From: a virus
IMG/VR virus record: IMGVR_UViG_3300036823_000160
Coordinates: 1 to 64,000 of that record
Strand: one strand, 5' to 3'
DNA length: 64,000 bases
Shown: positions 1 to 64,000 of the stretch, piece by piece
Layout of the letters: the number at the start of each line of letters is the position of its first letter
How positions within the stretch are numbered: position 1 is the stretch's first letter
Position numbers and translations under genes: made by a program
The notes under the pieces: generated by a model
What the model was told of the DNA's origin: nothing
Databases searched by the model: none
Seen by the model: the letters and a program-made list of their open reading frames with translations, nothing else

Positions 1-162
1 GGCACCGCGAGCGCGGGCCCCCGCGGCACCGCGAGCGCGGGCGACGGCGGCACCGCGAGCGCGGGCGACGGCGGCACCGCGAGCGCGGGCGACGGCGGCA
101 CCGCGAGCGCGGGCGACGGCGGCACCGCGAGCGCGGGCGACGGCGGCACCGCGAGCGCGGGC
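1..162 (+). repeat. 24-bp coding tandem repeat GGCACCGCGAGCGCGGGCGACGGC, about 6.75 copies
   Basis: Read directly; the first unit varies (CCCCGC); encodes GTASAGDG. Confidence 0.95.
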
Positions 163-306
163 GAGAAAGGCTCTGTCCTCTTTCGACAGTGGGACGAGAA
201 GGCCGACCGCTATCGGTTGGTCACAGGCTACGTCGGCGAGGATGGGATCGAGGCGAACGTCCCGTACGAGCTCAACCGCGACGGCAAGCTGGTTCGCAAG
301 TCGTGA
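1..306 (+). CDS. C-terminal part of a phage octapeptide-repeat protein (GTASAGDG repeats, C-terminus GYVGEDGIEANVPYEL), 5' truncated by the window
   Basis: Frame 1 is open from base 1 to TGA 304-306 (not in the ORF track because it has no start). Repeat plus GEDGI..Y.L tail is typical of a widespread phage family. Confidence 0.8.
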   Translation, partial: GTASAGPRGTASAGDGGTASAGDGGTASAGDGGTASAGDGGTASAGDGGTASAGEKGSVLFRQWDEKADRYRLVTGYVGEDGIEANVPYELNRDGKLVRKS

Positions 307-1109
307 TCGTCGACGGCTGCCAGCGCTGGACCACCGGCCGCGAGTCTCGCCGGCCACCCGGCGAGACGATCAACCCGAGCGAGTACGACGTGCACCCGAT
401 CGCGCTCGCGTCCGAGGCCCGCGGCTTCGTCGAGACCCACCACTACGCGCGGTCGTGCTCGTCGCTCGCGCACCGCCTCGGCTTGTATCGACGTGGCGCA
501 CTGGTCGGCGTGGCCGCGTTCGGTCCGCCTGCGAGCGTGAACGCACACAACGCGGTGTGGCCGACGCTCGGATACGACGAGGCCGTCACGCTCGGCCGGT
601 TCGTGCTCGTGGACGAGGTACCCGGCAACGGCGAGTCATGGTTCATCGCGCGGTGCTTCGCGCTCCTGCGCGTCTCGGGCGTGGTCGCGGTCGAGTCCTG
701 CGCCGATCCGGTGCGCCGCATCGCCGACGACGGGACTGTTCGCCATCGAGGCCACGTCGGCACGATCTACCAGGGCACGAACGGGCTCTACGTTGGGCGC
801 ACGAACGCGACCTCTCTGCGCATCCTGCCCGACGGCACGTGCTTGTCGAACCGCGCGCAAGGCAAGCTCGTGCGCGGCGTGCGCGGCGCCGGCGGCCCCG
901 TGCGCCAGCTCGAGACCGCCGGCGCCGACACGCTGCGCGAGGGCGACAACCCGCTCGAGTGGCTGCGCCGATGGCGCGCCGCTCTCACGCGTCCGATGCG
1001 TCACCCGGGCTGCTATCGCTACCTCTGGTGTCTCGACAAGCGCCGCCGCCGCGAGGTCATGAGTGCGCGTGTGTCGCTGCCCTACCCGAAGGTCTCTCTC
1101 ACGTCGTGA
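303..1109 (+). CDS. Mom-family (GNAT-fold) adenine modification protein
   Basis: Motifs FVETHHY, LVGVAAFG, LGRFVLVDEVPGNGESWFIARC, SCADP, GHVGTIYQGTN. GTG 303 overlaps the upstream TGA. Confidence 0.8.
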   Translation: MIVDGCQRWTTGRESRRPPGETINPSEYDVHPIALASEARGFVETHHYARSCSSLAHRLGLYRRGALVGVAAFGPPASVNAHNAVWPTLGYDEAVTLGRFVLVDEVPGNGESWFIARCFALLRVSGVVAVESCADPVRRIADDGTVRHRGHVGTIYQGTNGLYVGRTNATSLRILPDGTCLSNRAQGKLVRGVRGAGGPVRQLETAGADTLREGDNPLEWLRRWRAALTRPMRHPGCYRYLWCLDKRRRREVMSARVSLPYPKVSLTS

Positions 1110-1159
1110 TTACTTGTGGTTCAAGGTAGCGTTGCGGCTCCGGATCCCGCTTCGCGTTC

Positions 1160-1435
1160 GTGCCGCCGTTCAACCACCGCCCTCTCGACGCGCTCTGCGA
1201 CGCGTGCGCCGACTCATGGTTCGCGCAGCTGCGCGGCGTCGCCGCGTCCCGCTACCAGTGGGCGCTCGACGTTGCCGCGCGCGTGCCGCGAGCTCGCCCG
1301 TGGCCCTCCGACTCGCCGCGGTCTCGCGTCATCGCGCGGCGGCGCGTCGCCGACCTCGCCCGTGATCCGCGGCTGCGGGAGCGGCTCGCCGCCGAGGCCG
1401 AGCGCGCAGCGGCTGAGTGCTGGGACGCCAGCTAG
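1160..1435 (+). CDS. hypothetical protein
   Basis: ORF fills the gap before the convergent gene at 1465. Confidence 0.5.
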   Translation: MPPFNHRPLDALCDACADSWFAQLRGVAASRYQWALDVAARVPRARPWPSDSPRSRVIARRRVADLARDPRLRERLAAEAERAAAECWDAS

Positions 1436-1464
1436 CGCTCATGGACTAGCCCGTAACGGGATGG

Positions 1465-1746
1465 CTACGCCGCCTCGCGCGCCCGCGCCCTCAGCGCCGC
1501 CACGAGCACGACCTGCGCCTCGGGTAGCACGGCCACGTCATCATCGGTCACGAGGCCCGAGTACATGTTCGCGATCGCACACTCGTCACAGATCTGGATC
1601 TCGTAGCTCTCGCTCACGATCCAGCCCGGGCAGTCGGTGCAGCAACGGCGCCTGCTCGGACGCGCGGCCAGGAGCGCGCGAACCGCGACGAGGTAGGGGC
1701 CGCGCGCGGCCTCGATTGCGGTCGTGAACACGAGGATCTTGGACAT
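1465..1746 (-). CDS. hypothetical Cys-rich protein, paralogue of 7963-8385
   Basis: MSKILV...CPGWIVSES..IQICDEC..DDDVAVLPEA; start 14 nt after a sigma54-like GC element. Confidence 0.7.
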   Translation of the reverse strand: MSKILVFTTAIEAARGPYLVAVRALLAARPSRRRCCTDCPGWIVSESYEIQICDECAIANMYSGLVTDDDVAVLPEAQVVLVAALRARAREAA

Positions 1747-1758
1747 GACCAGGTTCCG

Positions 1759-1775
1759 TGCATGTCGCGCGCCCG
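1759..1775 (-). promoter_or_regulatory. sigma54-like -24/-12 promoter (CGGGCGCGCGACATGCA)
   Basis: GG-N10-GC, then CCTGGTC and ATG 14 nt after the C. Confidence 0.5.
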
Positions 1776-1913
1776 CACCGACGTCGCAGCAGGGACCCGG
1801 ATCCGCGTTGACCCACGCCACGGATCGTGGTTCCCTGGTCACGGTGTTGCTGATGGACCACGGGATCGCCAGCGAGTCGCGCGCGCGGTCGCGCACTTGG
1901 CCGCGTTCGTTAC

Positions 1914-1930
1914 CTGGCACACCACGCGCA
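1914..1930 (+). promoter_or_regulatory. sigma54-like promoter (CTGGCACACCACGCGCA)
   Basis: TGGCAC with GG-N10-GC spacing, followed by TCCCTGGTCA and ATG 1946. Confidence 0.6.
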
Positions 1931-1945
1931 ATATCCCTGGTCACG

Positions 1946-2140
1946 ATGCGAATCAAGCTCCCAACTGCTCTTGTCCCGCCGCGGCGCGTGGTCCCGAACG
2001 GGACCGAGCTCACCAGGTGCTCGCTCACGCTTGCGACCCTCGACTCGATCGACTCGGGCGTTCCATTCCACATGACGCGCGCGGCCGACATCGCGTCGTA
2101 CCGCACGTACTTCCACAACATCCCGAGCGTGCTGTCGTGA
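1946..2140 (+). CDS. hypothetical protein
   Basis: Follows the promoter; its TGA overlaps GTG 2137. Confidence 0.55.
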   Translation: MRIKLPTALVPPRRVVPNGTELTRCSLTLATLDSIDSGVPFHMTRAADIASYRTYFHNIPSVLS

Positions 2141-3183
2141 TCCTGGCCATCGAGGCAGCGCTCGCGAAAGCTCGTGGACTCGGCCACGACCCAGAGATCT
2201 GGGTCTCGGGTCTGAACCAGTACAAATGCATGCGTTGTGGGCAGATCGAGTTCGTCGGGCGGTGCTTGCTCGCGTACACCGATGACGAGACCTATGCACT
2301 CGTGTCGAGACAGGCCGGGCTCACGGCCATGCTCGAGTGCGGGCGCGATGTCGAGATTGCGAACGAGATCGACGCCCTGAACGCATTGCTCGGCGAGCAC
2401 GAGATCGACGTCGATCCCGACACGGCGCGCGACGCGTTCCTGGCCGCGCCGGGACTCGGCACCGCCACCGACTACTGGACCGCGGCCAGTGGACTGTTCG
2501 CCGATCGCGAGCTGCTCAACGTCGAGCGCATGGTCGCGCCGCATCTCGCTCCCGTGCTGGAGGAGGCCGTCGCGTCGCACGGCGACGAGATCGAGGTCGA
2601 GCTCGACGTCGCGGACGAGATCGTCACGCTGACCGAGGACGGCTGGCTCGTGACTGTGATCGATCGCGTGCCCGTTGTGGGCGAACGCGGCTGGTGTGTG
2701 CCCGCCGATCTCGAGCTCGACGCCGCGCTGGCCGATATCGTGCGCGAACGCGGCTCGGCCGAGAACGAGTTCGGCTGGTCGTTCGCGGCCGAGATGACCC
2801 AGCCCACCGAGAAGGGCGAGCGCATCATCACGGTGCTGGTCGATCGCGAGACCGCATCCACCGACGACACCAATGACACCGGGTCGCATTCGCTAAAGGA
2901 ACTCGTCCGCCGCGAGGTCGAGAGTCTGGCCAGCGTGTTCGAGATCGCAGAGGGTCACGACGAGCACGAGGACGCTGCGGACTGGCTCGCAAGCGGTGAC
3001 TCGATCGATACCCTGCACCACACCGACCGGCTCGACACCTGTGGTTATACCGACGCGATCGAGTCGCTCGGGTACCTGCGCGGTGCCGCGGACGCGCTCG
3101 ACGTCACGATTCTGGAGCTGGTTGAGCACTGCGATCAGATCCCAGTGCTGCGCGCGGCGCGCACGCCGAAGGACGCATCGTGA
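2137..3183 (+). CDS. highly acidic hypothetical protein
   Basis: GTGA-coupled start; the upstream part of track ORF 1762 does not look coding; strong D/E excess. Confidence 0.7.
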   Translation: MILAIEAALAKARGLGHDPEIWVSGLNQYKCMRCGQIEFVGRCLLAYTDDETYALVSRQAGLTAMLECGRDVEIANEIDALNALLGEHEIDVDPDTARDAFLAAPGLGTATDYWTAASGLFADRELLNVERMVAPHLAPVLEEAVASHGDEIEVELDVADEIVTLTEDGWLVTVIDRVPVVGERGWCVPADLELDAALADIVRERGSAENEFGWSFAAEMTQPTEKGERIITVLVDRETASTDDTNDTGSHSLKELVRREVESLASVFEIAEGHDEHEDAADWLASGDSIDTLHHTDRLDTCGYTDAIESLGYLRGAADALDVTILELVEHCDQIPVLRAARTPKDAS

Positions 3184-3386
3184 CCCCGTCCGGGCTCGAC
3201 AGCGCGTCCGTGTGCGCGACCTGTAACGATGAGGGCATCGTCACGATCGAGGTCCTGCGCGGGCGCATCGATGTCGACTACGTCGACGAGCCGTGCCCGG
3301 ACTGCAACGCGGACGACGCCGAGGACTGGCGCGAGGACACCGCGCGCACCTGTCAGGACCCGAGCATCACGGGGGTTCACCCGTGA
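3180..3386 (+). CDS. small CxxC..CxxC protein
   Basis: CATC and CPDC; GTGA overlap. Confidence 0.6.
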   Translation: MTPSGLDSASVCATCNDEGIVTIEVLRGRIDVDYVDEPCPDCNADDAEDWREDTARTCQDPSITGVHP

Positions 3387-3436
3387 CGCGCCACCACGAA
3401 CAGCACAACAACAAGATCACGAACAAGGAAACGAAT

Positions 3437-3799
3437 ATGAAGCACAAGACGCTGATCCCGATCCTGCTCGTGGCGCTGGCCGCGTGCACCACCAACACCG
3501 AGGAGGTCGGGGACTACGAGGGCTCCGACGTCGCCTGGACCTGCACGACCACGGCCTCGTGCCAGGGCGTGACCCAGACCCTCACCCATGATCTCTGCCT
3601 CCGACCGTCCGACGAGGACATCGAGCAGGCCGGAGACTCCGCCGCCGGCGACTTCGAGAAGCTCTGGCACGCGGCCTGCGACGCGGATCAGGGCCTGCTC
3701 GACGACGAGGGCCACGTCTGCCTCGGCATGAACGGCGCGCCCGCGAACTGGGGCTGCTCGGTCGAGTGCGAGGCCGCGAACCGGCGGTGCACGCCGTGA
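3437..3799 (+). CDS. Cys-rich lipoprotein
   Basis: MKHKTLIPILLVALAA-C lipobox; AAGGA upstream. Confidence 0.75.
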   Translation: MKHKTLIPILLVALAACTTNTEEVGDYEGSDVAWTCTTTASCQGVTQTLTHDLCLRPSDEDIEQAGDSAAGDFEKLWHAACDADQGLLDDEGHVCLGMNGAPANWGCSVECEAANRRCTP

Positions 3800-3808
3800 A
3801 TGCAGCGC

Positions 3809-3835
3809 GGAAGGACGAGAGCGAGCTCGCGGGTT
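3809..3835 (+). promoter_or_regulatory. ECF-type promoter (GGAAGG-N18-GTT)
   Basis: Member of the 18-copy motif; ATG 8 nt downstream. Confidence 0.6.
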
Positions 3836-3843
3836 CGGACGCG

Positions 3844-5265
3844 ATGACCACGACCATCGCCAGCGACGCGCGCGACGACTACCAGAACATGCTCAACGCC
3901 TTGCGCGACAACTTCGCGGCGCTCACCGGTCCGCTGTTCGAGACTGACGCCGAGGGCTTGTGGAAGGCGTGGCTCGGCGCGCTGCCCGAGTCCGAGCGAC
4001 AGCACCACAACTGCCACGCGTGCCGGCGCTTCATCGAGAAGTACCTCGGCCTCGTGACCATCGACGAGAAGGGGATCGTGCACGTCAGCTTCCCCTGGAT
4101 GTCGAACGACTACGCGCGCTCGTTCATCGCCGCCGCCAAGATCGTGGAGTCCGCACGAGTCACCGGCGTGCACGTGTCCTCGGATAAGATCTACGGGCTG
4201 GCCGCGAACACCGACAAGAAGAACGGCTGCACGCGCCACCACATGCACGTGATCCCGCCGGCGGCGATGATCTTCACGGGCAAGATTCTGAACGCTAGCC
4301 AGCGCGCCGCCGAGCTTCGTGCGGACCGGGCCACGCTCTCGAACGCGCTCGCCGAGTTCAAGTCCGAGACCGTGAAGCAAGCGCTGGCGATCGCCGAGGC
4401 CGAGTCACTCTACCGCGGCGAGAAGATCGAGGACCGGCTCCGGTGGCTCGTGGAGCTCCACGAGCGTCGCGCGGCGACCGCGAACATGCGCACGAAGGAG
4501 AACCTGACGTGGCTCGCGGTGGCGACCGCGCCGGTCGGCTACTGCCACATCAAGTCCTCGGTCGTCGGCTCGCTCCTCGGTGACATCGAGGCTGGCAAGC
4601 CGTTCGCCGAGGTCAAGCGCGCGTTCAACGCGAAGATGCACCCGCTCCAGTACCAGCGCCCGACCGCGCCACCGAGCGAGGGCAACATCAAGCAAGCCGA
4701 GGCGCTCGTCGAGAAGCTCGGGATCGCGCCGTCTCTGCGCCGGCGCTACGCGCGGCTCGAGGACGTGATCGCTCACGCGGTCTGGACGCCGCGCGAGGCC
4801 GAGATCGAGAAGAAGGGTGGCGTGTTCAATCACCTGCGCGACCAGCCCAAGGGCGCGCTCGTGGTCGTGCAAGGGGCGACGATGACGTGGGACAAGTTCG
4901 CACGCACGGTGTTAACCACGGCCGAGCTCGCCGCCGGCACGCGTGTGAAGGTGACCGCGATCGTGCCGATGCCGAACCAGTGGCAGCCTGGGTTCGATCA
5001 CCACGGCAACGGCGTGCTTCTGATCTTGGACGGCTGCCGCGACACGCGCGACGTGGCGCTGTCTCTGTTCCCGGAGTTCCTCAAGAGCGAGCTGCACGCG
5101 GTGCGTTCGACGATCGAGGCGCACTCGCGCAAGGGTGTGATCGAGGGCAAGGAGCAGGCGAGCGCGTGTGGCATTCCGGTGCGCGCGGGTTCGAGCGCCA
5201 ACGTGAGGGTCCGTGTGACCTCGCGCGGCACGTTGACCGACTACACCATCGACCGGTGGGACTAG
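3844..5265 (+). CDS. conserved phage hypothetical protein (HHNCHAC, HPLQYQRP motifs)
   Basis: Long ORF with coding-like composition; start placed by the promoter motif. Confidence 0.8.
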   Translation: MTTTIASDARDDYQNMLNALRDNFAALTGPLFETDAEGLWKAWLGALPESERQHHNCHACRRFIEKYLGLVTIDEKGIVHVSFPWMSNDYARSFIAAAKIVESARVTGVHVSSDKIYGLAANTDKKNGCTRHHMHVIPPAAMIFTGKILNASQRAAELRADRATLSNALAEFKSETVKQALAIAEAESLYRGEKIEDRLRWLVELHERRAATANMRTKENLTWLAVATAPVGYCHIKSSVVGSLLGDIEAGKPFAEVKRAFNAKMHPLQYQRPTAPPSEGNIKQAEALVEKLGIAPSLRRRYARLEDVIAHAVWTPREAEIEKKGGVFNHLRDQPKGALVVVQGATMTWDKFARTVLTTAELAAGTRVKVTAIVPMPNQWQPGFDHHGNGVLLILDGCRDTRDVALSLFPEFLKSELHAVRSTIEAHSRKGVIEGKEQASACGIPVRAGSSANVRVRVTSRGTLTDYTIDRWD

Positions 5266-5274
5266 GTCGCGAGC

Positions 5275-5562
5275 GTGAGCCGGCTCAAGAGTTTGGCGGA
5301 GATCGCGAGGCGCACCGTCCGACGCGAGTACCAACGCAACTGGTTCGCGAACCGGACACCCGAGCAGCGCGAGGCCGACCGCGAGCGCCAACGTAACTGG
5401 TTAGCGAATCGGACGCCCGAGGTTGTGGACGTGCGCACGCACAACCAGGCGGTCGCAAGCGCACGGTTCGAAGGTGTCATGGAGGAGCGCAAGCGGGTCG
5501 CGCGCCTTCCGCACCCCTTCTCTAACGTTCCGAACGCGATCCACTCGCTTGTCGAGCGCTGA
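5275..5562 (+). CDS. hypothetical protein with QRNWxANRTPE repeat
   Basis: Two internal repeats; shares 26 bp exactly with 8883-8908. Confidence 0.55.
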   Translation: MSRLKSLAEIARRTVRREYQRNWFANRTPEQREADRERQRNWLANRTPEVVDVRTHNQAVASARFEGVMEERKRVARLPHPFSNVPNAIHSLVER

Positions 5563-6166
5563 TCGCGGCTGATCGCGCCGTGTTCGGGGGCTTGTCTGAG
5601 TCCTCGCACGCGAGCTCGGCGCTGGTCGAGTCCGCGTTCGCGACGTCGATCACCGACGCGGGCGCGGGTAGCGCCGGCCGCGCAGCGGACTGGAACGCGT
5701 TCGCAAGCCTGGTCACAAGGGCCATATCAGCCATCGACGGCGTGACAGCGCCCCCGTGCGCGTTGTGCATCTGGATCGCCGCCTCGACCTGTACCGATTG
5801 CATGGGCATGCCGTACCCGCGCTGCTCGAGTCGGATCATGGCCTGCGTGCGTTGCTCGAGCGTTGGCAGGATCGACCCCCGTTCATCGATCGTCACCACG
5901 ATCTCGCCGTCCTCGAGCTCGACCAGAATCGGGCTCTTACCAGCTGCGATCGCGAGCTGGAAATCGACGAATAGATCAGGATCGAGACGCTGGCGGATCG
6001 CGAGCGATAGCGACCGCGCCGCGCGCGCCGCGTCCTTAGTCCGCGTCGTTCCCTTGCGCCCCTTGATGAACCGCCCGTTCGAGATGTCCCGGCCCGTGAT
6101 CTCGGTCCCGCCGATGGCCGGCTTAGGCTGGCCGGCCCGGGGGGCCGAGGCAAATAGTGACTCCAT
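5522..6166 (-). CDS. putative terminase small subunit
   Basis: N-terminal GRFIKGRKG and a R..A..L..RGYG.P.Q motif resemble TerS-like proteins. Confidence 0.5.
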   Translation of the reverse strand: MESLFASAPRAGQPKPAIGGTEITGRDISNGRFIKGRKGTTRTKDAARAARSLSLAIRQRLDPDLFVDFQLAIAAGKSPILVELEDGEIVVTIDERGSILPTLEQRTQAMIRLEQRGYGMPMQSVQVEAAIQMHNAHGGAVTPSMADMALVTRLANAFQSAARPALPAPASVIDVANADSTSAELACEDSDKPPNTARSAAISARQASGSRSER

Positions 6167-6169
6167 GTT

Positions 6170-6640
6170 TCAGTTTAGAACCGGAAAAGCCTCGAACCAA
6201 ATCCGGGATGGCCAAGGCCGCGGGGCGCACCCGAGCCCTGCCAGGTCCGGCGCACACAAAATCCAACACTTACCAGATGCCCTCCGCACCTAGACCCTCA
6301 GGTGAGGCTTCCTAATTCGGGTGCAGATACGACCACTTATAACCCGTTTCGGCCTCAAAAACCAGACCCCTCCGCTCCGCCGCACGGGGATCAACATTTC
6401 CCAGTACTGGTGTGTGCGTAACGGCCGCTGTATGCGTCCCTACAATACGGCCTGTCCATGCTACTCCCCTACAGTACGGCCGGCACACACCATTATGAGC
6501 TGATCTTTAACCCCTCTTTAGGTCTGGTAGAGGAACTAGGTAAGGTATGAACACAGAATCACTGACGTTCTGGCTGCCTCACCACCCGCCACACCCCATC
6601 CCCACCTAATCTGGTCCGGCGCCATGCACCCGCCAGCCCT
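6170..6640. other. lower-GC non-coding region with direct repeats; candidate origin or packaging site
   Basis: Largest gap without a credible ORF; CCCTACA(A/G)TACGGCC at 6438-6452 and 6467-6481. Confidence 0.4.
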
Positions 6641-6642
6641 GG

Positions 6643-7164
6643 TTACTCGCCTTCGCCTCCGCCGGTCTTGACCCGCCGGCGCCGTTCGCGCGTGCGCGTC
6701 CTCGGTAGGCCCTCCGCGAGCGCGCGACACTCGGGGCACGTCACGAGTGCGGGGTCGACATCGGCGCCCCCATCGGAGTCCGGCGCGGCCCCGCATGCGG
6801 TCATGTTCGGTCGCGACTCCTGGCCGGGGATGAGTCGGTGCACGTAATCGGTAGAGCCTGTGTCGGGGTTGTCATCGCCCGGTGGCACGTGTCCGTGTTC
6901 CTCGACCCGGCGCTCGCGAGCTCGTTCGATGACGGCGTCACTGATCGCGACCAGGATGGCATCTCGGACCCCGGGTAGGCACGCGATCTGCTCGCCGGTC
7001 AGCTCCGAGATCAGGTCATCGGCCGCGCGTGCGAATTCCTCGGGGGTGATGTTCGCCCGCTCGACCACGATCCCGCCACCGTCCCCATCCCCGTCACCCC
7101 CCGCTCCATCACCAGTCCCGTCACCAGTCCCGTCACCAGTCCCGTCACCACCGGGCGCCGTCAT
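6643..7164 (-). CDS. hypothetical protein with N-terminal GDGT repeats and C-terminal His/Cys Zn-binding motif
   Basis: H...TACG...VTCPEC; 12-bp coding repeat. Confidence 0.65.
   Translation of the reverse strand: MTAPGGDGTGDGTGDGTGDGAGGDGDGDGGGIVVERANITPEEFARAADDLISELTGEQIACLPGVRDAILVAISDAVIERARERRVEEHGHVPPGDDNPDTGSTDYVHRLIPGQESRPNMTACGAAPDSDGGADVDPALVTCPECRALAEGLPRTRTRERRRRVKTGGGEGE
7109..7150. repeat. 12-bp tandem repeat TCACCAGTCCCG, 3.5 copies (coding)
   Basis: Read directly. Confidence 0.9.
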
Positions 7165-7188
7165 GGCTTGATCCTACGCGAGCGCGCC

Positions 7189-7580
7189 TCAGAGCTTCCC
7201 TGGCTTAATGTTAGCCTCACGTGTGCTCGGCCGCGCGTGTGCGTTCGCGCGCGCCTCACGATACCGCCGCTTCTTGACGAGCACGTGTAGACGCGGAACG
7301 GCACGCGCTTGTGGATCGCTCTGCCGCTTCGCCTCGGCCGCGCGGCGCTCGTAGTACGCACGGTCGTTCGCGACCACACACCGTACGGGCCCGTCATCAG
7401 GAGCCATCGTATCGGGTCCATACGCGCACGTAGCGCTTGCAGGTCCTCGGCCCACATGGTCCGGCACGTGGTGTGCGTGCTTTCCGCGGCGCGCGTGGCC
7501 CGCGTACGCGCGTTCCAGATCTTCACGTAGCCATCGAGGAGCGCCGCGAGGTCGGGCTCCAGAGCGATCGATTTGGACAT
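7189..7580 (-). pseudogene. hypothetical gene with apparent 2-nt frameshift at about 7376-7381
   Basis: MSKSIALE..TGPYGV continues as VANDRAYYERRAAE in another frame if one TG of (TG)3 is removed. Confidence 0.45.
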
Positions 7581-7592
7581 GACCAGGGATGT

Positions 7593-7609
7593 TGCTCGTC
7601 GCATGCCGA
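7593..7609 (-). promoter_or_regulatory. sigma54-like promoter (TCGGCATGCGACGAGCA)
   Basis: GG-N10-GC, then TCCCTGGTC and ATG 14 nt after the C. Confidence 0.55.
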
Positions 7610-7772
7610 ACGTCGCGCGCGCGTCCAAGCTCGCGGACCTGCGTCACACCTGCGCGTGAAGCGTCGCTTCGTCGCCACACTCGAGGTCGCGAACGTGGTG
7701 CGCGCGATACAGTGGACACCTGGTCATCGCGTGATTGCGCCCTTATTCGAGCACTTGGGACGCGATCGCGAG

Positions 7773-7789
7773 CTGGCGCGGTTCCCGCA
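7773..7789 (+). promoter_or_regulatory. sigma54-like promoter (CTGGCGCGGTTCCCGCA)
   Basis: GG-N10-GC, then TCCCTGGTC and ATG 7802, 14 nt after the C. Confidence 0.55.
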
Positions 7790-7801
7790 AAGTCCCTGGT
7801 C

Positions 7802-7966
7802 ATGACCACGAATAACGAGGGCAGTTCGCGATGGTTCGTCACGTACGAAACCGCGCGTGTCGGTCGGGGTTACGACACCGAGCGCGCCGCGTGGTGTCAG
7901 CACGACGCGATGGTGTGCCGGGGGCTTAACCCGGACGCGCTCGCCGTGATCGAGGTGCGCTCGTGA
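7802..7966 (+). CDS. small hypothetical protein
   Basis: Follows the promoter; TGA overlaps the next GTG. Confidence 0.55.
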   Translation: MTTNNEGSSRWFVTYETARVGRGYDTERAAWCQHDAMVCRGLNPDALAVIEVRS

Positions 7967-8385
7967 TCGGCAAGCTCGCGCGCCGCGAGCGCGCCGTGTC
8001 CAACGCGCGCGATGCGTTCCTGACCGCGATCCGGATCGAGCTCGACAACCTCCGACCATCGATGCGCTGCGCGCCCACGTGCCCCGGCTGGATCGTGTCC
8101 GAGTCCGACAAGTACGGGACTCGGATCGAGATCTGCGACGAGTGCTCGAAGGCGCGCAAGGCAGACGGTGGCGCGGTCCTCTTCGATCAGGACGTGGCGA
8201 TGTTGCCCGAGGCCGAGCGCGCGCTTGATCAAGCGCTGGCCGAGATTCGCGAGTTCGAGAACGCGCGGAACCTCCCCACGGTCGCGAAGGTGCTGGCCGA
8301 GATCGAGCACGCGTCGAAGGTGGCTCCGTTCGTGAACGAGGACACGCTCGCGCGCTGGTCGCGCGTGCTCGGGGGCGACTCGTGA
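7963..8385 (+). CDS. hypothetical Cys-rich protein, paralogue of 1465-1746
   Basis: CPGWIVSES..IEICDEC..DQDVAMLPEA. Confidence 0.7.
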   Translation: MIGKLARRERAVSNARDAFLTAIRIELDNLRPSMRCAPTCPGWIVSESDKYGTRIEICDECSKARKADGGAVLFDQDVAMLPEAERALDQALAEIREFENARNLPTVAKVLAEIEHASKVAPFVNEDTLARWSRVLGGDS

Positions 8386-8741
8386 ACGCGCGCTGCGACC
8401 TGGCCGAGCTGCGCGGCCCAATGATCGACGCGCTCCCACGCATCGAGCGTGCGCTCGCGCAGCATGTTCGCGCGCCGGGCTCGGTCGGGATCCTGCTCTC
8501 TGGTCCGCCGGGCACGGGTAAGACCATGATCGCGCGTCGGCTGGCCGGAGCGTTGCCCGCGATGAACGAGCACGCGCGGCGCTGGCTCGCACCCTACCAG
8601 CCGCGGTGCGGCTGCAAGGTGAACGCGCTCGAGGCCGATGCGAAGCTCTACGCGTGCCCGTGCGGCGACCACTGCACGGACGCGAAGTGCATCGCCGAGA
8701 ACGCCCGTAGGGGCCCTCGCACTGGTCAGGGGTCGTCGTGA
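8382..8741 (+). CDS. truncated ComM/YifB (Mg-chelatase-like) AAA+ fragment fused to a Cys-rich tail
   Basis: DLAELRG...ILLSGPPGTGKTMIARRLAGALP; no Walker B. Confidence 0.6.
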   Translation: MNARCDLAELRGPMIDALPRIERALAQHVRAPGSVGILLSGPPGTGKTMIARRLAGALPAMNEHARRWLAPYQPRCGCKVNALEADAKLYACPCGDHCTDAKCIAENARRGPRTGQGSS

Positions 8742-9040
8742 GCGCGGCGCGAGGACTTCGCGGCGCGGAGCTTAGCGCTGGTCGCGGATCGCTACCCGAC
8801 CACGGTCAGGATCGAGGACAGGCTCGCGGCCGTGTTCGACATGGTCGAGGCATCGACCACGGAACAAGAGCGGACCGCGAGGCCGAGCAGCGCGAGGCCG
8901 ACCGCGAGGCCGACCGCGAGGCCGGACGACAGCGGCGCGCGGACTGGACGCCCGAGCGCGAACTCATGCAGCTCAAGGAAGCGGCCAAGAAGCTCGCGAA
9001 TTCTAACAAGACCAAACCCGTCAGGAAGAAGCCCAAGTGA
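8738..9040 (+). CDS. hypothetical protein, possibly frameshifted mosaic
   Basis: Coupled overlaps at both ends; EQREADRE repeat; the 5' half reads better in another frame. Confidence 0.4.
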   Translation: MSAARGLRGAELSAGRGSLPDHGQDRGQARGRVRHGRGIDHGTRADREAEQREADREADREAGRQRRADWTPERELMQLKEAAKKLANSNKTKPVRKKPK

Positions 9041-9618
9041 CCACCTACGACGACAACAACACGTTCCAGAAGAACCTCACCAAAGCCAAGAAGGCGCTCT
9101 CCGAGATCGAAGTCCGTGCCGGCCAGGTCCGTTTCGATCTGGCCGTATGGGCGCGTGAGTTTCGATCCACGTTCAAGTACGGGACCGCGTCCGAGATCCG
9201 CCAGGGTGACGAGGACTTCATCGATTGTCTTCAACGGCACTTCGACAAGGGCGTGCACGAGGCCCACGGGATGCTCACGCGCGCGATCGCGGGATCGGTG
9301 TTTCGTGACATACACAAGTTCCAGGCCGCCGGCCTACATCGGACCGACTTCCAGATCGTTCAGCTCCGGTTCAAGTCTCGACAGGAGCAGACCGAGATCA
9401 TGATGACCGCCGCGACCAGGAGCCTGACCGTGTCCTCGATCCTGTCGCCGAGACAGCCCCGGCGGCCAACAGCCGCCGATCAGGCGACCACCGACGCGGC
9501 CGAGTTCGCCGAGATCATCCTTCGTGCGTGCTTGAAGGTGCCGCCCGAGATCAAGGCCAAGATCGCGCGCTACATCAAGTCCGAGAACGTGAAGCGTCCG
9601 CTCAAAAGTGTGGCCTAG
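9037..9618 (+). CDS. hypothetical protein
   Basis: GTGA-coupled ORF with coding-like composition. Confidence 0.7.
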   Translation: MTTYDDNNTFQKNLTKAKKALSEIEVRAGQVRFDLAVWAREFRSTFKYGTASEIRQGDEDFIDCLQRHFDKGVHEAHGMLTRAIAGSVFRDIHKFQAAGLHRTDFQIVQLRFKSRQEQTEIMMTAATRSLTVSSILSPRQPRRPTAADQATTDAAEFAEIILRACLKVPPEIKAKIARYIKSENVKRPLKSVA

Positions 9619-9691
9619 CCGTGGCCTCGATCAGGCCCACCTATATCGAGACCTATCCGGCAAACTGGACGTTCACGCACGAGCCGCGGTC

Positions 9692-10144
9692 GTGAGCGAG
9701 ACCGAGGATCAACGCGCGTCGCGACGGCGCCGCGAGGGCGTGGCCAAGGCGAAGAAGACGCGCGAGCGCAAGGCCGCGGCGGACAAGCAGCTCCAGAAGG
9801 ACCAGGAATGGCTCGCGACCTGGCCTAAGGTCGCCGAGACGTACGAGGACCCGTCGCGGGCAATGCACAGACAGGGCTTTAGTAGTGTGCTGCTCCTGCA
9901 CGAACAACCGTCGTGTGTGAACGCTGATCTGCGCCTGCGCCGGTATCGGATCACGGCCGAACTGATCGAGGAGTCGATCGAGGTGTTGCGCGAGCGCTTG
10001 CGCAAGCTCTGGCGCGAGACCGATCGCAACACTCACTACTGGGACACGATGCGCGAGGCCGCGGTCGAGCTCGGCATGTCCTTGAACGAGCTGAGGTATG
10101 AGGATCAGGGATGCGACCACCCGAGGTACAAGAGCGGCTCGTGA
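9692..10144 (+). CDS. hypothetical protein
   Basis: Coding-like ORF; start uncertain. Confidence 0.6.
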   Translation: MSETEDQRASRRRREGVAKAKKTRERKAAADKQLQKDQEWLATWPKVAETYEDPSRAMHRQGFSSVLLLHEQPSCVNADLRLRRYRITAELIEESIEVLRERLRKLWRETDRNTHYWDTMREAAVELGMSLNELRYEDQGCDHPRYKSGS

Positions 10145-10276
10145 TCGACCGCTCGCGTTGCCCGATCGAAGGCTTCGACGCCGAGTCCTTCCCGGACTCG
10201 TGGCGTAGCGACGACACCGTCTCGCGCACGCCACGCCCCGTCTTCGCGTGTTCGCGTACTTGACCAGGGGATGCCC

Positions 10277-10293
10277 ATGGCACGCGTCGCGCA
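10277..10293 (+). promoter_or_regulatory. sigma54-like promoter (ATGGCACGCGTCGCGCA)
   Basis: TGGCACG with GG-N10-GC; GTG 10306 is 14 nt after the C; flanked by TGACCAGGG and CACTGGTCA. Confidence 0.65.
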
Positions 10294-10305
10294 CTCACTG
10301 GTCAC

Positions 10306-11622
10306 GTGACCGAGCTTCGCCCGTACCAACAGATCGCCGTCGAGTCCGCGCTTCGCGAACTCGGCTACCTCGCCGGCGCGGTCGCGGCGCGCCGCTCAAC
10401 CCTGATCGAGGCGGCCACCGGTACGGGCAAGACGACCTCGTTTGCGGAGATCGTTCGACGCGCGTTCGAGCTCGGCGCGCGCCGCGCGCTTGTCCTCGCA
10501 CACCGTCGTGAGCTCGTCGACCAGGCGCTCGCGCGGCTGCTTGCGGCCGGGCTCGACGCGGCGATCGAGCGCGGCGCGCGCTCGGCCGCTGGCGCGCGTG
10601 TGGTCGTGTCGTCGGTGCAGACGATCACGCGCCGGCTCGATAAGTACGGCCCGGGCGCGTTCGACGTCATCGTCATCGACGAGTGTCATCACGCACCCGC
10701 TCCCGGCTACCTCGGCGTATTGGGGCACTTCTCATCCGCGCGCGTACTCGGCGTGACGGCGACGCCAGACCGCGCTGACGGTGCCGCGCTCGGCGCCGTG
10801 TTCGAGAGCGTGGCCGCGCGCTACGGCATCTCGGAGGCCGCGCGCGACGGCTACCTCGCGCGTGCGATCGGGCTCCGCGTCGAGGTCCCTGGGATGGACC
10901 TGTCGAAGGTGCGCCGGCGCGTGCTCGCGCCGCGCGAGACTTCGAGCCTGCATGCCATGCGCGACGCGGTCGACCTGCACCCAGGTGACCTCGGCCGCGC
11001 GGCGCTCTCGCCCGAGGCCGTCGAAGGCGTGGCTGGTCCGCTGCTTGATCTTGCCAGCGACCGCCGAACGATCCTGTTCGCCGTCAACCGCGCGCATGCC
11101 GCCGCGATCGCGGTCGCGCTCTGCGCTCGGCGCGCCGGCTGCGCGCGCGCAGTCTGGGGCTCGAGCCCGACCCGCGCCGATGATATCGCGGCGCACCAGG
11201 CTGGCGAGTTCCAGTTCCTGGTCAACGTGATGGTGCTGACCGAGGGCTACGACGACCCGGCGATCGCGTGCGTTGCGATGGCGCGCCCGACCCAGTCGCG
11301 CGCGCTCTACGCACAGGCGTGCGGACGGGGCCTGCGCCTGCACCCCAGCAAGGTCAACTGCCTGATCCTCGACTTCGTTGGTGTCAGCTGCGAGCACGAC
11401 CTGGTAGGGCCCGAGGACGTGCTCGGCGGTGCGCTCCTCGGACCGGTCACGCGCCCGTCCTCGAGCTCTGCGCCTGACGCGGCACCGATACCCTACGCGC
11501 CGGCGCCGACCTGGCGCGCGCGGTTCAAGGCGGCTGCGGTGAAGCTCCTGCGTGGCGGAGTGCGCGCCGCACGGCGCGCGGGCCAGTTCCTGTCCGAGCT
11601 CGTGGCCCTCATCGGCAAGTAG
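10306..11622 (+). CDS. SF2 DEAD/DEAH-box helicase
   Basis: LRPYQ, ATGTGKT, DECHH, TATP, LTEGYD, QACGRGLR. Confidence 0.95.
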   Translation: MTELRPYQQIAVESALRELGYLAGAVAARRSTLIEAATGTGKTTSFAEIVRRAFELGARRALVLAHRRELVDQALARLLAAGLDAAIERGARSAAGARVVVSSVQTITRRLDKYGPGAFDVIVIDECHHAPAPGYLGVLGHFSSARVLGVTATPDRADGAALGAVFESVAARYGISEAARDGYLARAIGLRVEVPGMDLSKVRRRVLAPRETSSLHAMRDAVDLHPGDLGRAALSPEAVEGVAGPLLDLASDRRTILFAVNRAHAAAIAVALCARRAGCARAVWGSSPTRADDIAAHQAGEFQFLVNVMVLTEGYDDPAIACVAMARPTQSRALYAQACGRGLRLHPSKVNCLILDFVGVSCEHDLVGPEDVLGGALLGPVTRPSSSSAPDAAPIPYAPAPTWRARFKAAAVKLLRGGVRAARRAGQFLSELVALIGK

Positions 11623-11664
11623 GCATTCCCTGGTCACCCGGCGGGATCCCGGCCACACTCCGAG

Positions 11665-13569
11665 GTGGCCTGCAAGTGCCCATTCCCTGGTCTTGGTACG
11701 TGTCTGTGCCCGATCGAGCCTGCGATCATCACTGCGCCTGCAGCCGCGCCCGCGAAACCCGCGCGTGTCGTCGTGTTGGTCCCGGTGGCCCCGGTGCCGG
11801 TCTCGGTTCCCGTATCCGTTGCGGCACTCGCGCCGGATCCCGACCCGGTCGCCGAACCGGAGCCGGTCGAGCACCAGGTCTCATTCGAGGCGTGGGCGCG
11901 CGAGAAGATGCTCACGGCCGAGGGTCGCGCCGAGCTCGAGCGTGTTGTCGCCGCGGCGCGCGCGCGCTGGAGCTTTGCTGAGTTCTTCCGACAAGCGTGG
12001 AACGTCGTCGAGCCCAGCACCGAGCTCGTGTGGAACTGGCACCACCTACTGCTGTGCACCGTGCTCCAGGTCCTGTTCATGGACTGGCTCTCAGCGAAGA
12101 CGCACCGCAACTACATCAACCTTGTCAGGAACGTCATCGTCAACATCCCTCCCGGGACGTCAAAAAGTAAGGTGATTTCCGTTTGCTTCATGGCGTGGTG
12201 CTGGATCCACGCGCCGGGGATGAAGTTCATCGCGCTCTCGGTCAACGACGACGCGACGATGCGAGACGCGCGCGACGCTCGCATGCTGATCCAGTCGCCG
12301 TGGTTCCGAGCCTCGTTCGGAATCCAGTGGATGCTCAAGGCCGATCAGGACGCGATTTCGAACTTTGGAAACACGGCCGGCGGAGAGCGCCTGTCGATGC
12401 CATCGAAGTCAGAGATCGTAGGACTTCGGGCAGATTGCCTGATCAACGACGACCCGAACAACCCAAAGAAGTCCGAGAGCAAGAAGGAGCGCGACGAGGT
12501 CAACGAGCTCTGGACCACGAACCAGTACAACCGCGTCAACGACGCGGCGCGATCGCTTCGCATCGGTGTCCAGCAGCGCACGAACGACGGGGACTGGACC
12601 GGGTTCGTGCTCGAGCAACAGCTCGCGTGGTCCCCCGAGAACCCGCACGGGTGGCTGCACGTGATCATCCCGGCCGAGCTCGAGCTCGACCGGAAGTTCC
12701 GGCTGCCCGAACCGATTCGCGCGCTGGTCGCGGAGTACATGCCCAACATCGAGGTCCTGCTCGAGGACCCGCGGACGATCGAGGGTGAGACCCTCGACAA
12801 GGAACGCCTGCCCAGTGACGTTCTCGCCTCGTACCGGAAGCTCTGGGACGGCACCGGAAACTACGCCGGCCAGATGCAACAGCGGCCCACGATGGTCGCG
12901 GGCGGTGCCGTACAGCGCACCTGGTTCAACTTCTGCCGGCTTGCTGCTGGCGTGCGTGACCATGTAGATGAGGTCGAGACCGGACGCCCGCGGCCCGCAC
13001 ACTGCCACGACGGCGATGCGCAGGTGGTTCATGCGGCTCCCCTCACCCCCGATCGCTGGCACTTCGATTGGATCACGATCTCGATTGATCCCGCGCTCAA
13101 GAAGACGGACCGCGGTTCAAACTGGGGTCTGCTCGTCGTCGCCGGAAGGGGCGGTCGGCGGTACGTGCTTGATGATCGGACGAGGCGCGGCGCGCTCCAC
13201 GAGATTATCGGAGTGCTCAAGGAGATGATCCGGTTCTGGGAACCGGACACAATCCTGATCGAAGCCAAGGCCGCCGGCGACAGTGCGATGGACACACTAC
13301 GAGAGGCGATGGGAGACGGTGATCTCCCGATGGTCTCGATCGAGATGGTCGACACCGGGAGCGAGGACAAGGAGCAGCGGCTGACCGCCGTGACTCCGTA
13401 CCTCAAGAACGGGATGGTCTACCTGCTCGATGGCGCGACCTGGCTCGAGGCGTTCGTCGAGGAGCTCGCGATGTTCCCAAACGGCAAGCGCGACGATCGC
13501 GTGGACGCGCTGTCGCAGGTGCTCTCGCACTCGCGCCCGGTGGACGACGGCGGTCTTCCAGGCTGGTGA
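11665..13569 (+). CDS. terL: terminase large subunit (start uncertain; Cys/Pro-rich N-terminal extension)
   Basis: NIPPGTSKS Walker A, LINDDP Walker B, QMQQRP, SIDPA, IEAKAAG, DDRVDALSQ nuclease motifs. Confidence 0.9.
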   Translation: MACKCPFPGLGTCLCPIEPAIITAPAAAPAKPARVVVLVPVAPVPVSVPVSVAALAPDPDPVAEPEPVEHQVSFEAWAREKMLTAEGRAELERVVAAARARWSFAEFFRQAWNVVEPSTELVWNWHHLLLCTVLQVLFMDWLSAKTHRNYINLVRNVIVNIPPGTSKSKVISVCFMAWCWIHAPGMKFIALSVNDDATMRDARDARMLIQSPWFRASFGIQWMLKADQDAISNFGNTAGGERLSMPSKSEIVGLRADCLINDDPNNPKKSESKKERDEVNELWTTNQYNRVNDAARSLRIGVQQRTNDGDWTGFVLEQQLAWSPENPHGWLHVIIPAELELDRKFRLPEPIRALVAEYMPNIEVLLEDPRTIEGETLDKERLPSDVLASYRKLWDGTGNYAGQMQQRPTMVAGGAVQRTWFNFCRLAAGVRDHVDEVETGRPRPAHCHDGDAQVVHAAPLTPDRWHFDWITISIDPALKKTDRGSNWGLLVVAGRGGRRYVLDDRTRRGALHEIIGVLKEMIRFWEPDTILIEAKAAGDSAMDTLREAMGDGDLPMVSIEMVDTGSEDKEQRLTAVTPYLKNGMVYLLDGATWLEAFVEELAMFPNGKRDDRVDALSQVLSHSRPVDDGGLPGW

Positions 13570-13638
13570 TGGTGTCGCCGCGTGGCGACACCGTATAACG
13601 AACAGCACGCGATCATGACCAGTGATCAACTGGTTCGC

Positions 13639-13655
13639 GCGGCACGCATCGCGCA
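13639..13655 (+). promoter_or_regulatory. sigma54-like promoter (GCGGCACGCATCGCGCA)
   Basis: GG-N10-GC; ATG 13670; upstream CCAGT-N5-ACTGG palindrome at 13619-13633. Confidence 0.55.
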
Positions 13656-13669
13656 GTAGCGCCTGGGAC

Positions 13670-14443
13670 ATGCAGATTCAGACCGACGTCCTCCAAGTGC
13701 TGTCCACCGTCTCGATCAACGGGAACCTCGCTCGCATCACCGCAGGTGACCTCGATCTCAGGCTCTACCAGCGCGTCGACAAGGTGCTCCAGGCCCTCGG
13801 CGGGAAGTGGGACCGGCGCCAGCGCGCGCATGTGTTCCCGGACTCGCCGAGCCAACGGTTCGAGCTCGCGCTCGCGACGGCCGAGGTCACGACGGACCAG
13901 GAACTCGGCTGGTTCCCGACGCCCGACAAGGTCGCGGACCAGGTCGTGAAGCTCGCGCAGATCGAGGACCGGCACGAGGTACTCGAGCCGAGTGCCGGTC
14001 GCGGCGCGCTCCTGGAAGCGATCGCACGCTCGGGCAAGAAGCCTAACGTCGCCCTGATCGAGTTCGATGATTGTCGATGTGGGTATCTGCTGGGGCTCGT
14101 CGGCCCTTCGCGCCGGATTACCGTCAAGAACAGAGACTTCCTCGCGGTCAAGTTCATGCACGACTTCGATCGCGTCGTGATGAACCCGCCGTTCTGCAAG
14201 GTCGGACGCGGCGACCACCTCGACCATGTGCGGCGCGCGTTCGAGCTCCTGGTCTTCGGTCGCGACGCGCGCCTGGTCGCCGTGCTGCCGCGCTCGATCA
14301 CGTTCCGCCAGGACCGGCGGCACATCGAGTTCCGCACCTGGTACGAGCAGCTCGGCGGCGAGGTCAGCACGCTGCCGGAGGGCGCATTCAAGGAGTCGGG
14401 TACTGGCGTGCATGCCGTCATCCTCGTCCTGGTCAAGCGCTAG
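13670..14443 (+). CDS. N6-adenine-type DNA methyltransferase
   Basis: FPTP, VLEPSAGRG (SAM binding), MNPPF, F..SGT. Confidence 0.9.
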   Translation: MQIQTDVLQVLSTVSINGNLARITAGDLDLRLYQRVDKVLQALGGKWDRRQRAHVFPDSPSQRFELALATAEVTTDQELGWFPTPDKVADQVVKLAQIEDRHEVLEPSAGRGALLEAIARSGKKPNVALIEFDDCRCGYLLGLVGPSRRITVKNRDFLAVKFMHDFDRVVMNPPFCKVGRGDHLDHVRRAFELLVFGRDARLVAVLPRSITFRQDRRHIEFRTWYEQLGGEVSTLPEGAFKESGTGVHAVILVLVKR

Positions 14444-14454
14444 TGCGGCGCCCG

Positions 14455-14480
14455 AGAAGCGAGGGACTGGGTCAGGGGTT
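14455..14480 (+). promoter_or_regulatory. ECF-type promoter (AGAAGC-N17-GTT)
   Basis: Motif member; GTG 9 nt downstream. Confidence 0.65.
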
Positions 14481-14489
14481 CGCTCTAGG

Positions 14490-16766
14490 GTGTCGAACAA
14501 GAAATCGCGGCCTGAACGGCGCGCCGGCGGTCCCAAGGTCGACGACCGCGAGCCAGTCCTGCGCGTGTACTTCGGAGAGGACGAGATCCACGTCGACCTG
14601 TTCGCTGGCGGTGGTGGCGCGTCGGTCGGCGCCGCGCTCGCGACCGGCCGCTCCCCCGACGTCGCGGTGAACCACTCGCCAGTCGCGATCGCGATGCATC
14701 GCGCAAACCATCCCACGACCCGGCACTACATCGAGGACGTGTACGAGGTCGACCCGCGTGTTGCGACTCGCGGTCGGCAGGTCGCGTTACTTTGGCTATC
14801 CCCGACCTGCACGCACCATTCGAAGGCCAAGGGTGCCGCACTCGTCGACCGCAAGATCCGCGGCTTGTGCTGGTCTGCGTTGCCGTGGATCAAACACTGC
14901 CGCCCGCGCGTGATCATCCTCGAGAACGTCGAGGAATTCGCCAAGTGGGGACCGCTCCATCGCCAGCACACGGACGGGTGCGAAGGCGTGAAGTGTGCCA
15001 AGGGGTGTCGATTCGGCACGATGCCCAAGAACCGTCGTGGCAAGGGTCGCATCAAGCACCACGACAAGGGCTGTCCCGGCGTCGAGTGCTCATCCAGGTG
15101 CCGCATCGATCGCCCAATCAAAGCGCGCGAGGCCGAGACCTTCAACGCGTTCGTCGCGAAGATCCGCTCGAAGGGTTACTCGGTCGAGTGGAAGTTCCTG
15201 CGCGCGTGTGACTACGGGGCGCCCACCACGCGCCGGCGCTTGTACATGGTAATGCGCGCGGACGGCCAGCCCGCGAGTTGGCCCGAGGTCACACACGGCC
15301 CGGGACTCGTGCCCTATCGCACCGCGGCCGAGTGCATCGACTGGTCGATCCCGTGCCCGTCGATCTTCGACCGTGAGCGGGCGCTCGCGGACAAGACGAT
15401 GGCGCGGATCGCGCGCGGCGTCCGCAAGTTCGTGATGGAGAGCGAGCGCCCATTCATCGTGCCGGTGAACCACGGCGGTGTCGGACGTCGCGACCTACGC
15501 GTTCACGATTCGGCCGCGCCGATGCCCACGATCACCGGTGGTCAGCGCGGCGGACACGCGGTCGTGGTGCCGATCGTGACGAAGGCCAAGACCCACGGCG
15601 GCGGCAACGGCGTGCACTCGGGCGCAGAGCCGCTAGGAACCGTGACCGCGTCGAAGCGAGGGGAGTTCGCGCTTGCGTCCGCGACGCTTGTTCGCGCCGG
15701 CGCCACGGGTAATTTCCTCGTGTCCCCGGTCGTGGTCCCGGCCACGCACGGCGACTCGCGCGGCCAGCCTGACTCGCGCACGCACGGTGTCGACGAGCCG
15801 CTCCGCACGATCACGACGCTCGGCGCGCAGTTCTCGATCGCGTCTGCCGTTCTGGTTCGCACTGCTCATGGCGATGTCGACGCGTCCGGTAAGCGACGTG
15901 GTCCCGGCGAGCACACGGTCGAAGCTCCGCTCGGTACCGTGTGCGCCGGCGGCACCGATCACGCGATCGCCGCCGCGTATATGGTCCACCGTTCGAACGG
16001 CGAGCGACCGGGTCAGGCGCCGCGCGTCTACGACGTCGAGGACCCACACCCGACCGTTGTCGCCGAGGGGCTCAAGACCGCTGTGTGCGCAGCGTTCCTC
16101 GCCAAGCACAACGGCGGATCGCACGAGAGCAAGAAGGGCGGCCAGGCGGTCACCGCGCCCGCAGATACGATCTCGGCACAGGATCAGAAAGCGGTCACGG
16201 TCGCGCACCTCGTTCGCTACAACAGCGAGAACTCGGCCGCGTCCGCGCGCGGTCAGAGCGCCGACACGCCGGTCTCGACTCTCGATACCGCGAACCGGGT
16301 CGCGGTCGCGACCTCGCACCTGATGAAGCTCCGCGGCACGAGCCCTGCGCACGTCGCATCAAGTTCGCAAGCGGTGGACGCGCCCGCGCCGACGATCTCG
16401 GCCGAGGGCACGCATGTCGCCGAGGTGCGTGCGTTCCTGGTCCGGTACAACGGGCAGTCCGGCCCGCAGAACGTGGACGCGCCCCTCGGCACGCTCGACG
16501 CGACGGATCGGTATGGGCTCGCGACCGTGGTCATCGGCGGGGAGCTGTACGAAATCGTCGACATCGGGATGCGAATGCTCACGCCGCGCGAGCTGTTCGC
16601 TGCACAGGGGTTCCCTCCCACATACCAGATCGACCCCGTCGGCCCGAAGGGTAAGCGCCTGACCAAGACCGAGCAGATCCGCGCGTGCGGGAACTCGGTG
16701 TGTCCGCCGGTAGCTCGCGCGCTCGTCGAAGCCCAGTTCGCGCCGCAGCGCACCGTGGCTGCGTGA
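14490..16766 (+). CDS. C5-cytosine DNA methyltransferase
   Basis: DLFAGGGG, SPTC, ENVEEF, YGAPTTRRR, RMLTPREL..QGFP, GNSV. Confidence 0.95.
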   Translation: MSNKKSRPERRAGGPKVDDREPVLRVYFGEDEIHVDLFAGGGGASVGAALATGRSPDVAVNHSPVAIAMHRANHPTTRHYIEDVYEVDPRVATRGRQVALLWLSPTCTHHSKAKGAALVDRKIRGLCWSALPWIKHCRPRVIILENVEEFAKWGPLHRQHTDGCEGVKCAKGCRFGTMPKNRRGKGRIKHHDKGCPGVECSSRCRIDRPIKAREAETFNAFVAKIRSKGYSVEWKFLRACDYGAPTTRRRLYMVMRADGQPASWPEVTHGPGLVPYRTAAECIDWSIPCPSIFDRERALADKTMARIARGVRKFVMESERPFIVPVNHGGVGRRDLRVHDSAAPMPTITGGQRGGHAVVVPIVTKAKTHGGGNGVHSGAEPLGTVTASKRGEFALASATLVRAGATGNFLVSPVVVPATHGDSRGQPDSRTHGVDEPLRTITTLGAQFSIASAVLVRTAHGDVDASGKRRGPGEHTVEAPLGTVCAGGTDHAIAAAYMVHRSNGERPGQAPRVYDVEDPHPTVVAEGLKTAVCAAFLAKHNGGSHESKKGGQAVTAPADTISAQDQKAVTVAHLVRYNSENSAASARGQSADTPVSTLDTANRVAVATSHLMKLRGTSPAHVASSSQAVDAPAPTISAEGTHVAEVRAFLVRYNGQSGPQNVDAPLGTLDATDRYGLATVVIGGELYEIVDIGMRMLTPRELFAAQGFPPTYQIDPVGPKGKRLTKTEQIRACGNSVCPPVARALVEAQFAPQRTVAA

Positions 16767-16791
16767 AAGCTCGCGCGCGCCGATCGGGGTT
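16765..16791 (+). promoter_or_regulatory. ECF-type promoter (GAAAGC-N18-GTT)
   Basis: Motif member; overlaps upstream TGA; GTG 9 nt downstream. Confidence 0.7.
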
Positions 16792-16800
16792 CTGAGCCAG

Positions 16801-17103
16801 GTGAGGATCGACTTCGTCGTGTACGCACAGTTCATGGCGCGCTGGACGCGCGCTGAGCAGGCTCGGCTTGCCGAGCTCGAGCGCGGTCACACGCTTACGC
16901 AGTGTCCTTTCGTGGACGCGATCCTGTCCGGCGTGATCACGGATCCGCTTCAGGCGAGCGCCATCAAGATGCGCGAGGATCGGATCGCCGCTGATGCGAG
17001 CCACGGGAGCGCCATCGAGCGCTATACGTACCGTGGTGGTCGGCTCCAGGTCTCGCCCGACAGCGTGCTGTGGGGCGAACTTGTAGTGGCCGGGACGATC
17101 TAG
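16801..17103 (+). CDS. hypothetical protein
   Basis: ORF directly after the promoter. Confidence 0.65.
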   Translation: MRIDFVVYAQFMARWTRAEQARLAELERGHTLTQCPFVDAILSGVITDPLQASAIKMREDRIAADASHGSAIERYTYRGGRLQVSPDSVLWGELVVAGTI

Positions 17104-17149
17104 AGCCACTAGGACATCTAGGTGCGCGCCCGCATTCGAGGTTTGCGCA

Positions 17150-17175
17150 GGAAGTGGCAGTAGCCCGGCGCGGTT
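17150..17175 (+). promoter_or_regulatory. ECF-type promoter variant (GGAAGT-N17-GTT)
   Basis: Intergenic, upstream of the nuclease/primase genes. Confidence 0.5.
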
Positions 17176-17264
17176 CAGGGTCTGGCCCGTGCTCGGAAAC
17201 CGCCGCTCCTTCGTCCGCTCCCCGGACGCGCGCTACGGTGACCGGCTGTGACCAGGGACGACGC

Positions 17265-17915
17265 ATGACCATGCCCCCGGCGCGTATCCCAGCCATCCCG
17301 ACGACGTACAACGGGGTCAACTTCCGATCACGGCTCGAGAGCCGCTGGGCCGCGTTCTTCGACCTGGTGGGATGGCGCTGGTCATACGAGCCGCTCGACC
17401 TCCCTGGTCGCATCCCAGACTTCGTCATGCACTTCGTCGACCCGACGATCATCGAGTGCAAGCCGGCGTTCTCGGTGTCCGAGCTCGCCGAGCAACGGCG
17501 GGCGATGGTTCGGTCGGCGGCGGGCTGGTTGACCGTCGAGGCCGAGCGCGAGCTCCGTCAGCTTGACCGAGCCCCCTATCGCGAGGGCGATCTCACCAGG
17601 ATCGACGCGCTCGTGGAGCACCTGAGCGCCGTCCGCGACCGTGGCGAGAACCCCCGCACGGGGCGGCGGGCGCTGGTTGTCGGTTCCCGCTTGTTTTCGA
17701 CCGGTCCGGGTGACGAGTTCATCTCGCCCGACGGCGAGTGCGTGTTCGCGCGTTGTCACGGTTCGGACGGTCACGTAGCTCTCATGCTTCACACCAGGAC
17801 CTGCATCGCCTGTGGGCGCGATGTCGATTTCGCCCGCCGACATCACGATGTCCCGCGTGACGTGAACGCGTGGTGGACCGAGGCAGGTAACAAGGTGCAG
17901 TGGAAGCCCTCGTGA
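17265..17915 (+). CDS. PD-(D/E)XK-type nuclease
   Basis: TTYNGVNFRSRLESRWA, YEP, IPDF, IECK. Confidence 0.8.
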   Translation: MTMPPARIPAIPTTYNGVNFRSRLESRWAAFFDLVGWRWSYEPLDLPGRIPDFVMHFVDPTIIECKPAFSVSELAEQRRAMVRSAAGWLTVEAERELRQLDRAPYREGDLTRIDALVEHLSAVRDRGENPRTGRRALVVGSRLFSTGPGDEFISPDGECVFARCHGSDGHVALMLHTRTCIACGRDVDFARRHHDVPRDVNAWWTEAGNKVQWKPS

Positions 17916-20854
17916 ACGAGATCGCCCACAGCCCAGACATCGGGGCGGCGATGGGGTTCTTGCGCTCCTGGATCCCAGGAGGGCCGTGGAGCCTTGGCGC
18001 GATCGATCCCGATGATCGCCAGGGCCTTGCTTGGATCACTACCGAGAGCGAGGTCGAGGCCGAACGGTTCCTCGTCGAGCAGTCGGCGCTCCGGCGCGGG
18101 ATCTACTACCAGCCGAACGTGTGCCGAGACGACCTCGGTCCACGCCGTGCGAAGAAGGAGCACGTCGCGGTCGCGCTCTGTCTCCACGCCGATGTGGACC
18201 CGCCGGCTGTCGCGTCCGCGGCCGAGCTTGCCGCGTGGCAGGTGACGACGATGGAGCGGCTCGCCGACGGTGAGCACTGGCGCGCGAGCGAGCTTCCGGC
18301 GCCGACCGCGATCGTGTTCTCTGGCTCCGGCTTCCAGCTGCTATGGCGGCTGGCAGAGCCGGTGCTGCTCTGGTCCGACACGAACGGAAGCACGGAGCAA
18401 GACCCCGCGCTCGTCGACTCGGTCGAGGGCCGCTGCTACTCCATCATCCGGCGCGTGGACCCGTCGCACGTTGGGACGCACAACGTCGATCGGCTTCTCC
18501 GTCTGCCAGGGACGCTCAACTGGCCGAACGAGAAGAAGCGCGCGAACGGGCGCACGATCCCGGAGCTCGCGGCGGTCGAGTGGATCGGCAACGACCACAC
18601 GCTCGAAGCGTTCCCGTACGAGCAGCCGCCCGAGTCAGCCGAGGCAGCTCCACGCTCCGAGGGCGCGGCTGCGCTCGCCCGTGAAGGCCGGGTAGCACCG
18701 GCCGCGCTCGCGGCCGCGCTTCCGCCGTGGCTGCACGAGGCTGTGGTCGAGGGTCCCGAGAAGGGCGCAGACCGGAGCAAGGCCGCGTTCGCGGCCATCT
18801 GCGGGCTGATCCGTTGCGTCGACGACGACACGATCGAGGCGATTCTCGGCGACCCTGCATTCGCCGTGAGCGGGCACTTCCTAGATCAAGCTGACGTCGA
18901 GCGAGCGATCGGTCGCGCGATCGATGCCGCGCACCTGGAAGTGGACGTAAAGATTGCACAAGGGCGACGGCTACTGGAGGCCATGCAGCGCGAGCTCGCC
19001 CGGCGCGCGCCGGTCCTCGCGGTCCCGGTCACGCCCCCTCCGGCGCCCTCGCCTCCGCCACTGGTTCTGGAACTCGAGGTCGCGCCTCCGAACCCGCTCG
19101 CGTTCGTGTTGCCCTCGCCGAGCGAGCCCGCGTCCACAGGCGCTCCTTCGATCCCGACGACGATCGAGTTCGAGGCCGCGCTGCGATCCGTTCAACGTCG
19201 CCTGAGTCGCCGTGTGGATCCCGATGCGATCCAGGACGCCGAGTTGCTGAAGCGCGTTCTGGAAGGCGAGTTCCTGACGGCGGCAACGGACGCCGAGGAC
19301 GATCGACAGGGCACGCTAGCGCGCGCCGTGCTCGCAGTCGCGCGCGCGGCTCCTCCGGGGGCGACCTCGGACCAGATCCATCGCCAGCTTCTCGCCAGCT
19401 CAGGAGCACTTGCGTGTGATCTGCCGGAGGTGATCCAAGAGGCTCTCGTGGTCGCCATCGAGCTCGGCCCGATTGGTCTGCCGGTTCGAAAGGAATCCGC
19501 GACCCTCGCGGCGCGCGCGAGCGATCCCGATGATTTCGACATCGAGCTGAGCGGTCCGCGTGCGGGGCGCCCCGCGAGCGCGAACCAGCGCAACGTGCGC
19601 CTCGCACTGCGCAAGCTCGGCGTCGAGCTCCGCTACAACGACTTCGCGCGCCAGGAGGAGATCGTTCGCGGCGGTCGCGTCGATGTCGTCGAAGATCCGC
19701 ACGTGAAGGCGTTGCGCGCTGAGATGGAGTCCGCGCACGACTTCCGTCCCGGCAAGGACGACCTGTTCGACATGTGCGAGGTGATCGCGCGCGAGAATGC
19801 GTATCACCCTATCCGCGACTACCTGGCGTCGCTCCCCGAGGACGCGCCCGCTGGATCGCCCGCGAAGTTGACCGAGCGCTGGCTGATCGACTGTGCCGGC
19901 GCCGAGGACACCCCATATGTGCGCGCGGTCTCGCGCCTCGTGCTGGTCGCCGCGGTGCGGCGCGTGCGCCATCCGGGATGCAAGTTCGATGAGATGCTGG
20001 TCCTGGAGACGCCAATCCAGGGCAAGGACAAGTCCAAGGCTCTCGCCGCGCTCGCGGTTCGCGACGAGTGGTTCACCGACGATTTCAACTTCAAGAACGT
20101 CGACGACACCAAGAAGATGATGGAGACCACGACCGGTCGCTGGATCGTCGAGGCCGGCGAGCTAAAGGGCATGAACGAGGGTCGCTACAACGACCTCAAG
20201 GCGTACCTGTCCCGTCGCAAGGACGCCGCACGCGCCGCGTACGGACGAAAAACCACGACGGTGTTTCGCGAGTTCATCATCATCGGAACGACCAACGAGC
20301 AAAAGTACCTGCTCGATCCCACGGGCAACCGTCGAATCTGGCCGGTTCGTGTGGTGCGCTTCGACGTCCTCGCACTGCTCGCGATGCGCGATCAACTGTG
20401 GGCGGAGGCTTCGCGCCTGGAGCTCGAGCACCCCGAGCCGGAGTATATCCGGCTCGATCCCGAGCTCTATGCGGCGGCGGCCGAACAGCAGGCCGCGCGC
20501 GAGGTCGATGATCCGATCCGCGAACGCCTGGATCGGGTCCTCGCCGACATCACCGGGCGGATCCGTGTCGAGGACGCGTGGAAAATCGTTGGCTACGAAG
20601 ACGAGATCCCAAACCGCAGGGACAGCATGGCGATCTCCTCTGCGATGCAGTCGCTCGGGTTCGCACAGAGGCGAATCACGCAGGCTGGGGATCGTGGGAC
20701 CTGGTACCGCCGCGGCGCGACCGAAGAGGAGCGTGACCAGATCCTCGGCTTGACCGGCGGTGCCGCTGCGGGCTGGCGCGTCGGTCCAAAAGCAGGTGTC
20801 TATGGCGCGCGCCGATCCGGCCCATTGTCCGGTCCTGACCGGCGCGCGAACTAG
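17912..20854 (+). CDS. primase-helicase: RepB-like primase domain plus VapE/VirE P-loop domain
   Basis: LHADVD, SGSGFQLLW, DRLLRLPGT; YHPIRDYL, PGCKFD..LVLE..QGKDKS, IGTTN..YL.DPTGNRR.WP. Confidence 0.9.
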   Translation: MNEIAHSPDIGAAMGFLRSWIPGGPWSLGAIDPDDRQGLAWITTESEVEAERFLVEQSALRRGIYYQPNVCRDDLGPRRAKKEHVAVALCLHADVDPPAVASAAELAAWQVTTMERLADGEHWRASELPAPTAIVFSGSGFQLLWRLAEPVLLWSDTNGSTEQDPALVDSVEGRCYSIIRRVDPSHVGTHNVDRLLRLPGTLNWPNEKKRANGRTIPELAAVEWIGNDHTLEAFPYEQPPESAEAAPRSEGAAALAREGRVAPAALAAALPPWLHEAVVEGPEKGADRSKAAFAAICGLIRCVDDDTIEAILGDPAFAVSGHFLDQADVERAIGRAIDAAHLEVDVKIAQGRRLLEAMQRELARRAPVLAVPVTPPPAPSPPPLVLELEVAPPNPLAFVLPSPSEPASTGAPSIPTTIEFEAALRSVQRRLSRRVDPDAIQDAELLKRVLEGEFLTAATDAEDDRQGTLARAVLAVARAAPPGATSDQIHRQLLASSGALACDLPEVIQEALVVAIELGPIGLPVRKESATLAARASDPDDFDIELSGPRAGRPASANQRNVRLALRKLGVELRYNDFARQEEIVRGGRVDVVEDPHVKALRAEMESAHDFRPGKDDLFDMCEVIARENAYHPIRDYLASLPEDAPAGSPAKLTERWLIDCAGAEDTPYVRAVSRLVLVAAVRRVRHPGCKFDEMLVLETPIQGKDKSKALAALAVRDEWFTDDFNFKNVDDTKKMMETTTGRWIVEAGELKGMNEGRYNDLKAYLSRRKDAARAAYGRKTTTVFREFIIIGTTNEQKYLLDPTGNRRIWPVRVVRFDVLALLAMRDQLWAEASRLELEHPEPEYIRLDPELYAAAAEQQAAREVDDPIRERLDRVLADITGRIRVEDAWKIVGYEDEIPNRRDSMAISSAMQSLGFAQRRITQAGDRGTWYRRGATEEERDQILGLTGGAAAGWRVGPKAGVYGARRSGPLSGPDRRAN

Positions 20855-20879
20855 GAAGCGCCGGTTCGAGCGGCAGGTT
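20854..20879 (+). promoter_or_regulatory. ECF-type promoter (GGAAGC-N17-GTT)
   Basis: Motif member; ATG 8 nt downstream. Confidence 0.65.
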
Positions 20880-20887
20880 CGGGTTCC

Positions 20888-21214
20888 ATGCCCGACCTCC
20901 CCGACGACGTAGTCGCGCTAAAGGAGCACATCCGGCGGCTCGAGAGCCGGCTCGAAGAAGCGCTGCGCGAGCGCGCCGAGTCCGATGAGATCCGAACCGC
21001 AGTCGCGGATTCGGCCGCGTCTGCAGCGGGAACGACGGTCCGCGCACTCGACGAACTCGTGGTCCTTCAGATCGTCGTGGACGCGGCCGTCGAATGGCGC
21101 AAGGCCGCCGCGCGCCGCAGCAGCGACGTGAACCAGGTCGAGTTCCGATCCAGGATCGTGAATCTGCGGGCCGTTGTCGACGGCTACCTCGCACGCACCG
21201 CGGTGCGTTCGTGA
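20888..21214 (+). CDS. hypothetical coiled-coil protein
   Basis: ORF after the promoter. Confidence 0.7.
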   Translation: MPDLPDDVVALKEHIRRLESRLEEALRERAESDEIRTAVADSAASAAGTTVRALDELVVLQIVVDAAVEWRKAAARRSSDVNQVEFRSRIVNLRAVVDGYLARTAVRS

Positions 21215-21537
21215 GCCAGCTTGACACGAGCCAGCTCGAGCAGTTCCCGGTCGTGTGGTTGACCAGGGACCTCGTCTTCGGCGTGCTCGACACCGAGGTC
21301 GATGTCTGGTGCGAGCGGCCGGCGCCACGTCATCTCGACGACGGGGACGTGCTCTGGGGGATGCCGCCCGAGGGCGAGCGAGTGGTGTTCGCGGCCGACG
21401 GTGTCGCGGATGACGAACCCGCATGCCTGGGGTCCTTGTCGCTCGAGGACGCCCTGCGGTTCGCAGGGCCGGGCGTGCCCGCGACCTCTCGTGAATGCCT
21501 CCGGGTCGGCCCGGCGCCGGCCAGGACCGCTGCTTGA
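21211..21537 (+). CDS. hypothetical protein
   Basis: Coupled overlaps at both ends. Confidence 0.65.
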   Translation: MSQLDTSQLEQFPVVWLTRDLVFGVLDTEVDVWCERPAPRHLDDGDVLWGMPPEGERVVFAADGVADDEPACLGSLSLEDALRFAGPGVPATSRECLRVGPAPARTAA

Positions 21538-23528
21538 GCGGAGCGACCGAGAACCTCGACGGCTCAAAGAGGGACTGGATCCACGGACCCGCGATCGCGG
21601 AGGGCGAGTGGCGCTACGGGTCCGTCTCGCAGGCGGAGAAGGCCGACGCGAACGGCAACCCGTCGAGCGGGTGCCTGCGTAAGTGGCACTTTGACAAGCG
21701 TAACGGGATCAAGGAAGGCCCGACGCCCGCGACCGAGCGCGGCGAGCGGTGCCACGGCGAGACCGCCCATTTCTTGCGCACCGGTGATCGCTCGCGGTTG
21801 ACCCAGCTCTCGATGGCCGCGATCGGGAACCTCCCCGATCCCGGGCCGGATCTGCTCGTCGAGCACGACATCGTGCCGCGCATGCCGGATGGATCATCTG
21901 GGCTCGCGTTCGCGAAGCTACGCGCTGCCGGGGTCCCGTTCACAGGAGCGATCGATCTCATCCACGCGCGCCCCGAGAACCGCGGTGTGGCCGAGGTTCT
22001 CGAGACGATCGACGAGCCGAACGTGCTCAAGGTCATCGATCACAAGTTCCCGAGCAGTCTAGACAATGCGAAGTGGGGGTTCGATCTCCTCACCCGCACG
22101 ATCCAGATGCCGGGCTACGCCACGTGGGCGTTCCTGGAGTTCCCGGACATCGAGCGCGTTCGGCTGTTCCACAACTACTCGCCGGTTCGCGGCCGAGCTC
22201 GCCTGTCGACCTGCATCGTCGACCGATCCCAGGTCGATCGCGAATGGAAGCGGGTCGAAGTGCTCGCGGTTTCGATGCGTGACGCCGCTCGCGAACATGA
22301 CTCGAACAAGGTCGATGCCAACACGGATGCCTGCCATGCGTTCCACAAGAACTGCCCGGCACTCGAGCACTGCACCGCGCGTGCACGTCACTCCCTCTCG
22401 GCCGCTATCGGGCGCACGGCCGCCGACAGGTTCATCAACCGCCAACGCCTACCCGTGATCCAGACCTCTCTAGGAGCTCCGCAGAACATGTCCTCCCTCA
22501 TCGACCAGCTCAAGGCCAAGTCCGCCGCGCTATCTGCCGCCCCCATTCCTGCACCCGTGCAGGCCGCGCCGGCAGTCGCTTCTCCGTCGACCTCCGTCGA
22601 GGCCGAGGTCGCACGCCTGACCGCAGAGGCGTCAGCGGCGCGCGGCGAAGTCGCGCCAGCGCCGGCTCTCACGCTGAGCGGACCGCAGCCCAGCGCGGAC
22701 GCGATCGCATCCATGGCCGCGGCCCAGTTGCTCGGCCAGATCGAGTCCCTGGGCATCGGGTCCCCAACGCTCGGTGGCGAGCTCGCACGGCTGATCGGGA
22801 TCGCACGCGGTTATCCGGTAGCCATCGGCTACGCGGGCTCCGGCGAACTGGCGGGCCACACGCTCATGGATCCGGCCGTGCTTCCAGCAGCGCTGATCCA
22901 GGTCGAGAACTATGTCGCGGCCAAGAACAAGGCGGCCGCCGAGACTGCCGCTGCCGACGCTGCCAAGGTCACGGCTGCGATCGTCACGCTTCGCGTCGTG
23001 CCTGCAACCGCCCCCGCGGGACCGTCCCCATCCGCGCTGCTGCCCCCCGATGCACCAGCGTCGACGCCGTCGCTGGCTTCGGTCAAGCCCGACGAGGACA
23101 AGACCAAGAACAAGCGCAAGAAGAAGGATGCGCCGGCGCCGGGCGTTCCGGCGAACACGGCGGCGCCGATGGCCACGCCCCAGACGGACGGCGGCAGCGC
23201 GATCGACTTCTACGTCGACTGCGTTCGCGACGGGGTCACGACAACGCCGTTCTGGCCCGTGGTCCATGACGTCATGACGTTCATGACCTCGGACTCGAAC
23301 GCGCCCGACTACCGGTGTGCCGATCCCGATGGCAAGTACGGGTACGCGCGCTGGAAGGGGATCCTGGCTTCGTGCCTGCACGAGGCGCGCTCGAACGGAA
23401 CGATCGTACCGGGCTCGTATTCGTTCGAGACCAACACGATGTCGATGGACATCGCGCAACTCGTCGTCGAAACCATGCGCGTGATCGTCGCCGAGTCTGG
23501 TGGCGCGTTCATCCGGGGGACGCGGTGA
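21534..23528 (+). CDS. PD-(D/E)XK exonuclease (Cas4/RecB/AddB-like) with Ala/Pro-rich C-terminal extension
   Basis: CLRKW, G..CH, GAIDL, VIDHK, Q..GYA and a C-terminal Cys triad; TTG overlaps upstream TGA. Confidence 0.8.
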   Translation: MSGATENLDGSKRDWIHGPAIAEGEWRYGSVSQAEKADANGNPSSGCLRKWHFDKRNGIKEGPTPATERGERCHGETAHFLRTGDRSRLTQLSMAAIGNLPDPGPDLLVEHDIVPRMPDGSSGLAFAKLRAAGVPFTGAIDLIHARPENRGVAEVLETIDEPNVLKVIDHKFPSSLDNAKWGFDLLTRTIQMPGYATWAFLEFPDIERVRLFHNYSPVRGRARLSTCIVDRSQVDREWKRVEVLAVSMRDAAREHDSNKVDANTDACHAFHKNCPALEHCTARARHSLSAAIGRTAADRFINRQRLPVIQTSLGAPQNMSSLIDQLKAKSAALSAAPIPAPVQAAPAVASPSTSVEAEVARLTAEASAARGEVAPAPALTLSGPQPSADAIASMAAAQLLGQIESLGIGSPTLGGELARLIGIARGYPVAIGYAGSGELAGHTLMDPAVLPAALIQVENYVAAKNKAAAETAAADAAKVTAAIVTLRVVPATAPAGPSPSALLPPDAPASTPSLASVKPDEDKTKNKRKKKDAPAPGVPANTAAPMATPQTDGGSAIDFYVDCVRDGVTTTPFWPVVHDVMTFMTSDSNAPDYRCADPDGKYGYARWKGILASCLHEARSNGTIVPGSYSFETNTMSMDIAQLVVETMRVIVAESGGAFIRGTR

Positions 23529-23896
23529 GCCGCCTCGATCACATCGTCGCGCGTCGGCGCGAGGACCCGCGCGCGCCTCGAGTGCAGTACACGCAGTCGA
23601 GCGCGCGCGGCTACCGGTTCTCGGTGAAGAACTGGACCTCGAAGTGGCACAAGCAGGGCTCGTCCTGGGGGCGCACGCGCGTCGCCGACCTCGCCGAGCG
23701 CCGCGCTGGTCGCGCACCCCAGCGCGTGCAGACCCCGAGCCCGAGCGCCGCGAAGATCGGCGCCGCTACCGAGCGCGCGATCGCTCGGATTCGCGCGATG
23801 CCGGCGCCCGAAGGCATGTCCCGCCAGGTCCGGCGCGCGCTCACTCGGCGTGCCGAGACCACCGCGCGCGCCGCCCTGTCTCGGGCGGGGGCGTAG
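23525..23896 (+). CDS. basic hypothetical protein
   Basis: GTGA-coupled ORF. Confidence 0.55.
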   Translation: MSRLDHIVARRREDPRAPRVQYTQSSARGYRFSVKNWTSKWHKQGSSWGRTRVADLAERRAGRAPQRVQTPSPSAAKIGAATERAIARIRAMPAPEGMSRQVRRALTRRAETTARAALSRAGA

Positions 23897-23900
23897 CAAG

Positions 23901-24302
23901 ATGCGGCTCGGCGGCGACAACCAGTTCGACACCTCGGAGCTCGAGCTCGCGGATGTCGACGACCTCGACGGCGCGCTCAACGTTGCGGTCGAGGTACTGG
24001 GGGAATACGGCGTCGAGCCCGATGGGCACACGAGGATCGAGCGACTCGCACGGTTCGTGGCCTTCAACCTGGGAGACGACGTTCGGGTCGTCACTGCGGG
24101 GCTCGTCTCTCTCGCCAAGTTCGAGTGGGAGGCCGAAGATGATTGGGGCGGACAGCCCATGCCGTGCCTGGGCGTGGTCGAGCGCGTCGGCTCGAAGATC
24201 GGCGTGCGCCGGATCGCCCTCCCACTCACGTCGAACGGGGCACGCAAGCTCGCAGCCGCGCTGATTCGCATCGCGCACATCGTCGACAACGACGGGGACT
24301 AG
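23901..24302 (+). CDS. hypothetical protein
   Basis: Coding-like ORF in the operon. Confidence 0.65.
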   Translation: MRLGGDNQFDTSELELADVDDLDGALNVAVEVLGEYGVEPDGHTRIERLARFVAFNLGDDVRVVTAGLVSLAKFEWEAEDDWGGQPMPCLGVVERVGSKIGVRRIALPLTSNGARKLAAALIRIAHIVDNDGD

Positions 24303-24305
24303 CCC

Positions 24306-26255
24306 GTGGCCGACGACTGGCGCCCCATCAACCCGAAGTTCACGAACGGGAACGGGATCCTAGGTCCACGCAGATTGCCCGTCGCATCGTCGCCCGATCT
24401 CACACGCGTTCTCGCACTTCCCAGGCGCGCCCCTGTGCGAGGGGGCACCGCGACCGCTCAGGCGCTCGTGGAGATCGGGATGCAACGCTACTCGCTTGGA
24501 GAGCGGACGTGCGCATGCCGAGCCATCGATCCCGAGCGGGCGCGCGCAGCTGACGAGGAGGGTCGGTCGCCGTGCGTGTCGCGCCTGCTCTGGCTGCAGG
24601 GCTGGCTGCTTCACGAGATCACGGTCGCGAACGGCGTTATCGCGAACGCTGCGGTAGGCGGCGGCAAGGGCCTCGTGAACATCCTGGCGCCGCTCGCACT
24701 CCGTGACTGCCCCGTCTGCCTACTACTGGTCCCGCCTTCCCTCCTCGACCAGATCACGACCGAGTACCAGCTCTACGCCGAGCACTTCCGCGTTCCGGGT
24801 CTCGTTGTTCATCTGCCTGGAAGGCAGACCTGGTCGCGACCGCCTCGCGGCGACGAACCGATGCTGCACGTGGTCGGCTACTCGAAGTTGAGCGGGATCG
24901 ACAACTCGGAGCTCATCGAGCGCCTGCGGCCGGACGCGATCATCGCTGACGAGTGCGACGCGCTCGGGTCGCTCGAGAGCGCCCGCGTCCTTCGCTTCGC
25001 GCGGTTCATGATGGAGAACGAGCGCGTGCGGTTCTGCGGGTGGACGGGCTCGCTCACCGATAGGAAGCTGCTCGAGTTCGCCCATCTCTCGGCGTTCGCG
25101 CTGCGCGAGAACTCGCCGCTCCCTCTGGATCGCGAGGTGACCGAGGACTGGGGCCGGTGCATCGATGACTCGGTGAATCCTGCGCCCGCTGGCGCGTTGG
25201 CCAGGATGCTCGAGCCGAACGAGCATCAGTCGCAGATCCGCCAAGCGTTCCGCCGGCGGCTGTCTCAGACAGCAGGCTTCGTCCTCGTTGAGGGCGAGCA
25301 GGTGATCACGAACTCGAGCGGACGGGTCGAACTGGTCGTACGCGAAAAGGAATCCCCCCTGATCCCGGAGATCGTCGATGACGCGCTCAAGAAGGTCCGG
25401 GACTTCATTCGCCCCGATACCCTCGGCGGCAGCGACCAGGACGAGATCCTCGTGGACCCCCTCGAGCAAGCACGATGCGCGCGCGAGGTCGCGACCGGCG
25501 TGTTCTATCGCTGGATCTTCCCGCGTGGCGAGAAGCGCGAGGTGATCTACGAGTGGTACGAGGCACGGAAATCGTGGAACTCCGAGCTCCGGCACAAGAT
25601 GCTACGTGGCGAGGTCAACCTCGACTCGCCAAAGCTATGCGAGAACGCCGCGCGCCGCGCGTGGGGTGATGCTCCCAAGGACGCGAACCTGCCCGAGTGG
25701 GAGGCAGAGTGCTGGCCGCGCTGGCGCGACATCTCCCCCCAGGTCGAGCCCAAGACCGAGGCGGTCCGACTGCACCCGTTCCTGGCCGAGGACGCGGCGC
25801 GGTGGGGGCTCGAGCACAGCGGCCAAGGCAACGCGGGGATCATCTGGTACACGATGGTCGAGCTGGCGCAGTGGATCGCCGAGCTCTCCGGTCATGCCCT
25901 GCCCGTGCACGGCGGAGGCCCCAACGCCGGCAAGGCGATCGCGCGCGAGGACGGATCACGGACGATCATCGCCTCGATCAAGTCGCACGGTCGCGGTCGC
26001 GACAGGCTCCAGTACTCGTTCGCGCGCCAGCTCCTGGTGAACATGCCGTCATCCGACCGCGTGATCACCCAGTTGCTGGGCCGACTACACCGTCGCGGCC
26101 AGCCCAAGCCGCTGGTGGACACGGAGGCGTATCTGCACACGGACGAGCTCCGGTCCTCCATGCGGCAGGCGCTGCGTCGCGGCGAGTACGTAGAGGAGAT
26201 CACCGGCGAGAAACGGAAGCTTCTGTCTGCCTGGACCGGTGATCTCGACGATTGA
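24306..26255 (+). CDS. SF2 helicase (SNF2-like, divergent)
   Basis: VGGGKG, IIADECD, TGS, QLLGRLHR.GQ. Confidence 0.85.
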   Translation: MADDWRPINPKFTNGNGILGPRRLPVASSPDLTRVLALPRRAPVRGGTATAQALVEIGMQRYSLGERTCACRAIDPERARAADEEGRSPCVSRLLWLQGWLLHEITVANGVIANAAVGGGKGLVNILAPLALRDCPVCLLLVPPSLLDQITTEYQLYAEHFRVPGLVVHLPGRQTWSRPPRGDEPMLHVVGYSKLSGIDNSELIERLRPDAIIADECDALGSLESARVLRFARFMMENERVRFCGWTGSLTDRKLLEFAHLSAFALRENSPLPLDREVTEDWGRCIDDSVNPAPAGALARMLEPNEHQSQIRQAFRRRLSQTAGFVLVEGEQVITNSSGRVELVVREKESPLIPEIVDDALKKVRDFIRPDTLGGSDQDEILVDPLEQARCAREVATGVFYRWIFPRGEKREVIYEWYEARKSWNSELRHKMLRGEVNLDSPKLCENAARRAWGDAPKDANLPEWEAECWPRWRDISPQVEPKTEAVRLHPFLAEDAARWGLEHSGQGNAGIIWYTMVELAQWIAELSGHALPVHGGGPNAGKAIAREDGSRTIIASIKSHGRGRDRLQYSFARQLLVNMPSSDRVITQLLGRLHRRGQPKPLVDTEAYLHTDELRSSMRQALRRGEYVEEITGEKRKLLSAWTGDLDD

Positions 26256-26279
26256 AAGCGACCACGCGAGCTCCGGGTT
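26254..26279 (+). promoter_or_regulatory. ECF-type promoter (GAAAGC-N17-GTT)
   Basis: Motif member; followed by a leader with AGGAG. Confidence 0.7.
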
Positions 26280-26315
26280 CTGGTCTCGCTCTCAACGAGC
26301 AGGAGAACGAAGAAC

Positions 26316-27035
26316 ATGGGTAAGTACGGACACATTCTCAAGGGCATCAAGGACTCCAAGCCGATGGGGGGGTTCATCGACAAGTTCCCCGAAGGTACCT
26401 ACCTCCTAGCGCTCAAGCGCTACGAGCCGGTTCAATCGGCCAAGAGCAAGAACGACTGGCGCATCGAGTCCGAGTGGCTCGTGATCGAGTCGTCGCTTCC
26501 CGAGTTCCTCGGCAAGACGCGCGGCTGGCCATGGTTCATCAACTCGCGGACGAGCGAGCACTCGGCCGAGTACGAGCAGGACCGCGCGAACCAGTTCCTC
26601 AGCGAGGCCATGAAGACGTTCACGTCCGATGGCGACGTCGCGGCACTTGTTGCGTTCGCGCAGCAGGTCTCCGGGCCTGGAGCACCGTTCGATCAGGACT
26701 CGTTCGCCGAGCTCCTGTCCGACGCGTCCCAGCCGCTTCGCGGGATGAAAATCCGCCTCGACGTCACCGAGCGCGCGGCGAAGGATAACCCGGCGAAGAA
26801 GTACCAGAACGCGAAGTGGACCGCGGTCTCGCAAACCCTTACCGAGGTCGCCGCGTACGGCAGTCAGATGGCCATGTTCGAGGCCAAGAACGCGCACCCG
26901 AACGCGCCGAACGCCGCGGCGTCGGCCCCGCGCGCCTCCGGGGTCGCTGCACCTGTTCCGCTCACGCTAGGAACCGCGTCGGCGCCGTTGGCGCTCAGTG
27001 GTGCGCCGACGCTCACGATCCCCGGAGCTCGCTAG
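26316..27035 (+). CDS. hypothetical protein, possible ssDNA-binding protein
   Basis: Strong SD; position in the replication module; P.GTY start and beta-rich pattern. Function is inference. Confidence 0.5.
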   Translation: MGKYGHILKGIKDSKPMGGFIDKFPEGTYLLALKRYEPVQSAKSKNDWRIESEWLVIESSLPEFLGKTRGWPWFINSRTSEHSAEYEQDRANQFLSEAMKTFTSDGDVAALVAFAQQVSGPGAPFDQDSFAELLSDASQPLRGMKIRLDVTERAAKDNPAKKYQNAKWTAVSQTLTEVAAYGSQMAMFEAKNAHPNAPNAAASAPRASGVAAPVPLTLGTASAPLALSGAPTLTIPGAR

Positions 27036-27037
27036 TT

Positions 27038-27430
27038 GTGCTGACCACGATCAGCACCGCGTTGGACATCGCCGCGTTCGTGTTTGTGGCCATGCTGCTC
27101 ACGTTCACGTTGCGGACGCCGTCTGTGCGCTCCGGCCCGATCATCACGATGTTGATGACCGTGATCACCGCCATCGTGATCGGCGCGTTCGCATTGCTTG
27201 CGGGGTGCAGTAACGCGAGCACGAACTCGCCGCTCATCTGGCGGACGCCACTTCCTGATGGCGACCAGGTATGCCGCTGGGACGATTCACGGACACGCGC
27301 CGGCTGCATCGCGGAGGGTCGCGTGTTCCTGTGCGCGCGCACGTCAGGCGCCTTCGTCGACTGCATGGAGGTGGCACGCCCTCTCGAGGATACGCCGGCA
27401 GATGGAAGCGCGAAGGGTGGTCACCCGTGA
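27038..27430 (+). CDS. membrane protein/lipoprotein with Cys-rich domain
   Basis: Two hydrophobic segments, LAGC; domain shared with 27648-27893. Confidence 0.65.
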   Translation: MLTTISTALDIAAFVFVAMLLTFTLRTPSVRSGPIITMLMTVITAIVIGAFALLAGCSNASTNSPLIWRTPLPDGDQVCRWDDSRTRAGCIAEGRVFLCARTSGAFVDCMEVARPLEDTPADGSAKGGHP

Positions 27431-27651
27431 GTGTGCGCGCCGAGTTCCAGACCCACCTCCTGAACGAGCGCGGGCTCGCCGCCGCGAGCGCGATTGGCCA
27501 GGTGTTCTCGGACGCGCTCGACAAGATCGAGGCGCTCGTCCCCTCGGGCCGCGAGCGCGCGCTCGTCACTACCAAGTTGCAGGAGGCGGCTTTCTTTGCC
27601 AAGCGCGCGATCGCGGTCGACCCCGCGAACCAGATCAAGGACGAGTCGTGA
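27427..27651 (+). CDS. Acb2/Tad1-like helical hairpin protein (putative cyclic-nucleotide sponge)
   Basis: PSGRERALVTTKLQEAAFFAKRAIA fits the P..RE.A...TKL.EA....RAIA pattern. Confidence 0.65.
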   Translation: MSVRAEFQTHLLNERGLAAASAIGQVFSDALDKIEALVPSGRERALVTTKLQEAAFFAKRAIAVDPANQIKDES

Positions 27652-27893
27652 TCAAGCTCGTCATCGCCGCAGCCCTCGTGCTGTCCGGGTGCAGGCACGC
27701 CGTGCCGCGCGAGTGGCGCGGCATTCCAGCGGGCCAGCGCTCGTGCTCGTGGCAAGACCACCGGGGTACCTGCGTCACGGACAGTCGCGCGTACCTGTGC
27801 ATCGACGACTGGCAGGAGAACCTGGTCGCGTGCGCGCCGATCGTCTCGCCGCCGTTGCCGCCCCCATCCTCACCACCGGCGGAACAGCCGTGA
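27648..27893 (+). CDS. small Cys-rich lipoprotein
   Basis: MIKLVIAAALVLSG-C lipobox. Confidence 0.7.
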   Translation: MIKLVIAAALVLSGCRHAVPREWRGIPAGQRSCSWQDHRGTCVTDSRAYLCIDDWQENLVACAPIVSPPLPPPSSPPAEQP

Positions 27894-28732
27894 CCGCGCG
27901 TCTACCGGTCATCGGCTCGACCGCGAAGTCGACCGCGTTCGTGAGCGAGCGCCTCGACGGGCTCAATGGAACGTACCTGTTCCTCGACGGGAACGACAAG
28001 ATCACCGCGGGCAACGGGACACCCGGCGAGCCGAAGGCGAACGCGTTATCGCTCGTCCAGATCCAGGACTGTCCGGGCTCGACAGAGACGTGCCGCAAGA
28101 GCTGCTACGTTCATCCGCTCCAGAGCGCGCAGCCGGATCTACACGCACTCTATACGCACAACAGCACCGAGATCCGGCGCATCCTCGCGGACAAGCACCT
28201 CGCCGACGACTGGTCGAGGCGCCTCGCGAGCTGGATCTCGGCGAACGCTAGCGCGGGCTTTCGCTGGCATGTGAGCGGCGACGTGTTCTCGCTCGAGTAC
28301 GCCGAGTGGATCGCGGACGTGTGCCGCGAGAGCGCGAGCGTGCGCTCGTGGATCTACACGCGCTCGTTCCAATTCCTCGAGCCGCTTGTCGAAGTGTCCA
28401 CCACTCGCGGCGGCAACCTCGCGCTTAACCTGTCGGCGGACCAGGACAATTACCTCAACGCGTTCCAGGCGGTGGCGGCGCATCGCGTCCTCGGCCAATC
28501 CGTGCTGCGGATCTGCTACCTCACGACGGATGGCGAGATCCCGTTGTCGCTGCCGTTCGACTCGGTCGTGTTCCCGGACTACGCGCTGCGTCCGCGCCAG
28601 CACGCGACCCTCGCCGATAGCGAGTGGTGGCAGGGGCTCGAGCCGCGCCAACGCGCGATGGTCTGTCCGGTCGATGCGCACGGCAAGGCAGAGAAGCGGC
28701 GCTGTGGGCCCTGTCGTAAGTGCATGGACTAG
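27890..28732 (+). CDS. GP88-family (radical-SAM-like) protein
   Basis: GN.K, CPGSTETCRKSCY, FRWHVSGD, WIYTRS, C-terminal CxxCxxC. Confidence 0.8.
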   Translation: MTARLPVIGSTAKSTAFVSERLDGLNGTYLFLDGNDKITAGNGTPGEPKANALSLVQIQDCPGSTETCRKSCYVHPLQSAQPDLHALYTHNSTEIRRILADKHLADDWSRRLASWISANASAGFRWHVSGDVFSLEYAEWIADVCRESASVRSWIYTRSFQFLEPLVEVSTTRGGNLALNLSADQDNYLNAFQAVAAHRVLGQSVLRICYLTTDGEIPLSLPFDSVVFPDYALRPRQHATLADSEWWQGLEPRQRAMVCPVDAHGKAEKRRCGPCRKCMD

Positions 28733-28735
28733 CCC

Positions 28736-28981
28736 ATGGCGCAACCGATCACACCAGCCCAGGCGCACAATGCGTGCCTCGAAACCGCGTACGTGAGCCA
28801 CGTCGAGCGCGTGAACACGTTCCTGCGCAACACCCCGCCGAACACCGTAGGAGCGCGCTGGTTCTCCGTCGATGGGATCGCCTACAGCCATCTCTGGCGT
28901 CTGCAGCGCGAGTTCCAGGCCGCCGGTTGGACGGTCCGGCACATAGCGGACAGCGCGTCGTTCGTGTTCGAGGGGACCTAG
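28736..28981 (+). CDS. hypothetical protein
   Basis: ORF in the operon. Confidence 0.6.
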   Translation: MAQPITPAQAHNACLETAYVSHVERVNTFLRNTPPNTVGARWFSVDGIAYSHLWRLQREFQAAGWTVRHIADSASFVFEGT

Positions 28982-28982
28982 C

Positions 28983-29300
28983 GTGGCGCGCGACGCAGCC
29001 CGTATCCCCGATGTCATTGACGCACTTCGCGAGTATTGGCTCGCGAACCCGGATCTGCGCCTGTGCCAGGTCATCGGCAACCTCGTCAACGACGTGTGCG
29101 CGACCAAGCTCGGGCTCCAACGCGAGGTCCCGGACATGTCCTTGCGCGCGTACAACATCGAGGAGGGCGCGGTTCTCTCGTGGCTCGTGGCCCAACTCGG
29201 AGACGAATGCGATCGTTGCGGCGGCGCGCTCGCGTCGAACAGGCGCCAGACCGGTCAGCCGCTCTGGTGTTACCCGTGCCGCCCGATGATCGACCGATGA
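28983..29300 (+). CDS. hypothetical protein (RD..RI...W..NPDLRL.Q motif plus Zn finger)
   Basis: Recognisable small phage motif; CDRC..CYPC. Confidence 0.65.
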   Translation: MARDAARIPDVIDALREYWLANPDLRLCQVIGNLVNDVCATKLGLQREVPDMSLRAYNIEEGAVLSWLVAQLGDECDRCGGALASNRRQTGQPLWCYPCRPMIDR

Positions 29301-29533
29301 AGGTCTCGTTCGAGTTCGAGCTCGCGGGCACGGAGCTGACCCCGTACTACGGAGTCGTCGCCGAGTCCGATGGCAAGGTGCGCGCCAGCGGACGCTCGCG
29401 CAAGAACATCGCAAGCGCGTTCGATCTCGTGATCGCCGAACTCGTGGGCCGGAACGAGCCCGAGGACCGGTTGCTCGTCGTGTACGTGACCGCGCTGCGC
29501 AAGCAACTACCATCGGCGGCGGTGCCCTCGTGA
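29297..29533 (+). CDS. hypothetical protein
   Basis: ATGA-coupled. Confidence 0.55.
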   Translation: MKVSFEFELAGTELTPYYGVVAESDGKVRASGRSRKNIASAFDLVIAELVGRNEPEDRLLVVYVTALRKQLPSAAVPS

Positions 29534-29769
29534 CCTTCCTCGTGACCTTCGGCGAGATCTGCGCCGCGCGCGACGATGCTCTTGCACGTTGGTCCACCTG
29601 GTGTGCGATCCAGCTCGTGCTGGCGGGCACTGCGCTGCCACACATTCGGCTCTGGCCATGCGGGTTCCTGCCTGGTATGGGTCAGGTTCACGACGCTTTG
29701 CTCGGGGAGGTTTCGCACTTTGGCCGACTCGAGATCGCCGAGATCCGTCGACGACAGGGATGGACATGA
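29530..29769 (+). CDS. hypothetical protein
   Basis: Coupled overlaps at both ends. Confidence 0.5.
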   Translation: MTFLVTFGEICAARDDALARWSTWCAIQLVLAGTALPHIRLWPCGFLPGMGQVHDALLGEVSHFGRLEIAEIRRRQGWT

Positions 29770-29969
29770 GCCTCATCGGTCGCGCCGCCAGGTTCCTGGC
29801 GAAGGAACTCGCCGCCGGCGTCGTGCAGGAGTTCGGCAAGGAGCTCGGTCGACACATCGGCGACGCGCTCGGGACCGTCGCGGGTCGCCAGATCGATCCC
29901 GAACACGAGCGCGACGACAAGAAGCGCGAGGGTGCGAACGATGGCGAAACTGACGGGATCAAACCATGA
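29766..29969 (+). CDS. hypothetical protein
   Basis: Coupled overlaps at both ends. Confidence 0.55.
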   Translation: MSLIGRAARFLAKELAAGVVQEFGKELGRHIGDALGTVAGRQIDPEHERDDKKREGANDGETDGIKP

Positions 29970-30325
29970 CACACCTGCGCTGGCTCGTGGATCGTTTGGT
30001 GTCTCGGGTGTGGTTCTGGCGCCATCACATCGAGGCCGTGATGCCGACCGACCAGGTTGGTCAGTACATGGCCGAGTGCTCGTGCGGTGGCGGGGTGCAG
30101 TTCGTGGCGCACTGGTCGCACGCGTCCGTGATCACGGTCTCGACGTGCGCGCTCGGCTCATGGTTGATGTGCCGCGGTCACGGTGTCGCGTTGTCACCCG
30201 CACGCATCGATCGATCGAGCGCTGAAAGCGCTCGCCCGATCTCGCGGTTCCTCGTCGAGTGCAGCTCGACCGCGTCGCCTCGTTTAGTACGACCGCGCTT
30301 GCGTTCGACCTCGAGACCCACGTAG
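29966..30325 (+). CDS. hypothetical protein (3' end uncertain, overlaps polA start)
   Basis: ATGA-coupled start. Confidence 0.4.
   Translation: MTHLRWLVDRLVSRVWFWRHHIEAVMPTDQVGQYMAECSCGGGVQFVAHWSHASVITVSTCALGSWLMCRGHGVALSPARIDRSSAESARPISRFLVECSSTASPRLVRPRLRSTSRPT
30224..30249 (+). promoter_or_regulatory. ECF-type promoter of polA (GAAAGC-N17-GTT)
   Basis: GTG 30259 is 9 nt downstream. Confidence 0.7.
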
Positions 30326-31728
30326 TACAGCCAGGGCTTCTAGTCCCGCCTGTCGTGTGCGGGTCGGCGGCGTGGCTCGAACCCGGACCGACGATCGCGG
30401 GTGCCCTCCTGGCCAAACAAGACGCGCTCGAGGCGTTCGCGAACGCGATCGAGGACCCGAACGTCGTCATCGTGGGCGCGAATATCGCCTACGACCTCGC
30501 GTGCTGTGTCGTCGAGCTCGCTCGGCTGGGCGTCGACGCGATACCTCAGGTGTTCGGCGCGCTCGAGGACGGCCGCGTGTTCGACGTGCAGATTGCCGAG
30601 GCGCTCAACGCGATCGCGTGCGGTCACCTTGGCAAGGATCCAAGGACGATGCAGCCGATCGTCACGCCGGGCACGAAGAAGCGTGGCCGGTACTCACTCT
30701 CGACCTGCGTCCTTCACGTGCTAGGACGCAGCGACGCGAAGGCGAACGACGAGTGGCGACTGCGCTACGCCGAGCTCGAGCACGTGCCGATCGCGGACTG
30801 GCCTACGGCCGCGCGCGACTACCCCATCGACGACGCGAAGAACACGCTTGAGGTCGGGCTAGCTCAGACAGGGCAGTTGCCGAAGGTCTATTCTAAGCAC
30901 TCGTTCGTCGACGTCGAAGGGCCCGAGAACCAGATCACGAGCGCGTGCCAGAACTGCGGCTCGACTCGGCACGCGATCGAATGCGTCGGTCGCGGGCCAC
31001 ACGCCAATCTCGTCGACCACGCGCGCCAGGTCCATACCGCGTTCTGTCTCCACCTCGGCGCGATGTGGGGGTTCCATGTCGATCAGGACGCGGTCGACAT
31101 CATCGAGCGTCACGCGATCCGTGATCGCGACAACGGTGTGACCCCGTTCCGCGAGGCCGGGATCGTGCGCGAGGACGGATCCGAGGACCAGTCGCTCCTC
31201 AAGAAACTTGTCCTGCTCGCATACGCACCGGACAGCGCCCCGTGCCCGTGCTGTGCCGGGACCGGCAGGATCCCCAGCCCGACGCAGAAACCCCTCCGGT
31301 GCCCGGCCTGTCGAGGCCGCTGCCAGCCCTGGAAGGGCGGCGGCAAGATCAAGGAGCCGACGGTCGAGTACTGCGCTACGTGCGCGACCGAGCAGTGCCC
31401 CACGGGATCGGGAAAGGTCCCCCACCCGAGGCCCGAGTTGATCGGCTGTGTCCTGCCCGAGAAGGTCAAGACCTGCGACGGAACCGGGTACGCGCTGACC
31501 GAGAGCGTTCCCAAGACGAACACCGGCGGCGTGGGCAAGGGCCGCAGCGTGCTGCACGAGTCCGGGGACGAGTTCCTGATGCGGCTCGGCGACTACAAGA
31601 AAAACGCGAAGGTCCTGCGCGTATACGTGCCGTACTTGCGCGGCGTCTTGATCGAGGACGACGAACACGGGGACGGCGCCGCCGTGGCTCCCGTAGAGGA
31701 ACCGGAGGAGGCCAGCGATGCTGAGTGA
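30259..31728 (+). CDS. polA: family A DNA polymerase, N-terminal part (3'-5' exonuclease plus thumb, with Zn-finger inserts)
   Basis: ExoI AFDLET, ExoII GANIAYD, ExoIII DYPIDD, WGFHVD, K..KVLRVYVPYL. Confidence 0.85.
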   Translation: MQLDRVASFSTTALAFDLETHVVQPGLLVPPVVCGSAAWLEPGPTIAGALLAKQDALEAFANAIEDPNVVIVGANIAYDLACCVVELARLGVDAIPQVFGALEDGRVFDVQIAEALNAIACGHLGKDPRTMQPIVTPGTKKRGRYSLSTCVLHVLGRSDAKANDEWRLRYAELEHVPIADWPTAARDYPIDDAKNTLEVGLAQTGQLPKVYSKHSFVDVEGPENQITSACQNCGSTRHAIECVGRGPHANLVDHARQVHTAFCLHLGAMWGFHVDQDAVDIIERHAIRDRDNGVTPFREAGIVREDGSEDQSLLKKLVLLAYAPDSAPCPCCAGTGRIPSPTQKPLRCPACRGRCQPWKGGGKIKEPTVEYCATCATEQCPTGSGKVPHPRPELIGCVLPEKVKTCDGTGYALTESVPKTNTGGVGKGRSVLHESGDEFLMRLGDYKKNAKVLRVYVPYLRGVLIEDDEHGDGAAVAPVEEPEEASDAE

Positions 31729-31969
31729 CTTAGATAGCGAGTGCCCGAACGACTGCTGGTGCCGCTTTGTGCGCGTGGACGGTGTTCCCATCGAGATCGA
31801 GGAAGACAAACCGTTCACGGACCCTCGCTCGATCGCGTGCCCCGAAGCGGCCTGTGTGGGTACGCTTCGCTCCGGCGGACGCAACGTTCCCAACACACTC
31901 ACGTTCCTGATCTGCGACGTGTGCGCGTGCGCGTATGTCGCCGAGGACCGGCCGGGGATCTCGACGTGA
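31718..31969 (+). CDS. Cys-rich 83-aa protein between the two polA halves
   Basis: GGAGGAG SD at 31704-31710; 8 Cys; TGA overlaps GTG 31966. Confidence 0.65.
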   Translation: MLSDLDSECPNDCWCRFVRVDGVPIEIEEDKPFTDPRSIACPEAACVGTLRSGGRNVPNTLTFLICDVCACAYVAEDRPGIST

Positions 31970-33243
31970 CGCGCACGGTCCCGCTCACGCTGCGGCCGAA
32001 CGTGATCGTCGATACCGGACGCGTCTCGTATGACGGCGTGGTCCAGCTGTTCCCACGCAAGGGTGGCTATCGGGATCGCCAGAGCAAGGAGTGGGTCCCG
32101 TCGCTGCGCGAGTGTATCGTCGCTCGTCCCGGCTACGTGTTCTCGAGCGAGGACTACACGGCCGGCGAACTGTTCACGCATGCACAGTCGTGCCTGTGGT
32201 TGCTCGGGTACTCCGATCTCGCCAAGACCCTACTCGCGGGCATCAATCCGCACGCCGAGCTCGCGTCGCGCGTGCTCGGGATCGCCTACGAGCAGTTCGA
32301 CAAGAAGATCAAGCAGCACGCCGACACGCGCCAGGCCGCCAAGCCCGTCGTGTTCGGCAAGCCGGGAGGCATGGGTGACGCGAAGATGGTCATCCAGCAG
32401 CGCTCGCAAGGCCCGGACACGCCGTGCCCCGACGGGCCGTCCGAGGTCGACGACGGTAACGGCGACAAGGTCCCCGGCTATACGGGGTTGCGGTTCTGCG
32501 TTCTGATGAACGGTGCGCGCCGGTGTGGCGAGCACCCGGACGGCCGGCCGAACCGGACCACGCGCTGGGGCGGCAAGTACTCGAAGCCGATCGCGCCGAC
32601 GTGCGTAGCGTGTCTTGAGTGCGCGGCCCAGATCAGCCGGATCTGGAAGGACTCGGGTCGAGAGAACCAGCCCTACTTCAACCTCGTCGAGGAATTCGGC
32701 GAGTACGGCATGACCATCACGCCGGACATGATCGCGCGCTGGCCGTGGATCGGCGAGTGGTACGAGCCCGGCCAGCAGTTGGCGCCTGGCCAGGTGATGC
32801 AGCACTGGTCGGGGAGGCTTCGCGGCGGCCTCGATTTCTGCGACATGGCGAACGGGTTCTTTCAGGCGCTGCTCGCGGACGCGACGAAGTCCGCGCTGCG
32901 CCGCATCGTGCGCGAGTGCTACGTCCACACGATTGTTCCCGAGTTCGCGCACGAGAACTCGCGGCGCTCGCAGTTCGCAGGCTGTCCGTCACCGTTACTG
33001 GGTTCGCGCGCGATCGGGTTCTTCCATGATGAACTCTTTATGGAGCATCCCGAGTCGATCGCACACGAGGCCGCGACGCGCGTGTCCGAGATCATGGTCG
33101 AGGAGCTCGTGTGGATCTGCCCCGACGTCGGGCCGAAGGTATCCGCGGAACCGACGCTGATGCGCCGCTGGAGCAAGAGCGCGGAGAAGGTCACGGACGC
33201 CAACGGGCGCCTGATCCCGTGGGAGCCGCGGATCGCGGCGTAG
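31966..33243 (+). CDS. polA: family A DNA polymerase, C-terminal part (palm/fingers)
   Basis: TGRVS, motif A DYTAGEL, motif B RQAAKPVVFGKPGG, NGFFQALLAD, motif C HDE. Confidence 0.9.
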   Translation: MTRTVPLTLRPNVIVDTGRVSYDGVVQLFPRKGGYRDRQSKEWVPSLRECIVARPGYVFSSEDYTAGELFTHAQSCLWLLGYSDLAKTLLAGINPHAELASRVLGIAYEQFDKKIKQHADTRQAAKPVVFGKPGGMGDAKMVIQQRSQGPDTPCPDGPSEVDDGNGDKVPGYTGLRFCVLMNGARRCGEHPDGRPNRTTRWGGKYSKPIAPTCVACLECAAQISRIWKDSGRENQPYFNLVEEFGEYGMTITPDMIARWPWIGEWYEPGQQLAPGQVMQHWSGRLRGGLDFCDMANGFFQALLADATKSALRRIVRECYVHTIVPEFAHENSRRSQFAGCPSPLLGSRAIGFFHDELFMEHPESIAHEAATRVSEIMVEELVWICPDVGPKVSAEPTLMRRWSKSAEKVTDANGRLIPWEPRIAA

Positions 33244-33244
33244 C

Positions 33245-33270
33245 GAAAGCGCAAGAACGAGTTCGCGGTT
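33245..33270 (+). promoter_or_regulatory. ECF-type promoter (GAAAGC-N17-GTT)
   Basis: ATG 9 nt downstream. Confidence 0.7.
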
Positions 33271-33279
33271 GCGGGCCGC

Positions 33280-33819
33280 ATGAGCCAGAAGACGACCACG
33301 ACCTGCGACCACTGCAAGGCACACACGGGCACGTACGTGACCGCGTTCGGAAACTCGACCAGTTTGATATCCGAGACGCGGCACTACTGCGAGATGTGCT
33401 GGAATGGGTTCGCGGCCGCGATTGCGCTCGGTCCCGACGACGCACTGACTCGCGCACTGCACAAGCTAGAGTCCGCCGAGCGCGACTGCCGTACGGCCGA
33501 GACTTCGGCCACAACCGAGAAGGCTCGGGTCGAGTATCTGTCGAAAGAGGGTGCGGCAGCGGCCCAGCGTGCGTCCGTGGCCGAGCGGCGCGTTGCCGAG
33601 CTCGAGGCACGTTTCAAGGACGCGTGCGCAGCGCAGGGGCAGCTTCAGGGTCAGCTGCAGACCTTCGAGCTTGCGGCGCGCACCGTGTCGAGTGCCGCCG
33701 ATCAGCTCCTGGTCGAGATGCGCGGGAAGGACCGGCGCCGTTACCAGGACCTCATTGACGGACTCGCGGAAGCGATCGACAAGTGGTCCGAAGTCGTGGG
33801 CGCGGAGGGCGTCCAGTGA
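33280..33819 (+). CDS. Zn-finger plus coiled-coil hypothetical protein
   Basis: CDHC..CEMC, then heptad-like region. Confidence 0.7.
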   Translation: MSQKTTTTCDHCKAHTGTYVTAFGNSTSLISETRHYCEMCWNGFAAAIALGPDDALTRALHKLESAERDCRTAETSATTEKARVEYLSKEGAAAAQRASVAERRVAELEARFKDACAAQGQLQGQLQTFELAARTVSSAADQLLVEMRGKDRRRYQDLIDGLAEAIDKWSEVVGAEGVQ

Positions 33820-34316
33820 TCCTCGTCAGGCTCGCCGCCGCCGCCGCGTTCGCGATCCTGATCGCACTCGCCGCCCCTTTCCCGTCGCCGACAGCGGACC
33901 GCGTTCGTGCGCTGCCCGACACGGCGCTCACGAGCGAGGCGGCGGACGAGAACGTCGCCGCGGCGCGGATCGCGGGCATGCTCACGGGTGAGCGGCCCGA
34001 GATCCTGCTCGCGCTCGCATGGCACGAGTCGCGCTTCATCTCGAACGCGGTCTCACGGGAGGCGAACGGCCTGGTTAGCTGCGGAATCGCGACCCCAGAA
34101 CCACAGGCCAAGTGCGAGGACGAGCCGCTCGTGATCCAGTACCAGCGCGGCGCCGAGCACCTCGCGGGCTGGCGGCGCGCACTCGGCGATCGAGCGCTGT
34201 TTGGATACGCGGGTGGGTACCGACTCAACAAGGCGTGCCTCGCCGGCTCGACGGTGCGCGGGTGCACTTTCCCGGCGTGGATGGAGTCGCTCGCGAACCG
34301 GATCGCGGGTCTCTGA
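33816..34316 (+). CDS. secreted lytic transglycosylase (SLT)-like protein
   Basis: Signal peptide; LLALAWHESRF catalytic-Glu motif; SCGI; ALFGYAGG. Confidence 0.6.
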   Translation: MILVRLAAAAAFAILIALAAPFPSPTADRVRALPDTALTSEAADENVAAARIAGMLTGERPEILLALAWHESRFISNAVSREANGLVSCGIATPEPQAKCEDEPLVIQYQRGAEHLAGWRRALGDRALFGYAGGYRLNKACLAGSTVRGCTFPAWMESLANRIAGL

Positions 34317-34342
34317 AAAGCGGACCTGTCAGCGCGCGGGTT
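34316..34342 (+). promoter_or_regulatory. ECF-type promoter (AAAAGC-N18-GTT)
   Basis: ATG 10 nt downstream. Confidence 0.6.
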
Positions 34343-34352
34343 CGGGTGCTCG

Positions 34353-34586
34353 ATGTTCCACAAGGTATCGGATATCGAGGCGAAGCCGCTGCCGGCCAAA
34401 CAGTTCAACGTCAGCACGTCGGGCGGCTGGTTCGCGCCAAGCAGCTCGGGCAAGCAGACGTCCACCTCCACGGTTGGGCACACGACCTGGCGCTGCAACA
34501 ACTGCCGCGCGCTCGCGGTAGGACCGATCGGGTGTGCGCCACCGACCGAGTGCGGGAAATGCCACAGCAAGGGAGGTGCCGGGTGA
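34353..34586 (+). CDS. small Zn-ribbon protein
   Basis: CNNC..CGKC. Confidence 0.6.
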   Translation: MFHKVSDIEAKPLPAKQFNVSTSGGWFAPSSSGKQTSTSTVGHTTWRCNNCRALAVGPIGCAPPTECGKCHSKGGAG

Positions 34587-34858
34587 AGTCCAAGCTATCG
34601 AAGTCACAGGTTCGCAAACAGGCCGTGTTCATCTGCCAGACCGCGGCGATTAACCCCGTAGCATACCACGGCGAGTTCTACGACCGTGTCGTCGATACGT
34701 TTGGGCTCTCCAAGCCAGCTCGGCACCTCGCGGTCGCGGCTTGGGTTGCCGTCGTACACGGGAGTTCTTGGACGATCGAGACCGACGGCGAGGCGGCGGC
34801 CTTGCTCGCTACCGGATGGTCGCCCGGGGTAGCGATTAAGCGGAGGCGTAGCGAGTGA
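34583..34858 (+). CDS. hypothetical protein
   Basis: GGAGG SD; GTGA overlap. Confidence 0.6.
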   Translation: MKSKLSKSQVRKQAVFICQTAAINPVAYHGEFYDRVVDTFGLSKPARHLAVAAWVAVVHGSSWTIETDGEAAALLATGWSPGVAIKRRRSE

Positions 34859-34882
34859 ACGCGGTCGTCCCACTCCGGGGTT
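34857..34882 (+). promoter_or_regulatory. ECF-type promoter variant (GAACGC-N17-GTT)
   Basis: ATG 10 nt downstream. Confidence 0.55.
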
Positions 34883-34892
34883 CGACCGTTCG

Positions 34893-36317
34893 ATGATCAG
34901 AATTCAAGCACTCCTCGTGTTCGCACTCGTGACCACCCTCGCGTGCGAACGCGGCCCACTCCAGTCCGCGGACTCGGCCGAACTGGTCACCGGCGCTCTC
35001 GGGAATTGTGCTGTCCCGGCGGCAATTCCCGACGACGGTTTCGATGACCTGGGTGCGATCCAGGCCGCGCTCGACGGCCAAGGCTGCGCCGAGCTCGGAA
35101 CCGGCCGATACGACATCTTCACGCCATCCGAGCCCAAGACGGGGCGCCGACCGATCGCGATGCTGGTCGTGTCGTCAGGAGAGCGCCTCTCCGGCGCAGG
35201 TCCCGGGACCACGCTTGCGTTCTCGGGTTCCGCGCAGCTCGCGGACTGGTACGGCGTCGAGGTGACCGGCTCGGGCGCCGAGATCGAGGACCTCACCATC
35301 GACTCGACCGAGGTCACTGGCGCGTCCGAGCAGACGCACGCGGTGCAGGTGACCGGGCCCGCGACCGCCGTCTCCGTGCGCAGCGTGTGGTTCGATCATG
35401 CGCCGGCGCCGAACGGCGGCGACTGCATCAAGGTGGTGGGCTACCCGGCCACGGAGGTCGTCGGTCTAGATCTCGAGCACGACGAGTTCATGCACTGTCC
35501 GCGCTCCGGCGTGGACGTCCACTCCGGCCTTCACGGCCTGCGCCTCACCGATAGCGGGTTCTACGGCGTGGCCAAGGTCGACATCACGAGCGAGGACGGC
35601 TCCGACAAGTCGGGGTGGGTGATCGCGAACAATGTGATGACCGAAGTCGGGATCGGTGACGCGATCGACCTCGAGTACGTCGACGGTGTCACGATCGCGA
35701 ACAACACGATGCTGGGACGCGGCTTTTTCGCGTTCGACACGTCGCATCTGTCGTTCACCGGGAACTACGTAGCCGAGACCGCGGGCACCGCCTCCGGGGG
35801 CGTCGTGTACCTCGAACGTAACGTCACCGACGCGGTGCTGACCGGTAACGTGATCCTCCGCGGACCAGGCGCGCCGGCCGGTCCTGCGGTCGAGCTCGCG
35901 GCCGACAACGGGGGCTGGCCCCAGCGCGTGAGCCTCTACGCGAACCAGGTCTATCAAGGCGGTGCGTCATCGGCGATCGTGATCGCGACCGGGATCGACA
36001 TCACGGTCGCCGGCAACGACGTGTACCTCGCGGACAGCGACAGCACCGCAATGGGTATCTCGATCACCGGTGTGTCCGCTCGCTCGGACTCGATCGCGAT
36101 CGCAAACAACCGCATCCGCGGCGTCTCGATCGCGGCCGCCCTTCGCATCTCGGGCTCGTACGACGGCCTCGGCGCAATCACCGCGACCGGTAACACCGCG
36201 CGCGGCGCGGCCACGGGCCTGCGCTGCGAAACCCCCAGCGGGATCGCCGGCCCCGTCGTCAGCACGGGCAACAACTGGCCGGCGAGCGGCTGCACGATCG
36301 CAACCGCGGGGCTGTAA
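34893..36317 (+). CDS. right-handed beta-helix (pectin-lyase-fold) lipoprotein
   Basis: TLA-C lipobox-like signal; DDGFDDLGAIQAALD cap; repeated I.NN/GN rungs. Confidence 0.8.
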   Translation: MIRIQALLVFALVTTLACERGPLQSADSAELVTGALGNCAVPAAIPDDGFDDLGAIQAALDGQGCAELGTGRYDIFTPSEPKTGRRPIAMLVVSSGERLSGAGPGTTLAFSGSAQLADWYGVEVTGSGAEIEDLTIDSTEVTGASEQTHAVQVTGPATAVSVRSVWFDHAPAPNGGDCIKVVGYPATEVVGLDLEHDEFMHCPRSGVDVHSGLHGLRLTDSGFYGVAKVDITSEDGSDKSGWVIANNVMTEVGIGDAIDLEYVDGVTIANNTMLGRGFFAFDTSHLSFTGNYVAETAGTASGGVVYLERNVTDAVLTGNVILRGPGAPAGPAVELAADNGGWPQRVSLYANQVYQGGASSAIVIATGIDITVAGNDVYLADSDSTAMGISITGVSARSDSIAIANNRIRGVSIAAALRISGSYDGLGAITATGNTARGAATGLRCETPSGIAGPVVSTGNNWPASGCTIATAGL

Positions 36318-36832
36318 TGGACGCGTTCGCCCCTACCCTGCCCGAGCCCGTGCTCCTGACCTCGATCTGTCGCTGCGCGTCGCCGCACGAGCATGCGAGC
36401 CGAGCCGTGGACAACGCCACGAGCTCACACGCCTCCGAGATCGCGCACCAGCGCAGGGAAGCTGACGTCGTGCTCGCGACCGCGAACAAGCGCATCGCCG
36501 AGCTCCGCGCGAACACCCCAAACCCGGACGACTACGAGGTCGTGCGGTTCAACCGCGTCGGCGGTCATGTCGTGATGCAGGTCCGCTACCCGAGCTGCGC
36601 CAAGTGCGCGTTCGAGGGCCTGAAGACGATGGTGTTCCTGAACGTCGACGAGGCGAAGATCATGCGCTGGCGTCGGATCGATCCGCACTTCCGCAACGAG
36701 ATCAAGACCACGCTCCTGGACGTGACCGGGAAGAACGCACCATCGCCGGCGGCGCGCTTCCCAGGTAACGACACCGGGTGGGCGGACGCGATCGAGTACG
36801 CGGAGCGCAAGCGCGCCGGGACTATCCGATGA
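36317..36832 (+). CDS. conserved phage hypothetical protein
   Basis: YP.C..FEG.K, IDPHF, SPAARFP..GW motifs. Confidence 0.7.
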   Translation: MDAFAPTLPEPVLLTSICRCASPHEHASRAVDNATSSHASEIAHQRREADVVLATANKRIAELRANTPNPDDYEVVRFNRVGGHVVMQVRYPSCAKCAFEGLKTMVFLNVDEAKIMRWRRIDPHFRNEIKTTLLDVTGKNAPSPAARFPGNDTGWADAIEYAERKRAGTIR

Positions 36833-37251
36833 ACGGCGCTGCGATCTTCAGCCCGTGCGGGACCTGGCGCTTCCGCCTGACCCGCGAGTGGGATACGAGC
36901 GCGCCGCCTGCGGTGATCATCGGCGCGAACCCGTCCACGGCGACGGGCGAAGAGGATGACGCGACGATCCGACTCGAGACCAGTATCCTGAAGCGCTGGG
37001 GCTTCGGCTCGTATGTGAAGCTCAATGCGTACGCGTTCAAGGCCACGCTACGCGACGTGCCGTACGCAATCGCGATCGCGGCTTGGGGCGCGATCCCGAA
37101 GCTACCGTGCGTGAACATGATCTTGGCGGTCGCCCGACTGGCTGGTGTGGACCTACACGCATTCGGGATCAACCCGTCCGGCACGCCATGGCACCCGCTC
37201 TACAAGCCGATCGCGGCGCGGCCGGTGCTGTGGAAGGGGGCCGCGTCATGA
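36829..37251 (+). CDS. DUF1643-family protein
   Basis: FSPCGTWR..L.R.W, NPSTA..DD.T, AAWG, G.P.HPLY. Confidence 0.85.
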   Translation: MNGAAIFSPCGTWRFRLTREWDTSAPPAVIIGANPSTATGEEDDATIRLETSILKRWGFGSYVKLNAYAFKATLRDVPYAIAIAAWGAIPKLPCVNMILAVARLAGVDLHAFGINPSGTPWHPLYKPIAARPVLWKGAAS

Positions 37252-37433
37252 TGCCGTTTCGACACACGCTCTATATCCAGGCGCTGCTCGTGTGTGCGTA
37301 CGCGGCCGGGATCCGCCAGAACGGCCGCGACTACACCGGGATCCCGTGGTGGGGTGATCTGCTGTTCGGGGTCGTACTGTTCGCGATCGCGATCGGGCTC
37401 GAGTGGCGTGCGCTCGGCAAGGCGAGACGATGA
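37248..37433 (+). CDS. small two-TM membrane protein
   Basis: Two hydrophobic segments; coupled overlaps. Confidence 0.55.
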   Translation: MMPFRHTLYIQALLVCAYAAGIRQNGRDYTGIPWWGDLLFGVVLFAIAIGLEWRALGKARR

Positions 37434-37675
37434 AGCGCGTACTCGAGCTTCCCGAGGGCTGGGTCACCCAGGAACTCTGGCTTGGCAAATCCGATTGCGT
37501 GGTCCTACACGCGCCCAACCTCGGGTACGTGACCATCGACTTCACCAGGCGCAATTTCGCTATCGGCTCGTCCGCGTATGTACCTTGGGTCAGCGAGACC
37601 AAGCGACTCAAGGGGCGCGGCTGGTTGCAGAAGTTAGTCGCGGACGCGGTCGCGACGCTGCGTAAGGCGTCGTGA
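37430..37675 (+). CDS. hypothetical protein
   Basis: Coupled overlaps. Confidence 0.6.
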   Translation: MKRVLELPEGWVTQELWLGKSDCVVLHAPNLGYVTIDFTRRNFAIGSSAYVPWVSETKRLKGRGWLQKLVADAVATLRKAS

Positions 37676-38025
37676 GCCAGCGCGGCGCCGTGTTCACGAT
37701 CTCGGTCCGGCTCGACGACGAGTCGCCGGACACCGCGACGCGGTTCGCGACCTGCGACAAGTGCGGTCAGGAGCTGACCGCGGCGATGCACGATCCCGTG
37801 TCGGTGATCAGTATCCCGAACCTGGAGAGAATGGTGGCTCGGGAACCAGCACGCGTCGTCGCGATCAGGAAGCTGGTCGACACCGCGTTCGAGCGGGCGC
37901 GCTCGACCCGGATGCCGATCGTTATCGACAGTGCGTACGAGGTCCGGCAACTCAACTCCGCCGGGCTCATGCAGGAAATCCTGCGCGAGCACGCGGTGAA
38001 GTGCTCGGTCCCCGTCGCGGGTTGA
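37672..38025 (+). CDS. hypothetical protein
   Basis: Coupled start. Confidence 0.6.
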   Translation: MSQRGAVFTISVRLDDESPDTATRFATCDKCGQELTAAMHDPVSVISIPNLERMVAREPARVVAIRKLVDTAFERARSTRMPIVIDSAYEVRQLNSAGLMQEILREHAVKCSVPVAG

Positions 38026-38148
38026 GGCCGCGATGCCCAAGCAAGACTGGACCGTGCTGCCCTACTCGTTCGCCCTCCCGTTCAGAGGTGAACGCATCGA
38101 GATCGTGTTCAACCAGGCCCGTGAGCTGCTCGCCGTGCACGAGGTCGC

Positions 38149-38376
38149 GTGACCGTACGCGACAAGTCCCTATCCGTCGCCGAGCTTCTCGAACTGGTCA
38201 GAGCACTCCCCGAGCCCACGCCGCGCGAACGTGAGCAGCAGGCGCTCTCGTTCGCGTACGGTAACCTGGCTGCCAGCACGAATCACAAGCCGTCGCGCGC
38301 CGCCTTTGCCAAGCTCGCGAGCGAGCGCTACGGCTGGTCGGAGTGGGCGGCGGACCTGACCTGGCCGGATCTCTGA
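38149..38376 (+). CDS. hypothetical protein (EREQQALSFAYGN motif)
   Basis: Coding-like; TGATG coupling. Confidence 0.6.
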   Translation: MTVRDKSLSVAELLELVRALPEPTPREREQQALSFAYGNLAASTNHKPSRAAFAKLASERYGWSEWAADLTWPDL

Positions 38377-38741
38377 TGGGTCGCTCCATCCTCAAATTCG
38401 ACACGCCAGCGGGTCCTCGCTACCTAGAGTGGTCATCTATCGTGGACGCGCCGATCACGTCCGGCATGACGCTCGCGATGTTCCGCCGCTACTACAAGGC
38501 CGAGTACGGGAACGAGGGCATGCGGACGCTCGATGAACGCCTCGCGCGCGCGAACAAGAACGGCACCAGCGCGTTCGGTTACGACGACGAGCCATCGCTT
38601 GAGTCCACGGTCCTGTGCAATCGCGCAGGCGCAGGCGAGTCACGTATGACCGTGCAGCAGATCGCGGACTGGTACTGCGTCAATCGCGACGATTACACCA
38701 GGGACCTTCCCGTCGGCGAGTGGCCGTACGAGGACGAGTAA
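38376..38741 (+). CDS. conserved phage hypothetical protein
   Basis: YLEWSSIVDAP..GM, RL.RA..GTS, NRAG. Confidence 0.7.
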   Translation: MGRSILKFDTPAGPRYLEWSSIVDAPITSGMTLAMFRRYYKAEYGNEGMRTLDERLARANKNGTSAFGYDDEPSLESTVLCNRAGAGESRMTVQQIADWYCVNRDDYTRDLPVGEWPYEDE

Positions 38742-38762
38742 CCTCGATCGTCGTGGTCTGGC

Positions 38763-38789
38763 GAAAGCGCTGGCCCGCGCCCTGGGGTT
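38763..38789 (+). promoter_or_regulatory. ECF-type promoter (GAAAGC-N18-GTT)
   Basis: GTG 38799 is 9 nt downstream. Confidence 0.7.
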
Positions 38790-38798
38790 CACGTGCTC

Positions 38799-39032
38799 GT
38801 GGCCGACACCAAGAGCGATGACACGACCGAGCGCGGATGGCTGATCGAACGCGGCGACTCGGAGGAATCGCGCCCGAGATACTGGGCCGGTCCCGGTAAC
38901 TGGTGGACCTACGACTCGCTCCAGGCCGTGCGCTTCGCGCGCGCGGCCGACGCGCACCGGGTCGTGAAGCTGCTCACGACCGACGGGCCGGCGTATCGCG
39001 TGGCCGAGCACGTGTGGGGGCTCGCGCGATGA
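38799..39032 (+). CDS. hypothetical protein
   Basis: WLIE..W..A.RFAR..DA..EH.W pattern. Confidence 0.65.
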   Translation: MADTKSDDTTERGWLIERGDSEESRPRYWAGPGNWWTYDSLQAVRFARAADAHRVVKLLTTDGPAYRVAEHVWGLAR

Positions 39033-39523
39033 GGGCGCTCACCCTAATCCAGCCGATGTCTTGGGCGATCGTCTCGGGCACCAAGCGCATCGAGAACCGC
39101 CCAACGAACTTGCCGCGTGCGATGCGCAGCGGCGAGACCGTAGTCGTCGTTCACGCCGGCAAGAAGTGGAGCGACACGTACGCGAACGCGGTCGGCAGAA
39201 TCATGGGCGTGACCGAGGTCGGGTTTGTCGAGGGCGGCGGACTCGTTGGGCTCATGTTGCTCACGGGCCGCGTGTTCGACCGACACGAGGACCCGTGGTT
39301 CTCCGGCCCGTACGGATACGAGATCAAGCGGGCGATCGCGTTCGACGAACCGATCCCGTGCCGCGGCCTGCAGGGGTTTTGGCCGGTCCCCGATAGCATC
39401 GTCTGGGACAAGCGTGTCCAGCGCGCAGTTCATGAGCTCTGCGAGACCGTGTGGCCGTGCCCGGTATGCCACTCGCCCGAGTTATGTGAGTCGAAGTGTC
39501 CGGTCGCGCCGTGGAACACGTGA
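39029..39523 (+). CDS. ASCH-domain protein
   Basis: MRALTLIQP..WAI..G.K.IENR, HAGK, PCRG.QG.W. Confidence 0.85.
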   Translation: MRALTLIQPMSWAIVSGTKRIENRPTNLPRAMRSGETVVVVHAGKKWSDTYANAVGRIMGVTEVGFVEGGGLVGLMLLTGRVFDRHEDPWFSGPYGYEIKRAIAFDEPIPCRGLQGFWPVPDSIVWDKRVQRAVHELCETVWPCPVCHSPELCESKCPVAPWNT

Positions 39524-39645
39524 TGCGCTTCCTCGCGATCATCCCGCTCGCGCTGTTCGTCGTCGTGACCTCGGCGCTGGTCTGGGTCCTAGGGCTCGTC
39601 AGCACGCCCTATGGTGACCTCGACGGCTGGGACTGGTGGAAGTGA
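39523..39645 (+). CDS. small single-TM protein
   Basis: 40 aa, hydrophobic, coupled at both ends. Confidence 0.5.
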   Translation: MRFLAIIPLALFVVVTSALVWVLGLVSTPYGDLDGWDWWK

Positions 39646-40516
39646 CCTCGCGGCTGGCACCGATGCTCGTCGCGGGTCTCCGCGCGTGCGCCGCGTGGCC
39701 GAAGCGCCAGTCCGTGTACGACCCGAGCAACGTCACGTTCACGTTTAACGGCGTCGAGATCCAGGGATACCCTAGCGAGGGCTTCATCGGGGTCCAGCGC
39801 GGGTTCCAGCGCGTTGGTGACCTCGATCAGGCCGAGCGTGAGGGCCGGCAACGATTCACGTCCACGGTTGGGCGCCCCCAAAAGACCGGGCCGAGCTGTT
39901 AGCGTGGCTGTTCGACTCGTCGTCCGTCTACGCGTATCAGGCTCTGGTCGGCACCGCGGCGCACGGTTTCCACAGCGGGCTGGTTGACCGATGGGCCTGC
40001 ACGTGCGTCGGCGCGACCTGGTGGGGTGACGAGCGCCGGTGCCTGTATTGCGGCGAGTCGCGTGCGACGAGTTGGCTGCGCTCGTTCAAGATCGATGGCC
40101 GGCACGCTATCACCGTCCAAGAGTATGACGAGAGCGCGTTCCTAAACGAGATCACGGCCGCGAAGGTGTACCTGGACGTTGGCGCGATCTCGGCCGACGA
40201 GGTCAGCGATTGGCAGTTCAAGGCCAGGTCCAAACCGAGCGCGGCCGGGAGTCGGTTCGACGCCTTGCAGGTCCGCGAGCTGCTCGACGTCGCTCTCGAG
40301 CTCGGCCGGCGCTGGCGCGCGCTCGCGGCGCGCCCGGTGTCGCGGCGCACATCCGCCTCGCGTTCGGCGCGACGCGCGCTTGAGGGTTGGTGCCGCGCGG
40401 CGCACACCGCACTTGTGCGCCGGTCCGTGGGCCTGACCGAACTCGTCGATGGGCAAAACGTGCCTGTGGACCTAACCATCGAGCTCGATCGGATGCTGAC
40501 CGAGGGCGCGGCGTGA
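39642..40516 (+). pseudogene. frameshifted gene (-1 between 39842 and 39899) with tail-tube-like N-terminal segment
   Basis: ORF 39642-39902 overlaps a frame open from 39842 to 40516 that has no ATG/GTG/TTG until 40166. Confidence 0.5.
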
Positions 40517-40773
40517 TCGGGGCACCCGGGAGGGCGCCCTGCGGACACCGCGGCGAGCACCTGACCACGAACTACGTCCGGTGCATCGAGGGCTGCGAGG
40601 ACCTGTCGAGCGGCGTCCCGCTAACCGCCAAGGACTCGACCACGCGCCCGATCTGTTCGCACTGTGGCTCCGGCGACGTCCTGGTCTACCGCGGGTTCAC
40701 CGTCGAGGGTATGGACCTGTGGCACTGCAAGGGGTGCCTCAAGTCGTTCAAGGTCAAGACGCGCGCGAGTTGA
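40513..40773 (+). CDS. Zn-ribbon protein
   Basis: CSHCGS..WHCKGC. Confidence 0.6.
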   Translation: MIGAPGRAPCGHRGEHLTTNYVRCIEGCEDLSSGVPLTAKDSTTRPICSHCGSGDVLVYRGFTVEGMDLWHCKGCLKSFKVKTRAS

Positions 40774-40948
40774 GCAACCGCCGCGCGTCGCGGCCGATAC
40801 AGGCGCGTGATCGTGCTCCCGCTAGAGTCCGTGCTCTGGATCGCCGCGCTCGCCGCGTGTGTACACGACACCCGAGCGCACTTCGACGGTGAGCTCGCAC
40901 TCCTGGCCGAGCGGCTGCTCGGGCGGTGGAGACCGCGAGCACGGGCGT

Positions 40949-40975
40949 GAAAGCCGCCGGCGGCGGGGACGGGTT
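40949..40975 (+). promoter_or_regulatory. ECF-type promoter (GAAAGC-N18-GTT)
   Basis: ATG 40985 is 9 nt downstream. Confidence 0.7.
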
Positions 40976-40984
40976 CGAGCGAGC

Positions 40985-41239
40985 ATGGGTGAATTGAACT
41001 TCGTCGTGTTCGTCGGTGCGCACGGCACCGGCAAGATCTGGCTCGCGAATTACGTCCAGTCCGAGTTCGTGGACATCATCGATGACTGGGACCCGGTGCT
41101 CGAGCTTCGCAATCCACGGACACGGACGCCCGGACACAGGGTGGTCGCGTGCACGAATGTGCCGATCTCGATGTGGCCGACCGATATCTACGAACGCGTC
41201 CGCGCGCAAGGCAAGATCTACGTCGTGGCCGAGGTCTGA
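40985..41239 (+). CDS. miniature P-loop protein
   Basis: GAHGTGK, IIDD and ACTN within 84 aa. Confidence 0.55.
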   Translation: MGELNFVVFVGAHGTGKIWLANYVQSEFVDIIDDWDPVLELRNPRTRTPGHRVVACTNVPISMWPTDIYERVRAQGKIYVVAEV

Positions 41240-41263
41240 AAGCACACCTGCCACACGCGGGTT
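41238..41263 (+). promoter_or_regulatory. ECF-type promoter (GAAAGC-N17-GTT)
   Basis: Followed by a leader with AGGAG. Confidence 0.7.
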
Positions 41264-41293
41264 CTCGCTCCTGAATCAACCAGGAGCAGGATC

Positions 41294-41635
41294 ATGAGTT
41301 GGAGCGTGTACGCGACCGGGCCCAAGGCCACGGTCATCGAATCGATCACCAATAACTTCGACACTCAGGCCGCGAACTACACCGGCGAGCGCGAGCGGGA
41401 GGGCAAGGACATCCTCGCCTGCAAGGAGCGCGTGCTCGCGTTGATCGAGGACCTCGACCTCGAGCCGAACGAGTACTCGCCCCAGGGCTACGAGGTCGCC
41501 ATCTCGTGCCACGGCTCGCACTCGACGTCGTACACGCACAAGGGGCCGAACGACCCCGCGGACTCGAGCAAGCTGATGAGCGCGAGCTTCAACTGCGCGG
41601 TCGCGCGCAAGGCGATCCCACTCGTCGCCGACTGA
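41294..41635 (+). CDS. hypothetical protein
   Basis: SD AGGAG; MSWSV start. Confidence 0.7.
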   Translation: MSWSVYATGPKATVIESITNNFDTQAANYTGEREREGKDILACKERVLALIEDLDLEPNEYSPQGYEVAISCHGSHSTSYTHKGPNDPADSSKLMSASFNCAVARKAIPLVAD

Positions 41636-41660
41636 AAGCGCGCGGGTACGCGAGCGGGTT
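41634..41660 (+). promoter_or_regulatory. ECF-type promoter (GAAAGC-N18-GTT)
   Basis: ATG 8 nt downstream. Confidence 0.7.
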
Positions 41661-41668
41661 CGGTCGCG

Positions 41669-41893
41669 ATGAGCACCCAGCATCTGAACAACGCACTCGT
41701 CCTCGTCAATAACGACGCCAAGTGCGACCTGTCCCTGACCCCGAACGTCTTGGTCCCCGAGACGACGAATATCACGGTCTCGGACTTCACCCACGGCACG
41801 ACCGAGTTTTTCATCGCCGGGCCGTCGGATCTGATCAAGATCCGGGACTGGCTCGATGCTCGGATCACCGAACTCGATCTCGGGCCGGAGTAG
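41669..41893 (+). CDS. hypothetical protein
   Basis: ORF after the promoter. Confidence 0.6.
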   Translation: MSTQHLNNALVLVNNDAKCDLSLTPNVLVPETTNITVSDFTHGTTEFFIAGPSDLIKIRDWLDARITELDLGPE

Positions 41894-41896
41894 CTC

Positions 41897-43207
41897 GTGG
41901 GCGAGCTCCGCGTACTTCTCGAACATGCGCGCTGCGCGTTGTTCACGGGCGACTCGGCCGACCTCGGCCAGGTGCTGCCCGATAACTCCGTCGACGCGTT
42001 GCTGACCGACCCACCCTCGGCCATGAGCTTCATGGCCCGGAAGTGGGATTCGGATCGCGGCGGCCGCGATGAGTGGGTGAGGTGGCTCGCGCGCACGCTC
42101 GAGCCCTCCTACCGCGCGCTCAAACCGGGCGCGCACGGCGCGTGCTGGGCGATCCCGCGGACCTCGCACTGGGCCGCGCTCGCACTCGAGTTCGTCGGAT
42201 TCGAGATCCGTGACGTGCACCACGACTTGCTCACGGTCGACGGCCTTGTCGACGCCTTCGTCGCGACGCTGGACGACACGCAGCGCGCCGCGTTCGATCG
42301 GCTGCTCTCGTCGCAGGTCGAGCCGATCGTCTATCACCTGTTTGGTCAAGGCTTCCCGAAGTCGCTCACGTCCGCGAGCGCGAACATCCCGAGCACGGAA
42401 GGGACCGCGCTCAAGCCTGCCGCCGAGCACTGGATCATCGTTCGGAAGCCGCTCGGCAAGCTGACGGTGGCCGAGTGCCGCGCGAAGTACGGGACCGGGA
42501 CGCTCGGCATTGACGCGTGCCGTGGTGCGTCGGAGCACAGCGCTGATCGCGGCGACGACGAGCGCACATACGCGAACGATGATCGCGCGCTCCACGTGAC
42601 ACCGGGACCGCGCGGTGGCGCGGCCGCGGGACGATGGCCGGCACACCTGTCCCTGGATGAGGGCGTGGCCGAGATCCTCGACGCACAGGCTGGCGAGCTG
42701 CGCAGCGGCGCGTTAGCGGCTGGAACACCCCGCGGCGAGAACCAGATCTTCGGGAAGGCACCGGGGACCGCCGCGACCCTGACCGACATCAAGTCGTCGC
42801 GCGGCGGCGCGAGCCGGTACTTCTACGTACGCAAACCGACGCGCAAGGAGAAGGAGTTCGGCCTCGAGCACCTGGTGCCCCGCGGCGGCGGCGAAGCCAC
42901 CGGCCGCCCCGAGGGCTCGGCCGGCACCAAGAACGCGCGCGCGGGCGCGGGCCGCACCGGCGGCGCACGCAATATTCATCCGACCGTCAAGAGCGTCGAA
43001 CTGATGCGGTGGCTGATCGAACTCATCGCACCTAACAAGGACGCCACGGTGATCGATCCGTTCGCTGGATCGGGATCGACCGCGGTCGCCGCGCTCGAGT
43101 CCGGGCGCTCGTTCGTCGGCTGCGAACTCGGTGGCGACAACGGTGAGTACCTACCCGTGCTCGAGGGTCGCGTTCGCCACGCGCTCGGGCTGCCGGCGAC
43201 GCTGTGA
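41897..43207 (+). CDS. beta-class N4/N6 DNA methyltransferase
   Basis: NSVDALLTDPPS (variant of DPPY), GFPKS, GRWPA, HPTVK, DPFAGSGST. Confidence 0.9.
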   Translation: MGELRVLLEHARCALFTGDSADLGQVLPDNSVDALLTDPPSAMSFMARKWDSDRGGRDEWVRWLARTLEPSYRALKPGAHGACWAIPRTSHWAALALEFVGFEIRDVHHDLLTVDGLVDAFVATLDDTQRAAFDRLLSSQVEPIVYHLFGQGFPKSLTSASANIPSTEGTALKPAAEHWIIVRKPLGKLTVAECRAKYGTGTLGIDACRGASEHSADRGDDERTYANDDRALHVTPGPRGGAAAGRWPAHLSLDEGVAEILDAQAGELRSGALAAGTPRGENQIFGKAPGTAATLTDIKSSRGGASRYFYVRKPTRKEKEFGLEHLVPRGGGEATGRPEGSAGTKNARAGAGRTGGARNIHPTVKSVELMRWLIELIAPNKDATVIDPFAGSGSTAVAALESGRSFVGCELGGDNGEYLPVLEGRVRHALGLPATL

Positions 43208-43560
43208 CCTCGACCGAGCGAAGCCGGCGCCGGCGCGCGCTCATGACGCCGGCCCAGCGCACAGGGTACCAGTCCAAGTACGCGAAGAAGCGGCGCCTCG
43301 ATCTCGTGAAGCTACTCTCGTTGGACGGCAGGTGTGCGCGGTGCGGAGAAGTGTTCGAGCACGAGCACCTGACCGTGAACCACGTCGACGGGATCGACTG
43401 GGATCACAACGAGGTCAACCAGCAGCGCCGCTACGCGCGGTACTGGCGCGAGCACGCGAGCGGCGTCCGGCTCAACGCGCTGTGTGGCGCGTGCAACAGC
43501 TCCGACGGGAACAGGTTCCGCGACCAGAACGAGATCGCCACCGACGAGATCCCATTCTAG
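43204..43560 (+). CDS. HNH-like endonuclease
   Basis: CARCG..LTVNHV..LCGACN. Confidence 0.65.
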   Translation: MTSTERSRRRRALMTPAQRTGYQSKYAKKRRLDLVKLLSLDGRCARCGEVFEHEHLTVNHVDGIDWDHNEVNQQRRYARYWREHASGVRLNALCGACNSSDGNRFRDQNEIATDEIPF

Positions 43561-43576
43561 GAATCGACCGCGACGT

Positions 43577-43602
43577 GAAAGCTCGCGAACCATCTCGGGG
43601 TT
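43577..43602 (+). promoter_or_regulatory. ECF-type promoter (GAAAGC-N17-GTT)
   Basis: ATG 12 nt downstream. Confidence 0.65.
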
Positions 43603-43614
43603 TTGCACCTCCGC

Positions 43615-43881
43615 ATGGACAAGTCCCTCCCCAAGCCCGCGACCCGCGAGGCGATCCTCATCTCCGCCGGCCTCACGATCCCCACGCCGACGAAGCACAG
43701 GTTCGTCGATTCGCGGCTCTGTGAACTTCCCGGTCCCGGTGGTGGTCGAGCCATCGAGTTCATCTACGAGTGCCAGGAGACGTTGATGCAGCGTCGGTGG
43801 GGCACGACCTTCGTCCCCGGTGACGATCCGGGAGCGGAGGACAAGGACGCGAACTCGCCCACGAACGGGGCGCTGCCGTGA
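43615..43881 (+). CDS. hypothetical protein
   Basis: After the promoter; coupled to the next gene. Confidence 0.6.
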   Translation: MDKSLPKPATREAILISAGLTIPTPTKHRFVDSRLCELPGPGGGRAIEFIYECQETLMQRRWGTTFVPGDDPGAEDKDANSPTNGALP

Positions 43882-44972
43882 CCGCGCGCGTCCAGCCCCA
43901 CGCCCTTAACCCGTCGCCAGCCTCGGCGCACGTACTCATCTGCTACAAAAACTTCGCCGCGAACAAGGGCCTTAGCCACATCGGGCTCGGCGTCGCCGCG
44001 CTCAACACGTCGCGCACGCTGCGCTCGCTCGGGTATCGCGCCGACGTCGCTGCGGTCAAGTCCGCGGTCGATATCGAGGACCTGATCAAGGCCACCGACG
44101 CCGCAGCGCTCGCGCGCGGCGAACACCCGGTCTCGCACGTGGTGATCTCGGCGCCGTGGATCCCGACCCACGAGCTCCAGGGCCTGCTCATGCGGCACCC
44201 CGACGTCCACTTCGTCGTGGTCTCACACTCGAACGTCGGTTTTCTCATGGCCGATCCGAACGGGATCAAGCTCCTGCGCGACGGCATGGGGCTTTCGCTC
44301 GCACACCACAACTTCATCGTCGCGGGGAACTCGGAAAAGTTCGTGCGCGCGTGGACGGCGATGTACGGGCGCGGGATGCAATGGCTTCCGAATCTGTACG
44401 ACTGCTCGACCATCAAGACGGTCGGCCAGCGTCCGCCCTATCACCCCGGCGCGCCGCTGCGCGTCGGCGTGTTCGGGGCCACGCGCCCGCTCAAGAACAT
44501 GGTCACGAGCGTTGCCGCGTGTGTCGAGCTCGCGAGCGAGCTGCGGGCCGACGTCGAGGTGTGGATGAACACCGGTCGCGACGAGGGTGGAGGCACCGTG
44601 CGCAACGCGGTGAACCAGCTCGTGATCGGGCTCCCGACGGTGCGCATCGTCGAGAGCGGATGGCAGACCTGGCCGAGCTTCCGCTCGGTCGTCGCCAAGA
44701 TGAACGCGCTCATCTCGCCGAGCTACACCGAATCCTTCAACATGGTCACCGCCGACGGAGCCGCGGAGGGCGTCGCCTCGGTCGTGTCCGAGGCGATCGA
44801 CTGGGCGCCCAAGGACTGGGTCGCGAACTCCGACGACGTCGGCGACGTGGCGCGTGTGGTCCGGCGCCTGATCGTGGATCCCCACGCGGTTACCGAAGGT
44901 CAGACCGCGCTGCGCACGTACGTGTCCGCGGGCTCGAAGGAGTGGCGGGCGTACCTCGGCGGTGAGTCGTGA
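43878..44972 (+). CDS. GT-B fold glycosyltransferase (GT4-like)
   Basis: FGATRPLKN, PSYTESFNMVTADG..GV..V.S. Confidence 0.8.
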   Translation: MTARVQPHALNPSPASAHVLICYKNFAANKGLSHIGLGVAALNTSRTLRSLGYRADVAAVKSAVDIEDLIKATDAAALARGEHPVSHVVISAPWIPTHELQGLLMRHPDVHFVVVSHSNVGFLMADPNGIKLLRDGMGLSLAHHNFIVAGNSEKFVRAWTAMYGRGMQWLPNLYDCSTIKTVGQRPPYHPGAPLRVGVFGATRPLKNMVTSVAACVELASELRADVEVWMNTGRDEGGGTVRNAVNQLVIGLPTVRIVESGWQTWPSFRSVVAKMNALISPSYTESFNMVTADGAAEGVASVVSEAIDWAPKDWVANSDDVGDVARVVRRLIVDPHAVTEGQTALRTYVSAGSKEWRAYLGGES

Positions 44973-45772
44973 GCCTGCGCTCGCTCCTAGGCTGGGACGG
45001 GAACTCCCCGACCGCGCTCGGGATCTTGAACAAGATCCTGCGCCCGCTCGCCGGCCGCGCGACCGGGCACGAGACCGCGCGTGACGACACCTGGCACCCG
45101 TGGTGGCACGGTACGCATGCCGGTCGCTGGCACATCTTCGTCTCGCCCGACCAGCCGCTCCTCGCCCGCGCGCTCGGCGCGTTCGCGAACTGGGCGTTGT
45201 CCCAGAACGCGCCGGGGTCGTACGCTGGCGAGGATGATAAGCGCTGGGCGTACACGATCGAGACCGACGGCAACCCATACCTGACGCGGATCCTGTTCCC
45301 TCGCGTGTTCGGGTTCCGTCCGATGCTCCATCGCTTCCACCGCGCGGATCTCGACCGGCACATCCACAACCACCCGTGGGCCCTCGCCTTCTCGTTCATC
45401 CTGTGCGGCTCGTACGTCGAGACCAGGCTCGACGTCGAGGCCGACGCCCTGCTCCATCGGCTCGGTCGGCGCGCGGACCGCGACCCGACCATCACGCGTC
45501 GAGTGCGCTGGTTTAACGTCCTGACGGACGCGGACTACCACAAGGTCGACCGGCTCAACGGCGAGGTCTGGACCCTGTTCGTGACCGGGAAACGCATGCA
45601 GGATTGGGGCTTTCTCGTCGACGGCGAGCACGTGCCGTGGCGCGAATACTTCGCGAAGCGCGAAGGGATCGAGGACGCCAAGGACAAGGTCGAACAAGAG
45701 CGCTACGACCACAACAACGGGTGGTGCGAGGCCGACTGCAAGCTGTGCAGTCCGCAGCGCAAGGGCACCTGA
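44969..45772 (+). CDS. cupin-fold protein
   Basis: LH.F...D.DR..HNHPW, G.Y.E, HKV, WTLF.TG...WGF. Confidence 0.75.
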   Translation: MSLRSLLGWDGNSPTALGILNKILRPLAGRATGHETARDDTWHPWWHGTHAGRWHIFVSPDQPLLARALGAFANWALSQNAPGSYAGEDDKRWAYTIETDGNPYLTRILFPRVFGFRPMLHRFHRADLDRHIHNHPWALAFSFILCGSYVETRLDVEADALLHRLGRRADRDPTITRRVRWFNVLTDADYHKVDRLNGEVWTLFVTGKRMQDWGFLVDGEHVPWREYFAKREGIEDAKDKVEQERYDHNNGWCEADCKLCSPQRKGT

Positions 45773-45990
45773 TGTTCGGCGCAGCCTTGTTCCCAGGATC
45801 CCATTCTAGGCCCACGGTCTCGCTCGAGGACCTCGACACGCCCGCGACCGACGGTGAGATCCGCGTCGAGACCGACGAAGGGCTTAGCAAGCGCGTGCTC
45901 TACGTCGCCGATCCCACGAACGAGATCCACACCGCGTACGGGCGCCAGCTCGACGAGGTCGCCGAGCGCCAGTTACACGACGCGGCCTGA
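45772..45990 (+). CDS. hypothetical protein
   Basis: TGATG coupling. Confidence 0.55.
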   Translation: MFGAALFPGSHSRPTVSLEDLDTPATDGEIRVETDEGLSKRVLYVADPTNEIHTAYGRQLDEVAERQLHDAA

Positions 45991-46015
45991 AAGCGACCGT
46001 CGCCTCGTGCGGGTT
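45989..46015 (+). promoter_or_regulatory. ECF-type promoter (GAAAGC-N18-GTT)
   Basis: ATG 46026 is 10 nt downstream. Confidence 0.7.
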
Positions 46016-46025
46016 CATGGCCGCT

Positions 46026-46862
46026 ATGAAGCACGCCACCCTGCTCTGGATCGACCTCGAGACCACGGGCTTGAGTCCGTTCAACCACCAACTCCTCGAG
46101 GTCGCCGCGATCGCCACCGGCGATGACCTGGTCGAGCTCGGGCGCTTCCACGGGATCGTGGACACGGCGGTCAAGAAGCCTGCGAACAGCTGCGACAAGG
46201 CCGCGCTCGAGATGCACATCAGGTCGGGCCTCTGGAACGAGAGCATCACCTCGGGCTCGGACATCGCGGCGGTCGACAAGGGCCTGAGCGACTTCATCCA
46301 CCATTACCGCTACAGGGACCTGACCGACGCCGAGGAATCGCGGCTGACGCCGGACGAGCGTAAGGCGCGGCTCGTCAACATGGCCGGGAACTCGGTCTGG
46401 TTCGACGCCTCGTTCGTCGAGCGGCAGCTGCCGCTGTCCAAGCAGCACTTCCACCACCGGGTGCTCGACGTCACGTCCCTGCACGAGTGCGCGCGCCGGT
46501 GGTGGCCCGAGGCGTACTGCCGACCGGCGGCGGTCCCGCATCGCGCGATGGCGGACATCGAGAGCTCGCTCGCGTGCGCGCGCCGGTATCGCGCCGAGAT
46601 GAAGCCCTTCGCCACCTTCACCAATGGCGCGGTCGGGGCCGCCCTCACGAAGGGTCTCACGCTCGAGCCCGCGATGCCGCCCATCCCGAGCGACGCCATG
46701 TCCGGGCTGGTGTCGCTCGTGGTCATCCCCGCATCGTCACTCTCGAAGCCGCTACGGACCCCTGCGGTCGCGGCCGCGCTCGAGTGGATCAGGACGACGC
46801 TCGTCCCCGAGCAGGCCCCGGCGCTGGCCGTGGTCACGAACGAGAGCGAGGCGAGGCCGTGA
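46026..46862 (+). CDS. orn: oligoribonuclease (DEDDh) with C-terminal extension
   Basis: WIDLETTGL, MH..SGL, AGNSV.FD, H.R.LDVTS, HRAMADI. Confidence 0.9.
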   Translation: MKHATLLWIDLETTGLSPFNHQLLEVAAIATGDDLVELGRFHGIVDTAVKKPANSCDKAALEMHIRSGLWNESITSGSDIAAVDKGLSDFIHHYRYRDLTDAEESRLTPDERKARLVNMAGNSVWFDASFVERQLPLSKQHFHHRVLDVTSLHECARRWWPEAYCRPAAVPHRAMADIESSLACARRYRAEMKPFATFTNGAVGAALTKGLTLEPAMPPIPSDAMSGLVSLVVIPASSLSKPLRTPAVAAALEWIRTTLVPEQAPALAVVTNESEARP

Positions 46863-47059
46863 CCGCATCCGCCTTCTCGTTGATGTTCGCGGGCTTCGGT
46901 ATCGCGCTCGGGATCGTGTTCACGATCTGCCTGATCGTGCTCGTGCTCGCCGCGGTGGTCGACGAGCTCAAGGACATGCCGAGGCTTCCGTTGATGGCCG
47001 CGATCTCGCTGCTGTTCGCGGTTGCCTTCTGGAGCCTCGCGTGGCCGGTGAACCCGTGA
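46859..47059 (+). CDS. small two-TM membrane protein
   Basis: Hydrophobic; coupled. Confidence 0.6.
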   Translation: MTASAFSLMFAGFGIALGIVFTICLIVLVLAAVVDELKDMPRLPLMAAISLLFAVAFWSLAWPVNP

Positions 47060-47277
47060 CGGCGCAGGACGTGCTCTCGACCGGTCTCGCGGCGCTCGCG
47101 ATCCTGTTCGCGATCTCGCTCATCGGGATCGGCGTCACGATCGCGTTCGCCATCACGGCTGACGACCAGGCGTACGCGCGGCTGCGTGAGTCCGCCGGCG
47201 TCTTCGTCGTGTTCATGGTCGCGAGCGCGCTCGGCCTCGCCGCGGCGCTGTGCGCGGACTGGTGGCTGCTCTCGTGA
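47056..47277 (+). CDS. small two-TM membrane protein
   Basis: Hydrophobic; coupled. Confidence 0.6.
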   Translation: MTAQDVLSTGLAALAILFAISLIGIGVTIAFAITADDQAYARLRESAGVFVVFMVASALGLAAALCADWWLLS

Positions 47278-47585
47278 GGTCCGCGAGCCAGGTCGCGGAA
47301 GATCTCGACACGCAGCTCCGGGAGGGCGAGTACTACGCGCTCGAAGCCATAGAGCGCGCGGTCGAGGACGTCCGCGACGCCGAGTTCAAGCTCACCGAGC
47401 AGAGCCAGATCATCGCGCAGCTCGAGCGAGACCTTGCCGAGCGCGACGCCGAGATCCTGCGCGTGACCGAGGACAACAAGGCGCTGCGCGCCGAGGTCGC
47501 GGTCCTGCACGCGATACAGGACGATCGGATCAGGACCTCGTTCGCGGACCACCTCCTCGATGACGCCGCCGAGGAGCACTGGTGA
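47274..47585 (+). CDS. coiled-coil hypothetical protein
   Basis: Coupled; heptad pattern. Confidence 0.65.
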   Translation: MRSASQVAEDLDTQLREGEYYALEAIERAVEDVRDAEFKLTEQSQIIAQLERDLAERDAEILRVTEDNKALRAEVAVLHAIQDDRIRTSFADHLLDDAAEEHW

Positions 47586-47854
47586 GCGCGGTCCAGCGCC
47601 TACGCGAGCTCGTTGACGCGAACGAGCTAGGCTGGATCGACGACCGCGAGTGCGTGACCTGCGGCCAGATCTTAAACCTGCTCCCGGAGCTAGAACCGCG
47701 CGGCCTCTGTAACGCGTGCCTGGAGGAGCTGGCCGAACAGGTACCACTCGCGCTTGCCGAGCTCGAGGCCGAGGTCGCGCTCCTGACGCGCAAGAACGAG
47801 ATCCTGCGTGACGAGCTCGATCAGGCTCGCGGCGGCGAGGTCCCGTCGACATGA
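47582..47854 (+). CDS. Zn-finger/coiled-coil hypothetical protein
   Basis: CVTC..CNAC. Confidence 0.6.
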   Translation: MSAVQRLRELVDANELGWIDDRECVTCGQILNLLPELEPRGLCNACLEELAEQVPLALAELEAEVALLTRKNEILRDELDQARGGEVPST

Positions 47855-48300
47855 GTATCCTCGACCTCCACCTAGGCTACACGGGTACACGTCGCGGTAT
47901 GGATCCCGCACAGGGCGCGGCCGTCGAGCGACTCGTCGACGGCTTGATCGCACGCGGCTGGAACTTGACCGCACACCACGGAGACTGCGTCGGCGGCGAC
48001 GCTGAGTTCCACGCGATCGCGATGGCGCGCGGGATCCCCGTCATCGTCCACCCACCGATCGACGACACCCTTCGCGCCGGCTGTATCGGCTGGACAGCGA
48101 TTCGGTCTCCGCTCGGTCACCTCATGCGTAACCGTGCCATCGTCACCGAGTGCGCGAGCCTGATCGCTGCGCCCTACGAGCTCACGCATCAGTCTCGCGG
48201 CGGGACCTGGTACACGTTCGACTACGCCATCAAGAACAAGCGCGACGTTGTCCTGGTGCTTCGTGGCGGTGTGATTGAGCACCCGAATGGCGGCCTGTGA
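47851..48300 (+). CDS. SLOG-superfamily (YspA/DprA-like) protein
   Basis: TGTR, HHGDCVGGD, RNRAIV, GGTWYT..YA. Confidence 0.75.
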   Translation: MSILDLHLGYTGTRRGMDPAQGAAVERLVDGLIARGWNLTAHHGDCVGGDAEFHAIAMARGIPVIVHPPIDDTLRAGCIGWTAIRSPLGHLMRNRAIVTECASLIAAPYELTHQSRGGTWYTFDYAIKNKRDVVLVLRGGVIEHPNGGL

Positions 48301-48863
48301 CCCCCATCGGGCGACCCGCGCGCGCCGAGCTCCTCGCCGGTCGAGTCCTCGCGCTCGATCCTGGCGTCGAACACCCCGCGTGCGCGTGCTTCGTCAACGG
48401 CGTGCTGCAGGTGGCCGAGCGCGTGAAGGTGCCCAAGCACCGCGAGCTCGCGCGTCTCGATGAGGGCGAACGCTGCCGCCGGATCGCCGAGCTCGTGGAG
48501 GCGTGGGCCCTCGCGCGAGGGTGCCAGACCCTCGTCGCGTTCGTGTTCGAGCGCCCGCAGTGGTACCGGAACGATCGATCCAAGGGCGACCCGAACAAGC
48601 TCGCGTGCCTGGCCATGGTCGGGTCCGGCGTCGCGATGGCACTGCGCGCGCGCGTGGTCTCGCCTCAGCCGAGGGAGTGGAACTACGGCATCCCCAAGTC
48701 CGACATCGGGAACCCGTGGGACTCGCCGCGCGGGCTACTGATCAAGAGCCGTCTCAAGGACGAGGTCGTGCGCTGCGAGAGCACCCATGACGCCGTGGAC
48801 GCCGCCGGAATCGGCTTGTGGCTGCTGGGCCGGCTCGATCGCGTGTTCCCAGGATCTACCTAA
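48297..48863 (+). CDS. RuvC-like Holliday junction resolvase
   Basis: VLALDPG, FERP, P..W, HDAVDAAGIG. Confidence 0.8.
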   Translation: MTPIGRPARAELLAGRVLALDPGVEHPACACFVNGVLQVAERVKVPKHRELARLDEGERCRRIAELVEAWALARGCQTLVAFVFERPQWYRNDRSKGDPNKLACLAMVGSGVAMALRARVVSPQPREWNYGIPKSDIGNPWDSPRGLLIKSRLKDEVVRCESTHDAVDAAGIGLWLLGRLDRVFPGST

Positions 48864-48883
48864 GCCGCGTTACGCCGCTTTTT
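48862..48883 (+). terminator. possible intrinsic terminator at the convergent junction
   Basis: AAGC(C)GCG-TTA-CGC(C)GCTT hairpin running into a T tract. Confidence 0.35.
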
Positions 48884-50324
48884 CGTCCGCAACGTCGCCC
48901 GAGGTTGCGTCCGCGCCGCGATACCCGTACTCGGTACGAGCGAACTTCGCCAGCACGGGCGCGAGTGCCATCCGCGCGCGCGCCAGCCGCGTGTGGACCG
49001 TGTTCTTGGGGATGCCGAGGTCGCGCGCGATCTCCTCGCAGCCCTGGCCCCAGGCGTAGAAGCGCTTCACCACCTCGCGCTTGTCGTGGTCGAGCTCAGC
49101 GATCGCGGCGAGCACCTCGTCCCCGAACGGCTCCTTGTCGTCGACGCGCACCGGCTGCGTGACCGCGACGATGTCCGGCGATCGCGATTCACCAGCGTCC
49201 TGGTACTGGATCGCGAGCGCGGTATCGGTGCCGTGGGCAGCCGCGACCAGGTCCTCCCGCCGTTCGCGCGCGGCTCGGCGTCGCACGTTCCGGTGGTGGT
49301 ACGTCTTCACGAATGTGTTGCAGACGATGCGGTACATCCATCCGCGCGCGGCGGCGATGGGGTCACCTTCGGGCACCCAGCGCGGCCACGCGCGGAAAGC
49401 CTTCGCGAACGCGTCCTGGACGACGTCCGCGGCTCGATCGGCGTCGCCATCACAGAGTCGTCGCGCGTAGGCGACGAGGTCCGGGCGCAGTGGTAGCACC
49501 AGCGTCTCGAAAGAGGGCGCGGCCGGCTCGACAAGCGCGCGGTCACCGAACTCGGCTGCGACCGCGGCCAGCATCGCCGCCGGCATCGCCGTAAGTCCGA
49601 CGGCGCGCACGACCTCACCTGGCTCGAACACGCCGCCGCGGGTCGCAAGCCCCCACACGCGCGCCAGGTCGTTGCCGGACAGTTCGGCTAGGATCGCGGG
49701 GTCGTCGTCGCGAAACCGCGCCTCGACCTCGCGTCGCGTCGCGATCCCGGTCGCGACCTGCAGCTCGACGAGAGACGCCAGAAACGTGCGGGTTTCGCAG
49801 GACGCCGCCGCGCCCGCGCGCTCGATCCCGTCGCGAACCGTCGGCCACGCGTCGCCGGCGACCAGCCGCTCGACGCCGATGACCGCGATCGCGTCCGAGA
49901 TCCAGAGTCGCCCGCTCGCTAGGCCGCGCGCCATCAGGCAGGCGGCGAGTTCGCGGTTCGCGACGAGGAACGTCGGGTCCGTGATCAGAGCGCGAGCGTG
50001 TCGCGTCAGATCCAGAATGCCGGCTTCGGCCTCCGCGGCGAGCGCGCGCGTGAGCCAGTCATCAGCCCCCGACGTTCGTGACCAGGCGTTTGCTGGTCGC
50101 TCGTCCGGCGCGTCCTCGACGGCCGGCTCGGCGGTGAGCTCGTTCAGCGGAGCGAGCTCGGGGAGTGAGGGCTGCGAGAGGATGACCGGCCGTGACGGGA
50201 CCGGTGGTAGAATTTCGTTCAGGGACGACGCAAGCGACGGGACAATGTGCAGCATGGACCTCCAGACGCTCGCCCACCGGCGTGCGTCAGGACCAGTCAT
50301 CCCATACGGGAGTTCACTGGTCAA
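48870..50324 (-). CDS. ECF-type RNA polymerase sigma factor with about 270-aa N-terminal extension (start uncertain)
   Basis: Region 2: L..YARRL..D...AADVVQDAF.KA..W..RI..N. Region 4: EEIARDLGIPKNTVHTRLARAR. Confidence 0.9.
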   Translation of the reverse strand: MTSELPYGMTGPDARRWASVWRSMLHIVPSLASSLNEILPPVPSRPVILSQPSLPELAPLNELTAEPAVEDAPDERPANAWSRTSGADDWLTRALAAEAEAGILDLTRHARALITDPTFLVANRELAACLMARGLASGRLWISDAIAVIGVERLVAGDAWPTVRDGIERAGAAASCETRTFLASLVELQVATGIATRREVEARFRDDDPAILAELSGNDLARVWGLATRGGVFEPGEVVRAVGLTAMPAAMLAAVAAEFGDRALVEPAAPSFETLVLPLRPDLVAYARRLCDGDADRAADVVQDAFAKAFRAWPRWVPEGDPIAAARGWMYRIVCNTFVKTYHHRNVRRRAARERREDLVAAAHGTDTALAIQYQDAGESRSPDIVAVTQPVRVDDKEPFGDEVLAAIAELDHDKREVVKRFYAWGQGCEEIARDLGIPKNTVHTRLARARMALAPVLAKFARTEYGYRGADATSGDVADEKAA

Positions 50325-50345
50325 CCCGAATTGTGACCAGTGAAC
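50312..50345. promoter_or_regulatory. perfect 12-bp inverted repeat GTTCACTGGTCA-N10-TGACCAGTGAAC at the sigma gene start
   Basis: Read directly; each arm contains the recurrent CTGGTCA box. Confidence 0.7.
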
Positions 50346-50384
50346 GACCGAATCGTCACGATGGGGGGATCTCCTAGAACGAGA

Positions 50385-51344
50385 TCACACCGCGCAGAGG
50401 GCCGCGAACGTGACGACGTCGAGCACGCCATCCTGCGTCAAACCGCGCGACGCCTTGAACGCATCCAGCGCAGCTCGCGTGAGGGTGCCGTAGCCGCCGT
50501 CGATGTTGCCGATCGCCTTGCACGCGTCGAGGGACAGCGCCGCGAGCTTGCCCTGCATCCACGCGACGAGCGGGCCGGTGTCGCCCGGCAGTGTGCACGT
50601 GAACTCGTTGATGTCCGCGGTCTTGTTGTGGCCTTCGAGCCCGAGCGCGTCGCCCTGGATCTGGCGGATGCGCACGCCCTGCGCCTTCCACGGATCGGGT
50701 GCGCGGTGGTAGTCGCGCGGGTCCCAGGACGCCGGCCCGAAGTGGATCGTCGGCGGCTCGACGTGGTCGACCGGCTGATCGGCCGCGAGCCGATACGCGG
50801 TCTTGATCCACGGGATCGTCGTCGAGATCCAGGCCGCGTTCGGCAGCCCGAGGTCGTACCACTGCATGTACGACGAGTAGAGAACGGGCGCGACACCGAA
50901 CTGGTCCTGGAGCTCGAACACGAGCTGGCGGATCTGCTCGAGCAGGAACGCCTTCGAGGTTTTGGTCCAGATTGCGCTCGAGCCGGACTCGACATCGAGG
51001 GCCGGCGGCAGGTCCACGCCCTTGATGAAGTCGCCGGCGTTCTTGTTCACGGCGACCTGGGCCTTGGCCGCGGCGGCCGTCGTCCCCCATCCGGGGAACA
51101 AGTACCGGCCACCGACGATGCCGGCCTTGCGAAGGCGGTCGATGTCACGCGCGTAGTACGTGTCCGGGTACACGTGCTGGGACGCCTTCAGGTAGCCGAA
51201 CTCGTAGTCGGCGGCACGCGTCTTGTCGTAGTCGGGGGGCGCGTTCCCGTCGACAGCCGCGGTGTCGAAGCCGCGCCGGATCCGCTTCGGCGTGACCAGG
51301 TTCGGCGGAACCGGAGTCGTGTTCGGCGGCGCGTTGGCGGTCAC
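50385..51344 (-). CDS. endolysin: GH25-like muramidase plus peptidoglycan-binding domain
   Basis: GFD, YLKASQ, GRYLF, PPALDVE, DIN; C-terminal IDG.YG..T..A..FK..RGL..DG. Confidence 0.9.
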   Translation of the reverse strand: MTANAPPNTTPVPPNLVTPKRIRRGFDTAAVDGNAPPDYDKTRAADYEFGYLKASQHVYPDTYYARDIDRLRKAGIVGGRYLFPGWGTTAAAAKAQVAVNKNAGDFIKGVDLPPALDVESGSSAIWTKTSKAFLLEQIRQLVFELQDQFGVAPVLYSSYMQWYDLGLPNAAWISTTIPWIKTAYRLAADQPVDHVEPPTIHFGPASWDPRDYHRAPDPWKAQGVRIRQIQGDALGLEGHNKTADINEFTCTLPGDTGPLVAWMQGKLAALSLDACKAIGNIDGGYGTLTRAALDAFKASRGLTQDGVLDVVTFAALCAV

Positions 51345-52069
51345 GAGCGGCCTCCCTTCCGCTTCGCCGGCTCGGACACGCGTTGCGCTAGTTCGGCCTT
51401 GATCTGGCTTGTCGAAAGACCCGACTCTGCGAACGCGGCCGAGTTTTCGAAAAAGAACATGTACGCCTCCTCCCACGAGCTGAAACGACGCCCGACGAGG
51501 AATGGGGTAGATACCGACTTCGAGTACGGGACCGGAGCCGATGTGCGGCGGTCCGCGATGCGCCGGCGCTCGGCGGCGGGATCATCCTTCTGCGCGAGTT
51601 CCTCGCTGGTGGTAGCGGTCACGGCTTCGAGCTCCGCGGCCCACGGCTGCCCCGGGTCCGCGGGCAAGAGCCCGTCATCGACGGCACAGGTGACACCGAT
51701 CAGGAGCGACGCGATCGCGTGAGAAAGGTCGGGCAGCCCCGAGGCCGGGAAGTCCTTCTTGGCAACATCGTCAACCACGGACGCGGCCTCGGCAAGGTCG
51801 CCGCCCGTACCAAGCGCTCGGTTGATCTGGTCAGCGACCTTCGACAGGTGCCGCGCGGTCGCGTCGATGTACCCGAGCAGCCTCTTGGCCCCGGCGACGT
51901 CGGCAGTACCGAGTTCCTCTGGCGGCGGGTTATGGTAGTTCCCGCGGGCGTAGCAGTCCGCCCCGAACTCGATCGCGCGTGTGCCGTGGATCAGACCGTG
52001 ACGAGGTAGAATCGAGAGCTTGGGCCTGGCTCCTCCAACCAGGCCGGACTTCATGTCGCCGAGCTTCAT
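51341..52069 (-). CDS. DUF5664 / dATP-dGTP diphosphohydrolase-like protein
   Basis: P.LSILP.....RA.EFGA..Y..GNY, YIDA..RHL, SGLP.L.HA. Confidence 0.7.
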   Translation of the reverse strand: MKLGDMKSGLVGGARPKLSILPRHGLIHGTRAIEFGADCYARGNYHNPPPEELGTADVAGAKRLLGYIDATARHLSKVADQINRALGTGGDLAEAASVVDDVAKKDFPASGLPDLSHAIASLLIGVTCAVDDGLLPADPGQPWAAELEAVTATTSEELAQKDDPAAERRRIADRRTSAPVPYSKSVSTPFLVGRRFSSWEEAYMFFFENSAAFAESGLSTSQIKAELAQRVSEPAKRKGGRS

Positions 52070-52078
52070 CGCATCCCG

Positions 52079-52104
52079 AACCCGATGAGGGTGGTCGCGC
52101 TTTC
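52079..52104 (-). promoter_or_regulatory. ECF-type promoter (GAAAGC-N17-GTT)
   Basis: ATG 52069 is 9 nt downstream. Confidence 0.7.
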
Positions 52105-52114
52105 GCTGGCGCGA

Positions 52115-53506
52115 TCAGGCCGCGACCTGGCGCACGCCGACGGTGTTGCGCTGGATCCGACCGTGAACGCGATGGATCACGTCGCACTTCATGTCCTGGC
52201 CTGAACGGTACCCCTTGCTCGCGTGCCAGCCGTCCTTCGGTGCGAGCGTGCGGAGGGTCTCGACTATGACGCCCGGGAACTCCTTGAGCGAGTCGTGGTG
52301 TACGTGGCCGGTGTAGAAGTAGCGGAACTCGGTCTCGCCCCAGTCCTGTTTGCGATCGCAAGCCATGACCGCCGGTAGCTCCGTAGGCTTGCACGTGTCG
52401 CCGTGTGTGACGCCGATCAGGTTCGCGCCAAAGCGAAGCCAGTGGAACTTCGCGGGCGACGGGTCGATCGTCACGCGCGGCTCGCGCTCGTAGTACTGCT
52501 CGAGGCAGAGCGCGAGCATCACGCTCGCGTGCGTGTCGTGGTTCCCGATCTCGCAGATCACGCGCACGCTCTCGTGCTTCTCGAGCGCACGATCGATGCA
52601 CCGACGCATCGCGCGGATCCCGACGCGTAGCAGTTTCGCCCAGCGTGTGTCCGTGTCCACCCGCGTCCCCGCGGTCGTGGTCCCGAACATGTTATCTACG
52701 TGGAAGAAGTCGCCCAGGTTGATGATCAGTGCCTGCTTGGCTGCAGGTGCCGACGCGACGAGTGCATCAACGGCCGCGCACAGGTTGTGCTCGGCGATCG
52801 TGAGGTCGAAGTCCTCGCCGGTCTCCTTCCCCCACGCCATCATGCCGAGGTGCGGATCGCCCATCGGGTAGACGCACAGCAGGTCCTCATCGAGCGGCGG
52901 GCTCGGGGGCGAGGCAGGCTCGGCCACGCTCTGCCAGGCGTCCGCGATCCCTGCCATGGCCGCGAGCAGCGCCGCGATTGCGGCCTGCTCCTCGGACTTG
53001 GTCTTGACCCACTGCCCGATCGCGCGCGACTCGCCGGTGTCGGGGTCGATCTTGTAGTACGTCGAGGTGCCCTTGACCAAGAAGCCTTCGGGCGTCGACT
53101 TCGTCATGTCGTGCGCGGGCGAGTATCCGCGTGTCGCCGCGCGTCGCCGCAGCTCGGAGAGATGCGCGCGAACCTGCGTCGGCGTCAGGCCGAGCTCGAG
53201 GGCCGCGTCCACCACCGAGCAAAGGCGGCTGGTGGTCTCGGCGCACGCGCGCTCCATCTCGCCGCCGAACGAGAACAGGGCCTCGCCTCCGGCGGCGATC
53301 GCGGAGACCAGCACTTCATCGTGCTCGACGCGCGACGTGTTCGGGAAGCGCTCGGCGCGATAACCGCGTAGGTATTTGCGCTCGCACTCGCGGCAGCTGT
53401 TTCGCCAACCGCCATCGGCGCGCTTCCGATAGTGTTCGATATCGAGCAGCAGGTCCTGCTCGCACTTCGAACACCGCTTGTGGTCCGGGATCGGAATTTC
53501 CGCCAT
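52115..53506 (-). CDS. calcineurin-like metallophosphoesterase with N-terminal Zn finger and HTH-like segment
   Basis: GDPHLG, LGDFFH, GNHD, HGD, GHVHH; CSKC..CREC. Confidence 0.9.
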   Translation of the reverse strand: MAEIPIPDHKRCSKCEQDLLLDIEHYRKRADGGWRNSCRECERKYLRGYRAERFPNTSRVEHDEVLVSAIAAGGEALFSFGGEMERACAETTSRLCSVVDAALELGLTPTQVRAHLSELRRRAATRGYSPAHDMTKSTPEGFLVKGTSTYYKIDPDTGESRAIGQWVKTKSEEQAAIAALLAAMAGIADAWQSVAEPASPPSPPLDEDLLCVYPMGDPHLGMMAWGKETGEDFDLTIAEHNLCAAVDALVASAPAAKQALIINLGDFFHVDNMFGTTTAGTRVDTDTRWAKLLRVGIRAMRRCIDRALEKHESVRVICEIGNHDTHASVMLALCLEQYYEREPRVTIDPSPAKFHWLRFGANLIGVTHGDTCKPTELPAVMACDRKQDWGETEFRYFYTGHVHHDSLKEFPGVIVETLRTLAPKDGWHASKGYRSGQDMKCDVIHRVHGRIQRNTVGVRQVAA

Positions 53507-53517
53507 CAGGTCGTCCG

Positions 53518-53543
53518 AACCCGTAACACCTCCGGGACCTTCC
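53518..53543 (-). promoter_or_regulatory. ECF-type promoter (GGAAGG-N17-GTT)
   Basis: ATG 53506 is 11 nt downstream. Confidence 0.6.
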
Positions 53544-53545
53544 GC

Positions 53546-54271
53546 TCAGCGCGCGAGACGAAGCGCGCGCAGCATCCGGCGCAGGATCCCCGGCTTCTTG
53601 CGATCCGCGCGTCGAGCGGGGCGCCCAAGGCCGGCGGTGGCGAGCGCGGCACGGTACAGACGCATACTGCCGACCATCGTCCAGCCCTTGGCAGGGTCGA
53701 AGCGCTGCGCATAGCCACCCGACCGCACTTCGTTGGGCTTCGTGGACAGGTCGAGGTGATCGAACTGTTCGCCCTTGGCGCCCGAGGGCTCGAACGCCTC
53801 CGGCGTGTTGAAGTTCGAGAGCGCGACACCGTCTAGCGTGTACACGTCCCCTTCGACGCGATCACAGACCTCGCGGTCCCAGACCGTCCCGTCATCGAGT
53901 TCGACGCACGCGTGCAGGCGGGGATCCCCGCGTAGCTCGAGCGCCTCGTGACTCGCCGGCACCGTCCACGGGTCGCCGGCCTGGCGCGCGAGCGCGACGT
54001 AGACGTGTGCGACCGGTGTACCGTCGGGAAGCCGATCGTGGATCGCGAGCGCGCCCTGCACGGTCGCGGGCGGCTGCGCGTGAAGCTGGATCTGGATCTC
54101 GCCCGCGAGCGCTGGCGTCGCTGGCGTCGCTGCGCGAACTTCATCGAGCAGCCCGAGACCGTCCCACGTAGGTGCGAAGTCCTCCCGGAGCTGTCGCTGC
54201 TGTGCGGCTGCGTACGCGGTGCGCTCCACGAGAGGCACACCTGCATCGATATCGACGACGACGAACTTCAC
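53546..54271 (-). CDS. putative zincin-like metalloprotein
   Basis: GALAIH, ASHEALE, EVCD.VE, SNF. Confidence 0.6.
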   Translation of the reverse strand: MKFVVVDIDAGVPLVERTAYAAAQQRQLREDFAPTWDGLGLLDEVRAATPATPALAGEIQIQLHAQPPATVQGALAIHDRLPDGTPVAHVYVALARQAGDPWTVPASHEALELRGDPRLHACVELDDGTVWDREVCDRVEGDVYTLDGVALSNFNTPEAFEPSGAKGEQFDHLDLSTKPNEVRSGGYAQRFDPAKGWTMVGSMRLYRAALATAGLGRPARRADRKKPGILRRMLRALRLAR

Positions 54272-54765
54272 TTGCCCCAGCCGCGGCGTGCCGCGAGCTC
54301 GACCAGCAGCAGGTGCTCGGGCGACGGATCCGCATGGATCGCGGGCGCCGACCCGGTGCCGGCACTACCGGCAGAGCCCGAACCGCTGCCCTGTCCGATC
54401 CCGAGCTTGTCCTTGACCACGCACGAGACGACGGGTTCGCCGTACTTCTCGATCAACGGCAGGATCGCGGCCTCGAGCGCCGCAACAACGCCGCCCGAAG
54501 CCGCGATCGCGGCGACCTCGGCCGCGATCTCCTCGGCGACCTGGAGCACGTCGATGCCCTTGGCCGCGGCCTGCTCCTCGGTTGCGGCGCAGGTGGAGAT
54601 CTGCGTGCCGGTGGTCTTGGCCTCGCTCGTGAACCACGCGCATGCGGCGGTCCCGCTGAGCCCCACGAACATGAACAGCGCCAGGGTGATCGACAAGGCG
54701 CCGACTTCCCGAGCGAGATGCCGAACAGCGTTGCGAACGAAGGATGATAGGGTGCGAGCGGTCAC
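54268..54765 (-). CDS. membrane-anchored or lipoprotein in the lysis module (spanin-like candidate)
   Basis: AGGAG SD; hydrophobic segment ending TAA-C; helical ectodomain. Confidence 0.55.
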   Translation of the reverse strand: MTARTLSSFVRNAVRHLAREVGALSITLALFMFVGLSGTAACAWFTSEAKTTGTQISTCAATEEQAAAKGIDVLQVAEEIAAEVAAIAASGGVVAALEAAILPLIEKYGEPVVSCVVKDKLGIGQGSGSGSAGSAGTGSAPAIHADPSPEHLLLVELAARRGWGK

Positions 54766-54782
54766 GTGCGGTCTCCTGGTTT

Positions 54783-55283
54783 TCAGTTCGCGGTCGGCGG
54801 CGCCGGCGCGACGGGGGTTGACGGAGTCGCGGTCGGAGCCGGAACCGCGCACGGCGCACCATCGGTGCGGTGACAGAACACCCAGAGCACGCACCGCAGC
54901 AGCATCTTCGTCCTCGGGCCGGCCTGGGCTTCCCATCGACAGAGGACCGGAGTCACGAGCAGGTTCTTGAGCATTCCGTAGCCGCCGGCCGCGATGACAG
55001 CGACACCCGCCGCGGTCTCCGCGATCGTAGGTGTCAGGGGCGTGCCACCAGACAGTGCCGTGACCAGTGCACCACCGAACGAACCGAGGAGGACCAGGAC
55101 GGCCGAGCCGGCGTCCGTGTGCAGGAACGGCCAACGCGGGCCGAGATAGCGCCGCGCGAGCGCGACGGCGAGTACGAGCACGAGGGCGCCTGCGTAAGCG
55201 TGGTGGCCGACGTGCCAGGCCGATTCGATGTCCTGGATCCCGGGGAGACCGGTATCCGTGGTGCTGAGCGAACTGGAACCCAT
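54783..55283 (-). CDS. holin-like membrane protein
   Basis: Three hydrophobic segments; lies between tail and endolysin genes. Confidence 0.55.
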   Translation of the reverse strand: MGSSSLSTTDTGLPGIQDIESAWHVGHHAYAGALVLVLAVALARRYLGPRWPFLHTDAGSAVLVLLGSFGGALVTALSGGTPLTPTIAETAAGVAVIAAGGYGMLKNLLVTPVLCRWEAQAGPRTKMLLRCVLWVFCHRTDGAPCAVPAPTATPSTPVAPAPPTAN

Positions 55284-55339
55284 CCTGGCGGAACCCTACC
55301 GCACGGCGCGGCCGATGCCCAGTCAATCACTGGTCTCGC

Positions 55340-55948
55340 TCAGAGCGATTGCGCGACCTGGTACCCGACAGCCCCCACGCCGTAGACCTGGGACGTGGTT
55401 GCCGGGTTGAGGTCGATGTCGAACCAGTATGCGACGCCGTCCAACACGGTCTCCGGGGTACCAAGGGTAAGTGTCGTCTTGAGGTGGCCAGGCGAGATCG
55501 AGCCGGTGAACTGGATCGTCGCGAGTGCGGTCGCGGCCGAGCCGTCGAGGGAGCCGCGCATGAGCTTGCACGTACACTCGGGCGTGTCAATGCCGGTGCC
55601 GTAGGTGAAATCGATCCCGATGTTCGTGATGACCTCGCCGGGCTTCGGGGAAATCGGGATTCCGCTGATCGTGCCTTCGTTGCCCGACGTGTTCGAGTAG
55701 AAGCCGGTGGAGCTCGACCGCACCACGTGCGAGTTGAGGTCGCCGCGCGGCGGCAGCCACGTCCAGTTCGCGGCACCGAGTACGGACAGCCACAGGATCC
55801 ACGCGGCGACAAGCGCCATCCAGCCGTTCATCTCCGTCGAGATCGGAATCTCGTCGACGGCGTAGCCGTCGGTCTTGTGCCCAGACGTCGTCGGGGTGGA
55901 GTTCGTGCCGTTCGTGTCCCAGGTAGGGACGGTGCTTGGTGCGCTCAT
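55340..55948 (-). CDS. short tail fibre-like protein
   Basis: N-terminal P.W....P......GY...E.P....NGW anchor pattern; follows the baseplate gene; GGAG SD. Confidence 0.65.
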   Translation of the reverse strand: MSAPSTVPTWDTNGTNSTPTTSGHKTDGYAVDEIPISTEMNGWMALVAAWILWLSVLGAANWTWLPPRGDLNSHVVRSSSTGFYSNTSGNEGTISGIPISPKPGEVITNIGIDFTYGTGIDTPECTCKLMRGSLDGSAATALATIQFTGSISPGHLKTTLTLGTPETVLDGVAYWFDIDLNPATTSQVYGVGAVGYQVAQSL

Positions 55949-55960
55949 GATGTTCTCCGA

Positions 55961-56605
55961 TCAGCCAATGGCCCCGGCCAGGTGGCCGGTGTCCCAGCCG
56001 GGTCCCGAGTCGAAGCGAAACGTGTTCGCGGGCGGGCTCTCCGAGTACTCGAGGAGCAGTCGCACGCCCGCCGCGTGCGCCTGGTAGGCGAGGTCGTGCC
56101 CGATGATCGCGACCGCAGTCGTGATCGCGACCTCGGTCACGCGAATCACGAGTGTCGCGACGCCCTCGCGCTCGACCCGATAGACGGCGCCGGGTTCGTT
56201 GATGGCGAGTGTCGTGACGAGAATCAGATCCTCGGTCGTGCCGCGCGACCGGTTCACCGCGATGCGCGCGCGGCAGTAGCGCCGATAGTCGTCGTCGGAC
56301 ATCCCGTTGCGAACCTGGCCGACGATCTTGCCGACGAGATCGAGCTGGACGCCGATCGCGTCGTCGAGCGTGATTCCGGCGAGGAGCGCGCGGTACGCGG
56401 TCTCGATGTCGAGGAACGGCGTCACGACGGCCTGCGTGATCGCGGTCGTGATCGGGTTCTCTTTGCAGTACTCGCACAGCCGATTCAACGCCGCATCAAT
56501 TAGCGACCTGTCGACCATGACTGGAACAGGTGCCGGAGGAGTCGGTCCAGCGCCGTCGTCCCCGAAGATGGGGCCAAAGACACCGTCGAAAATGATGCCA
56601 AACAT
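55961..56605 (-). CDS. baseplate wedge protein (DUF2612-like)
   Basis: LDDAIGVQLDLVGKIVGQ.R..MSDDDYR, AAGV. Confidence 0.85.
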   Translation of the reverse strand: MFGIIFDGVFGPIFGDDGAGPTPPAPVPVMVDRSLIDAALNRLCEYCKENPITTAITQAVVTPFLDIETAYRALLAGITLDDAIGVQLDLVGKIVGQVRNGMSDDDYRRYCRARIAVNRSRGTTEDLILVTTLAINEPGAVYRVEREGVATLVIRVTEVAITTAVAIIGHDLAYQAHAAGVRLLLEYSESPPANTFRFDSGPGWDTGHLAGAIG

Positions 56606-56612
56606 TGATGTC

Positions 56613-57725
56613 TTAGCTCAGGTCGTTGTAAGTGACTGCGGTAACACCGTCCGCCGTGACGGTCATCGTGACCGCGTTCTTGGTATCCGCGGCGTCGCGC
56701 ACCACAACCGTGCCCGTCGAGTAACCGGACTTCTTAGCGAGTGCGAGCCGGAACACTCCACGAAGCACGTCCCCAAGCGTCTTCGATCCTTCGATGGCCG
56801 TTGCGACAACAGCGGCTGCAATTGTGGAAGCACTTGGCGCCGCGACCGCCGCTGCGATTGTGCCTGCTGAAGGGATATCGGTTGGCTGTGCGCGCGTGCT
56901 GACAGCCACGTCCAGATTTGCGATCACCTTGCCTGCACTGCCCGCTCCAAACGACCCAGGGACCGCCGTGCCAAGAACGGTGCTCGCCACAGTCGCGGCG
57001 CTTGGAACGTCCGACGGCTGTGCGCGCGATGACACGGAAGCATTGAGGTTCGTATTCAGTAGTGCTCCAAGCGTGCTTGCGGTCGTGTGTGCGCTGGCGA
57101 TCTCGTCCCAGACAGCGCCTAGGGCGTTCGCCGCGAAGGCTGCCGCGGTAAGGGCAGCGGCTCCAACCGATCCCATATTGGCATCCACACGACCACTGAC
57201 CAGCCCGTTGGGCGTGCCGCCGAGCCAGAGGTTCAGGTTCGCGCGCGCGTTACCGGCACCGTCCACACTGATCTGGCCGGTGCTCGTTCCGAGAGTAGGT
57301 AGGCCGCCGGCCGCCGACGCGTTGGCGTTCGGTAGTGCCGTTAGCCCGTTACGAACCGCGTCATAGTCGTCGGCCACAGCGACCTGCAGCGCGATTTCAC
57401 GCTGTTCCATCACCTTCGTTCCTCCGCTGCTCACGATGCTGATGTTCAGGACGCCGAGCGTGTCGACATCGCCGGCAGCGAGTTCGAGGTAGAACAGGCC
57501 CTTCTTCCTCGTCGAGTCGACTTCGGTGATCGTCCCCGTCGTCGAGAGCGCGGTCCCCGACCCCGTGGAGCCACCGGTCTTATAGAGCCAGACGGTGAAC
57601 GAGCCTGCGCCGCCGATCCCCATGTCCGAAGCAGAGATCCGGCTCTGGAGAGAGGTTGTATCGACAGCAGTGAAGTACACACGACGGCGGTTGGCCGTGG
57701 ACTGGTTCAGGAGAACGCGTTGCAT
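56613..57725 (-). CDS. virion tail-associated protein (Ala/Gly/Thr-rich)
   Basis: TEVD....G.FYL.L, AVWDE repeats; location in the tail operon. Confidence 0.65.
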   Translation of the reverse strand: MQRVLLNQSTANRRRVYFTAVDTTSLQSRISASDMGIGGAGSFTVWLYKTGGSTGSGTALSTTGTITEVDSTRKKGLFYLELAAGDVDTLGVLNISIVSSGGTKVMEQREIALQVAVADDYDAVRNGLTALPNANASAAGGLPTLGTSTGQISVDGAGNARANLNLWLGGTPNGLVSGRVDANMGSVGAAALTAAAFAANALGAVWDEIASAHTTASTLGALLNTNLNASVSSRAQPSDVPSAATVASTVLGTAVPGSFGAGSAGKVIANLDVAVSTRAQPTDIPSAGTIAAAVAAPSASTIAAAVVATAIEGSKTLGDVLRGVFRLALAKKSGYSTGTVVVRDAADTKNAVTMTVTADGVTAVTYNDLS

Positions 57726-57737
57726 GTTATTAGGTCC

Positions 57738-59516
57738 TCACCAAGTGACGTTGTCGCCGAGGGTCTTGAGTCGGTTCCTGACAACCACGTCGGTCATCTC
57801 GGCACCTGATCCAATCCATAGCTGGACCTGCGCGTACTTGCAGTTTGCTGACGAGTCGCCGCCCTTACCCCAACTAAAAAACGTCGCCGTGGACGTCGCC
57901 CACGGCACCGTTAGGCGCTGCCCCGGCGTGTAGACCATGTGACGACTGTTCGTAACGTCGTGAAGCATCAGAATACGTACGCGCGTGCCAACGATCGACT
58001 GCGTGCCGGTAATCGTGTTCGACCCGTTGACACACTTGAGCAGGCCGCCGGTCGTAACCCGGACGTCGAGGCCGCCGTAGCTCGCGATGCTGCGCTCGGC
58101 GCTCGGTGCCGTCGGAATCAGCACGTCGACCATGAACGCGATCGAGTTCGTGGACGCGCTCGGGCTGGAGTTGTATAGGAATCGTGCAGTCGAACTGCCA
58201 TCCGCGACCGTGAGCGCCTTGCGGTTTGCGCTACCGAAGGTGTCGCTGTAGGTCCACGACACGGCGCCGTTCACAACTGCTGCGTTTGAGCCGATACCGT
58301 CGGCCGCATTGCCGGTCGTGTCCTGACAGCCCCACTGATCCGTCGGCGTGGCGCCCCCATCGACCGCGTTGGCCGCAGCCCACTCGGTCGAGCTCGCCGG
58401 ATAACCGATCCCGTTCCCGGAGTCGACGGTCCATGCGGGCAGTACAGTCTTCGTAGCAGGAACGAGGTTCGCCTTACCGCTGTCATCCTCGACTGTAAGC
58501 GACACTGTGTACGGGCCACTGCTTGCGTAGGTATGAGAAGGGTTCTGTGATGTCGAGTGGTTGCCGTCTCCGAAGTCCCAGTTCCAGGCCGTGATCGTCC
58601 CGTCATCGTCGGTTGATGTATCGGTGAACGCCACGGTAAGGCCCGACGGCGCGATCGTGAACGACGCGACGGGGCGTACATCGATGCTGAGCGCCGATAG
58701 GATTTGCTTGCCAAATCGCCGCCCCAGCGTGACGAGACTGTCGGCCGTGAAGTGTACGCCCGTCCCGCCAACCATCGACAGATCATCGACGTTGAACATA
58801 TACACGTTGGTGTTCCCCGAGATGAACGACGCCTCTTGGGTCCTGACCGTTGACGTGAACGTCTGACCGGTAGAACTGCCGAGTTCGTAGATCACGAACG
58901 GTGCGCTTGGCCAGATCGCACGAAGTCCTGCCAGGATCGCGGACTGGTTCGCGTTGTAGTTCGCGGATAGTGTCGCGTCCTGTGAGTCGGTCTCGCCGGA
59001 GCAGGAGACGAACGCGACGATGTTCCCGTTGAGTGCGATCTCCTGCGCCTTCCAGAAGTTCACCGCCTGCGTGAATGCGTTCGGGCTGCCTCCTGGGCTT
59101 GTCGGATACGTGCTCGTCGGTAGCCATTGAGCGAGTGAACTCGATGCGATGGCGAACTTGCACATCGCCCACTCCGGCGTCGACTGTGCATCATTGAGAT
59201 AGCGTGAGAGCGAGAAGTCGGGGCCGAACTGGTCCGACCCGTTTGCACCGACGTACGACGCGATTGGTCCCGTCGTGAAGGGGCCTAGAAACGGAATAGG
59301 GTCCGTGTTCGACGATGCCGCGATCATCGCGAGCGTTACCGGCGTGAATGGGGTGTTGTAGGTCGAAGGAAGCAGTGTCGTCAGGAGACTAGTCTCCTGT
59401 GACGGGCCAAGTCCGTTGTTGGACTGCCCCATGAACGCGATCAGCTTCCGCCGGGGGACGAGCGACTCCTGATCGCGCAGGTAGCTGAAGCCGATGTCTG
59501 CCCCGAGGTAGTTCAA
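57738..59516 (-). CDS. SGNH (sialate O-acetylesterase-like) plus PKD plus LamG-like tail protein
   Basis: GQSN, GETD, GVHF; WNWDFGDG..S..NPSHTY...G.YTV.LTV; TTG overlaps upstream TGA. Confidence 0.8.
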   Translation of the reverse strand: MNYLGADIGFSYLRDQESLVPRRKLIAFMGQSNNGLGPSQETSLLTTLLPSTYNTPFTPVTLAMIAASSNTDPIPFLGPFTTGPIASYVGANGSDQFGPDFSLSRYLNDAQSTPEWAMCKFAIASSSLAQWLPTSTYPTSPGGSPNAFTQAVNFWKAQEIALNGNIVAFVSCSGETDSQDATLSANYNANQSAILAGLRAIWPSAPFVIYELGSSTGQTFTSTVRTQEASFISGNTNVYMFNVDDLSMVGGTGVHFTADSLVTLGRRFGKQILSALSIDVRPVASFTIAPSGLTVAFTDTSTDDDGTITAWNWDFGDGNHSTSQNPSHTYASSGPYTVSLTVEDDSGKANLVPATKTVLPAWTVDSGNGIGYPASSTEWAAANAVDGGATPTDQWGCQDTTGNAADGIGSNAAVVNGAVSWTYSDTFGSANRKALTVADGSSTARFLYNSSPSASTNSIAFMVDVLIPTAPSAERSIASYGGLDVRVTTGGLLKCVNGSNTITGTQSIVGTRVRILMLHDVTNSRHMVYTPGQRLTVPWATSTATFFSWGKGGDSSANCKYAQVQLWIGSGAEMTDVVVRNRLKTLGDNVTW

Positions 59517-61060
59517 GGGGTCTCCGGGGCCGAGTGCACGGTCACACGGCTGGTGCCGAAGGACGCGATCTGGCGCGTCGAGATCGCGACGGGGTTTCCG
59601 AGGAAGCACCAGTGCGCGGTGCCGTCGACGATGTCGGTTCCGGTCCCGACCGGTCCGCCGCTCCCAGCGCTGGTTCCTGCGATGGTGCAGATGTACTTGC
59701 GCCCGTCGTTCGAGACGACGCTCCGCGCGCCGGCCGTCGCGCTGTAGGCCGTGGTCGACGCCCAGGCTACGGCCGTGCCGATCACGTCGTTGAAAATCAA
59801 AACCTCGGTCACGTCGAGAACACCGTTGACCCCGAACGCGAGCGCCCCCGTCTTCGAGGCCACACCGTCGACACCAATCGTCCGAGTCGGCGACGCGATC
59901 GCCGCCTGGACCTCGACATCGCCGTCGCTCGGGTACGCGGTTGAGTCGTAGCCGAGCGTGATCACGACCCACACGTCGATGAGGGCCGGGTGCGTGAATT
60001 CGATCGTGTGCGGTACGCCCTGCGAGTCGGTCGACGTCGTGACCGTCGTCCCGTGCGTCGCGATCCCAGCGGCAACCTGCGCGAGCAGTAGATCCGCGAC
60101 CGCCTGGTTGTGCGTAGCGTCATCGGTGCACTGGACGAGCGCCTCGATCGCGTGCGGTGGAACACCATCGCTGTTCGTCGTGTCGGTCTCGTTTACGAAC
60201 ACGGTCACCGCAGAGGGCTGGCTCCCGTCGAAGAACTTGAGCTCGAGAAGGACGGCGCGAATCGCGTCCGCCGTGCCGGCACCGTCTCCGGCGAGCTCCT
60301 GCGCGCGCAGTAGCCGCAGTTCCTGATCCGTCGCGATGTCGCGGCCCGGCGTCGCGTCGCTCAGGTTGCGTACCCCAGAGAGCCCCGCGAGCGGCGTGTC
60401 GATATTGATGATGTCTCCCGCGATCGCCGTGACCGCGCCGGTCACCGTGCACTCGGCCTCGACGTCGACCGCTCCGGTACCGTCTCCGACGTACTCCCAG
60501 ACGAGCGCACCGAGGCCGTCCGAGATACTCGACAGGGTCGACGTCGGTCCCGATCCCGATACGGCCGACGTTCCTGCAGCGGTCGCCTGGTAAACGCGCC
60601 CCGAATTCGTGACGCGGTCGCCGACGGAGTACGCGTGTGATGTCACCCAGGCGGTCAGCGAACCGATCGTCGCGTCTGCCTCGGTCTCGAACTGCTTGTT
60701 CGAGCTCGACGCGTGCGCGAGCCGCCCGGCTGGAACCAGGGTAGTCGGCGTGCCCGTGAGCGTGAGTGGGGTCGTGCTCGGAGCCGCAGCCAGCCGTAGT
60801 GTGCCCGTGAGGGCGCAAACGGCGTCGAGTGATGCGCCCGTCGCCGAGTCGGGATCGAAGGCCGCGTAGAGCAGCTGTGCGAGGTCCCAGACGACGGACT
60901 CGCGCTCTGCGAACACGCCCACGACCTGTCCCAACCACGAAACATCTCCGAGGACGAGCGGGCCGATCAACGTCCTGAGCACGGACTCGACCTCCGTGCG
61001 CACGACGGTCAGCGGCTTCGGGGTGAAGCCGAGCGAGGTAAGGCCGTAGGTCGTAGCCAT
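59513..61060 (-). CDS. baseplate J/gp47-family protein with two carbohydrate-binding-like inserts
   Basis: YGLTSLGF, DPDSATG.SLD, GRD..TD.ELR.R, NET...G.PPH.IE, AAGI.T.G. Confidence 0.9.
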   Translation of the reverse strand: MATTYGLTSLGFTPKPLTVVRTEVESVLRTLIGPLVLGDVSWLGQVVGVFAERESVVWDLAQLLYAAFDPDSATGASLDAVCALTGTLRLAAAPSTTPLTLTGTPTTLVPAGRLAHASSSNKQFETEADATIGSLTAWVTSHAYSVGDRVTNSGRVYQATAAGTSAVSGSGPTSTLSSISDGLGALVWEYVGDGTGAVDVEAECTVTGAVTAIAGDIINIDTPLAGLSGVRNLSDATPGRDIATDQELRLLRAQELAGDGAGTADAIRAVLLELKFFDGSQPSAVTVFVNETDTTNSDGVPPHAIEALVQCTDDATHNQAVADLLLAQVAAGIATHGTTVTTSTDSQGVPHTIEFTHPALIDVWVVITLGYDSTAYPSDGDVEVQAAIASPTRTIGVDGVASKTGALAFGVNGVLDVTEVLIFNDVIGTAVAWASTTAYSATAGARSVVSNDGRKYICTIAGTSAGSGGPVGTGTDIVDGTAHWCFLGNPVAISTRQIASFGTSRVTVHSAPETP

Positions 61061-61082
61061 GCCCGGTGACTCCCTGGTCACC

Positions 61083-61099
61083 TTGGCACGAATGGTGCA
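61083..61099 (+). promoter_or_regulatory. sigma54-like promoter antisense to the tail operon (TTGGCACGAATGGTGCA)
   Basis: Near-consensus GG-N10-GC, intergenic, next to CCCTGGTCA at 61072-61080. Confidence 0.5.
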
Positions 61100-61114
61100 C
61101 CAGGGCGACTCGGC

Positions 61115-61531
61115 TCAGGAGCCTGGCATCTTCGAGAGCGAGTCGGCGATCGAGTCCCCGAAGGCTGTGATCACGACCCAGCTGACGTAGAGGGTACGAG
61201 TACGGGGTTCGAACGACACGTCGAGCGTGTCCAGGCTCGCGACGCCCGGTACACCCAAGATCGCCGTCCTGAACGCCGCGCGTGTCTTTACGGGGTCGAA
61301 CCGCGGACCGAGCAACGCCTCGGACTCGTCGACGCTGGCATTCGCGAGATAGGGGATGCCCGCGAGCAGGTTCAAAAACCACTCGCCGGCGATCATCTGA
61401 ACGACAACCCGGATCAACTGGGCCACGGCGGGTACCCCGCGGGCGAACACGATGTCCCCGTTCACGATGACAGGGTCGTTGTTCGCATCCAGAAGGACGT
61501 CGAGAGGGTCGGTAACCAGTGGCGCGGCCAT
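61115..61531 (-). CDS. baseplate protein (gp25/gp46-like sheath initiator)
   Basis: AVAQ.I......GEWFLN...GIPY, I..VPGV. Confidence 0.85.
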   Translation of the reverse strand: MAAPLVTDPLDVLLDANNDPVIVNGDIVFARGVPAVAQLIRVVVQMIAGEWFLNLLAGIPYLANASVDESEALLGPRFDPVKTRAAFRTAILGVPGVASLDTLDVSFEPRTRTLYVSWVVITAFGDSIADSLSKMPGS

Positions 61532-61607
61532 GGAGGAGGGTAGCTCGTGGATCGGGGTAAGCCGACAGTTGTCAATAGGGGGCGATTTCTGGCATCGTGG
61601 TTCGTAC

Positions 61608-62582
61608 ATGCTGCGGATCTTCGTATTGTTGGGGCTCCTCACCGGATGCGGATCTCCTCGTTCAGCTGGGCCGGATGCACAACAAAAGGACGCCGCAGTT
61701 GTGGCGACCGACGCCGCTCAAGGCATCGACTCCCTAGTCCCCCGGGACGGTGCCATCGACGTGTTCTGGATGACGATGCCGCCCGTCGTGTTTGATGACC
61801 CTACCGGGCTCCATGCGCCGGTCACGCTCCACGCGCCTAGTGACTACGTGACGTCGCCGTGGGTCGCGCGGCCCCTCGTCATCTTCCTGCACGGCTACGC
61901 CGGCAACCTCTATGCGGGCTGGGATCAGATCGAGGCGCAGGAGATCCTCTATCTCGTTCCGCGCGGGCTCACCGACGCGCAAGGCGGTCACTTCTGGAAC
62001 GCGTCGGTCGCCTGCTGCGACCGCGACGGCAGGGGCAACGATGATGTCGCATTCCTCGGCGGTCTGATCGATGAGGTAGTCGCGGCGGGCTGGAACGTCG
62101 ACCGCTCGCGCGTCGCGGTCATCGGAGCTTCGAATGGAGGCTTCATGGCCGAGCGCATGGCCTGCGCTCGCGCCGACGTCGTGACGCAGATCGTCGACCT
62201 CGCCGGCGCCGGACAGGGCTCGGGGGACCCGGCATGCATGCCGGTGCTGCCCGTGGCAGCGATCGTCGATCACAGCGAGGGCGACAAGACCGTGCTCTTC
62301 GACGGCGGCCAGGTGTCGATCGTGAAGATGGCGCCGGCGCCGGCAGTACTCGGCGCCGGCGGCACGACGGACCGTGGCGACTGCCGGTCGTTAACTGCCG
62401 TCCCCGGCCTGCTCGATCACGATGCTACGGTCACCGGTGCCGAGACGACGGTAGAACAGACCAACTGCAACCGAGGATCGTTGATGTTCTGGTCGGAGCC
62501 GACGTCGGCTCACGTGTTCGAGCCGACCGCGGCCTGGGGCGACGATGTGTGGGCGTGGATGCAAGCACACCCACGAAGCTGA
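61608..62582 (+). CDS. PHB-depolymerase/LpqP-family alpha/beta-hydrolase lipoprotein
   Basis: LTG-C lipobox; PLVIFLHGY, WNA..CC, DDVAFL, GASNGG. Confidence 0.85.
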   Translation: MLRIFVLLGLLTGCGSPRSAGPDAQQKDAAVVATDAAQGIDSLVPRDGAIDVFWMTMPPVVFDDPTGLHAPVTLHAPSDYVTSPWVARPLVIFLHGYAGNLYAGWDQIEAQEILYLVPRGLTDAQGGHFWNASVACCDRDGRGNDDVAFLGGLIDEVVAAGWNVDRSRVAVIGASNGGFMAERMACARADVVTQIVDLAGAGQGSGDPACMPVLPVAAIVDHSEGDKTVLFDGGQVSIVKMAPAPAVLGAGGTTDRGDCRSLTAVPGLLDHDATVTGAETTVEQTNCNRGSLMFWSEPTSAHVFEPTAAWGDDVWAWMQAHPRS

Positions 62583-62590
62583 GAGCTTCG
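62574..62590. terminator. hairpin at the convergent junction
   Basis: CGAAGCT-GAG-AGCTTCG; no U tract. Confidence 0.3.
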
Positions 62591-62597
62591 ACTCGAG

Positions 62598-63272
62598 CTA
62601 CTCGATCTTGCCCTTGGCCGTGCCTGCGTCCCAGCCCTTGCCCGTGGTCGCGTTGATACCGAGTGCGGTCGCAAGCGCGGCGAGCGCCGCGGCCGACGGG
62701 TCTGCGCCGAGGCTGCTGATCGCGCTCACAAGCGCCGCCCCGAACGTGTCGAGCGCGCTCTGGCCCACGATCGCCTGGCTGGCGTTCGGCGATCCGATCC
62801 TGACCTCGATCTGTGTCGAGATCACGAGCGCGTCCGTGGGTGGCGCCGGCACGATCGGCGCGCCGTACGCGCGAAAGCCAGGCTGGAACACCGCGTCGTT
62901 GATGTCGTGGTGGTGCGAGAGCACCGGATCAATCGAGCGCGAAGCCGTCGTCGACAGCAGTCGATCGATCGAGGCATGGCAGAACACCAGCAGCCCGGTG
63001 TCTCCGACCGCGATCGGGAACGTGATCGAGCTCGGTCCGCTGCCGAGGAACTGCACGGGCACGTTCGAGACGATCGGGAAATCCTCGACCTGGCGGTTAC
63101 CGAACTCGTCGGGGTACTCGCGCTTGACGAGGATCTGTGCGTCGACTTGCTGCGTGACGGGATCGTACCGATTCACGCGCGCAGGAATCGCCACGAACAC
63201 CTTCGCGATCTGTGCGTCGATGGCGGCCGCGATAGCGTCTGCGAAACCTGGATCTGCGAGGGGCTCGATCAC
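62598..63272 (-). CDS. baseplate spike (Gp138-like)
   Basis: IPARV..YDP, NVPV.F, ITFPI..GD..L.VF..SID, HDINDAVF.PG. Confidence 0.9.
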   Translation of the reverse strand: MIEPLADPGFADAIAAAIDAQIAKVFVAIPARVNRYDPVTQQVDAQILVKREYPDEFGNRQVEDFPIVSNVPVQFLGSGPSSITFPIAVGDTGLLVFCHASIDRLLSTTASRSIDPVLSHHHDINDAVFQPGFRAYGAPIVPAPPTDALVISTQIEVRIGSPNASQAIVGQSALDTFGAALVSAISSLGADPSAAALAALATALGINATTGKGWDAGTAKGKIE

Positions 63273-64000
63273 AGTTGCTTCGCCTGGATCTCGGAGAACC
63301 AGTCCGCCGTTCGCCCGTGAGTATCTCCGACGTTCTTAACGTCCTCGATGCGAAAGTTCCCGTTGATCGTCTCGCTGACGAGCTGCATCAGCCGGCCCGG
63401 AACGGCACGCGTGTCGATCTGGCTCTTGACCTTTAGGATCGGTGGTTTCCCTAGCGTCTTGGGGACGCTGTAGTCCGGTGCGCCGACCATGCCCGTCGCC
63501 TGTGAAACCACAATCGCAGGCAGTGTCCCCGACGTGGTCACGACGCCGTTGCCGTCGATGACATCGCGTTCGCCGAGGATCTGAAGCTGCTGGTCCTGGA
63601 TACTCCATCCGAGCCCGCTGGGATCGAGGACCTTGGTGAGCACGTCCTGCGCAGGCCCGTGAAACGTGAACCCGTTGTTGGCGATCGCGGCCACGAGCGC
63701 GGTCGCGCCCTTCGCGTTCTTCGGAACCACGAGCCCCATGGACGCCGCTGCGATCTGGAGCGCCTGCGTGCCCGTGACCGGACCACCCAGGCCCGCCGAC
63801 ACGCGCGCGTTGTCGATCGCACGCTGCCCGTCCGCGAGCTGGATCTTCGTCGTCCAGTTCGGGGGCTCGTGCTTGCTCTCGTCCTCGCGAACATCGCCCT
63901 GGAACAGGATCGCATAGCTGCCGGTGTCGTATGCGACCTCGAGTTGAACGTTGAGCGGCCGCTTCTTGAGAGCCGCGCGCGTCGCCTCGTTCAGGTTCGA
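63269..64000 (-). CDS. baseplate hub protein, 5' truncated by the window
   Basis: Frame open to the window end; WSIQDQQLQI, TGMVGAP, V..VGDTHG..W. Confidence 0.85.
   Translation of the reverse strand, partial: SNLNEATRAALKKRPLNVQLEVAYDTGSYAILFQGDVREDESKHEPPNWTTKIQLADGQRAIDNARVSAGLGGPVTGTQALQIAAASMGLVVPKNAKGATALVAAIANNGFTFHGPAQDVLTKVLDPSGLGWSIQDQQLQILGERDVIDGNGVVTTSGTLPAIVVSQATGMVGAPDYSVPKTLGKPPILKVKSQIDTRAVPGRLMQLVSETINGNFRIEDVKNVGDTHGRTADWFSEIQAKQL

Follow-up and report, generated by a model that had tools for sequence, protein, structure and literature searches.

The first 64,000 bases (positions 1–64000, hereafter the window) of the complete 77.5-kb IMG/VR genome of an uncultured, high-GC soil phage contain 18 copies of a promoter-like motif formed by two boxes, GAAAGC and GGGTTC, with 15–16 bases between them (Table 1). 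We consider it fairly probable that these sites constitute one phage-specific promoter class, read by the host core RNA polymerase carrying the ECF sigma factor encoded by the phage. The array itself, which the original prediction called a regulon, is confirmed, as all 18 sites align at their coordinates and strands. The interpretation offered with it is partly supported: from the available sequences we infer which sigma factor reads the sites and the "middle" timing of the class.

Table 1. Motif copies, the sigma gene and the adjacent palindrome. Gaps are counted from the end of the −10 box.
Feature	Position	Strand	Start codon	Gene served or remark
GGAAGG-N16-GGGTTC	3809..3836	+	ATG 3844 after 7 nt	phrog_1735 protein
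AGAAGC-N15-GGGTTC	14455..14481	+	GTG 14490 after 8 nt	C5 cytosine DNA methyltransferase
GAAAGC-N16-GGGTTC	16765..16792	+	GTG 16801 after 8 nt	TGA of methyltransferase gene overlaps −35
GGAAGT-N15-CGGTTC	17150..17176	+	GTG 17189 after 12 nt	20-codon ORF; next gene 17265, before primase
GGAAGC-N15-AGGTTC	20854..20880	+	ATG 20888 after 7 nt	TAG of primase gene overlaps −35
GAAAGC-N15-GGGTTC	26254..26280	+	ATG 26316	35-nt leader with AGGAG
GAAAGC-N15-CGGTTC	30224..30250	+	GTG 30259 after 8 nt	PolA exonuclease half
GAAAGC-N15-CGGTTG	33245..33271	+	ATG 33280 after 8 nt	
AAAAGC-N16-GGGTTC	34316..34343	+	ATG 34353 after 9 nt	
GAACGC-N15-GGGTTC	34857..34883	+	ATG 34893 after 9 nt	beta-helix protein
GAAAGC-N16-GGGTTC	38763..38790	+	GTG 38799 after 8 nt	
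GAAAGC-N16-GGGTTC	40949..40976	+	ATG 40985 after 8 nt	
GAAAGC-N15-GGGTTC	41238..41264	+	ATG 41294	29-nt leader with AGGAG
GAAAGC-N16-GGGTTC	41634..41661	+	ATG 41669 after 7 nt	unit has N4/N6 DNA methyltransferase
GAAAGC-N15-GGGTTT	43577..43603	+	ATG 43615 after 11 nt	unit has glycosyltransferase-like and phrog_4786 genes
GAAAGC-N16-GGGTTC	45989..46016	+	ATG 46026 after 9 nt	RNase T/DEDD exonuclease
GAAAGC-N15-GGGTTC	52078..52104	−	ATG 52069 after 8 nt	dATP/dGTP diphosphohydrolase-like protein
GGAAGG-N15-GGGTTC	53517..53543	−	ATG 53506 after 10 nt	metallophosphoesterase
TGAAGT-N16-GGGTTG	37997..38024	+	ATG 38033 after 8 nt	weak extra candidate
GGACGC-N15-CGGTTC	7758..7784	+	ATG 7802 after 17 nt	weak extra candidate; ATG immediately preceded by CCCTGGTC
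Sigma gene	48870..50255	−		461 aa; sole sigma gene of the phage
TTCACTGGTCA-N10-TGACCAGTGAA	50313..50344			palindrome between endolysin and sigma genes; pair of copies of the second recurrent box

The −35 hexamer is exactly GAAAGC in 11 sites, as had been claimed; its fifth base is G in 18 of 18 sites and its second base is A in 13. The GGTT of the −10 box, said to be invariant, is indeed present in 18/18 sites, with the longer variants GGGTT in 14 and GGTTC in 16. The spacer between the hexamers is 15 bases in 11 sites and 16 in seven, equal to the N17/18 of the original prediction when counted to GTT, and its sequence is not conserved. Every site (18/18) is co-directional with the gene downstream. 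The description of the array as genome-wide is too broad: the plus arm has 15 sites within 14.4–46 kb, and the other three are found at 3.8 kb (one) and on the minus arm at 52–53.5 kb (two). In the structural module no more than a single weak copy is seen, at genome position 67384, outside the window.

Enrichment was assessed against 50 dinucleotide-type shuffles. The pattern GAAAGC.{15,19}GGTT occurs 11 times, compared to 0.24 ± 0.47 in the shuffles, and G[AG]A[AC]G[CGT].{16,17}GGTT 19 times, compared to 2.4. Enrichment is strong for these stricter forms, whereas the loosest form of the original pattern is enriched only weakly (27 vs. 16.8). Among hexamers in the 45-nt stretches before genes called independently of the motif, the top two are GGGTTC (14 observed, 2.0 expected) and GAAAGC (nine observed, 0.71 expected). 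The density of the strict pattern is 16.8 per 100 kb in the phage, as against 2.9 in unrelated natural DNA (577 kb).

By annotation, the genes served belong mostly to DNA metabolism, in agreement with the claimed gene content: the C5 methyltransferase, the VapE-type primase operon, the split PolA, the DEDD exonuclease and the N4/N6 methyltransferase, as well as the metallophosphoesterase and the dNTP diphosphohydrolase-like protein. The tight spacing reported between the motif and the start codons is reproduced, the latter lying 7–11 nt past GGGTTC in 15 of the 18 sites (7 nt in three sites, 8 in seven, 9 in three, 10 and 11 in one each, with the corrected start, ATG 3844, for site 3809), compared to 15% of arbitrary GGTTC sites. 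This spacing agrees with the statement that no space is left for a Shine–Dalgarno sequence between the −10 box and the start codon. Two of the three exceptions, sites 26254 and 41238, have AGGAG leaders, again as predicted, and at the third, site 17150, the next real gene is 88 nt away. The GTG start of the PolA exonuclease half is verified by its orthologue, which aligns from residue 1. At about eight sites, the number given originally for TGA, the −35 box shares bases with the stop codon of the upstream called gene; if any stop triplet is considered, the overlap is seen at 11 sites.

If the G of GTT is numbered −12, as in the solved ECF holoenzyme complexes, +1 would fall 10 nt past the last T. 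In the modal case the predicted +1 is then the first base of ATG or GTG; in most others it deviates by at most 1–2 nt. Each unit would therefore have its first gene translated from a leaderless or near-leaderless mRNA, the transcription start point at the start codon being what we infer from the spacing. The downstream genes in the units would be translated via overlapping stop and start codons (ATGA, GTGA) or from their own Shine–Dalgarno sequences.

The signal to be explained is bipartite, with two conserved hexamers and a non-conserved spacer of fixed length, strongly enriched and co-oriented with genes. Under the favoured explanation, the −35 element G(A/G)AAGC would be contacted by region 4 of the phage sigma factor, and the GTT core of the −10 box GGGTTC by its region 2. 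About 16 promoters, one approximately every 2 kb, would re-initiate transcription along the DNA-metabolism arm at 14–49 kb, the −35 box of many of them overlying the preceding stop codon. Both sigma-70-type promoters and intrinsic terminators occur in the phage at the chance level, with no terminators detectable on the 14–49 kb arm, and no T7-type RNA polymerase was detected in the phage.

The sigma gene was originally placed at 48870–50324. Its ECF-type assignment stands, but the start at TTG 50324 does not: ATG 50255, preceded by GGAGG, is better supported and yields the same protein as the public gene call P0001. In the protein, regions 2 and 4, joined by a linker of about 55 aa, follow an N-terminal extension of some 245 aa with no recognisable family. 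The only Pfam domains are regions 2 and 4, and the TIGR02937 score is 64.9 bits (cut-off 42.9). The best matches among solved structures are SigH, SigL and SigE of M. tuberculosis; however, the protein scores 55.9 bits with the SigH subfamily model and 61 bits with that of SigE, far below the curated cut-offs of 251.6 and 141.6, respectively. A tblastn search of the sigma factor against 50,697 phage records produced no match. No ZAS-type anti-sigma gene adjoins the sigma gene.

No copy of the motif stands immediately before the sigma gene. Instead, a palindrome of a second, unrelated recurrent box (CTGGTCA) is situated there; copies of this box face either way and also pair as palindromes, in the manner of an operator. 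The palindrome is a probable operator controlling sigma expression, and it probably governs the first expression of the gene. The endolysin and sigma genes lie downstream of the diphosphohydrolase-like gene and are co-directional with it. The two minus-arm promoters, which point towards the metallophosphoesterase, the endolysin and the sigma gene from upstream, could provide positive feedback to the last of these.

The specificity of ECF factors provides another line of evidence. In the published ECF code, the residue at RpoE position 171 sets base −31 (Arg, C; Met, T; Tyr, G), residues 172, 168 and 169 set base −34, and Asn84 sets G at −12. The −35 recognition helix of the phage sigma factor is N-T-V-H-T-R, compared to G-T-V-M/R-S-R in SigH and SigE. 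The changes fall on residues of the RpoE code, and therefore the changed residues are the −31 and −34 determinants; these are the two positions where the phage motif departs from GGAA(T/C), with G at −31 in all 18 sites and A or G at −34. Asn84 is retained, and base −12 is G in 18/18 sites. A 135-kb relative, G001, which shares 46 proteins with this phage (62% identity in TerL), has one orthologous sigma factor of 244 aa, about 40% identical over the sigma domain, with Phe at position 171 and a motif also featuring G at −31. By extrapolation from the Tyr result, His or Phe at 171 may pair with this G.

The G001 motif, G(G/A)AAG(C/A)-N17/18-GTT(C/T), is nearly identical to that of the window and forms 20 sites (3.0 expected), about 12 of them with a start codon 8–11 nt past the −10 hexamer. 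The sites precede seven orthologues, as genes or operons, that have promoters in our phage: the C5 methyltransferase, the primase, the gene after the primase, the PolA exonuclease half, the metallophosphoesterase, and the orthologues of 34353 and 43603. The sigma factor has about 30 further relatives; this comparison of sigma and motif conservation covers two phages.

An alternative, to which we assign a rather low probability, is that a host stress ECF factor of the SigH/SigR/SigE type reads the promoters, either for the whole of the infection or as its initial trigger, while the phage sigma factor has other targets or merely reinforces the host one. The geometry of the motif and the GTT of the −10 box are the same as in SigH/SigE promoters. 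In M. tuberculosis, SigH accepts changes at positions 2, 5 and 6 of the −35 hexamer (PMC4803200), which includes G at −31 and a varied second base, and in C. glutamicum it reads a GGAAGA-N17-GTT promoter (PMC10012870); a host SigH-like factor could therefore read many of the sites. Moreover, the sigma gene stands behind two motif promoters, so the circuit could be started by a host factor. The lack of the supposed own promoter directly upstream of the sigma gene also speaks against the favoured explanation. On the other hand, with the CTGGTCA box being operator-like, no other repeated bipartite promoter-like motif is left for the phage sigma factor; the invariant −31 G and the prevailing A at the second base fit its changed helix; and sigma and motif are retained together in G001.

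It is far less plausible that the motif is not a promoter at all but a binding site of a phage regulator or an RNA-level signal for processing or translation. Such a signal would also keep a fixed short distance to start codons, and the lineage does have another box associated with start codons, CTGGTCA here and CCTGGAC in G001. However, two boxes separated by a non-conserved 15/16-nt spacer in strict orientation are a hallmark of sigma recognition, both boxes fit the ECF −35 and −10 consensus positions, and GGGTTC is not complementary to the usual anti-Shine–Dalgarno sequence. A common RNA element was considered as well and rejected, the sites having no common RNA fold (z-scores about 0).

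The likeness to SigR/SigH-type promoters noted originally is borne out: G(A/G)AAG-N18/19-GTT fits the architecture GGAAN-N18-19-GTT of the actinobacterial SigH (Mycobacterium, Corynebacterium), SigR (Streptomyces) and SigE promoters (PMC10012870, PMC4803200), sharing the GTT core, the distance of 18–19 nt from GGAAN to GTT, and AA in the −35 box. Experimentally mapped SigH/SigE promoters are GGAAT-N18-19-GTT and GGAAC-N17-18-cGTT (PMC10012870), as well as GGAAYR-N17-GTT (PMC4803200). The phage motif differs in having G, not T or C, at −31 and mostly A at the second base, and the recognition helix, NTVHTR instead of GTV(M/R)SR, differs as well. Leaderless SigH transcripts of M. tuberculosis are a minority, three of the mapped starts (PMC4803200), whereas in the phage this arrangement is predicted to be the rule.

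Among phages, gp36 of coliphage phiEco32 and its counterparts in relatives SU10 and Salmonella phage 7-11 are ECF-family sigma factors acting at middle/late promoters (PMC4281155, PMC4331800). In both systems a phage sigma factor of the ECF family would redirect the host core polymerase to its own promoters, at middle (DNA-metabolism) or later genes, and the sigma gene itself is located downstream of such promoters. At the same time, gp36 has no detectable sequence relationship to the present sigma factor, which carries the long N-terminal extension. The phiEco32 promoters have a single −10-proximal motif, tAATGTATAtA, in only 3 + 3 copies and with leaders, unlike the −35/−10 pair observed here in 18–20 copies set against start codons. 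In our phage we identified no counterpart of phiEco32's RNA-polymerase-binding protein.

A similar replacement of the host sigma factor, switching on a temporal class of genes with its own consensus, is performed by gp28 of Bacillus phage SPO1 and gp55 of T4, which belong to different sigma lineages, have a different promoter architecture and produce mRNAs with leaders. The phage described here would be a clear-cut, though not unprecedented, example of host RNA polymerase being re-aimed by a phage and of messages made without leaders.

The 18 listed sites of the promoter-like element were all found in the sequence. They are described by the consensus t-G-(A/g)-A-A-G-C, 15 or 16 non-conserved bases, (c/g)-G-G-G-T-T-C. 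As predicted, GAAAGC is exact in 11 sites and GGTT is present in 18 of 18; the first box has an invariant G at its fifth position. The -35 box includes the stop codon of the upstream gene at about eight sites, which had also been noticed earlier. The pattern GAAAGC.{15,19}GGTT occurs 11 times versus 0.24 in shuffled sequences, and a looser pattern 19 times versus 2.4. The predicted enrichment thus holds for the core patterns, but the loosest expression proposed initially is barely above chance (27 versus 16.8), and therefore the strength of the signal resides in the core sites. In a blind ranking, GGGTTC takes the first place and GAAAGC the second among the hexamers within 45 nt before the starts of our own gene calls. 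The strict pattern reaches 16.8 copies per 100 kb here; unrelated bacterial and metagenomic sequences totalling 577 kb have 2.9 per 100 kb. Every site is co-directional with the downstream gene. The description of the sites as genome-wide proved too broad, as 15 of them are situated at 14.4–46 kb and, of the other three, two are at 52–53.5 kb and one is at 3.8 kb; weaker candidates are listed in the table. Such an arrangement, with two conserved boxes strictly oriented and a spacer constrained in length but not in sequence, is the hallmark of sigma-dependent promoters, and the assignment of these sites to a promoter class is well supported.

At 15 sites the start codon lies 7–11 nt past the end of GGGTTC, with the mode of 8 (seven sites), whereas after arbitrary GGTTC sites the next ATG or GTG falls within 7–11 nt in 15% of cases. 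With such distances from the -10 hexamer there is indeed no room for a Shine-Dalgarno sequence before the start codon in 15 of 18 sites. The three exceptions are as originally described: two have AGGAG-containing leaders of 29 and 35 nt, and the third is site 17150, followed by a 20-codon ORF and located 88 nt from the next gene. This ORF begins 12 nt past the -10 box, ahead of the gene at 17265; it may represent a leaderless upstream ORF, unless the site simply has a long leader. The assignment of the PolA-exo start is supported, because the orthologous proteins of this phage and of G001, a related 135.7-kb IMG/VR phage contig, align from residue 1; in both phages this gene starts 8–10 nt past the -10 box. 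The ECF numbering of Todor et al. places the G contacted by Asn84 of RpoE at -12, with the start at +1 or -1 relative to the flipped -10 base. By this numbering, G of GTT would be -12 and the last T would be -10 in our sites. At the seven modal sites (8-nt gap) nine bases lie between this T and the start codon, therefore +1 would be the first base (A or G) of the start codon itself; at the other eight tightly spaced sites the geometry would place +1 within 1–3 nt of it. It is from this geometry that we infer that transcription would begin on the start codon, yielding leaderless mRNAs. The leaderless geometry as such is well supported.

The ORF 48870–50324 was correctly recognized as an ECF-type sigma factor, scoring 64.9 bits with TIGR02937 (sigma70-ECF) against the cut-off of 42.9. 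As to its start, ATG at 50255, preceded by GGAGG, is better supported than TTG at 50324; the product is then 461 aa long, in agreement with the public gene call. The only Pfam sigma domains are Sigma70_r2 (residues 276–340) and Sigma70_r4_2 (403–454), with no match to region 3 in the linker of about 55 aa, so that the protein has the region 2 plus region 4 composition of ECF (group 4) factors. It matches phrog_1740, "RNA polymerase sigma factor", and its best solved relatives are SigH, SigL and SigE of M. tuberculosis, while none of the curated ECF subfamily models is passed. The N-terminal extension (residues 1–245 or so) has no Pfam match, no usable ESM Atlas match and no recognisable family or fold. 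An exhaustive HMMER search of 1.84 billion representative sequences yielded 33 relatives at E<=1e-30, the best being 56% identical. Nearly all of them are 220–310 aa long and lack the extension. The extension is shared, from residue 136 onwards, by a metagenomic relative of 459 aa (P0004) and is thus a genuine domain, not an error of annotation. The family was not found in any cultured phage. A tblastn search of 50,697 phage records with the sigma as the query was negative at E 1e-5; when a typical family member was used, the only matches were weak ones to uncultured gut phages (22–35% identity within the aligned part).

Upstream, the sigma gene is flanked by a GH25/PG_binding_1 endolysin gene, and at its other end by a convergent gene without a Pfam match that was earlier taken for RuvC. 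Anti-sigma domains were not detected in the proteins scanned, and no anti-sigma gene adjoins the sigma gene, an adjacency that is usual, although not universal, in ECFs. The N-terminal extension might take over the anti-sigma role.

The original prediction paired one phage sigma with a repeated motif before DNA-metabolism units; the phage has one sigma gene and 18 sites, and the pairing recurs in G001. The latter encodes exactly one sigma, a protein of 244 aa with about 40% identity in the sigma domain, its gene being likewise at the end of the structural arm. It also has 20 sites G(G/A)AAG(C/A)-N17/18-GTT(C/T) versus 3.0 in shuffles, almost all of them intergenic, and in about 12 the start codon is 8–11 nt past the -10 hexamer. 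Both phages have sites before seven orthologous genes or operons, namely those of C5 methyltransferase, primase, the gene after primase, PolA-exo, metallophosphoesterase, and the 34353 and 43603 orthologs. With protein identities of 33–62%, unconstrained intergenic DNA would have lost the sites.

The specificity residues are consistent with the phage sigma as the reader of the motif. The recognition helix is N-T-V-H-T-R in the phage sigma, G-T-V-M-S-R in SigH and G-T-V-R-S-R in SigE. In the published ECF code, RpoE position 171 sets base -31 (Arg for C, Met for T, Tyr for G), and position 172 together with 168/169 sets base -34; the Met of SigH was independently assigned to -31/-30 (PMC10012870). 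The phage motif differs from GGAA(T/C) at exactly -31 and -34. The G001 sigma has Phe at position 171, and its motif has G at -31. Asn84 is kept in the phage sigma, and the motif has G at -12. His and Phe, however, do not appear to be among the residues tested in that study.

Taken together, we consider it probable that the phage sigma reads the motif sites. No second sigma gene was found in the record, sigma-70 consensus promoters and intrinsic terminators are at the chance level in the 58 kb of the window scanned, and a T7-type RNA polymerase (PF00940) has no match in the record, the control genomes being uninformative for this model. The main competitor is a SigH-like ECF of the host, which we regard as rather unlikely, though not negligible. 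The specificity of SigH is relaxed: GGAAN is accepted, a GGAAGA-N17-GTT promoter of C. glutamicum being one example (PMC10012870), and in M. tuberculosis the factor tolerates changes at the second, fifth and sixth positions (PMC4803200). If the host is actinobacterial, a SigH-like factor released from its anti-sigma by stress might fire these promoters, at least initially. Further, the 129 nt directly upstream of the sigma gene contain solely a palindrome of an unrelated box (CTGGTCA, considered below) and GGAGG, with no copy of the motif. On the other hand, this operator-like box gives the phage sigma no alternative target. As for autoregulation, the sigma gene has two co-directional sites of this class upstream, at distances of 1.8 and 3.3 kb, with no terminator detected in between. 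Thus a host-triggered, phage-amplified circuit, fed by two sites upstream of an operon ending in the sigma gene, is conceivable.

That the motif is not a promoter at all seems very improbable. A hairpin, terminator or processing site was considered in this respect, and the folding of 12 sites gave z-scores around zero, no better than shuffles; an RNA signal of this kind is unlikely because the folded sites share no structure.

The second recurrent box, (C)CTGGTCA or its reverse complement TGACCAG, occurs 35 times in the window versus 6.4 in shuffles, and the longer form CACTGGTCA eight times versus 0.5. It is often intergenic and directly abuts the start codon (CTGGTCATG, or TGACCA followed by GTG). 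A perfect palindrome, TTCACTGGTCA-N10-TGACCAGTGAA, precedes the sigma gene, and an analogous one, GTCCAG-N10-CTGGAC, precedes the sigma gene of G001. Since both orientations and palindromes occur, the box resembles an operator, or a signal associated with starts, more than a promoter. In G001 the respective box is CCTGGAC/GTCCAGG, with 135 copies versus about 20 expected; 29 versus 2.9 are directly before a start codon, and GTCCAG-N6-14-CTGGAC pairs number 16 versus 0.2. Examples are found in the regions of L015:14008 and L016:8017, among the G001 loci L011–L017. As these pairs often bracket the -10 box of ECF-type promoters, the arrangement in G001 suggests a regulator sitting over the -10/start region.

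One may tentatively, and with more doubt than confidence, combine these observations. The phage sigma would then belong to a mostly metagenomic, uncharacterised ECF-like clade of about 33 members with the helix NTV(F/H)TR, an evolved G(-31) specificity and no anti-sigma partner, having here gained a 245-aa N-terminal control domain. The phages of this lineage would use it for a near-wholly leaderless middle transcriptome, and the second box, bound by a separate regulator, would gate the sigma and the late genes.

The window covers bases 1–64000 of a record of 77,536 nt, which is rated 100% complete in IMG/VR and comes from soil metagenomes; the G+C content of the window is 63–72%, and our gene call based on codon statistics gives 112 genes. 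The layout is shown in the table.

Coordinates of candidate sites, recurrent elements and genome parts of the phage
Feature	Coordinates	Strand	Content or remark
Weaker motif candidates	37997, 7758		in window
Weaker motif candidate	67384		outside window
Second box	1752–17255 and 50296–61074	both	recurrent motif in window
Second-box palindrome	50313–50344		perfect, before sigma
20-codon ORF	17189–17251		after site 17150
+ arm	1–48863	+	helicase, large terminase, C5 DNA methyltransferase, VapE-type primase, split family-A polymerase; further N4/N6 methyltransferase, DEDD exonuclease, many small ORFs
Exonuclease ORF	30259–31728		half of split family-A polymerase
Polymerase ORF	31966–33243		half of split family-A polymerase
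Large proteins	21534–23528, 24306–26255, 3853–5265		function unrecognised
arm	48870–77424	-	sigma, GH25 endolysin, dNTP diphosphohydrolase-like gene, metallophosphoesterase, structural genes, nine tRNAs
dNTP diphosphohydrolase-like ORF	51341–52069	-	weak PF18909 match
tRNA cluster	75961–77533 of genome (L018:15961–17533)		Glu, Ser x2, Arg, Cys, Gln, Thr, Ala, His; phage right end, outside window

An 83-aa ORF separates the two polymerase halves, which are likewise separate orthologs in G001. The PF18909 match (25.6 bits, below the cut-off of 27) is to the dATP/dGTP diphosphohydrolase N-terminal domain, as in MazZ of Z-genome phages; however, a diaminopurine genome is not indicated, because no PurZ-like adenylosuccinate synthetase was found in the whole record. 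No solved-structure relatives were found for the three large proteins. Shine-Dalgarno-like hexamers are outside the top 25 enriched upstream hexamers in the whole record; in G001 they dominate the list. Many genes overlap the preceding stop codon (GTGA or ATGA), which suggests that translational coupling is heavily used in this phage.

At the DNA level, megablast of 8 kb of the window against 50,697 deposited phage records gave no match, nor did tblastn of the endolysin against cultured and deposited phages. The relatives of TerL, capsid and primase are at most about 35% identical over the aligned segments and come from phages of many unrelated host phyla, so no host can be assigned. A single-sequence search of IMG/VR with the sigma gave no match; with the sigma alignment, G001 was the single relative, sharing 46 proteins with the present phage (TerL is 62% identical), and three further contigs carry an unrelated sigma without the motif. 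Scans of genome and metagenome contigs yielded ECFs with at most about 31% identity over the domain, none with the motif upstream; the best one is from a Polyangiaceae MAG (30% over the domain).

Redirection of the host polymerase by a phage sigma is a textbook strategy, and phage sigmas with their own promoter class are already well known; the value of this case is in the detail rather than in the principle. It provides a testable pair, an orphan ECF-type sigma and about 18–20 probable cognate promoters with almost no sequence ambiguity, that could be used as an orthogonal sigma/promoter pair for high-GC hosts. It is also a natural test of the published residue-to-base code, with His or Phe at the position setting -31, and would be an example of a virus making most of a gene class as leaderless messages. 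The transcription plan of an uncultured phage is here readable from sequence alone.

In geometry, the motif G(A/G)AAG-N18/19-GTT is the same as GGAAT-N18-19-GTT of SigH/SigR and GGAAC-N17-18-cGTT of SigE (PMC10012870), and like GGAAYR-N17-GTT of M. tuberculosis SigH (PMC4803200). The proposed SigH/SigR-type shape is thus borne out in the GTT spacing (GTT in 18 of 18; 18 nt from the pentamer to GTT in 11 sites and 19 in seven), but not in the GGAA(T/C) core, as -31 is G in all 18 sites and the second base is A in 13; G at -31 or an altered second base is tolerated by SigH without being its consensus (PMC10012870, PMC4803200). A sigma gene is carried by about 14% of sequenced phages (bioRxiv 10.1101/2021.11.12.468384). 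In phiEco32, SU10 and 7-11, the promoters read by an ECF-family sigma, three of them middle and three late, share a single AT-rich motif 6–8 nt upstream of the start (PMC4281155, PMC4331800). Unlike phiEco32, the present phage has a canonical two-box ECF promoter in 18–20 copies, systematically set against start codons, and a sigma with an N-terminal extension, unrelated to the characterised phage sigmas, gp36 included.

Follow-up and report, generated by a model that had tools for sequence, protein, structure and literature searches.

Friedrich et al. are said to have reported in PNAS in 2007 that a homing-endonuclease insertion (mobE) turned nrdA of Aeromonas phage Aeh1 into a functional gene in pieces. 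As in the locus described here, an inserted gene divided a replication-related phage gene into two ORFs; the Aeh1 pieces reportedly reassemble into an active enzyme, whereas for our locus reassembly is something that we infer. Similar splits of PolA have already been described in the OM43 phages MEP401 and MEP402, where PolA lies in two ORFs with a small ORF in between (PMC10580990); the record OP830906, when checked, has two closely spaced PolA ORFs on one strand with a 77-aa ORF between them. There, as here, the break in the family A polymerase falls after the thumb and before motif A, but in MEP401 the N-half ends ...LFLSRYGE and the C-half starts MILNADAKALE, so that the enzyme is cut directly ahead of the motif A strand, at a site lying about 55 residues further downstream than ours. 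The inserted ORF of MEP401 has no Cys and is unrelated to ours, there is no acidic tail, and the polymerase is of an unrelated lineage, from a marine, low-GC phage. Dassa et al. (2009; PMC2677866) described fractured genes associated with split inteins and a free-standing endonuclease, which resemble our locus in that a phage DNA-synthesis gene is halved with a separate gene in between. Our locus differs from those systems in being without split-intein halves, and since its N-half ends in a 27-aa disordered tail and its C-half opens on polymerase sequence, protein trans-splicing is not expected. HMO-2011-type DNA polymerases have a Cys-rich, DnaJ-like CxxCxGxG segment between the exonuclease and polymerase domains (PMC9038755), which the CPCCAGTG of our enzyme resembles in motif, but they are described as single polypeptides whereas ours is encoded in two genes.

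Organisation of the split polymerase locus

The window analysed here is a stretch of 64,000 nt of viral DNA (positions 1 to 64,000 of IMG/VR record IMGVR_UViG_3300036823_000160), and the locus comprises three overlapping ORFs on its + strand. The PolA N-half gene (30259..31728; GTG 30259 to TGA 31726-31728) encodes 489 aa holding a 3'-5' exonuclease, DnaJ-like CxxCxGxG fingers and a thumb, of which the last helix stops at residue 462 (YLRG), so that the protein ends in ...YVPYLRG and an acidic C-terminal tail of 27 aa (31645..31725), 11 of them Asp or Glu. A zinc-ribbon-like ORF of 83 aa with 8 Cys (31718..31969; ATG 31718 to TGA 31967-31969) follows in another frame, with the strong Shine-Dalgarno GGAGGAGG (31704..31711) six nt 5' of its ATG and within the codons for P-E-E-A of the N-half tail. 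The PolA C-half gene (31966..33243, start GTG 31966) encodes 425 aa, opens (V/M)TRTVPLTLRPNVIVDTGRVSY, and contains, besides the TGRVSY segment and a conserved cluster of four Cys, the palm and fingers with motifs A, B and C. The start of the 83-aa ORF overlaps the N-half stop by 11 nt, and its own end overlaps the start of the C-half by 4 nt (GTGA). The two halves share one frame, which is closed by two in-frame stops, TGA 31726 and TAG 31735 (31726..31737). In all these respects, from the exonuclease and thumb ORF with its acidic tail to the 8-Cys ORF, the GTG overlap, the shared frame and the paired stops, the initial annotation had described the locus correctly. Neither a promoter nor a terminator was seen on the + strand between the three ORFs and, given this and the overlaps of 11 and 4 nt, the pieces are therefore made together as one translationally coupled unit.

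Alignment with an unsplit homologue, which had been proposed as a check, was carried out with the 729-aa polymerase of MW202816.1, consecutive parts of which were matched by residues 14-460 of the N-half and residues 8-422 of the C-half. The break fell exactly between YLRG and TRTVPL and the insert is therefore 31645-31965, or 321 nt. The C-half begins 62 residues N-terminal of the motif A aspartate.

The two polymerase halves

Judged by its motifs, the enzyme is a family A DNA polymerase with 3'-5' exonuclease, both halves of which retain all catalytic motifs. The N-half matched phrog_17 and, weakly, Pfam DNA_pol_A_exo1 (17.6 against a cut-off of 23.6), and its profile had no match among PDB sequences at E<=0.01. 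The acidic residues of Exo I, II and III are present, with D17, E19, N75, D79, Y188 and D192 invariant across 25 N-halves (alignment A7). The Cys-rich segment (residues 329-410) has further Cys pairs beside CPCCAGTG, and relatives match PF00684. An AF2 model of the N-half (pLDDT 86) has its last helix at 438-462 and is confident through residue 463. The C-half also matched phrog_17 and, as a single sequence, gave a weak Pfam DNA_pol_A match just below the cut-off (31.4 against 34.3), and its profile matched the solved structures of Pol I, Klenow and Taq with E down to 2e-11. Motifs A (D..E), B (R...K...F/Y G) and C (HDE) are present, and an alignment of 38 C-halves (A2) shows no variation at D63, E68, R122, K126, F130 or H354-D355-E356. 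GC3 is high in both halves.

The split among relatives

Close PolA relatives were sought in IMG/VR, where a single-protein query found none and an alignment query was successful. The closest relative of all is on a Logan contig of 22,904 bp; its N-half has 478 aa and is 64% identical, and its C-half, of 427 aa and 65% identity, begins at the same residue as that of the window. Separate N-only and C-only genes were found on about 30 contigs, the genes being paired by the identical size of the carrying contig and splits being classed by protein start position, which takes in some short-contig fragments. The breaks lie at one of three neighbouring sites, all upstream of motif A, and in many lineages the C-half opens M..[IV]P[LI]TLRPN. 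Relatives have an ATG at the position of the window's GTG. The same break site as in the window is bare in L011, with the two genes overlapping, and in L012-14 the gap holds a sigma70_r4-like helix-turn-helix (HTH) ORF. L005, broken at a nearby site, and L047 each have an EndoVII-type HNH gene in the PolA gap, a point of likeness to Aeh1. The overlapping starts and stops of the window are shared by L005, L011, L012-14 and L047.

Unsplit relatives (L003, L005, L008/9, P0009 and P0024) have a Cys/His insert of 25-33 aa exactly at this junction, which is absent from the window's halves; similarity between these in-frame knuckles and the 83-aa ORF was sought and none was detectable. Break site and split state were scattered over a tree built from 125 C-half cores, with 35 changes overall and, for site 1, at least 9 that well-supported branches require, counts which are rough as some rows are fragments from short contigs. 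The junction is permissive and has been opened repeatedly within this polymerase clade.

The 83-aa gene

Third-position GC marks the frame of the 83-aa ORF as the coding frame in the gap (GC3 of 0.80 against 0.53 in the PolA frame), the switch falling exactly at the gap. The Cys residues are at positions 9, 13, 15, 41, 46, 66, 69 and 71, of which 41, 46, 66, 69 and 71 are conserved in a sporadic and unnamed family with 53 representatives at E<1e-3. The AF2 model has a pLDDT of 80 for the whole chain, which exceeds 90 over residues 41-80, including strands at 49-55, 61-66 and 72-76. Its top Foldseek matches were the zinc ribbons of Elf1, Rpb9 and NrdR, none of them significant (E>=0.49), and an Atlas search with the protein likewise gave zinc-ribbon leads only. 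Unlike mobE of Aeh1, the gap gene is no recognisable nuclease, as Pfam and PHROG searches gave no match and a decayed HNH was rejected at an hhalign probability of 0.1% against the EndoVII HNH of L005. The ORF as an in-frame domain of relatives was also rejected, there being no significant match in about 235 PolA proteins.

The sole close homologue is P0003, of 62 aa and 59% identity; scans of metagenomes and viruses with an alignment of this close pair, for the context of P0003 or of the closest split PolA, found nothing, and tblastn of GenBank phages with the 83-aa ORF and with P0130 gave no match. Three family members (L043-L045) are not flanked by PolA and have zero neighbour genes in common with the window, and a search of 40 PolA loci and of five complete records of relatives found no member. 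Because the family occurs away from PolA and none of the 40 PolA loci carries a member, the 83-aa gene most likely rides as a passenger in a gene that was split beforehand and is not a dedicated third subunit, and its protein is probably dispensable for polymerase activity. The family would be another unnamed small phage zinc protein, for which co-expression with a replicase is the sole functional clue.

A probable two-gene polymerase and its alternatives

The analysis establishes how the locus is built, which frames are coding, that the split is conserved and how the 83-aa family is distributed. We think it likely that these findings reflect a soil-phage DNA polymerase of family A that is functional though made from two genes ("genes-in-pieces"), between which a zinc-ribbon-like passenger gene has lodged. 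Gene 1 would supply the exonuclease, DnaJ-like finger and thumb piece, ending in a disordered acidic tail, and gene 2 the palm and fingers piece, the two proteins presumably reassembling without covalent joining. Relatives suggest that a free-standing EndoVII-type HNH homing endonuclease was the likely original cause of such breaks, and the 83-aa gene, lodged in the gap, probably rides on polymerase expression. No homing endonuclease is present in the window itself. The break is genuine and recurs widely in relatives, which argues for a natural two-piece enzyme over an intron, an intein or an error.

The record is metagenome-assembled, and an in-frame insert with two indels could yield the observed frame pattern, so that the split might come from misassembly, from paired errors of the indel type or from a pseudogene in decay; we consider such an artefact or recent decay highly improbable. 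A Logan re-assembly of the probable source run, made by an independent assembler, has 30200-33300 in one 74.8-kb contig at a depth of about 14, with zero differences, zero indels and both in-frame stops unchanged. Most of the gap (31735-31923) is also present in a contig of another soil study, which has no indel there and differs by a single substitution, 31861 T>C, synonymous for the 83-aa ORF. Decay is opposed by the same split in a relative at 65% identity and by the high GC3 and intact motifs of both halves. Misassembly had been named at the outset as one way in which the split could prove false, and in-frame carriage of the intervening sequence by homologues as another, but the 83-aa sequence is in-frame in none of about 235 PolA relatives and the inserts of homologues are unrelated Cys/His knuckles. 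Equally remote, in our judgement, is the making of one polypeptide by removal of the 321 nt, be it through a self-splicing intron or ribosomal bypass, the two routes that the initial annotation had offered, or through a double frameshift or protein splicing. The halves are in one frame, the insert length is divisible by three, and other phage polymerase genes are known to contain group I introns, a possibility raised for MEP401 (PMC10580990). However, halves in the same frame are expected by chance in 1/3 of cases, Rfam cmscan over 31000-32600 at E<=10 found no intron family, and the RNA folds no more stably than shuffled sequence does (MFE z-score 0.47). In addition, 249 of the 321 nt (78%) code for a conserved protein in another frame, leaving just 72 nt of the insert outside the ORF, and in L011 this site shows nothing but overlapping genes. 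A bypass of the T4 gene 60 type is unlikely given the 321-nt gap, its encoding of a conserved protein and the lack of special RNA structure, and a target-site duplication was rejected as only short chance repeats flank the insert. For an intein, neither half has an intein Pfam match, in agreement with the earlier observation that intein motifs are lacking, and the tail is acidic and disordered; its 27 aa, with a C-half starting directly on polymerase sequence, therefore leave no room for intein halves.

The initial annotation had also left a choice between a two- and a three-subunit PolA. Two subunits are favoured by the recurrence of the split, the retention of motifs and the coupling of the genes, whereas a third, in which the 83-aa protein would be a structural or functional part, for example replacing the in-frame Cys/His knuckle, is in our view unlikely. 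Such an enzyme would suit the translational coupling that ties the 83-aa ORF to each half, as well as the Cys/His insert that unsplit relatives have at the junction and the window's halves do not, and the JGI contig carrying P0003 (22,763 bp) is nearly the same size as that of the closest split PolA. Against this, the L043-L045 family members sit in unrelated contexts, the 40 PolA loci and five relative genomes are without a member, the 83-aa ORF has no detectable similarity to in-frame knuckles or to any PolA relative, and relatives split at the same site manage with an empty gap (L011) or a different gene (L012-14). If the two-gene reading is right, a replicative family A polymerase tolerates a thumb/palm break in two genes, widespread in one soil-phage clade, such halves should be joined in annotation and not called truncated genes, and the natural break points may serve as permissive sites for engineered split polymerases.

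The acidic tail

The tail of the window's N-half (VLIEDDEHG...EEPEEASDAE) has no counterpart in unsplit PolA by alignment and is disordered in the AF2 model (pLDDT below 50 for residues 464-489), and GC3 along its codons is still high in the PolA frame. Acidic tails with the consensus (V)EVPDDYVLQPGE, often EVPDDYVLQPGE itself, are carried by split N-halves, being found in 32 of 77 N-half-only relatives against 0 of 54 full-length ones and at three different break sites, and split C-halves have a basic leader, M[KL]IRRP[VI]. It is conceivable, though we lean against it, that acidic tail and basic leader are a portable pair of docking tags, travelling with a PolA-specific homing cassette and letting the polymerase survive cuts at several sites, in which case the window would be an endonuclease-less descendant with a degenerate tail and a new passenger gene. 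Were this so, the tags would be a non-covalent functional analogue of a split intein, and the split-specific tail could serve as a ready-made reassembly tag. A general trait of EndoVII-HNH cassettes was rejected as an explanation of the tail, since it was absent from all 78 further EndoVII-type HNH loci checked. It does recur on the L047 PolA, which was undetected by tblastn with the window halves at E<=1e-3, and there, beside the HNH gene, it is conserved as a peptide and not as codons.

Position of the break and gene layout

The initial annotation had described a family A DNA polymerase (PolA) whose halves share a frame and are separated by two in-frame stops and an 83-aa, 8-Cys ORF in another frame, and this layout was confirmed on the sequence. 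All on the + strand, the exonuclease and thumb gene (N-half) runs from GTG 30259 to TGA 31726-28 (489 aa), the stops lie at 31726 and 31735, the 83-aa ORF runs in the +1 frame from ATG 31718 to TGA 31967-69, with GGAGGAGG upstream of it at 31704-31711, and the palm and fingers gene (C-half) extends from GTG 31966 to 33243 (425 aa). The source virus record is 77.5 kb, rated 100% complete, with a GC content of ~66%, and its polymerase genes sit within a replication block on the + strand that also encodes a C5 cytosine methylase fused to a larger protein (14226-16766, 846 aa), a VapE-like primase/helicase (17900-20854, 984 aa) and a GP88-family protein (27494-28732); a beta-helix protein is encoded at 34893-36317. 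No promoter or terminator was found on the + strand between the genes.

Among GenBank phages the one relative is MW202816.1, whose polymerase is an undivided chain of 729 aa. The N-half, up to its residue 460, and the C-half, from its residue 8 onwards, align to consecutive stretches of this protein, 6 residues apart, and this places the break at YVPYLRG / TRTVPLTLRPN, 62 residues upstream of the motif A aspartate. The 321 nt from 31645 to 31965 are without counterpart in this unsplit enzyme. When the N-half was modelled with AlphaFold (pLDDT 86), its last long helix ended at residue 462 and the 27-aa acidic tail was disordered.

Misassembly and splicing

Logan's re-assembly of the soil run from which the record probably derives gave one 74.8-kb contig (depth ~14) identical over 30200-33300, although it shares source reads with the record and is not independent of them, and a 189-nt contig from a second soil study, covering 31735-31923, had one substitution, synonymous in the 83-aa frame. 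Neither showed an indel over these intervals, which speaks against misassembly. Third-position GC in the polymerase frame was 0.85-0.88 on either side of the gap; from the stop to the GTG it was 0.53 in that frame versus 0.80 in the 83-aa frame. The proposed removal of some 320 nt by RNA splicing is not supported, as an Rfam search found no intron even at E<=10, the 361-nt region folded no better than shuffles (z 0.47), and no meaningful terminal repeats surround the insert. Protein splicing is likewise unlikely, because an intein fragment would need more than this short tail and the C-half begins directly on polymerase sequence; the initial annotation had noted no intein motifs.

The split among relatives

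A naturally two-piece PolA, as first suggested, is supported by relatives (254 for the C-half at E<=1e-5, 277 for the N-half at E<=1e-10). On the closest contig, of 22,904 bp, the N-half has 478 aa (64% identity), while the C-half has 427 aa (65%) and begins MRVIPLTLRPN. N-only and C-only proteins are paired on ~30 contigs, some >100 kb; on these comparisons the split is evidently a family trait. The C-halves have three alternative starts: before PLTLRPN (site 1, the window's own), before [YW][IV]PSLREC (site 2) or immediately before the motif A strand (site 3). In a FastTree tree of 125 C-half cores, where fragments add noise, break site and split state are scattered, and the window clusters with two further site-1 forms at support 96, nested in a clade of 59 rows, nearly all of them split, at support 99. 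Two-gene polymerases are the prevailing form in the window's clade.

Genes inserted in gaps always overlap both neighbours, the window included. Among related viral contigs, L011 has a site-1 break with overlapping genes and an empty gap, L012-L014 have a site-1 break filled by an 88-aa Cys and sigma70_r4-like HTH ORF, and L005 has a site-2 break filled by an EndoVII-type HNH gene (Pfam 3.6e-23), together with a Cys/His knuckle at site 1 of the type (25-33 aa, in frame) carried there by the unsplit L003, L008 and L009; L004, L006, L007, L010 and L015-L017 are unsplit and plain. Since viral contigs are variously broken, filled or knuckle-bearing at it, the junction is a permissive hot spot.

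The 88-aa protein in these site-1 gaps (L012:5529-6004; L013:5747-6013; equivalent in L014) has an N-terminal Cys motif, and its sigma70 region 4-like HTH (Pfam E 7.6e-5) is below cut-off; L012 has an additional 60-aa ORF. The knuckles (for example GH...CP...C.C.GPYRD or C..C...PH...C) lie exactly at the window's junction in unsplit relatives (L003:5860-6060; L008:5842-6060; L009:5802-6017; likewise in proteins P0009 and P0024), and protein P0229 has a Cys-rich insert of ~95 aa there.

Genes broken by free-standing endonucleases are a known phenomenon. For the OM43 phages MEP401/402 a PolA divided by a small ORF of unknown function has been published (PMC10580990), and PMC2677866 describes fractured genes that carry split inteins, so the window's kind of arrangement is already known. 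In OP830906, a record of these OM43 phages, however, the break is at the site-3 equivalent, whereas the window's is at site 1, and the 77-aa ORF between those halves is unrelated to the 83-aa ORF; the window thus differs in its break site and has a new, probable passenger gene.

The 83-aa ORF

Searching the whole library with an HMM gave 53 representatives (E<1e-3), most of 57-120 aa, sharing the pattern C..CPC..C.G.L.sDGRN...TLTFL.C..C.C.Y.A.D and matching no Pfam family. The AF2 model is a three-stranded Cys-knuckle sheet (pLDDT >90 for residues 41-80), for which Foldseek and Atlas gave zinc-ribbon leads only, all non-significant. No member was found in 40 PolA loci, in the records of five relatives or in frame within PolA relatives, and members at three metagenome loci have no PolA nearby and no other gene in common with the window. 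The simplest reading is that the 83-aa ORF would be a sporadic small gene that moved into the gap after the polymerase had been split. Comparison with the HNH gene showed no kinship. The three loci (L043:649-939; L044:3-662; L045:4158-4511) are on GC-rich contigs with unrelated neighbours, and P0147, P0152, P0157 and P0170 are longer members with unannotated N-terminal extensions.

A tail and a leader on split halves

Whichever of the three sites is broken, N-halves tend to finish with (V)EVPDDYVLQPGE and acidic residues. This motif is present in 32 of 77 N-only proteins versus 0 of 54 full-length ones, and VLIEDDEHG in the window and ALVDDDFDP in the closest relative resemble degenerate forms of it. 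M[KL]IRRP[VI] is a frequent start of site-2 and site-3 C-halves. Scanning by pattern also revealed this tail on the PolA of contig L047, undetected by tblastn with the window's halves at E<=1e-3; behind it come an overlapping EndoVII HNH gene, which shares 35% identity with that of L005, and then a C-half that begins MKKILRPV. L005 and L047 encode the tail with codons that differ synonymously, and the tail is therefore conserved as a peptide; it was absent from 78 other EndoVII-HNH loci. The Shine-Dalgarno of the overlapping downstream gene can explain part of the terminal Glu run; it cannot account for the upstream tail motif. These features were noted at L005:4678-7828 and L047:1001-4224 and in proteins P0177-P0289.

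Polymerase features

Single-sequence Pfam scores were slightly below threshold (exo 17.6, DNA_pol_A 31.4), both halves matched phrog_17, the catalytic residues are all invariant in the profiles of both halves, and the C-half profile matched solved Pol I structures. DnaJ-like CxxCxGxG fingers lie between exonuclease and thumb (31243-31560, N-half residues 329-434) and recall those of HMO-2011-type polymerases. C178, C187, C213 and C216 of the C-half (32497-32613, residues 178-216) are invariant in 38 relatives, suggestive of an additional metal site. Three relatives, P0061 (743 aa), P0094 (496 aa) and P0196 (681 aa), have large additional segments that could be inteins or other insertions: in P0061 ~310 aa follow motif A, and in P0196 the insert is in frame and comes behind PGFID. 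Pfam found nothing except DNA_pol_A in these proteins.
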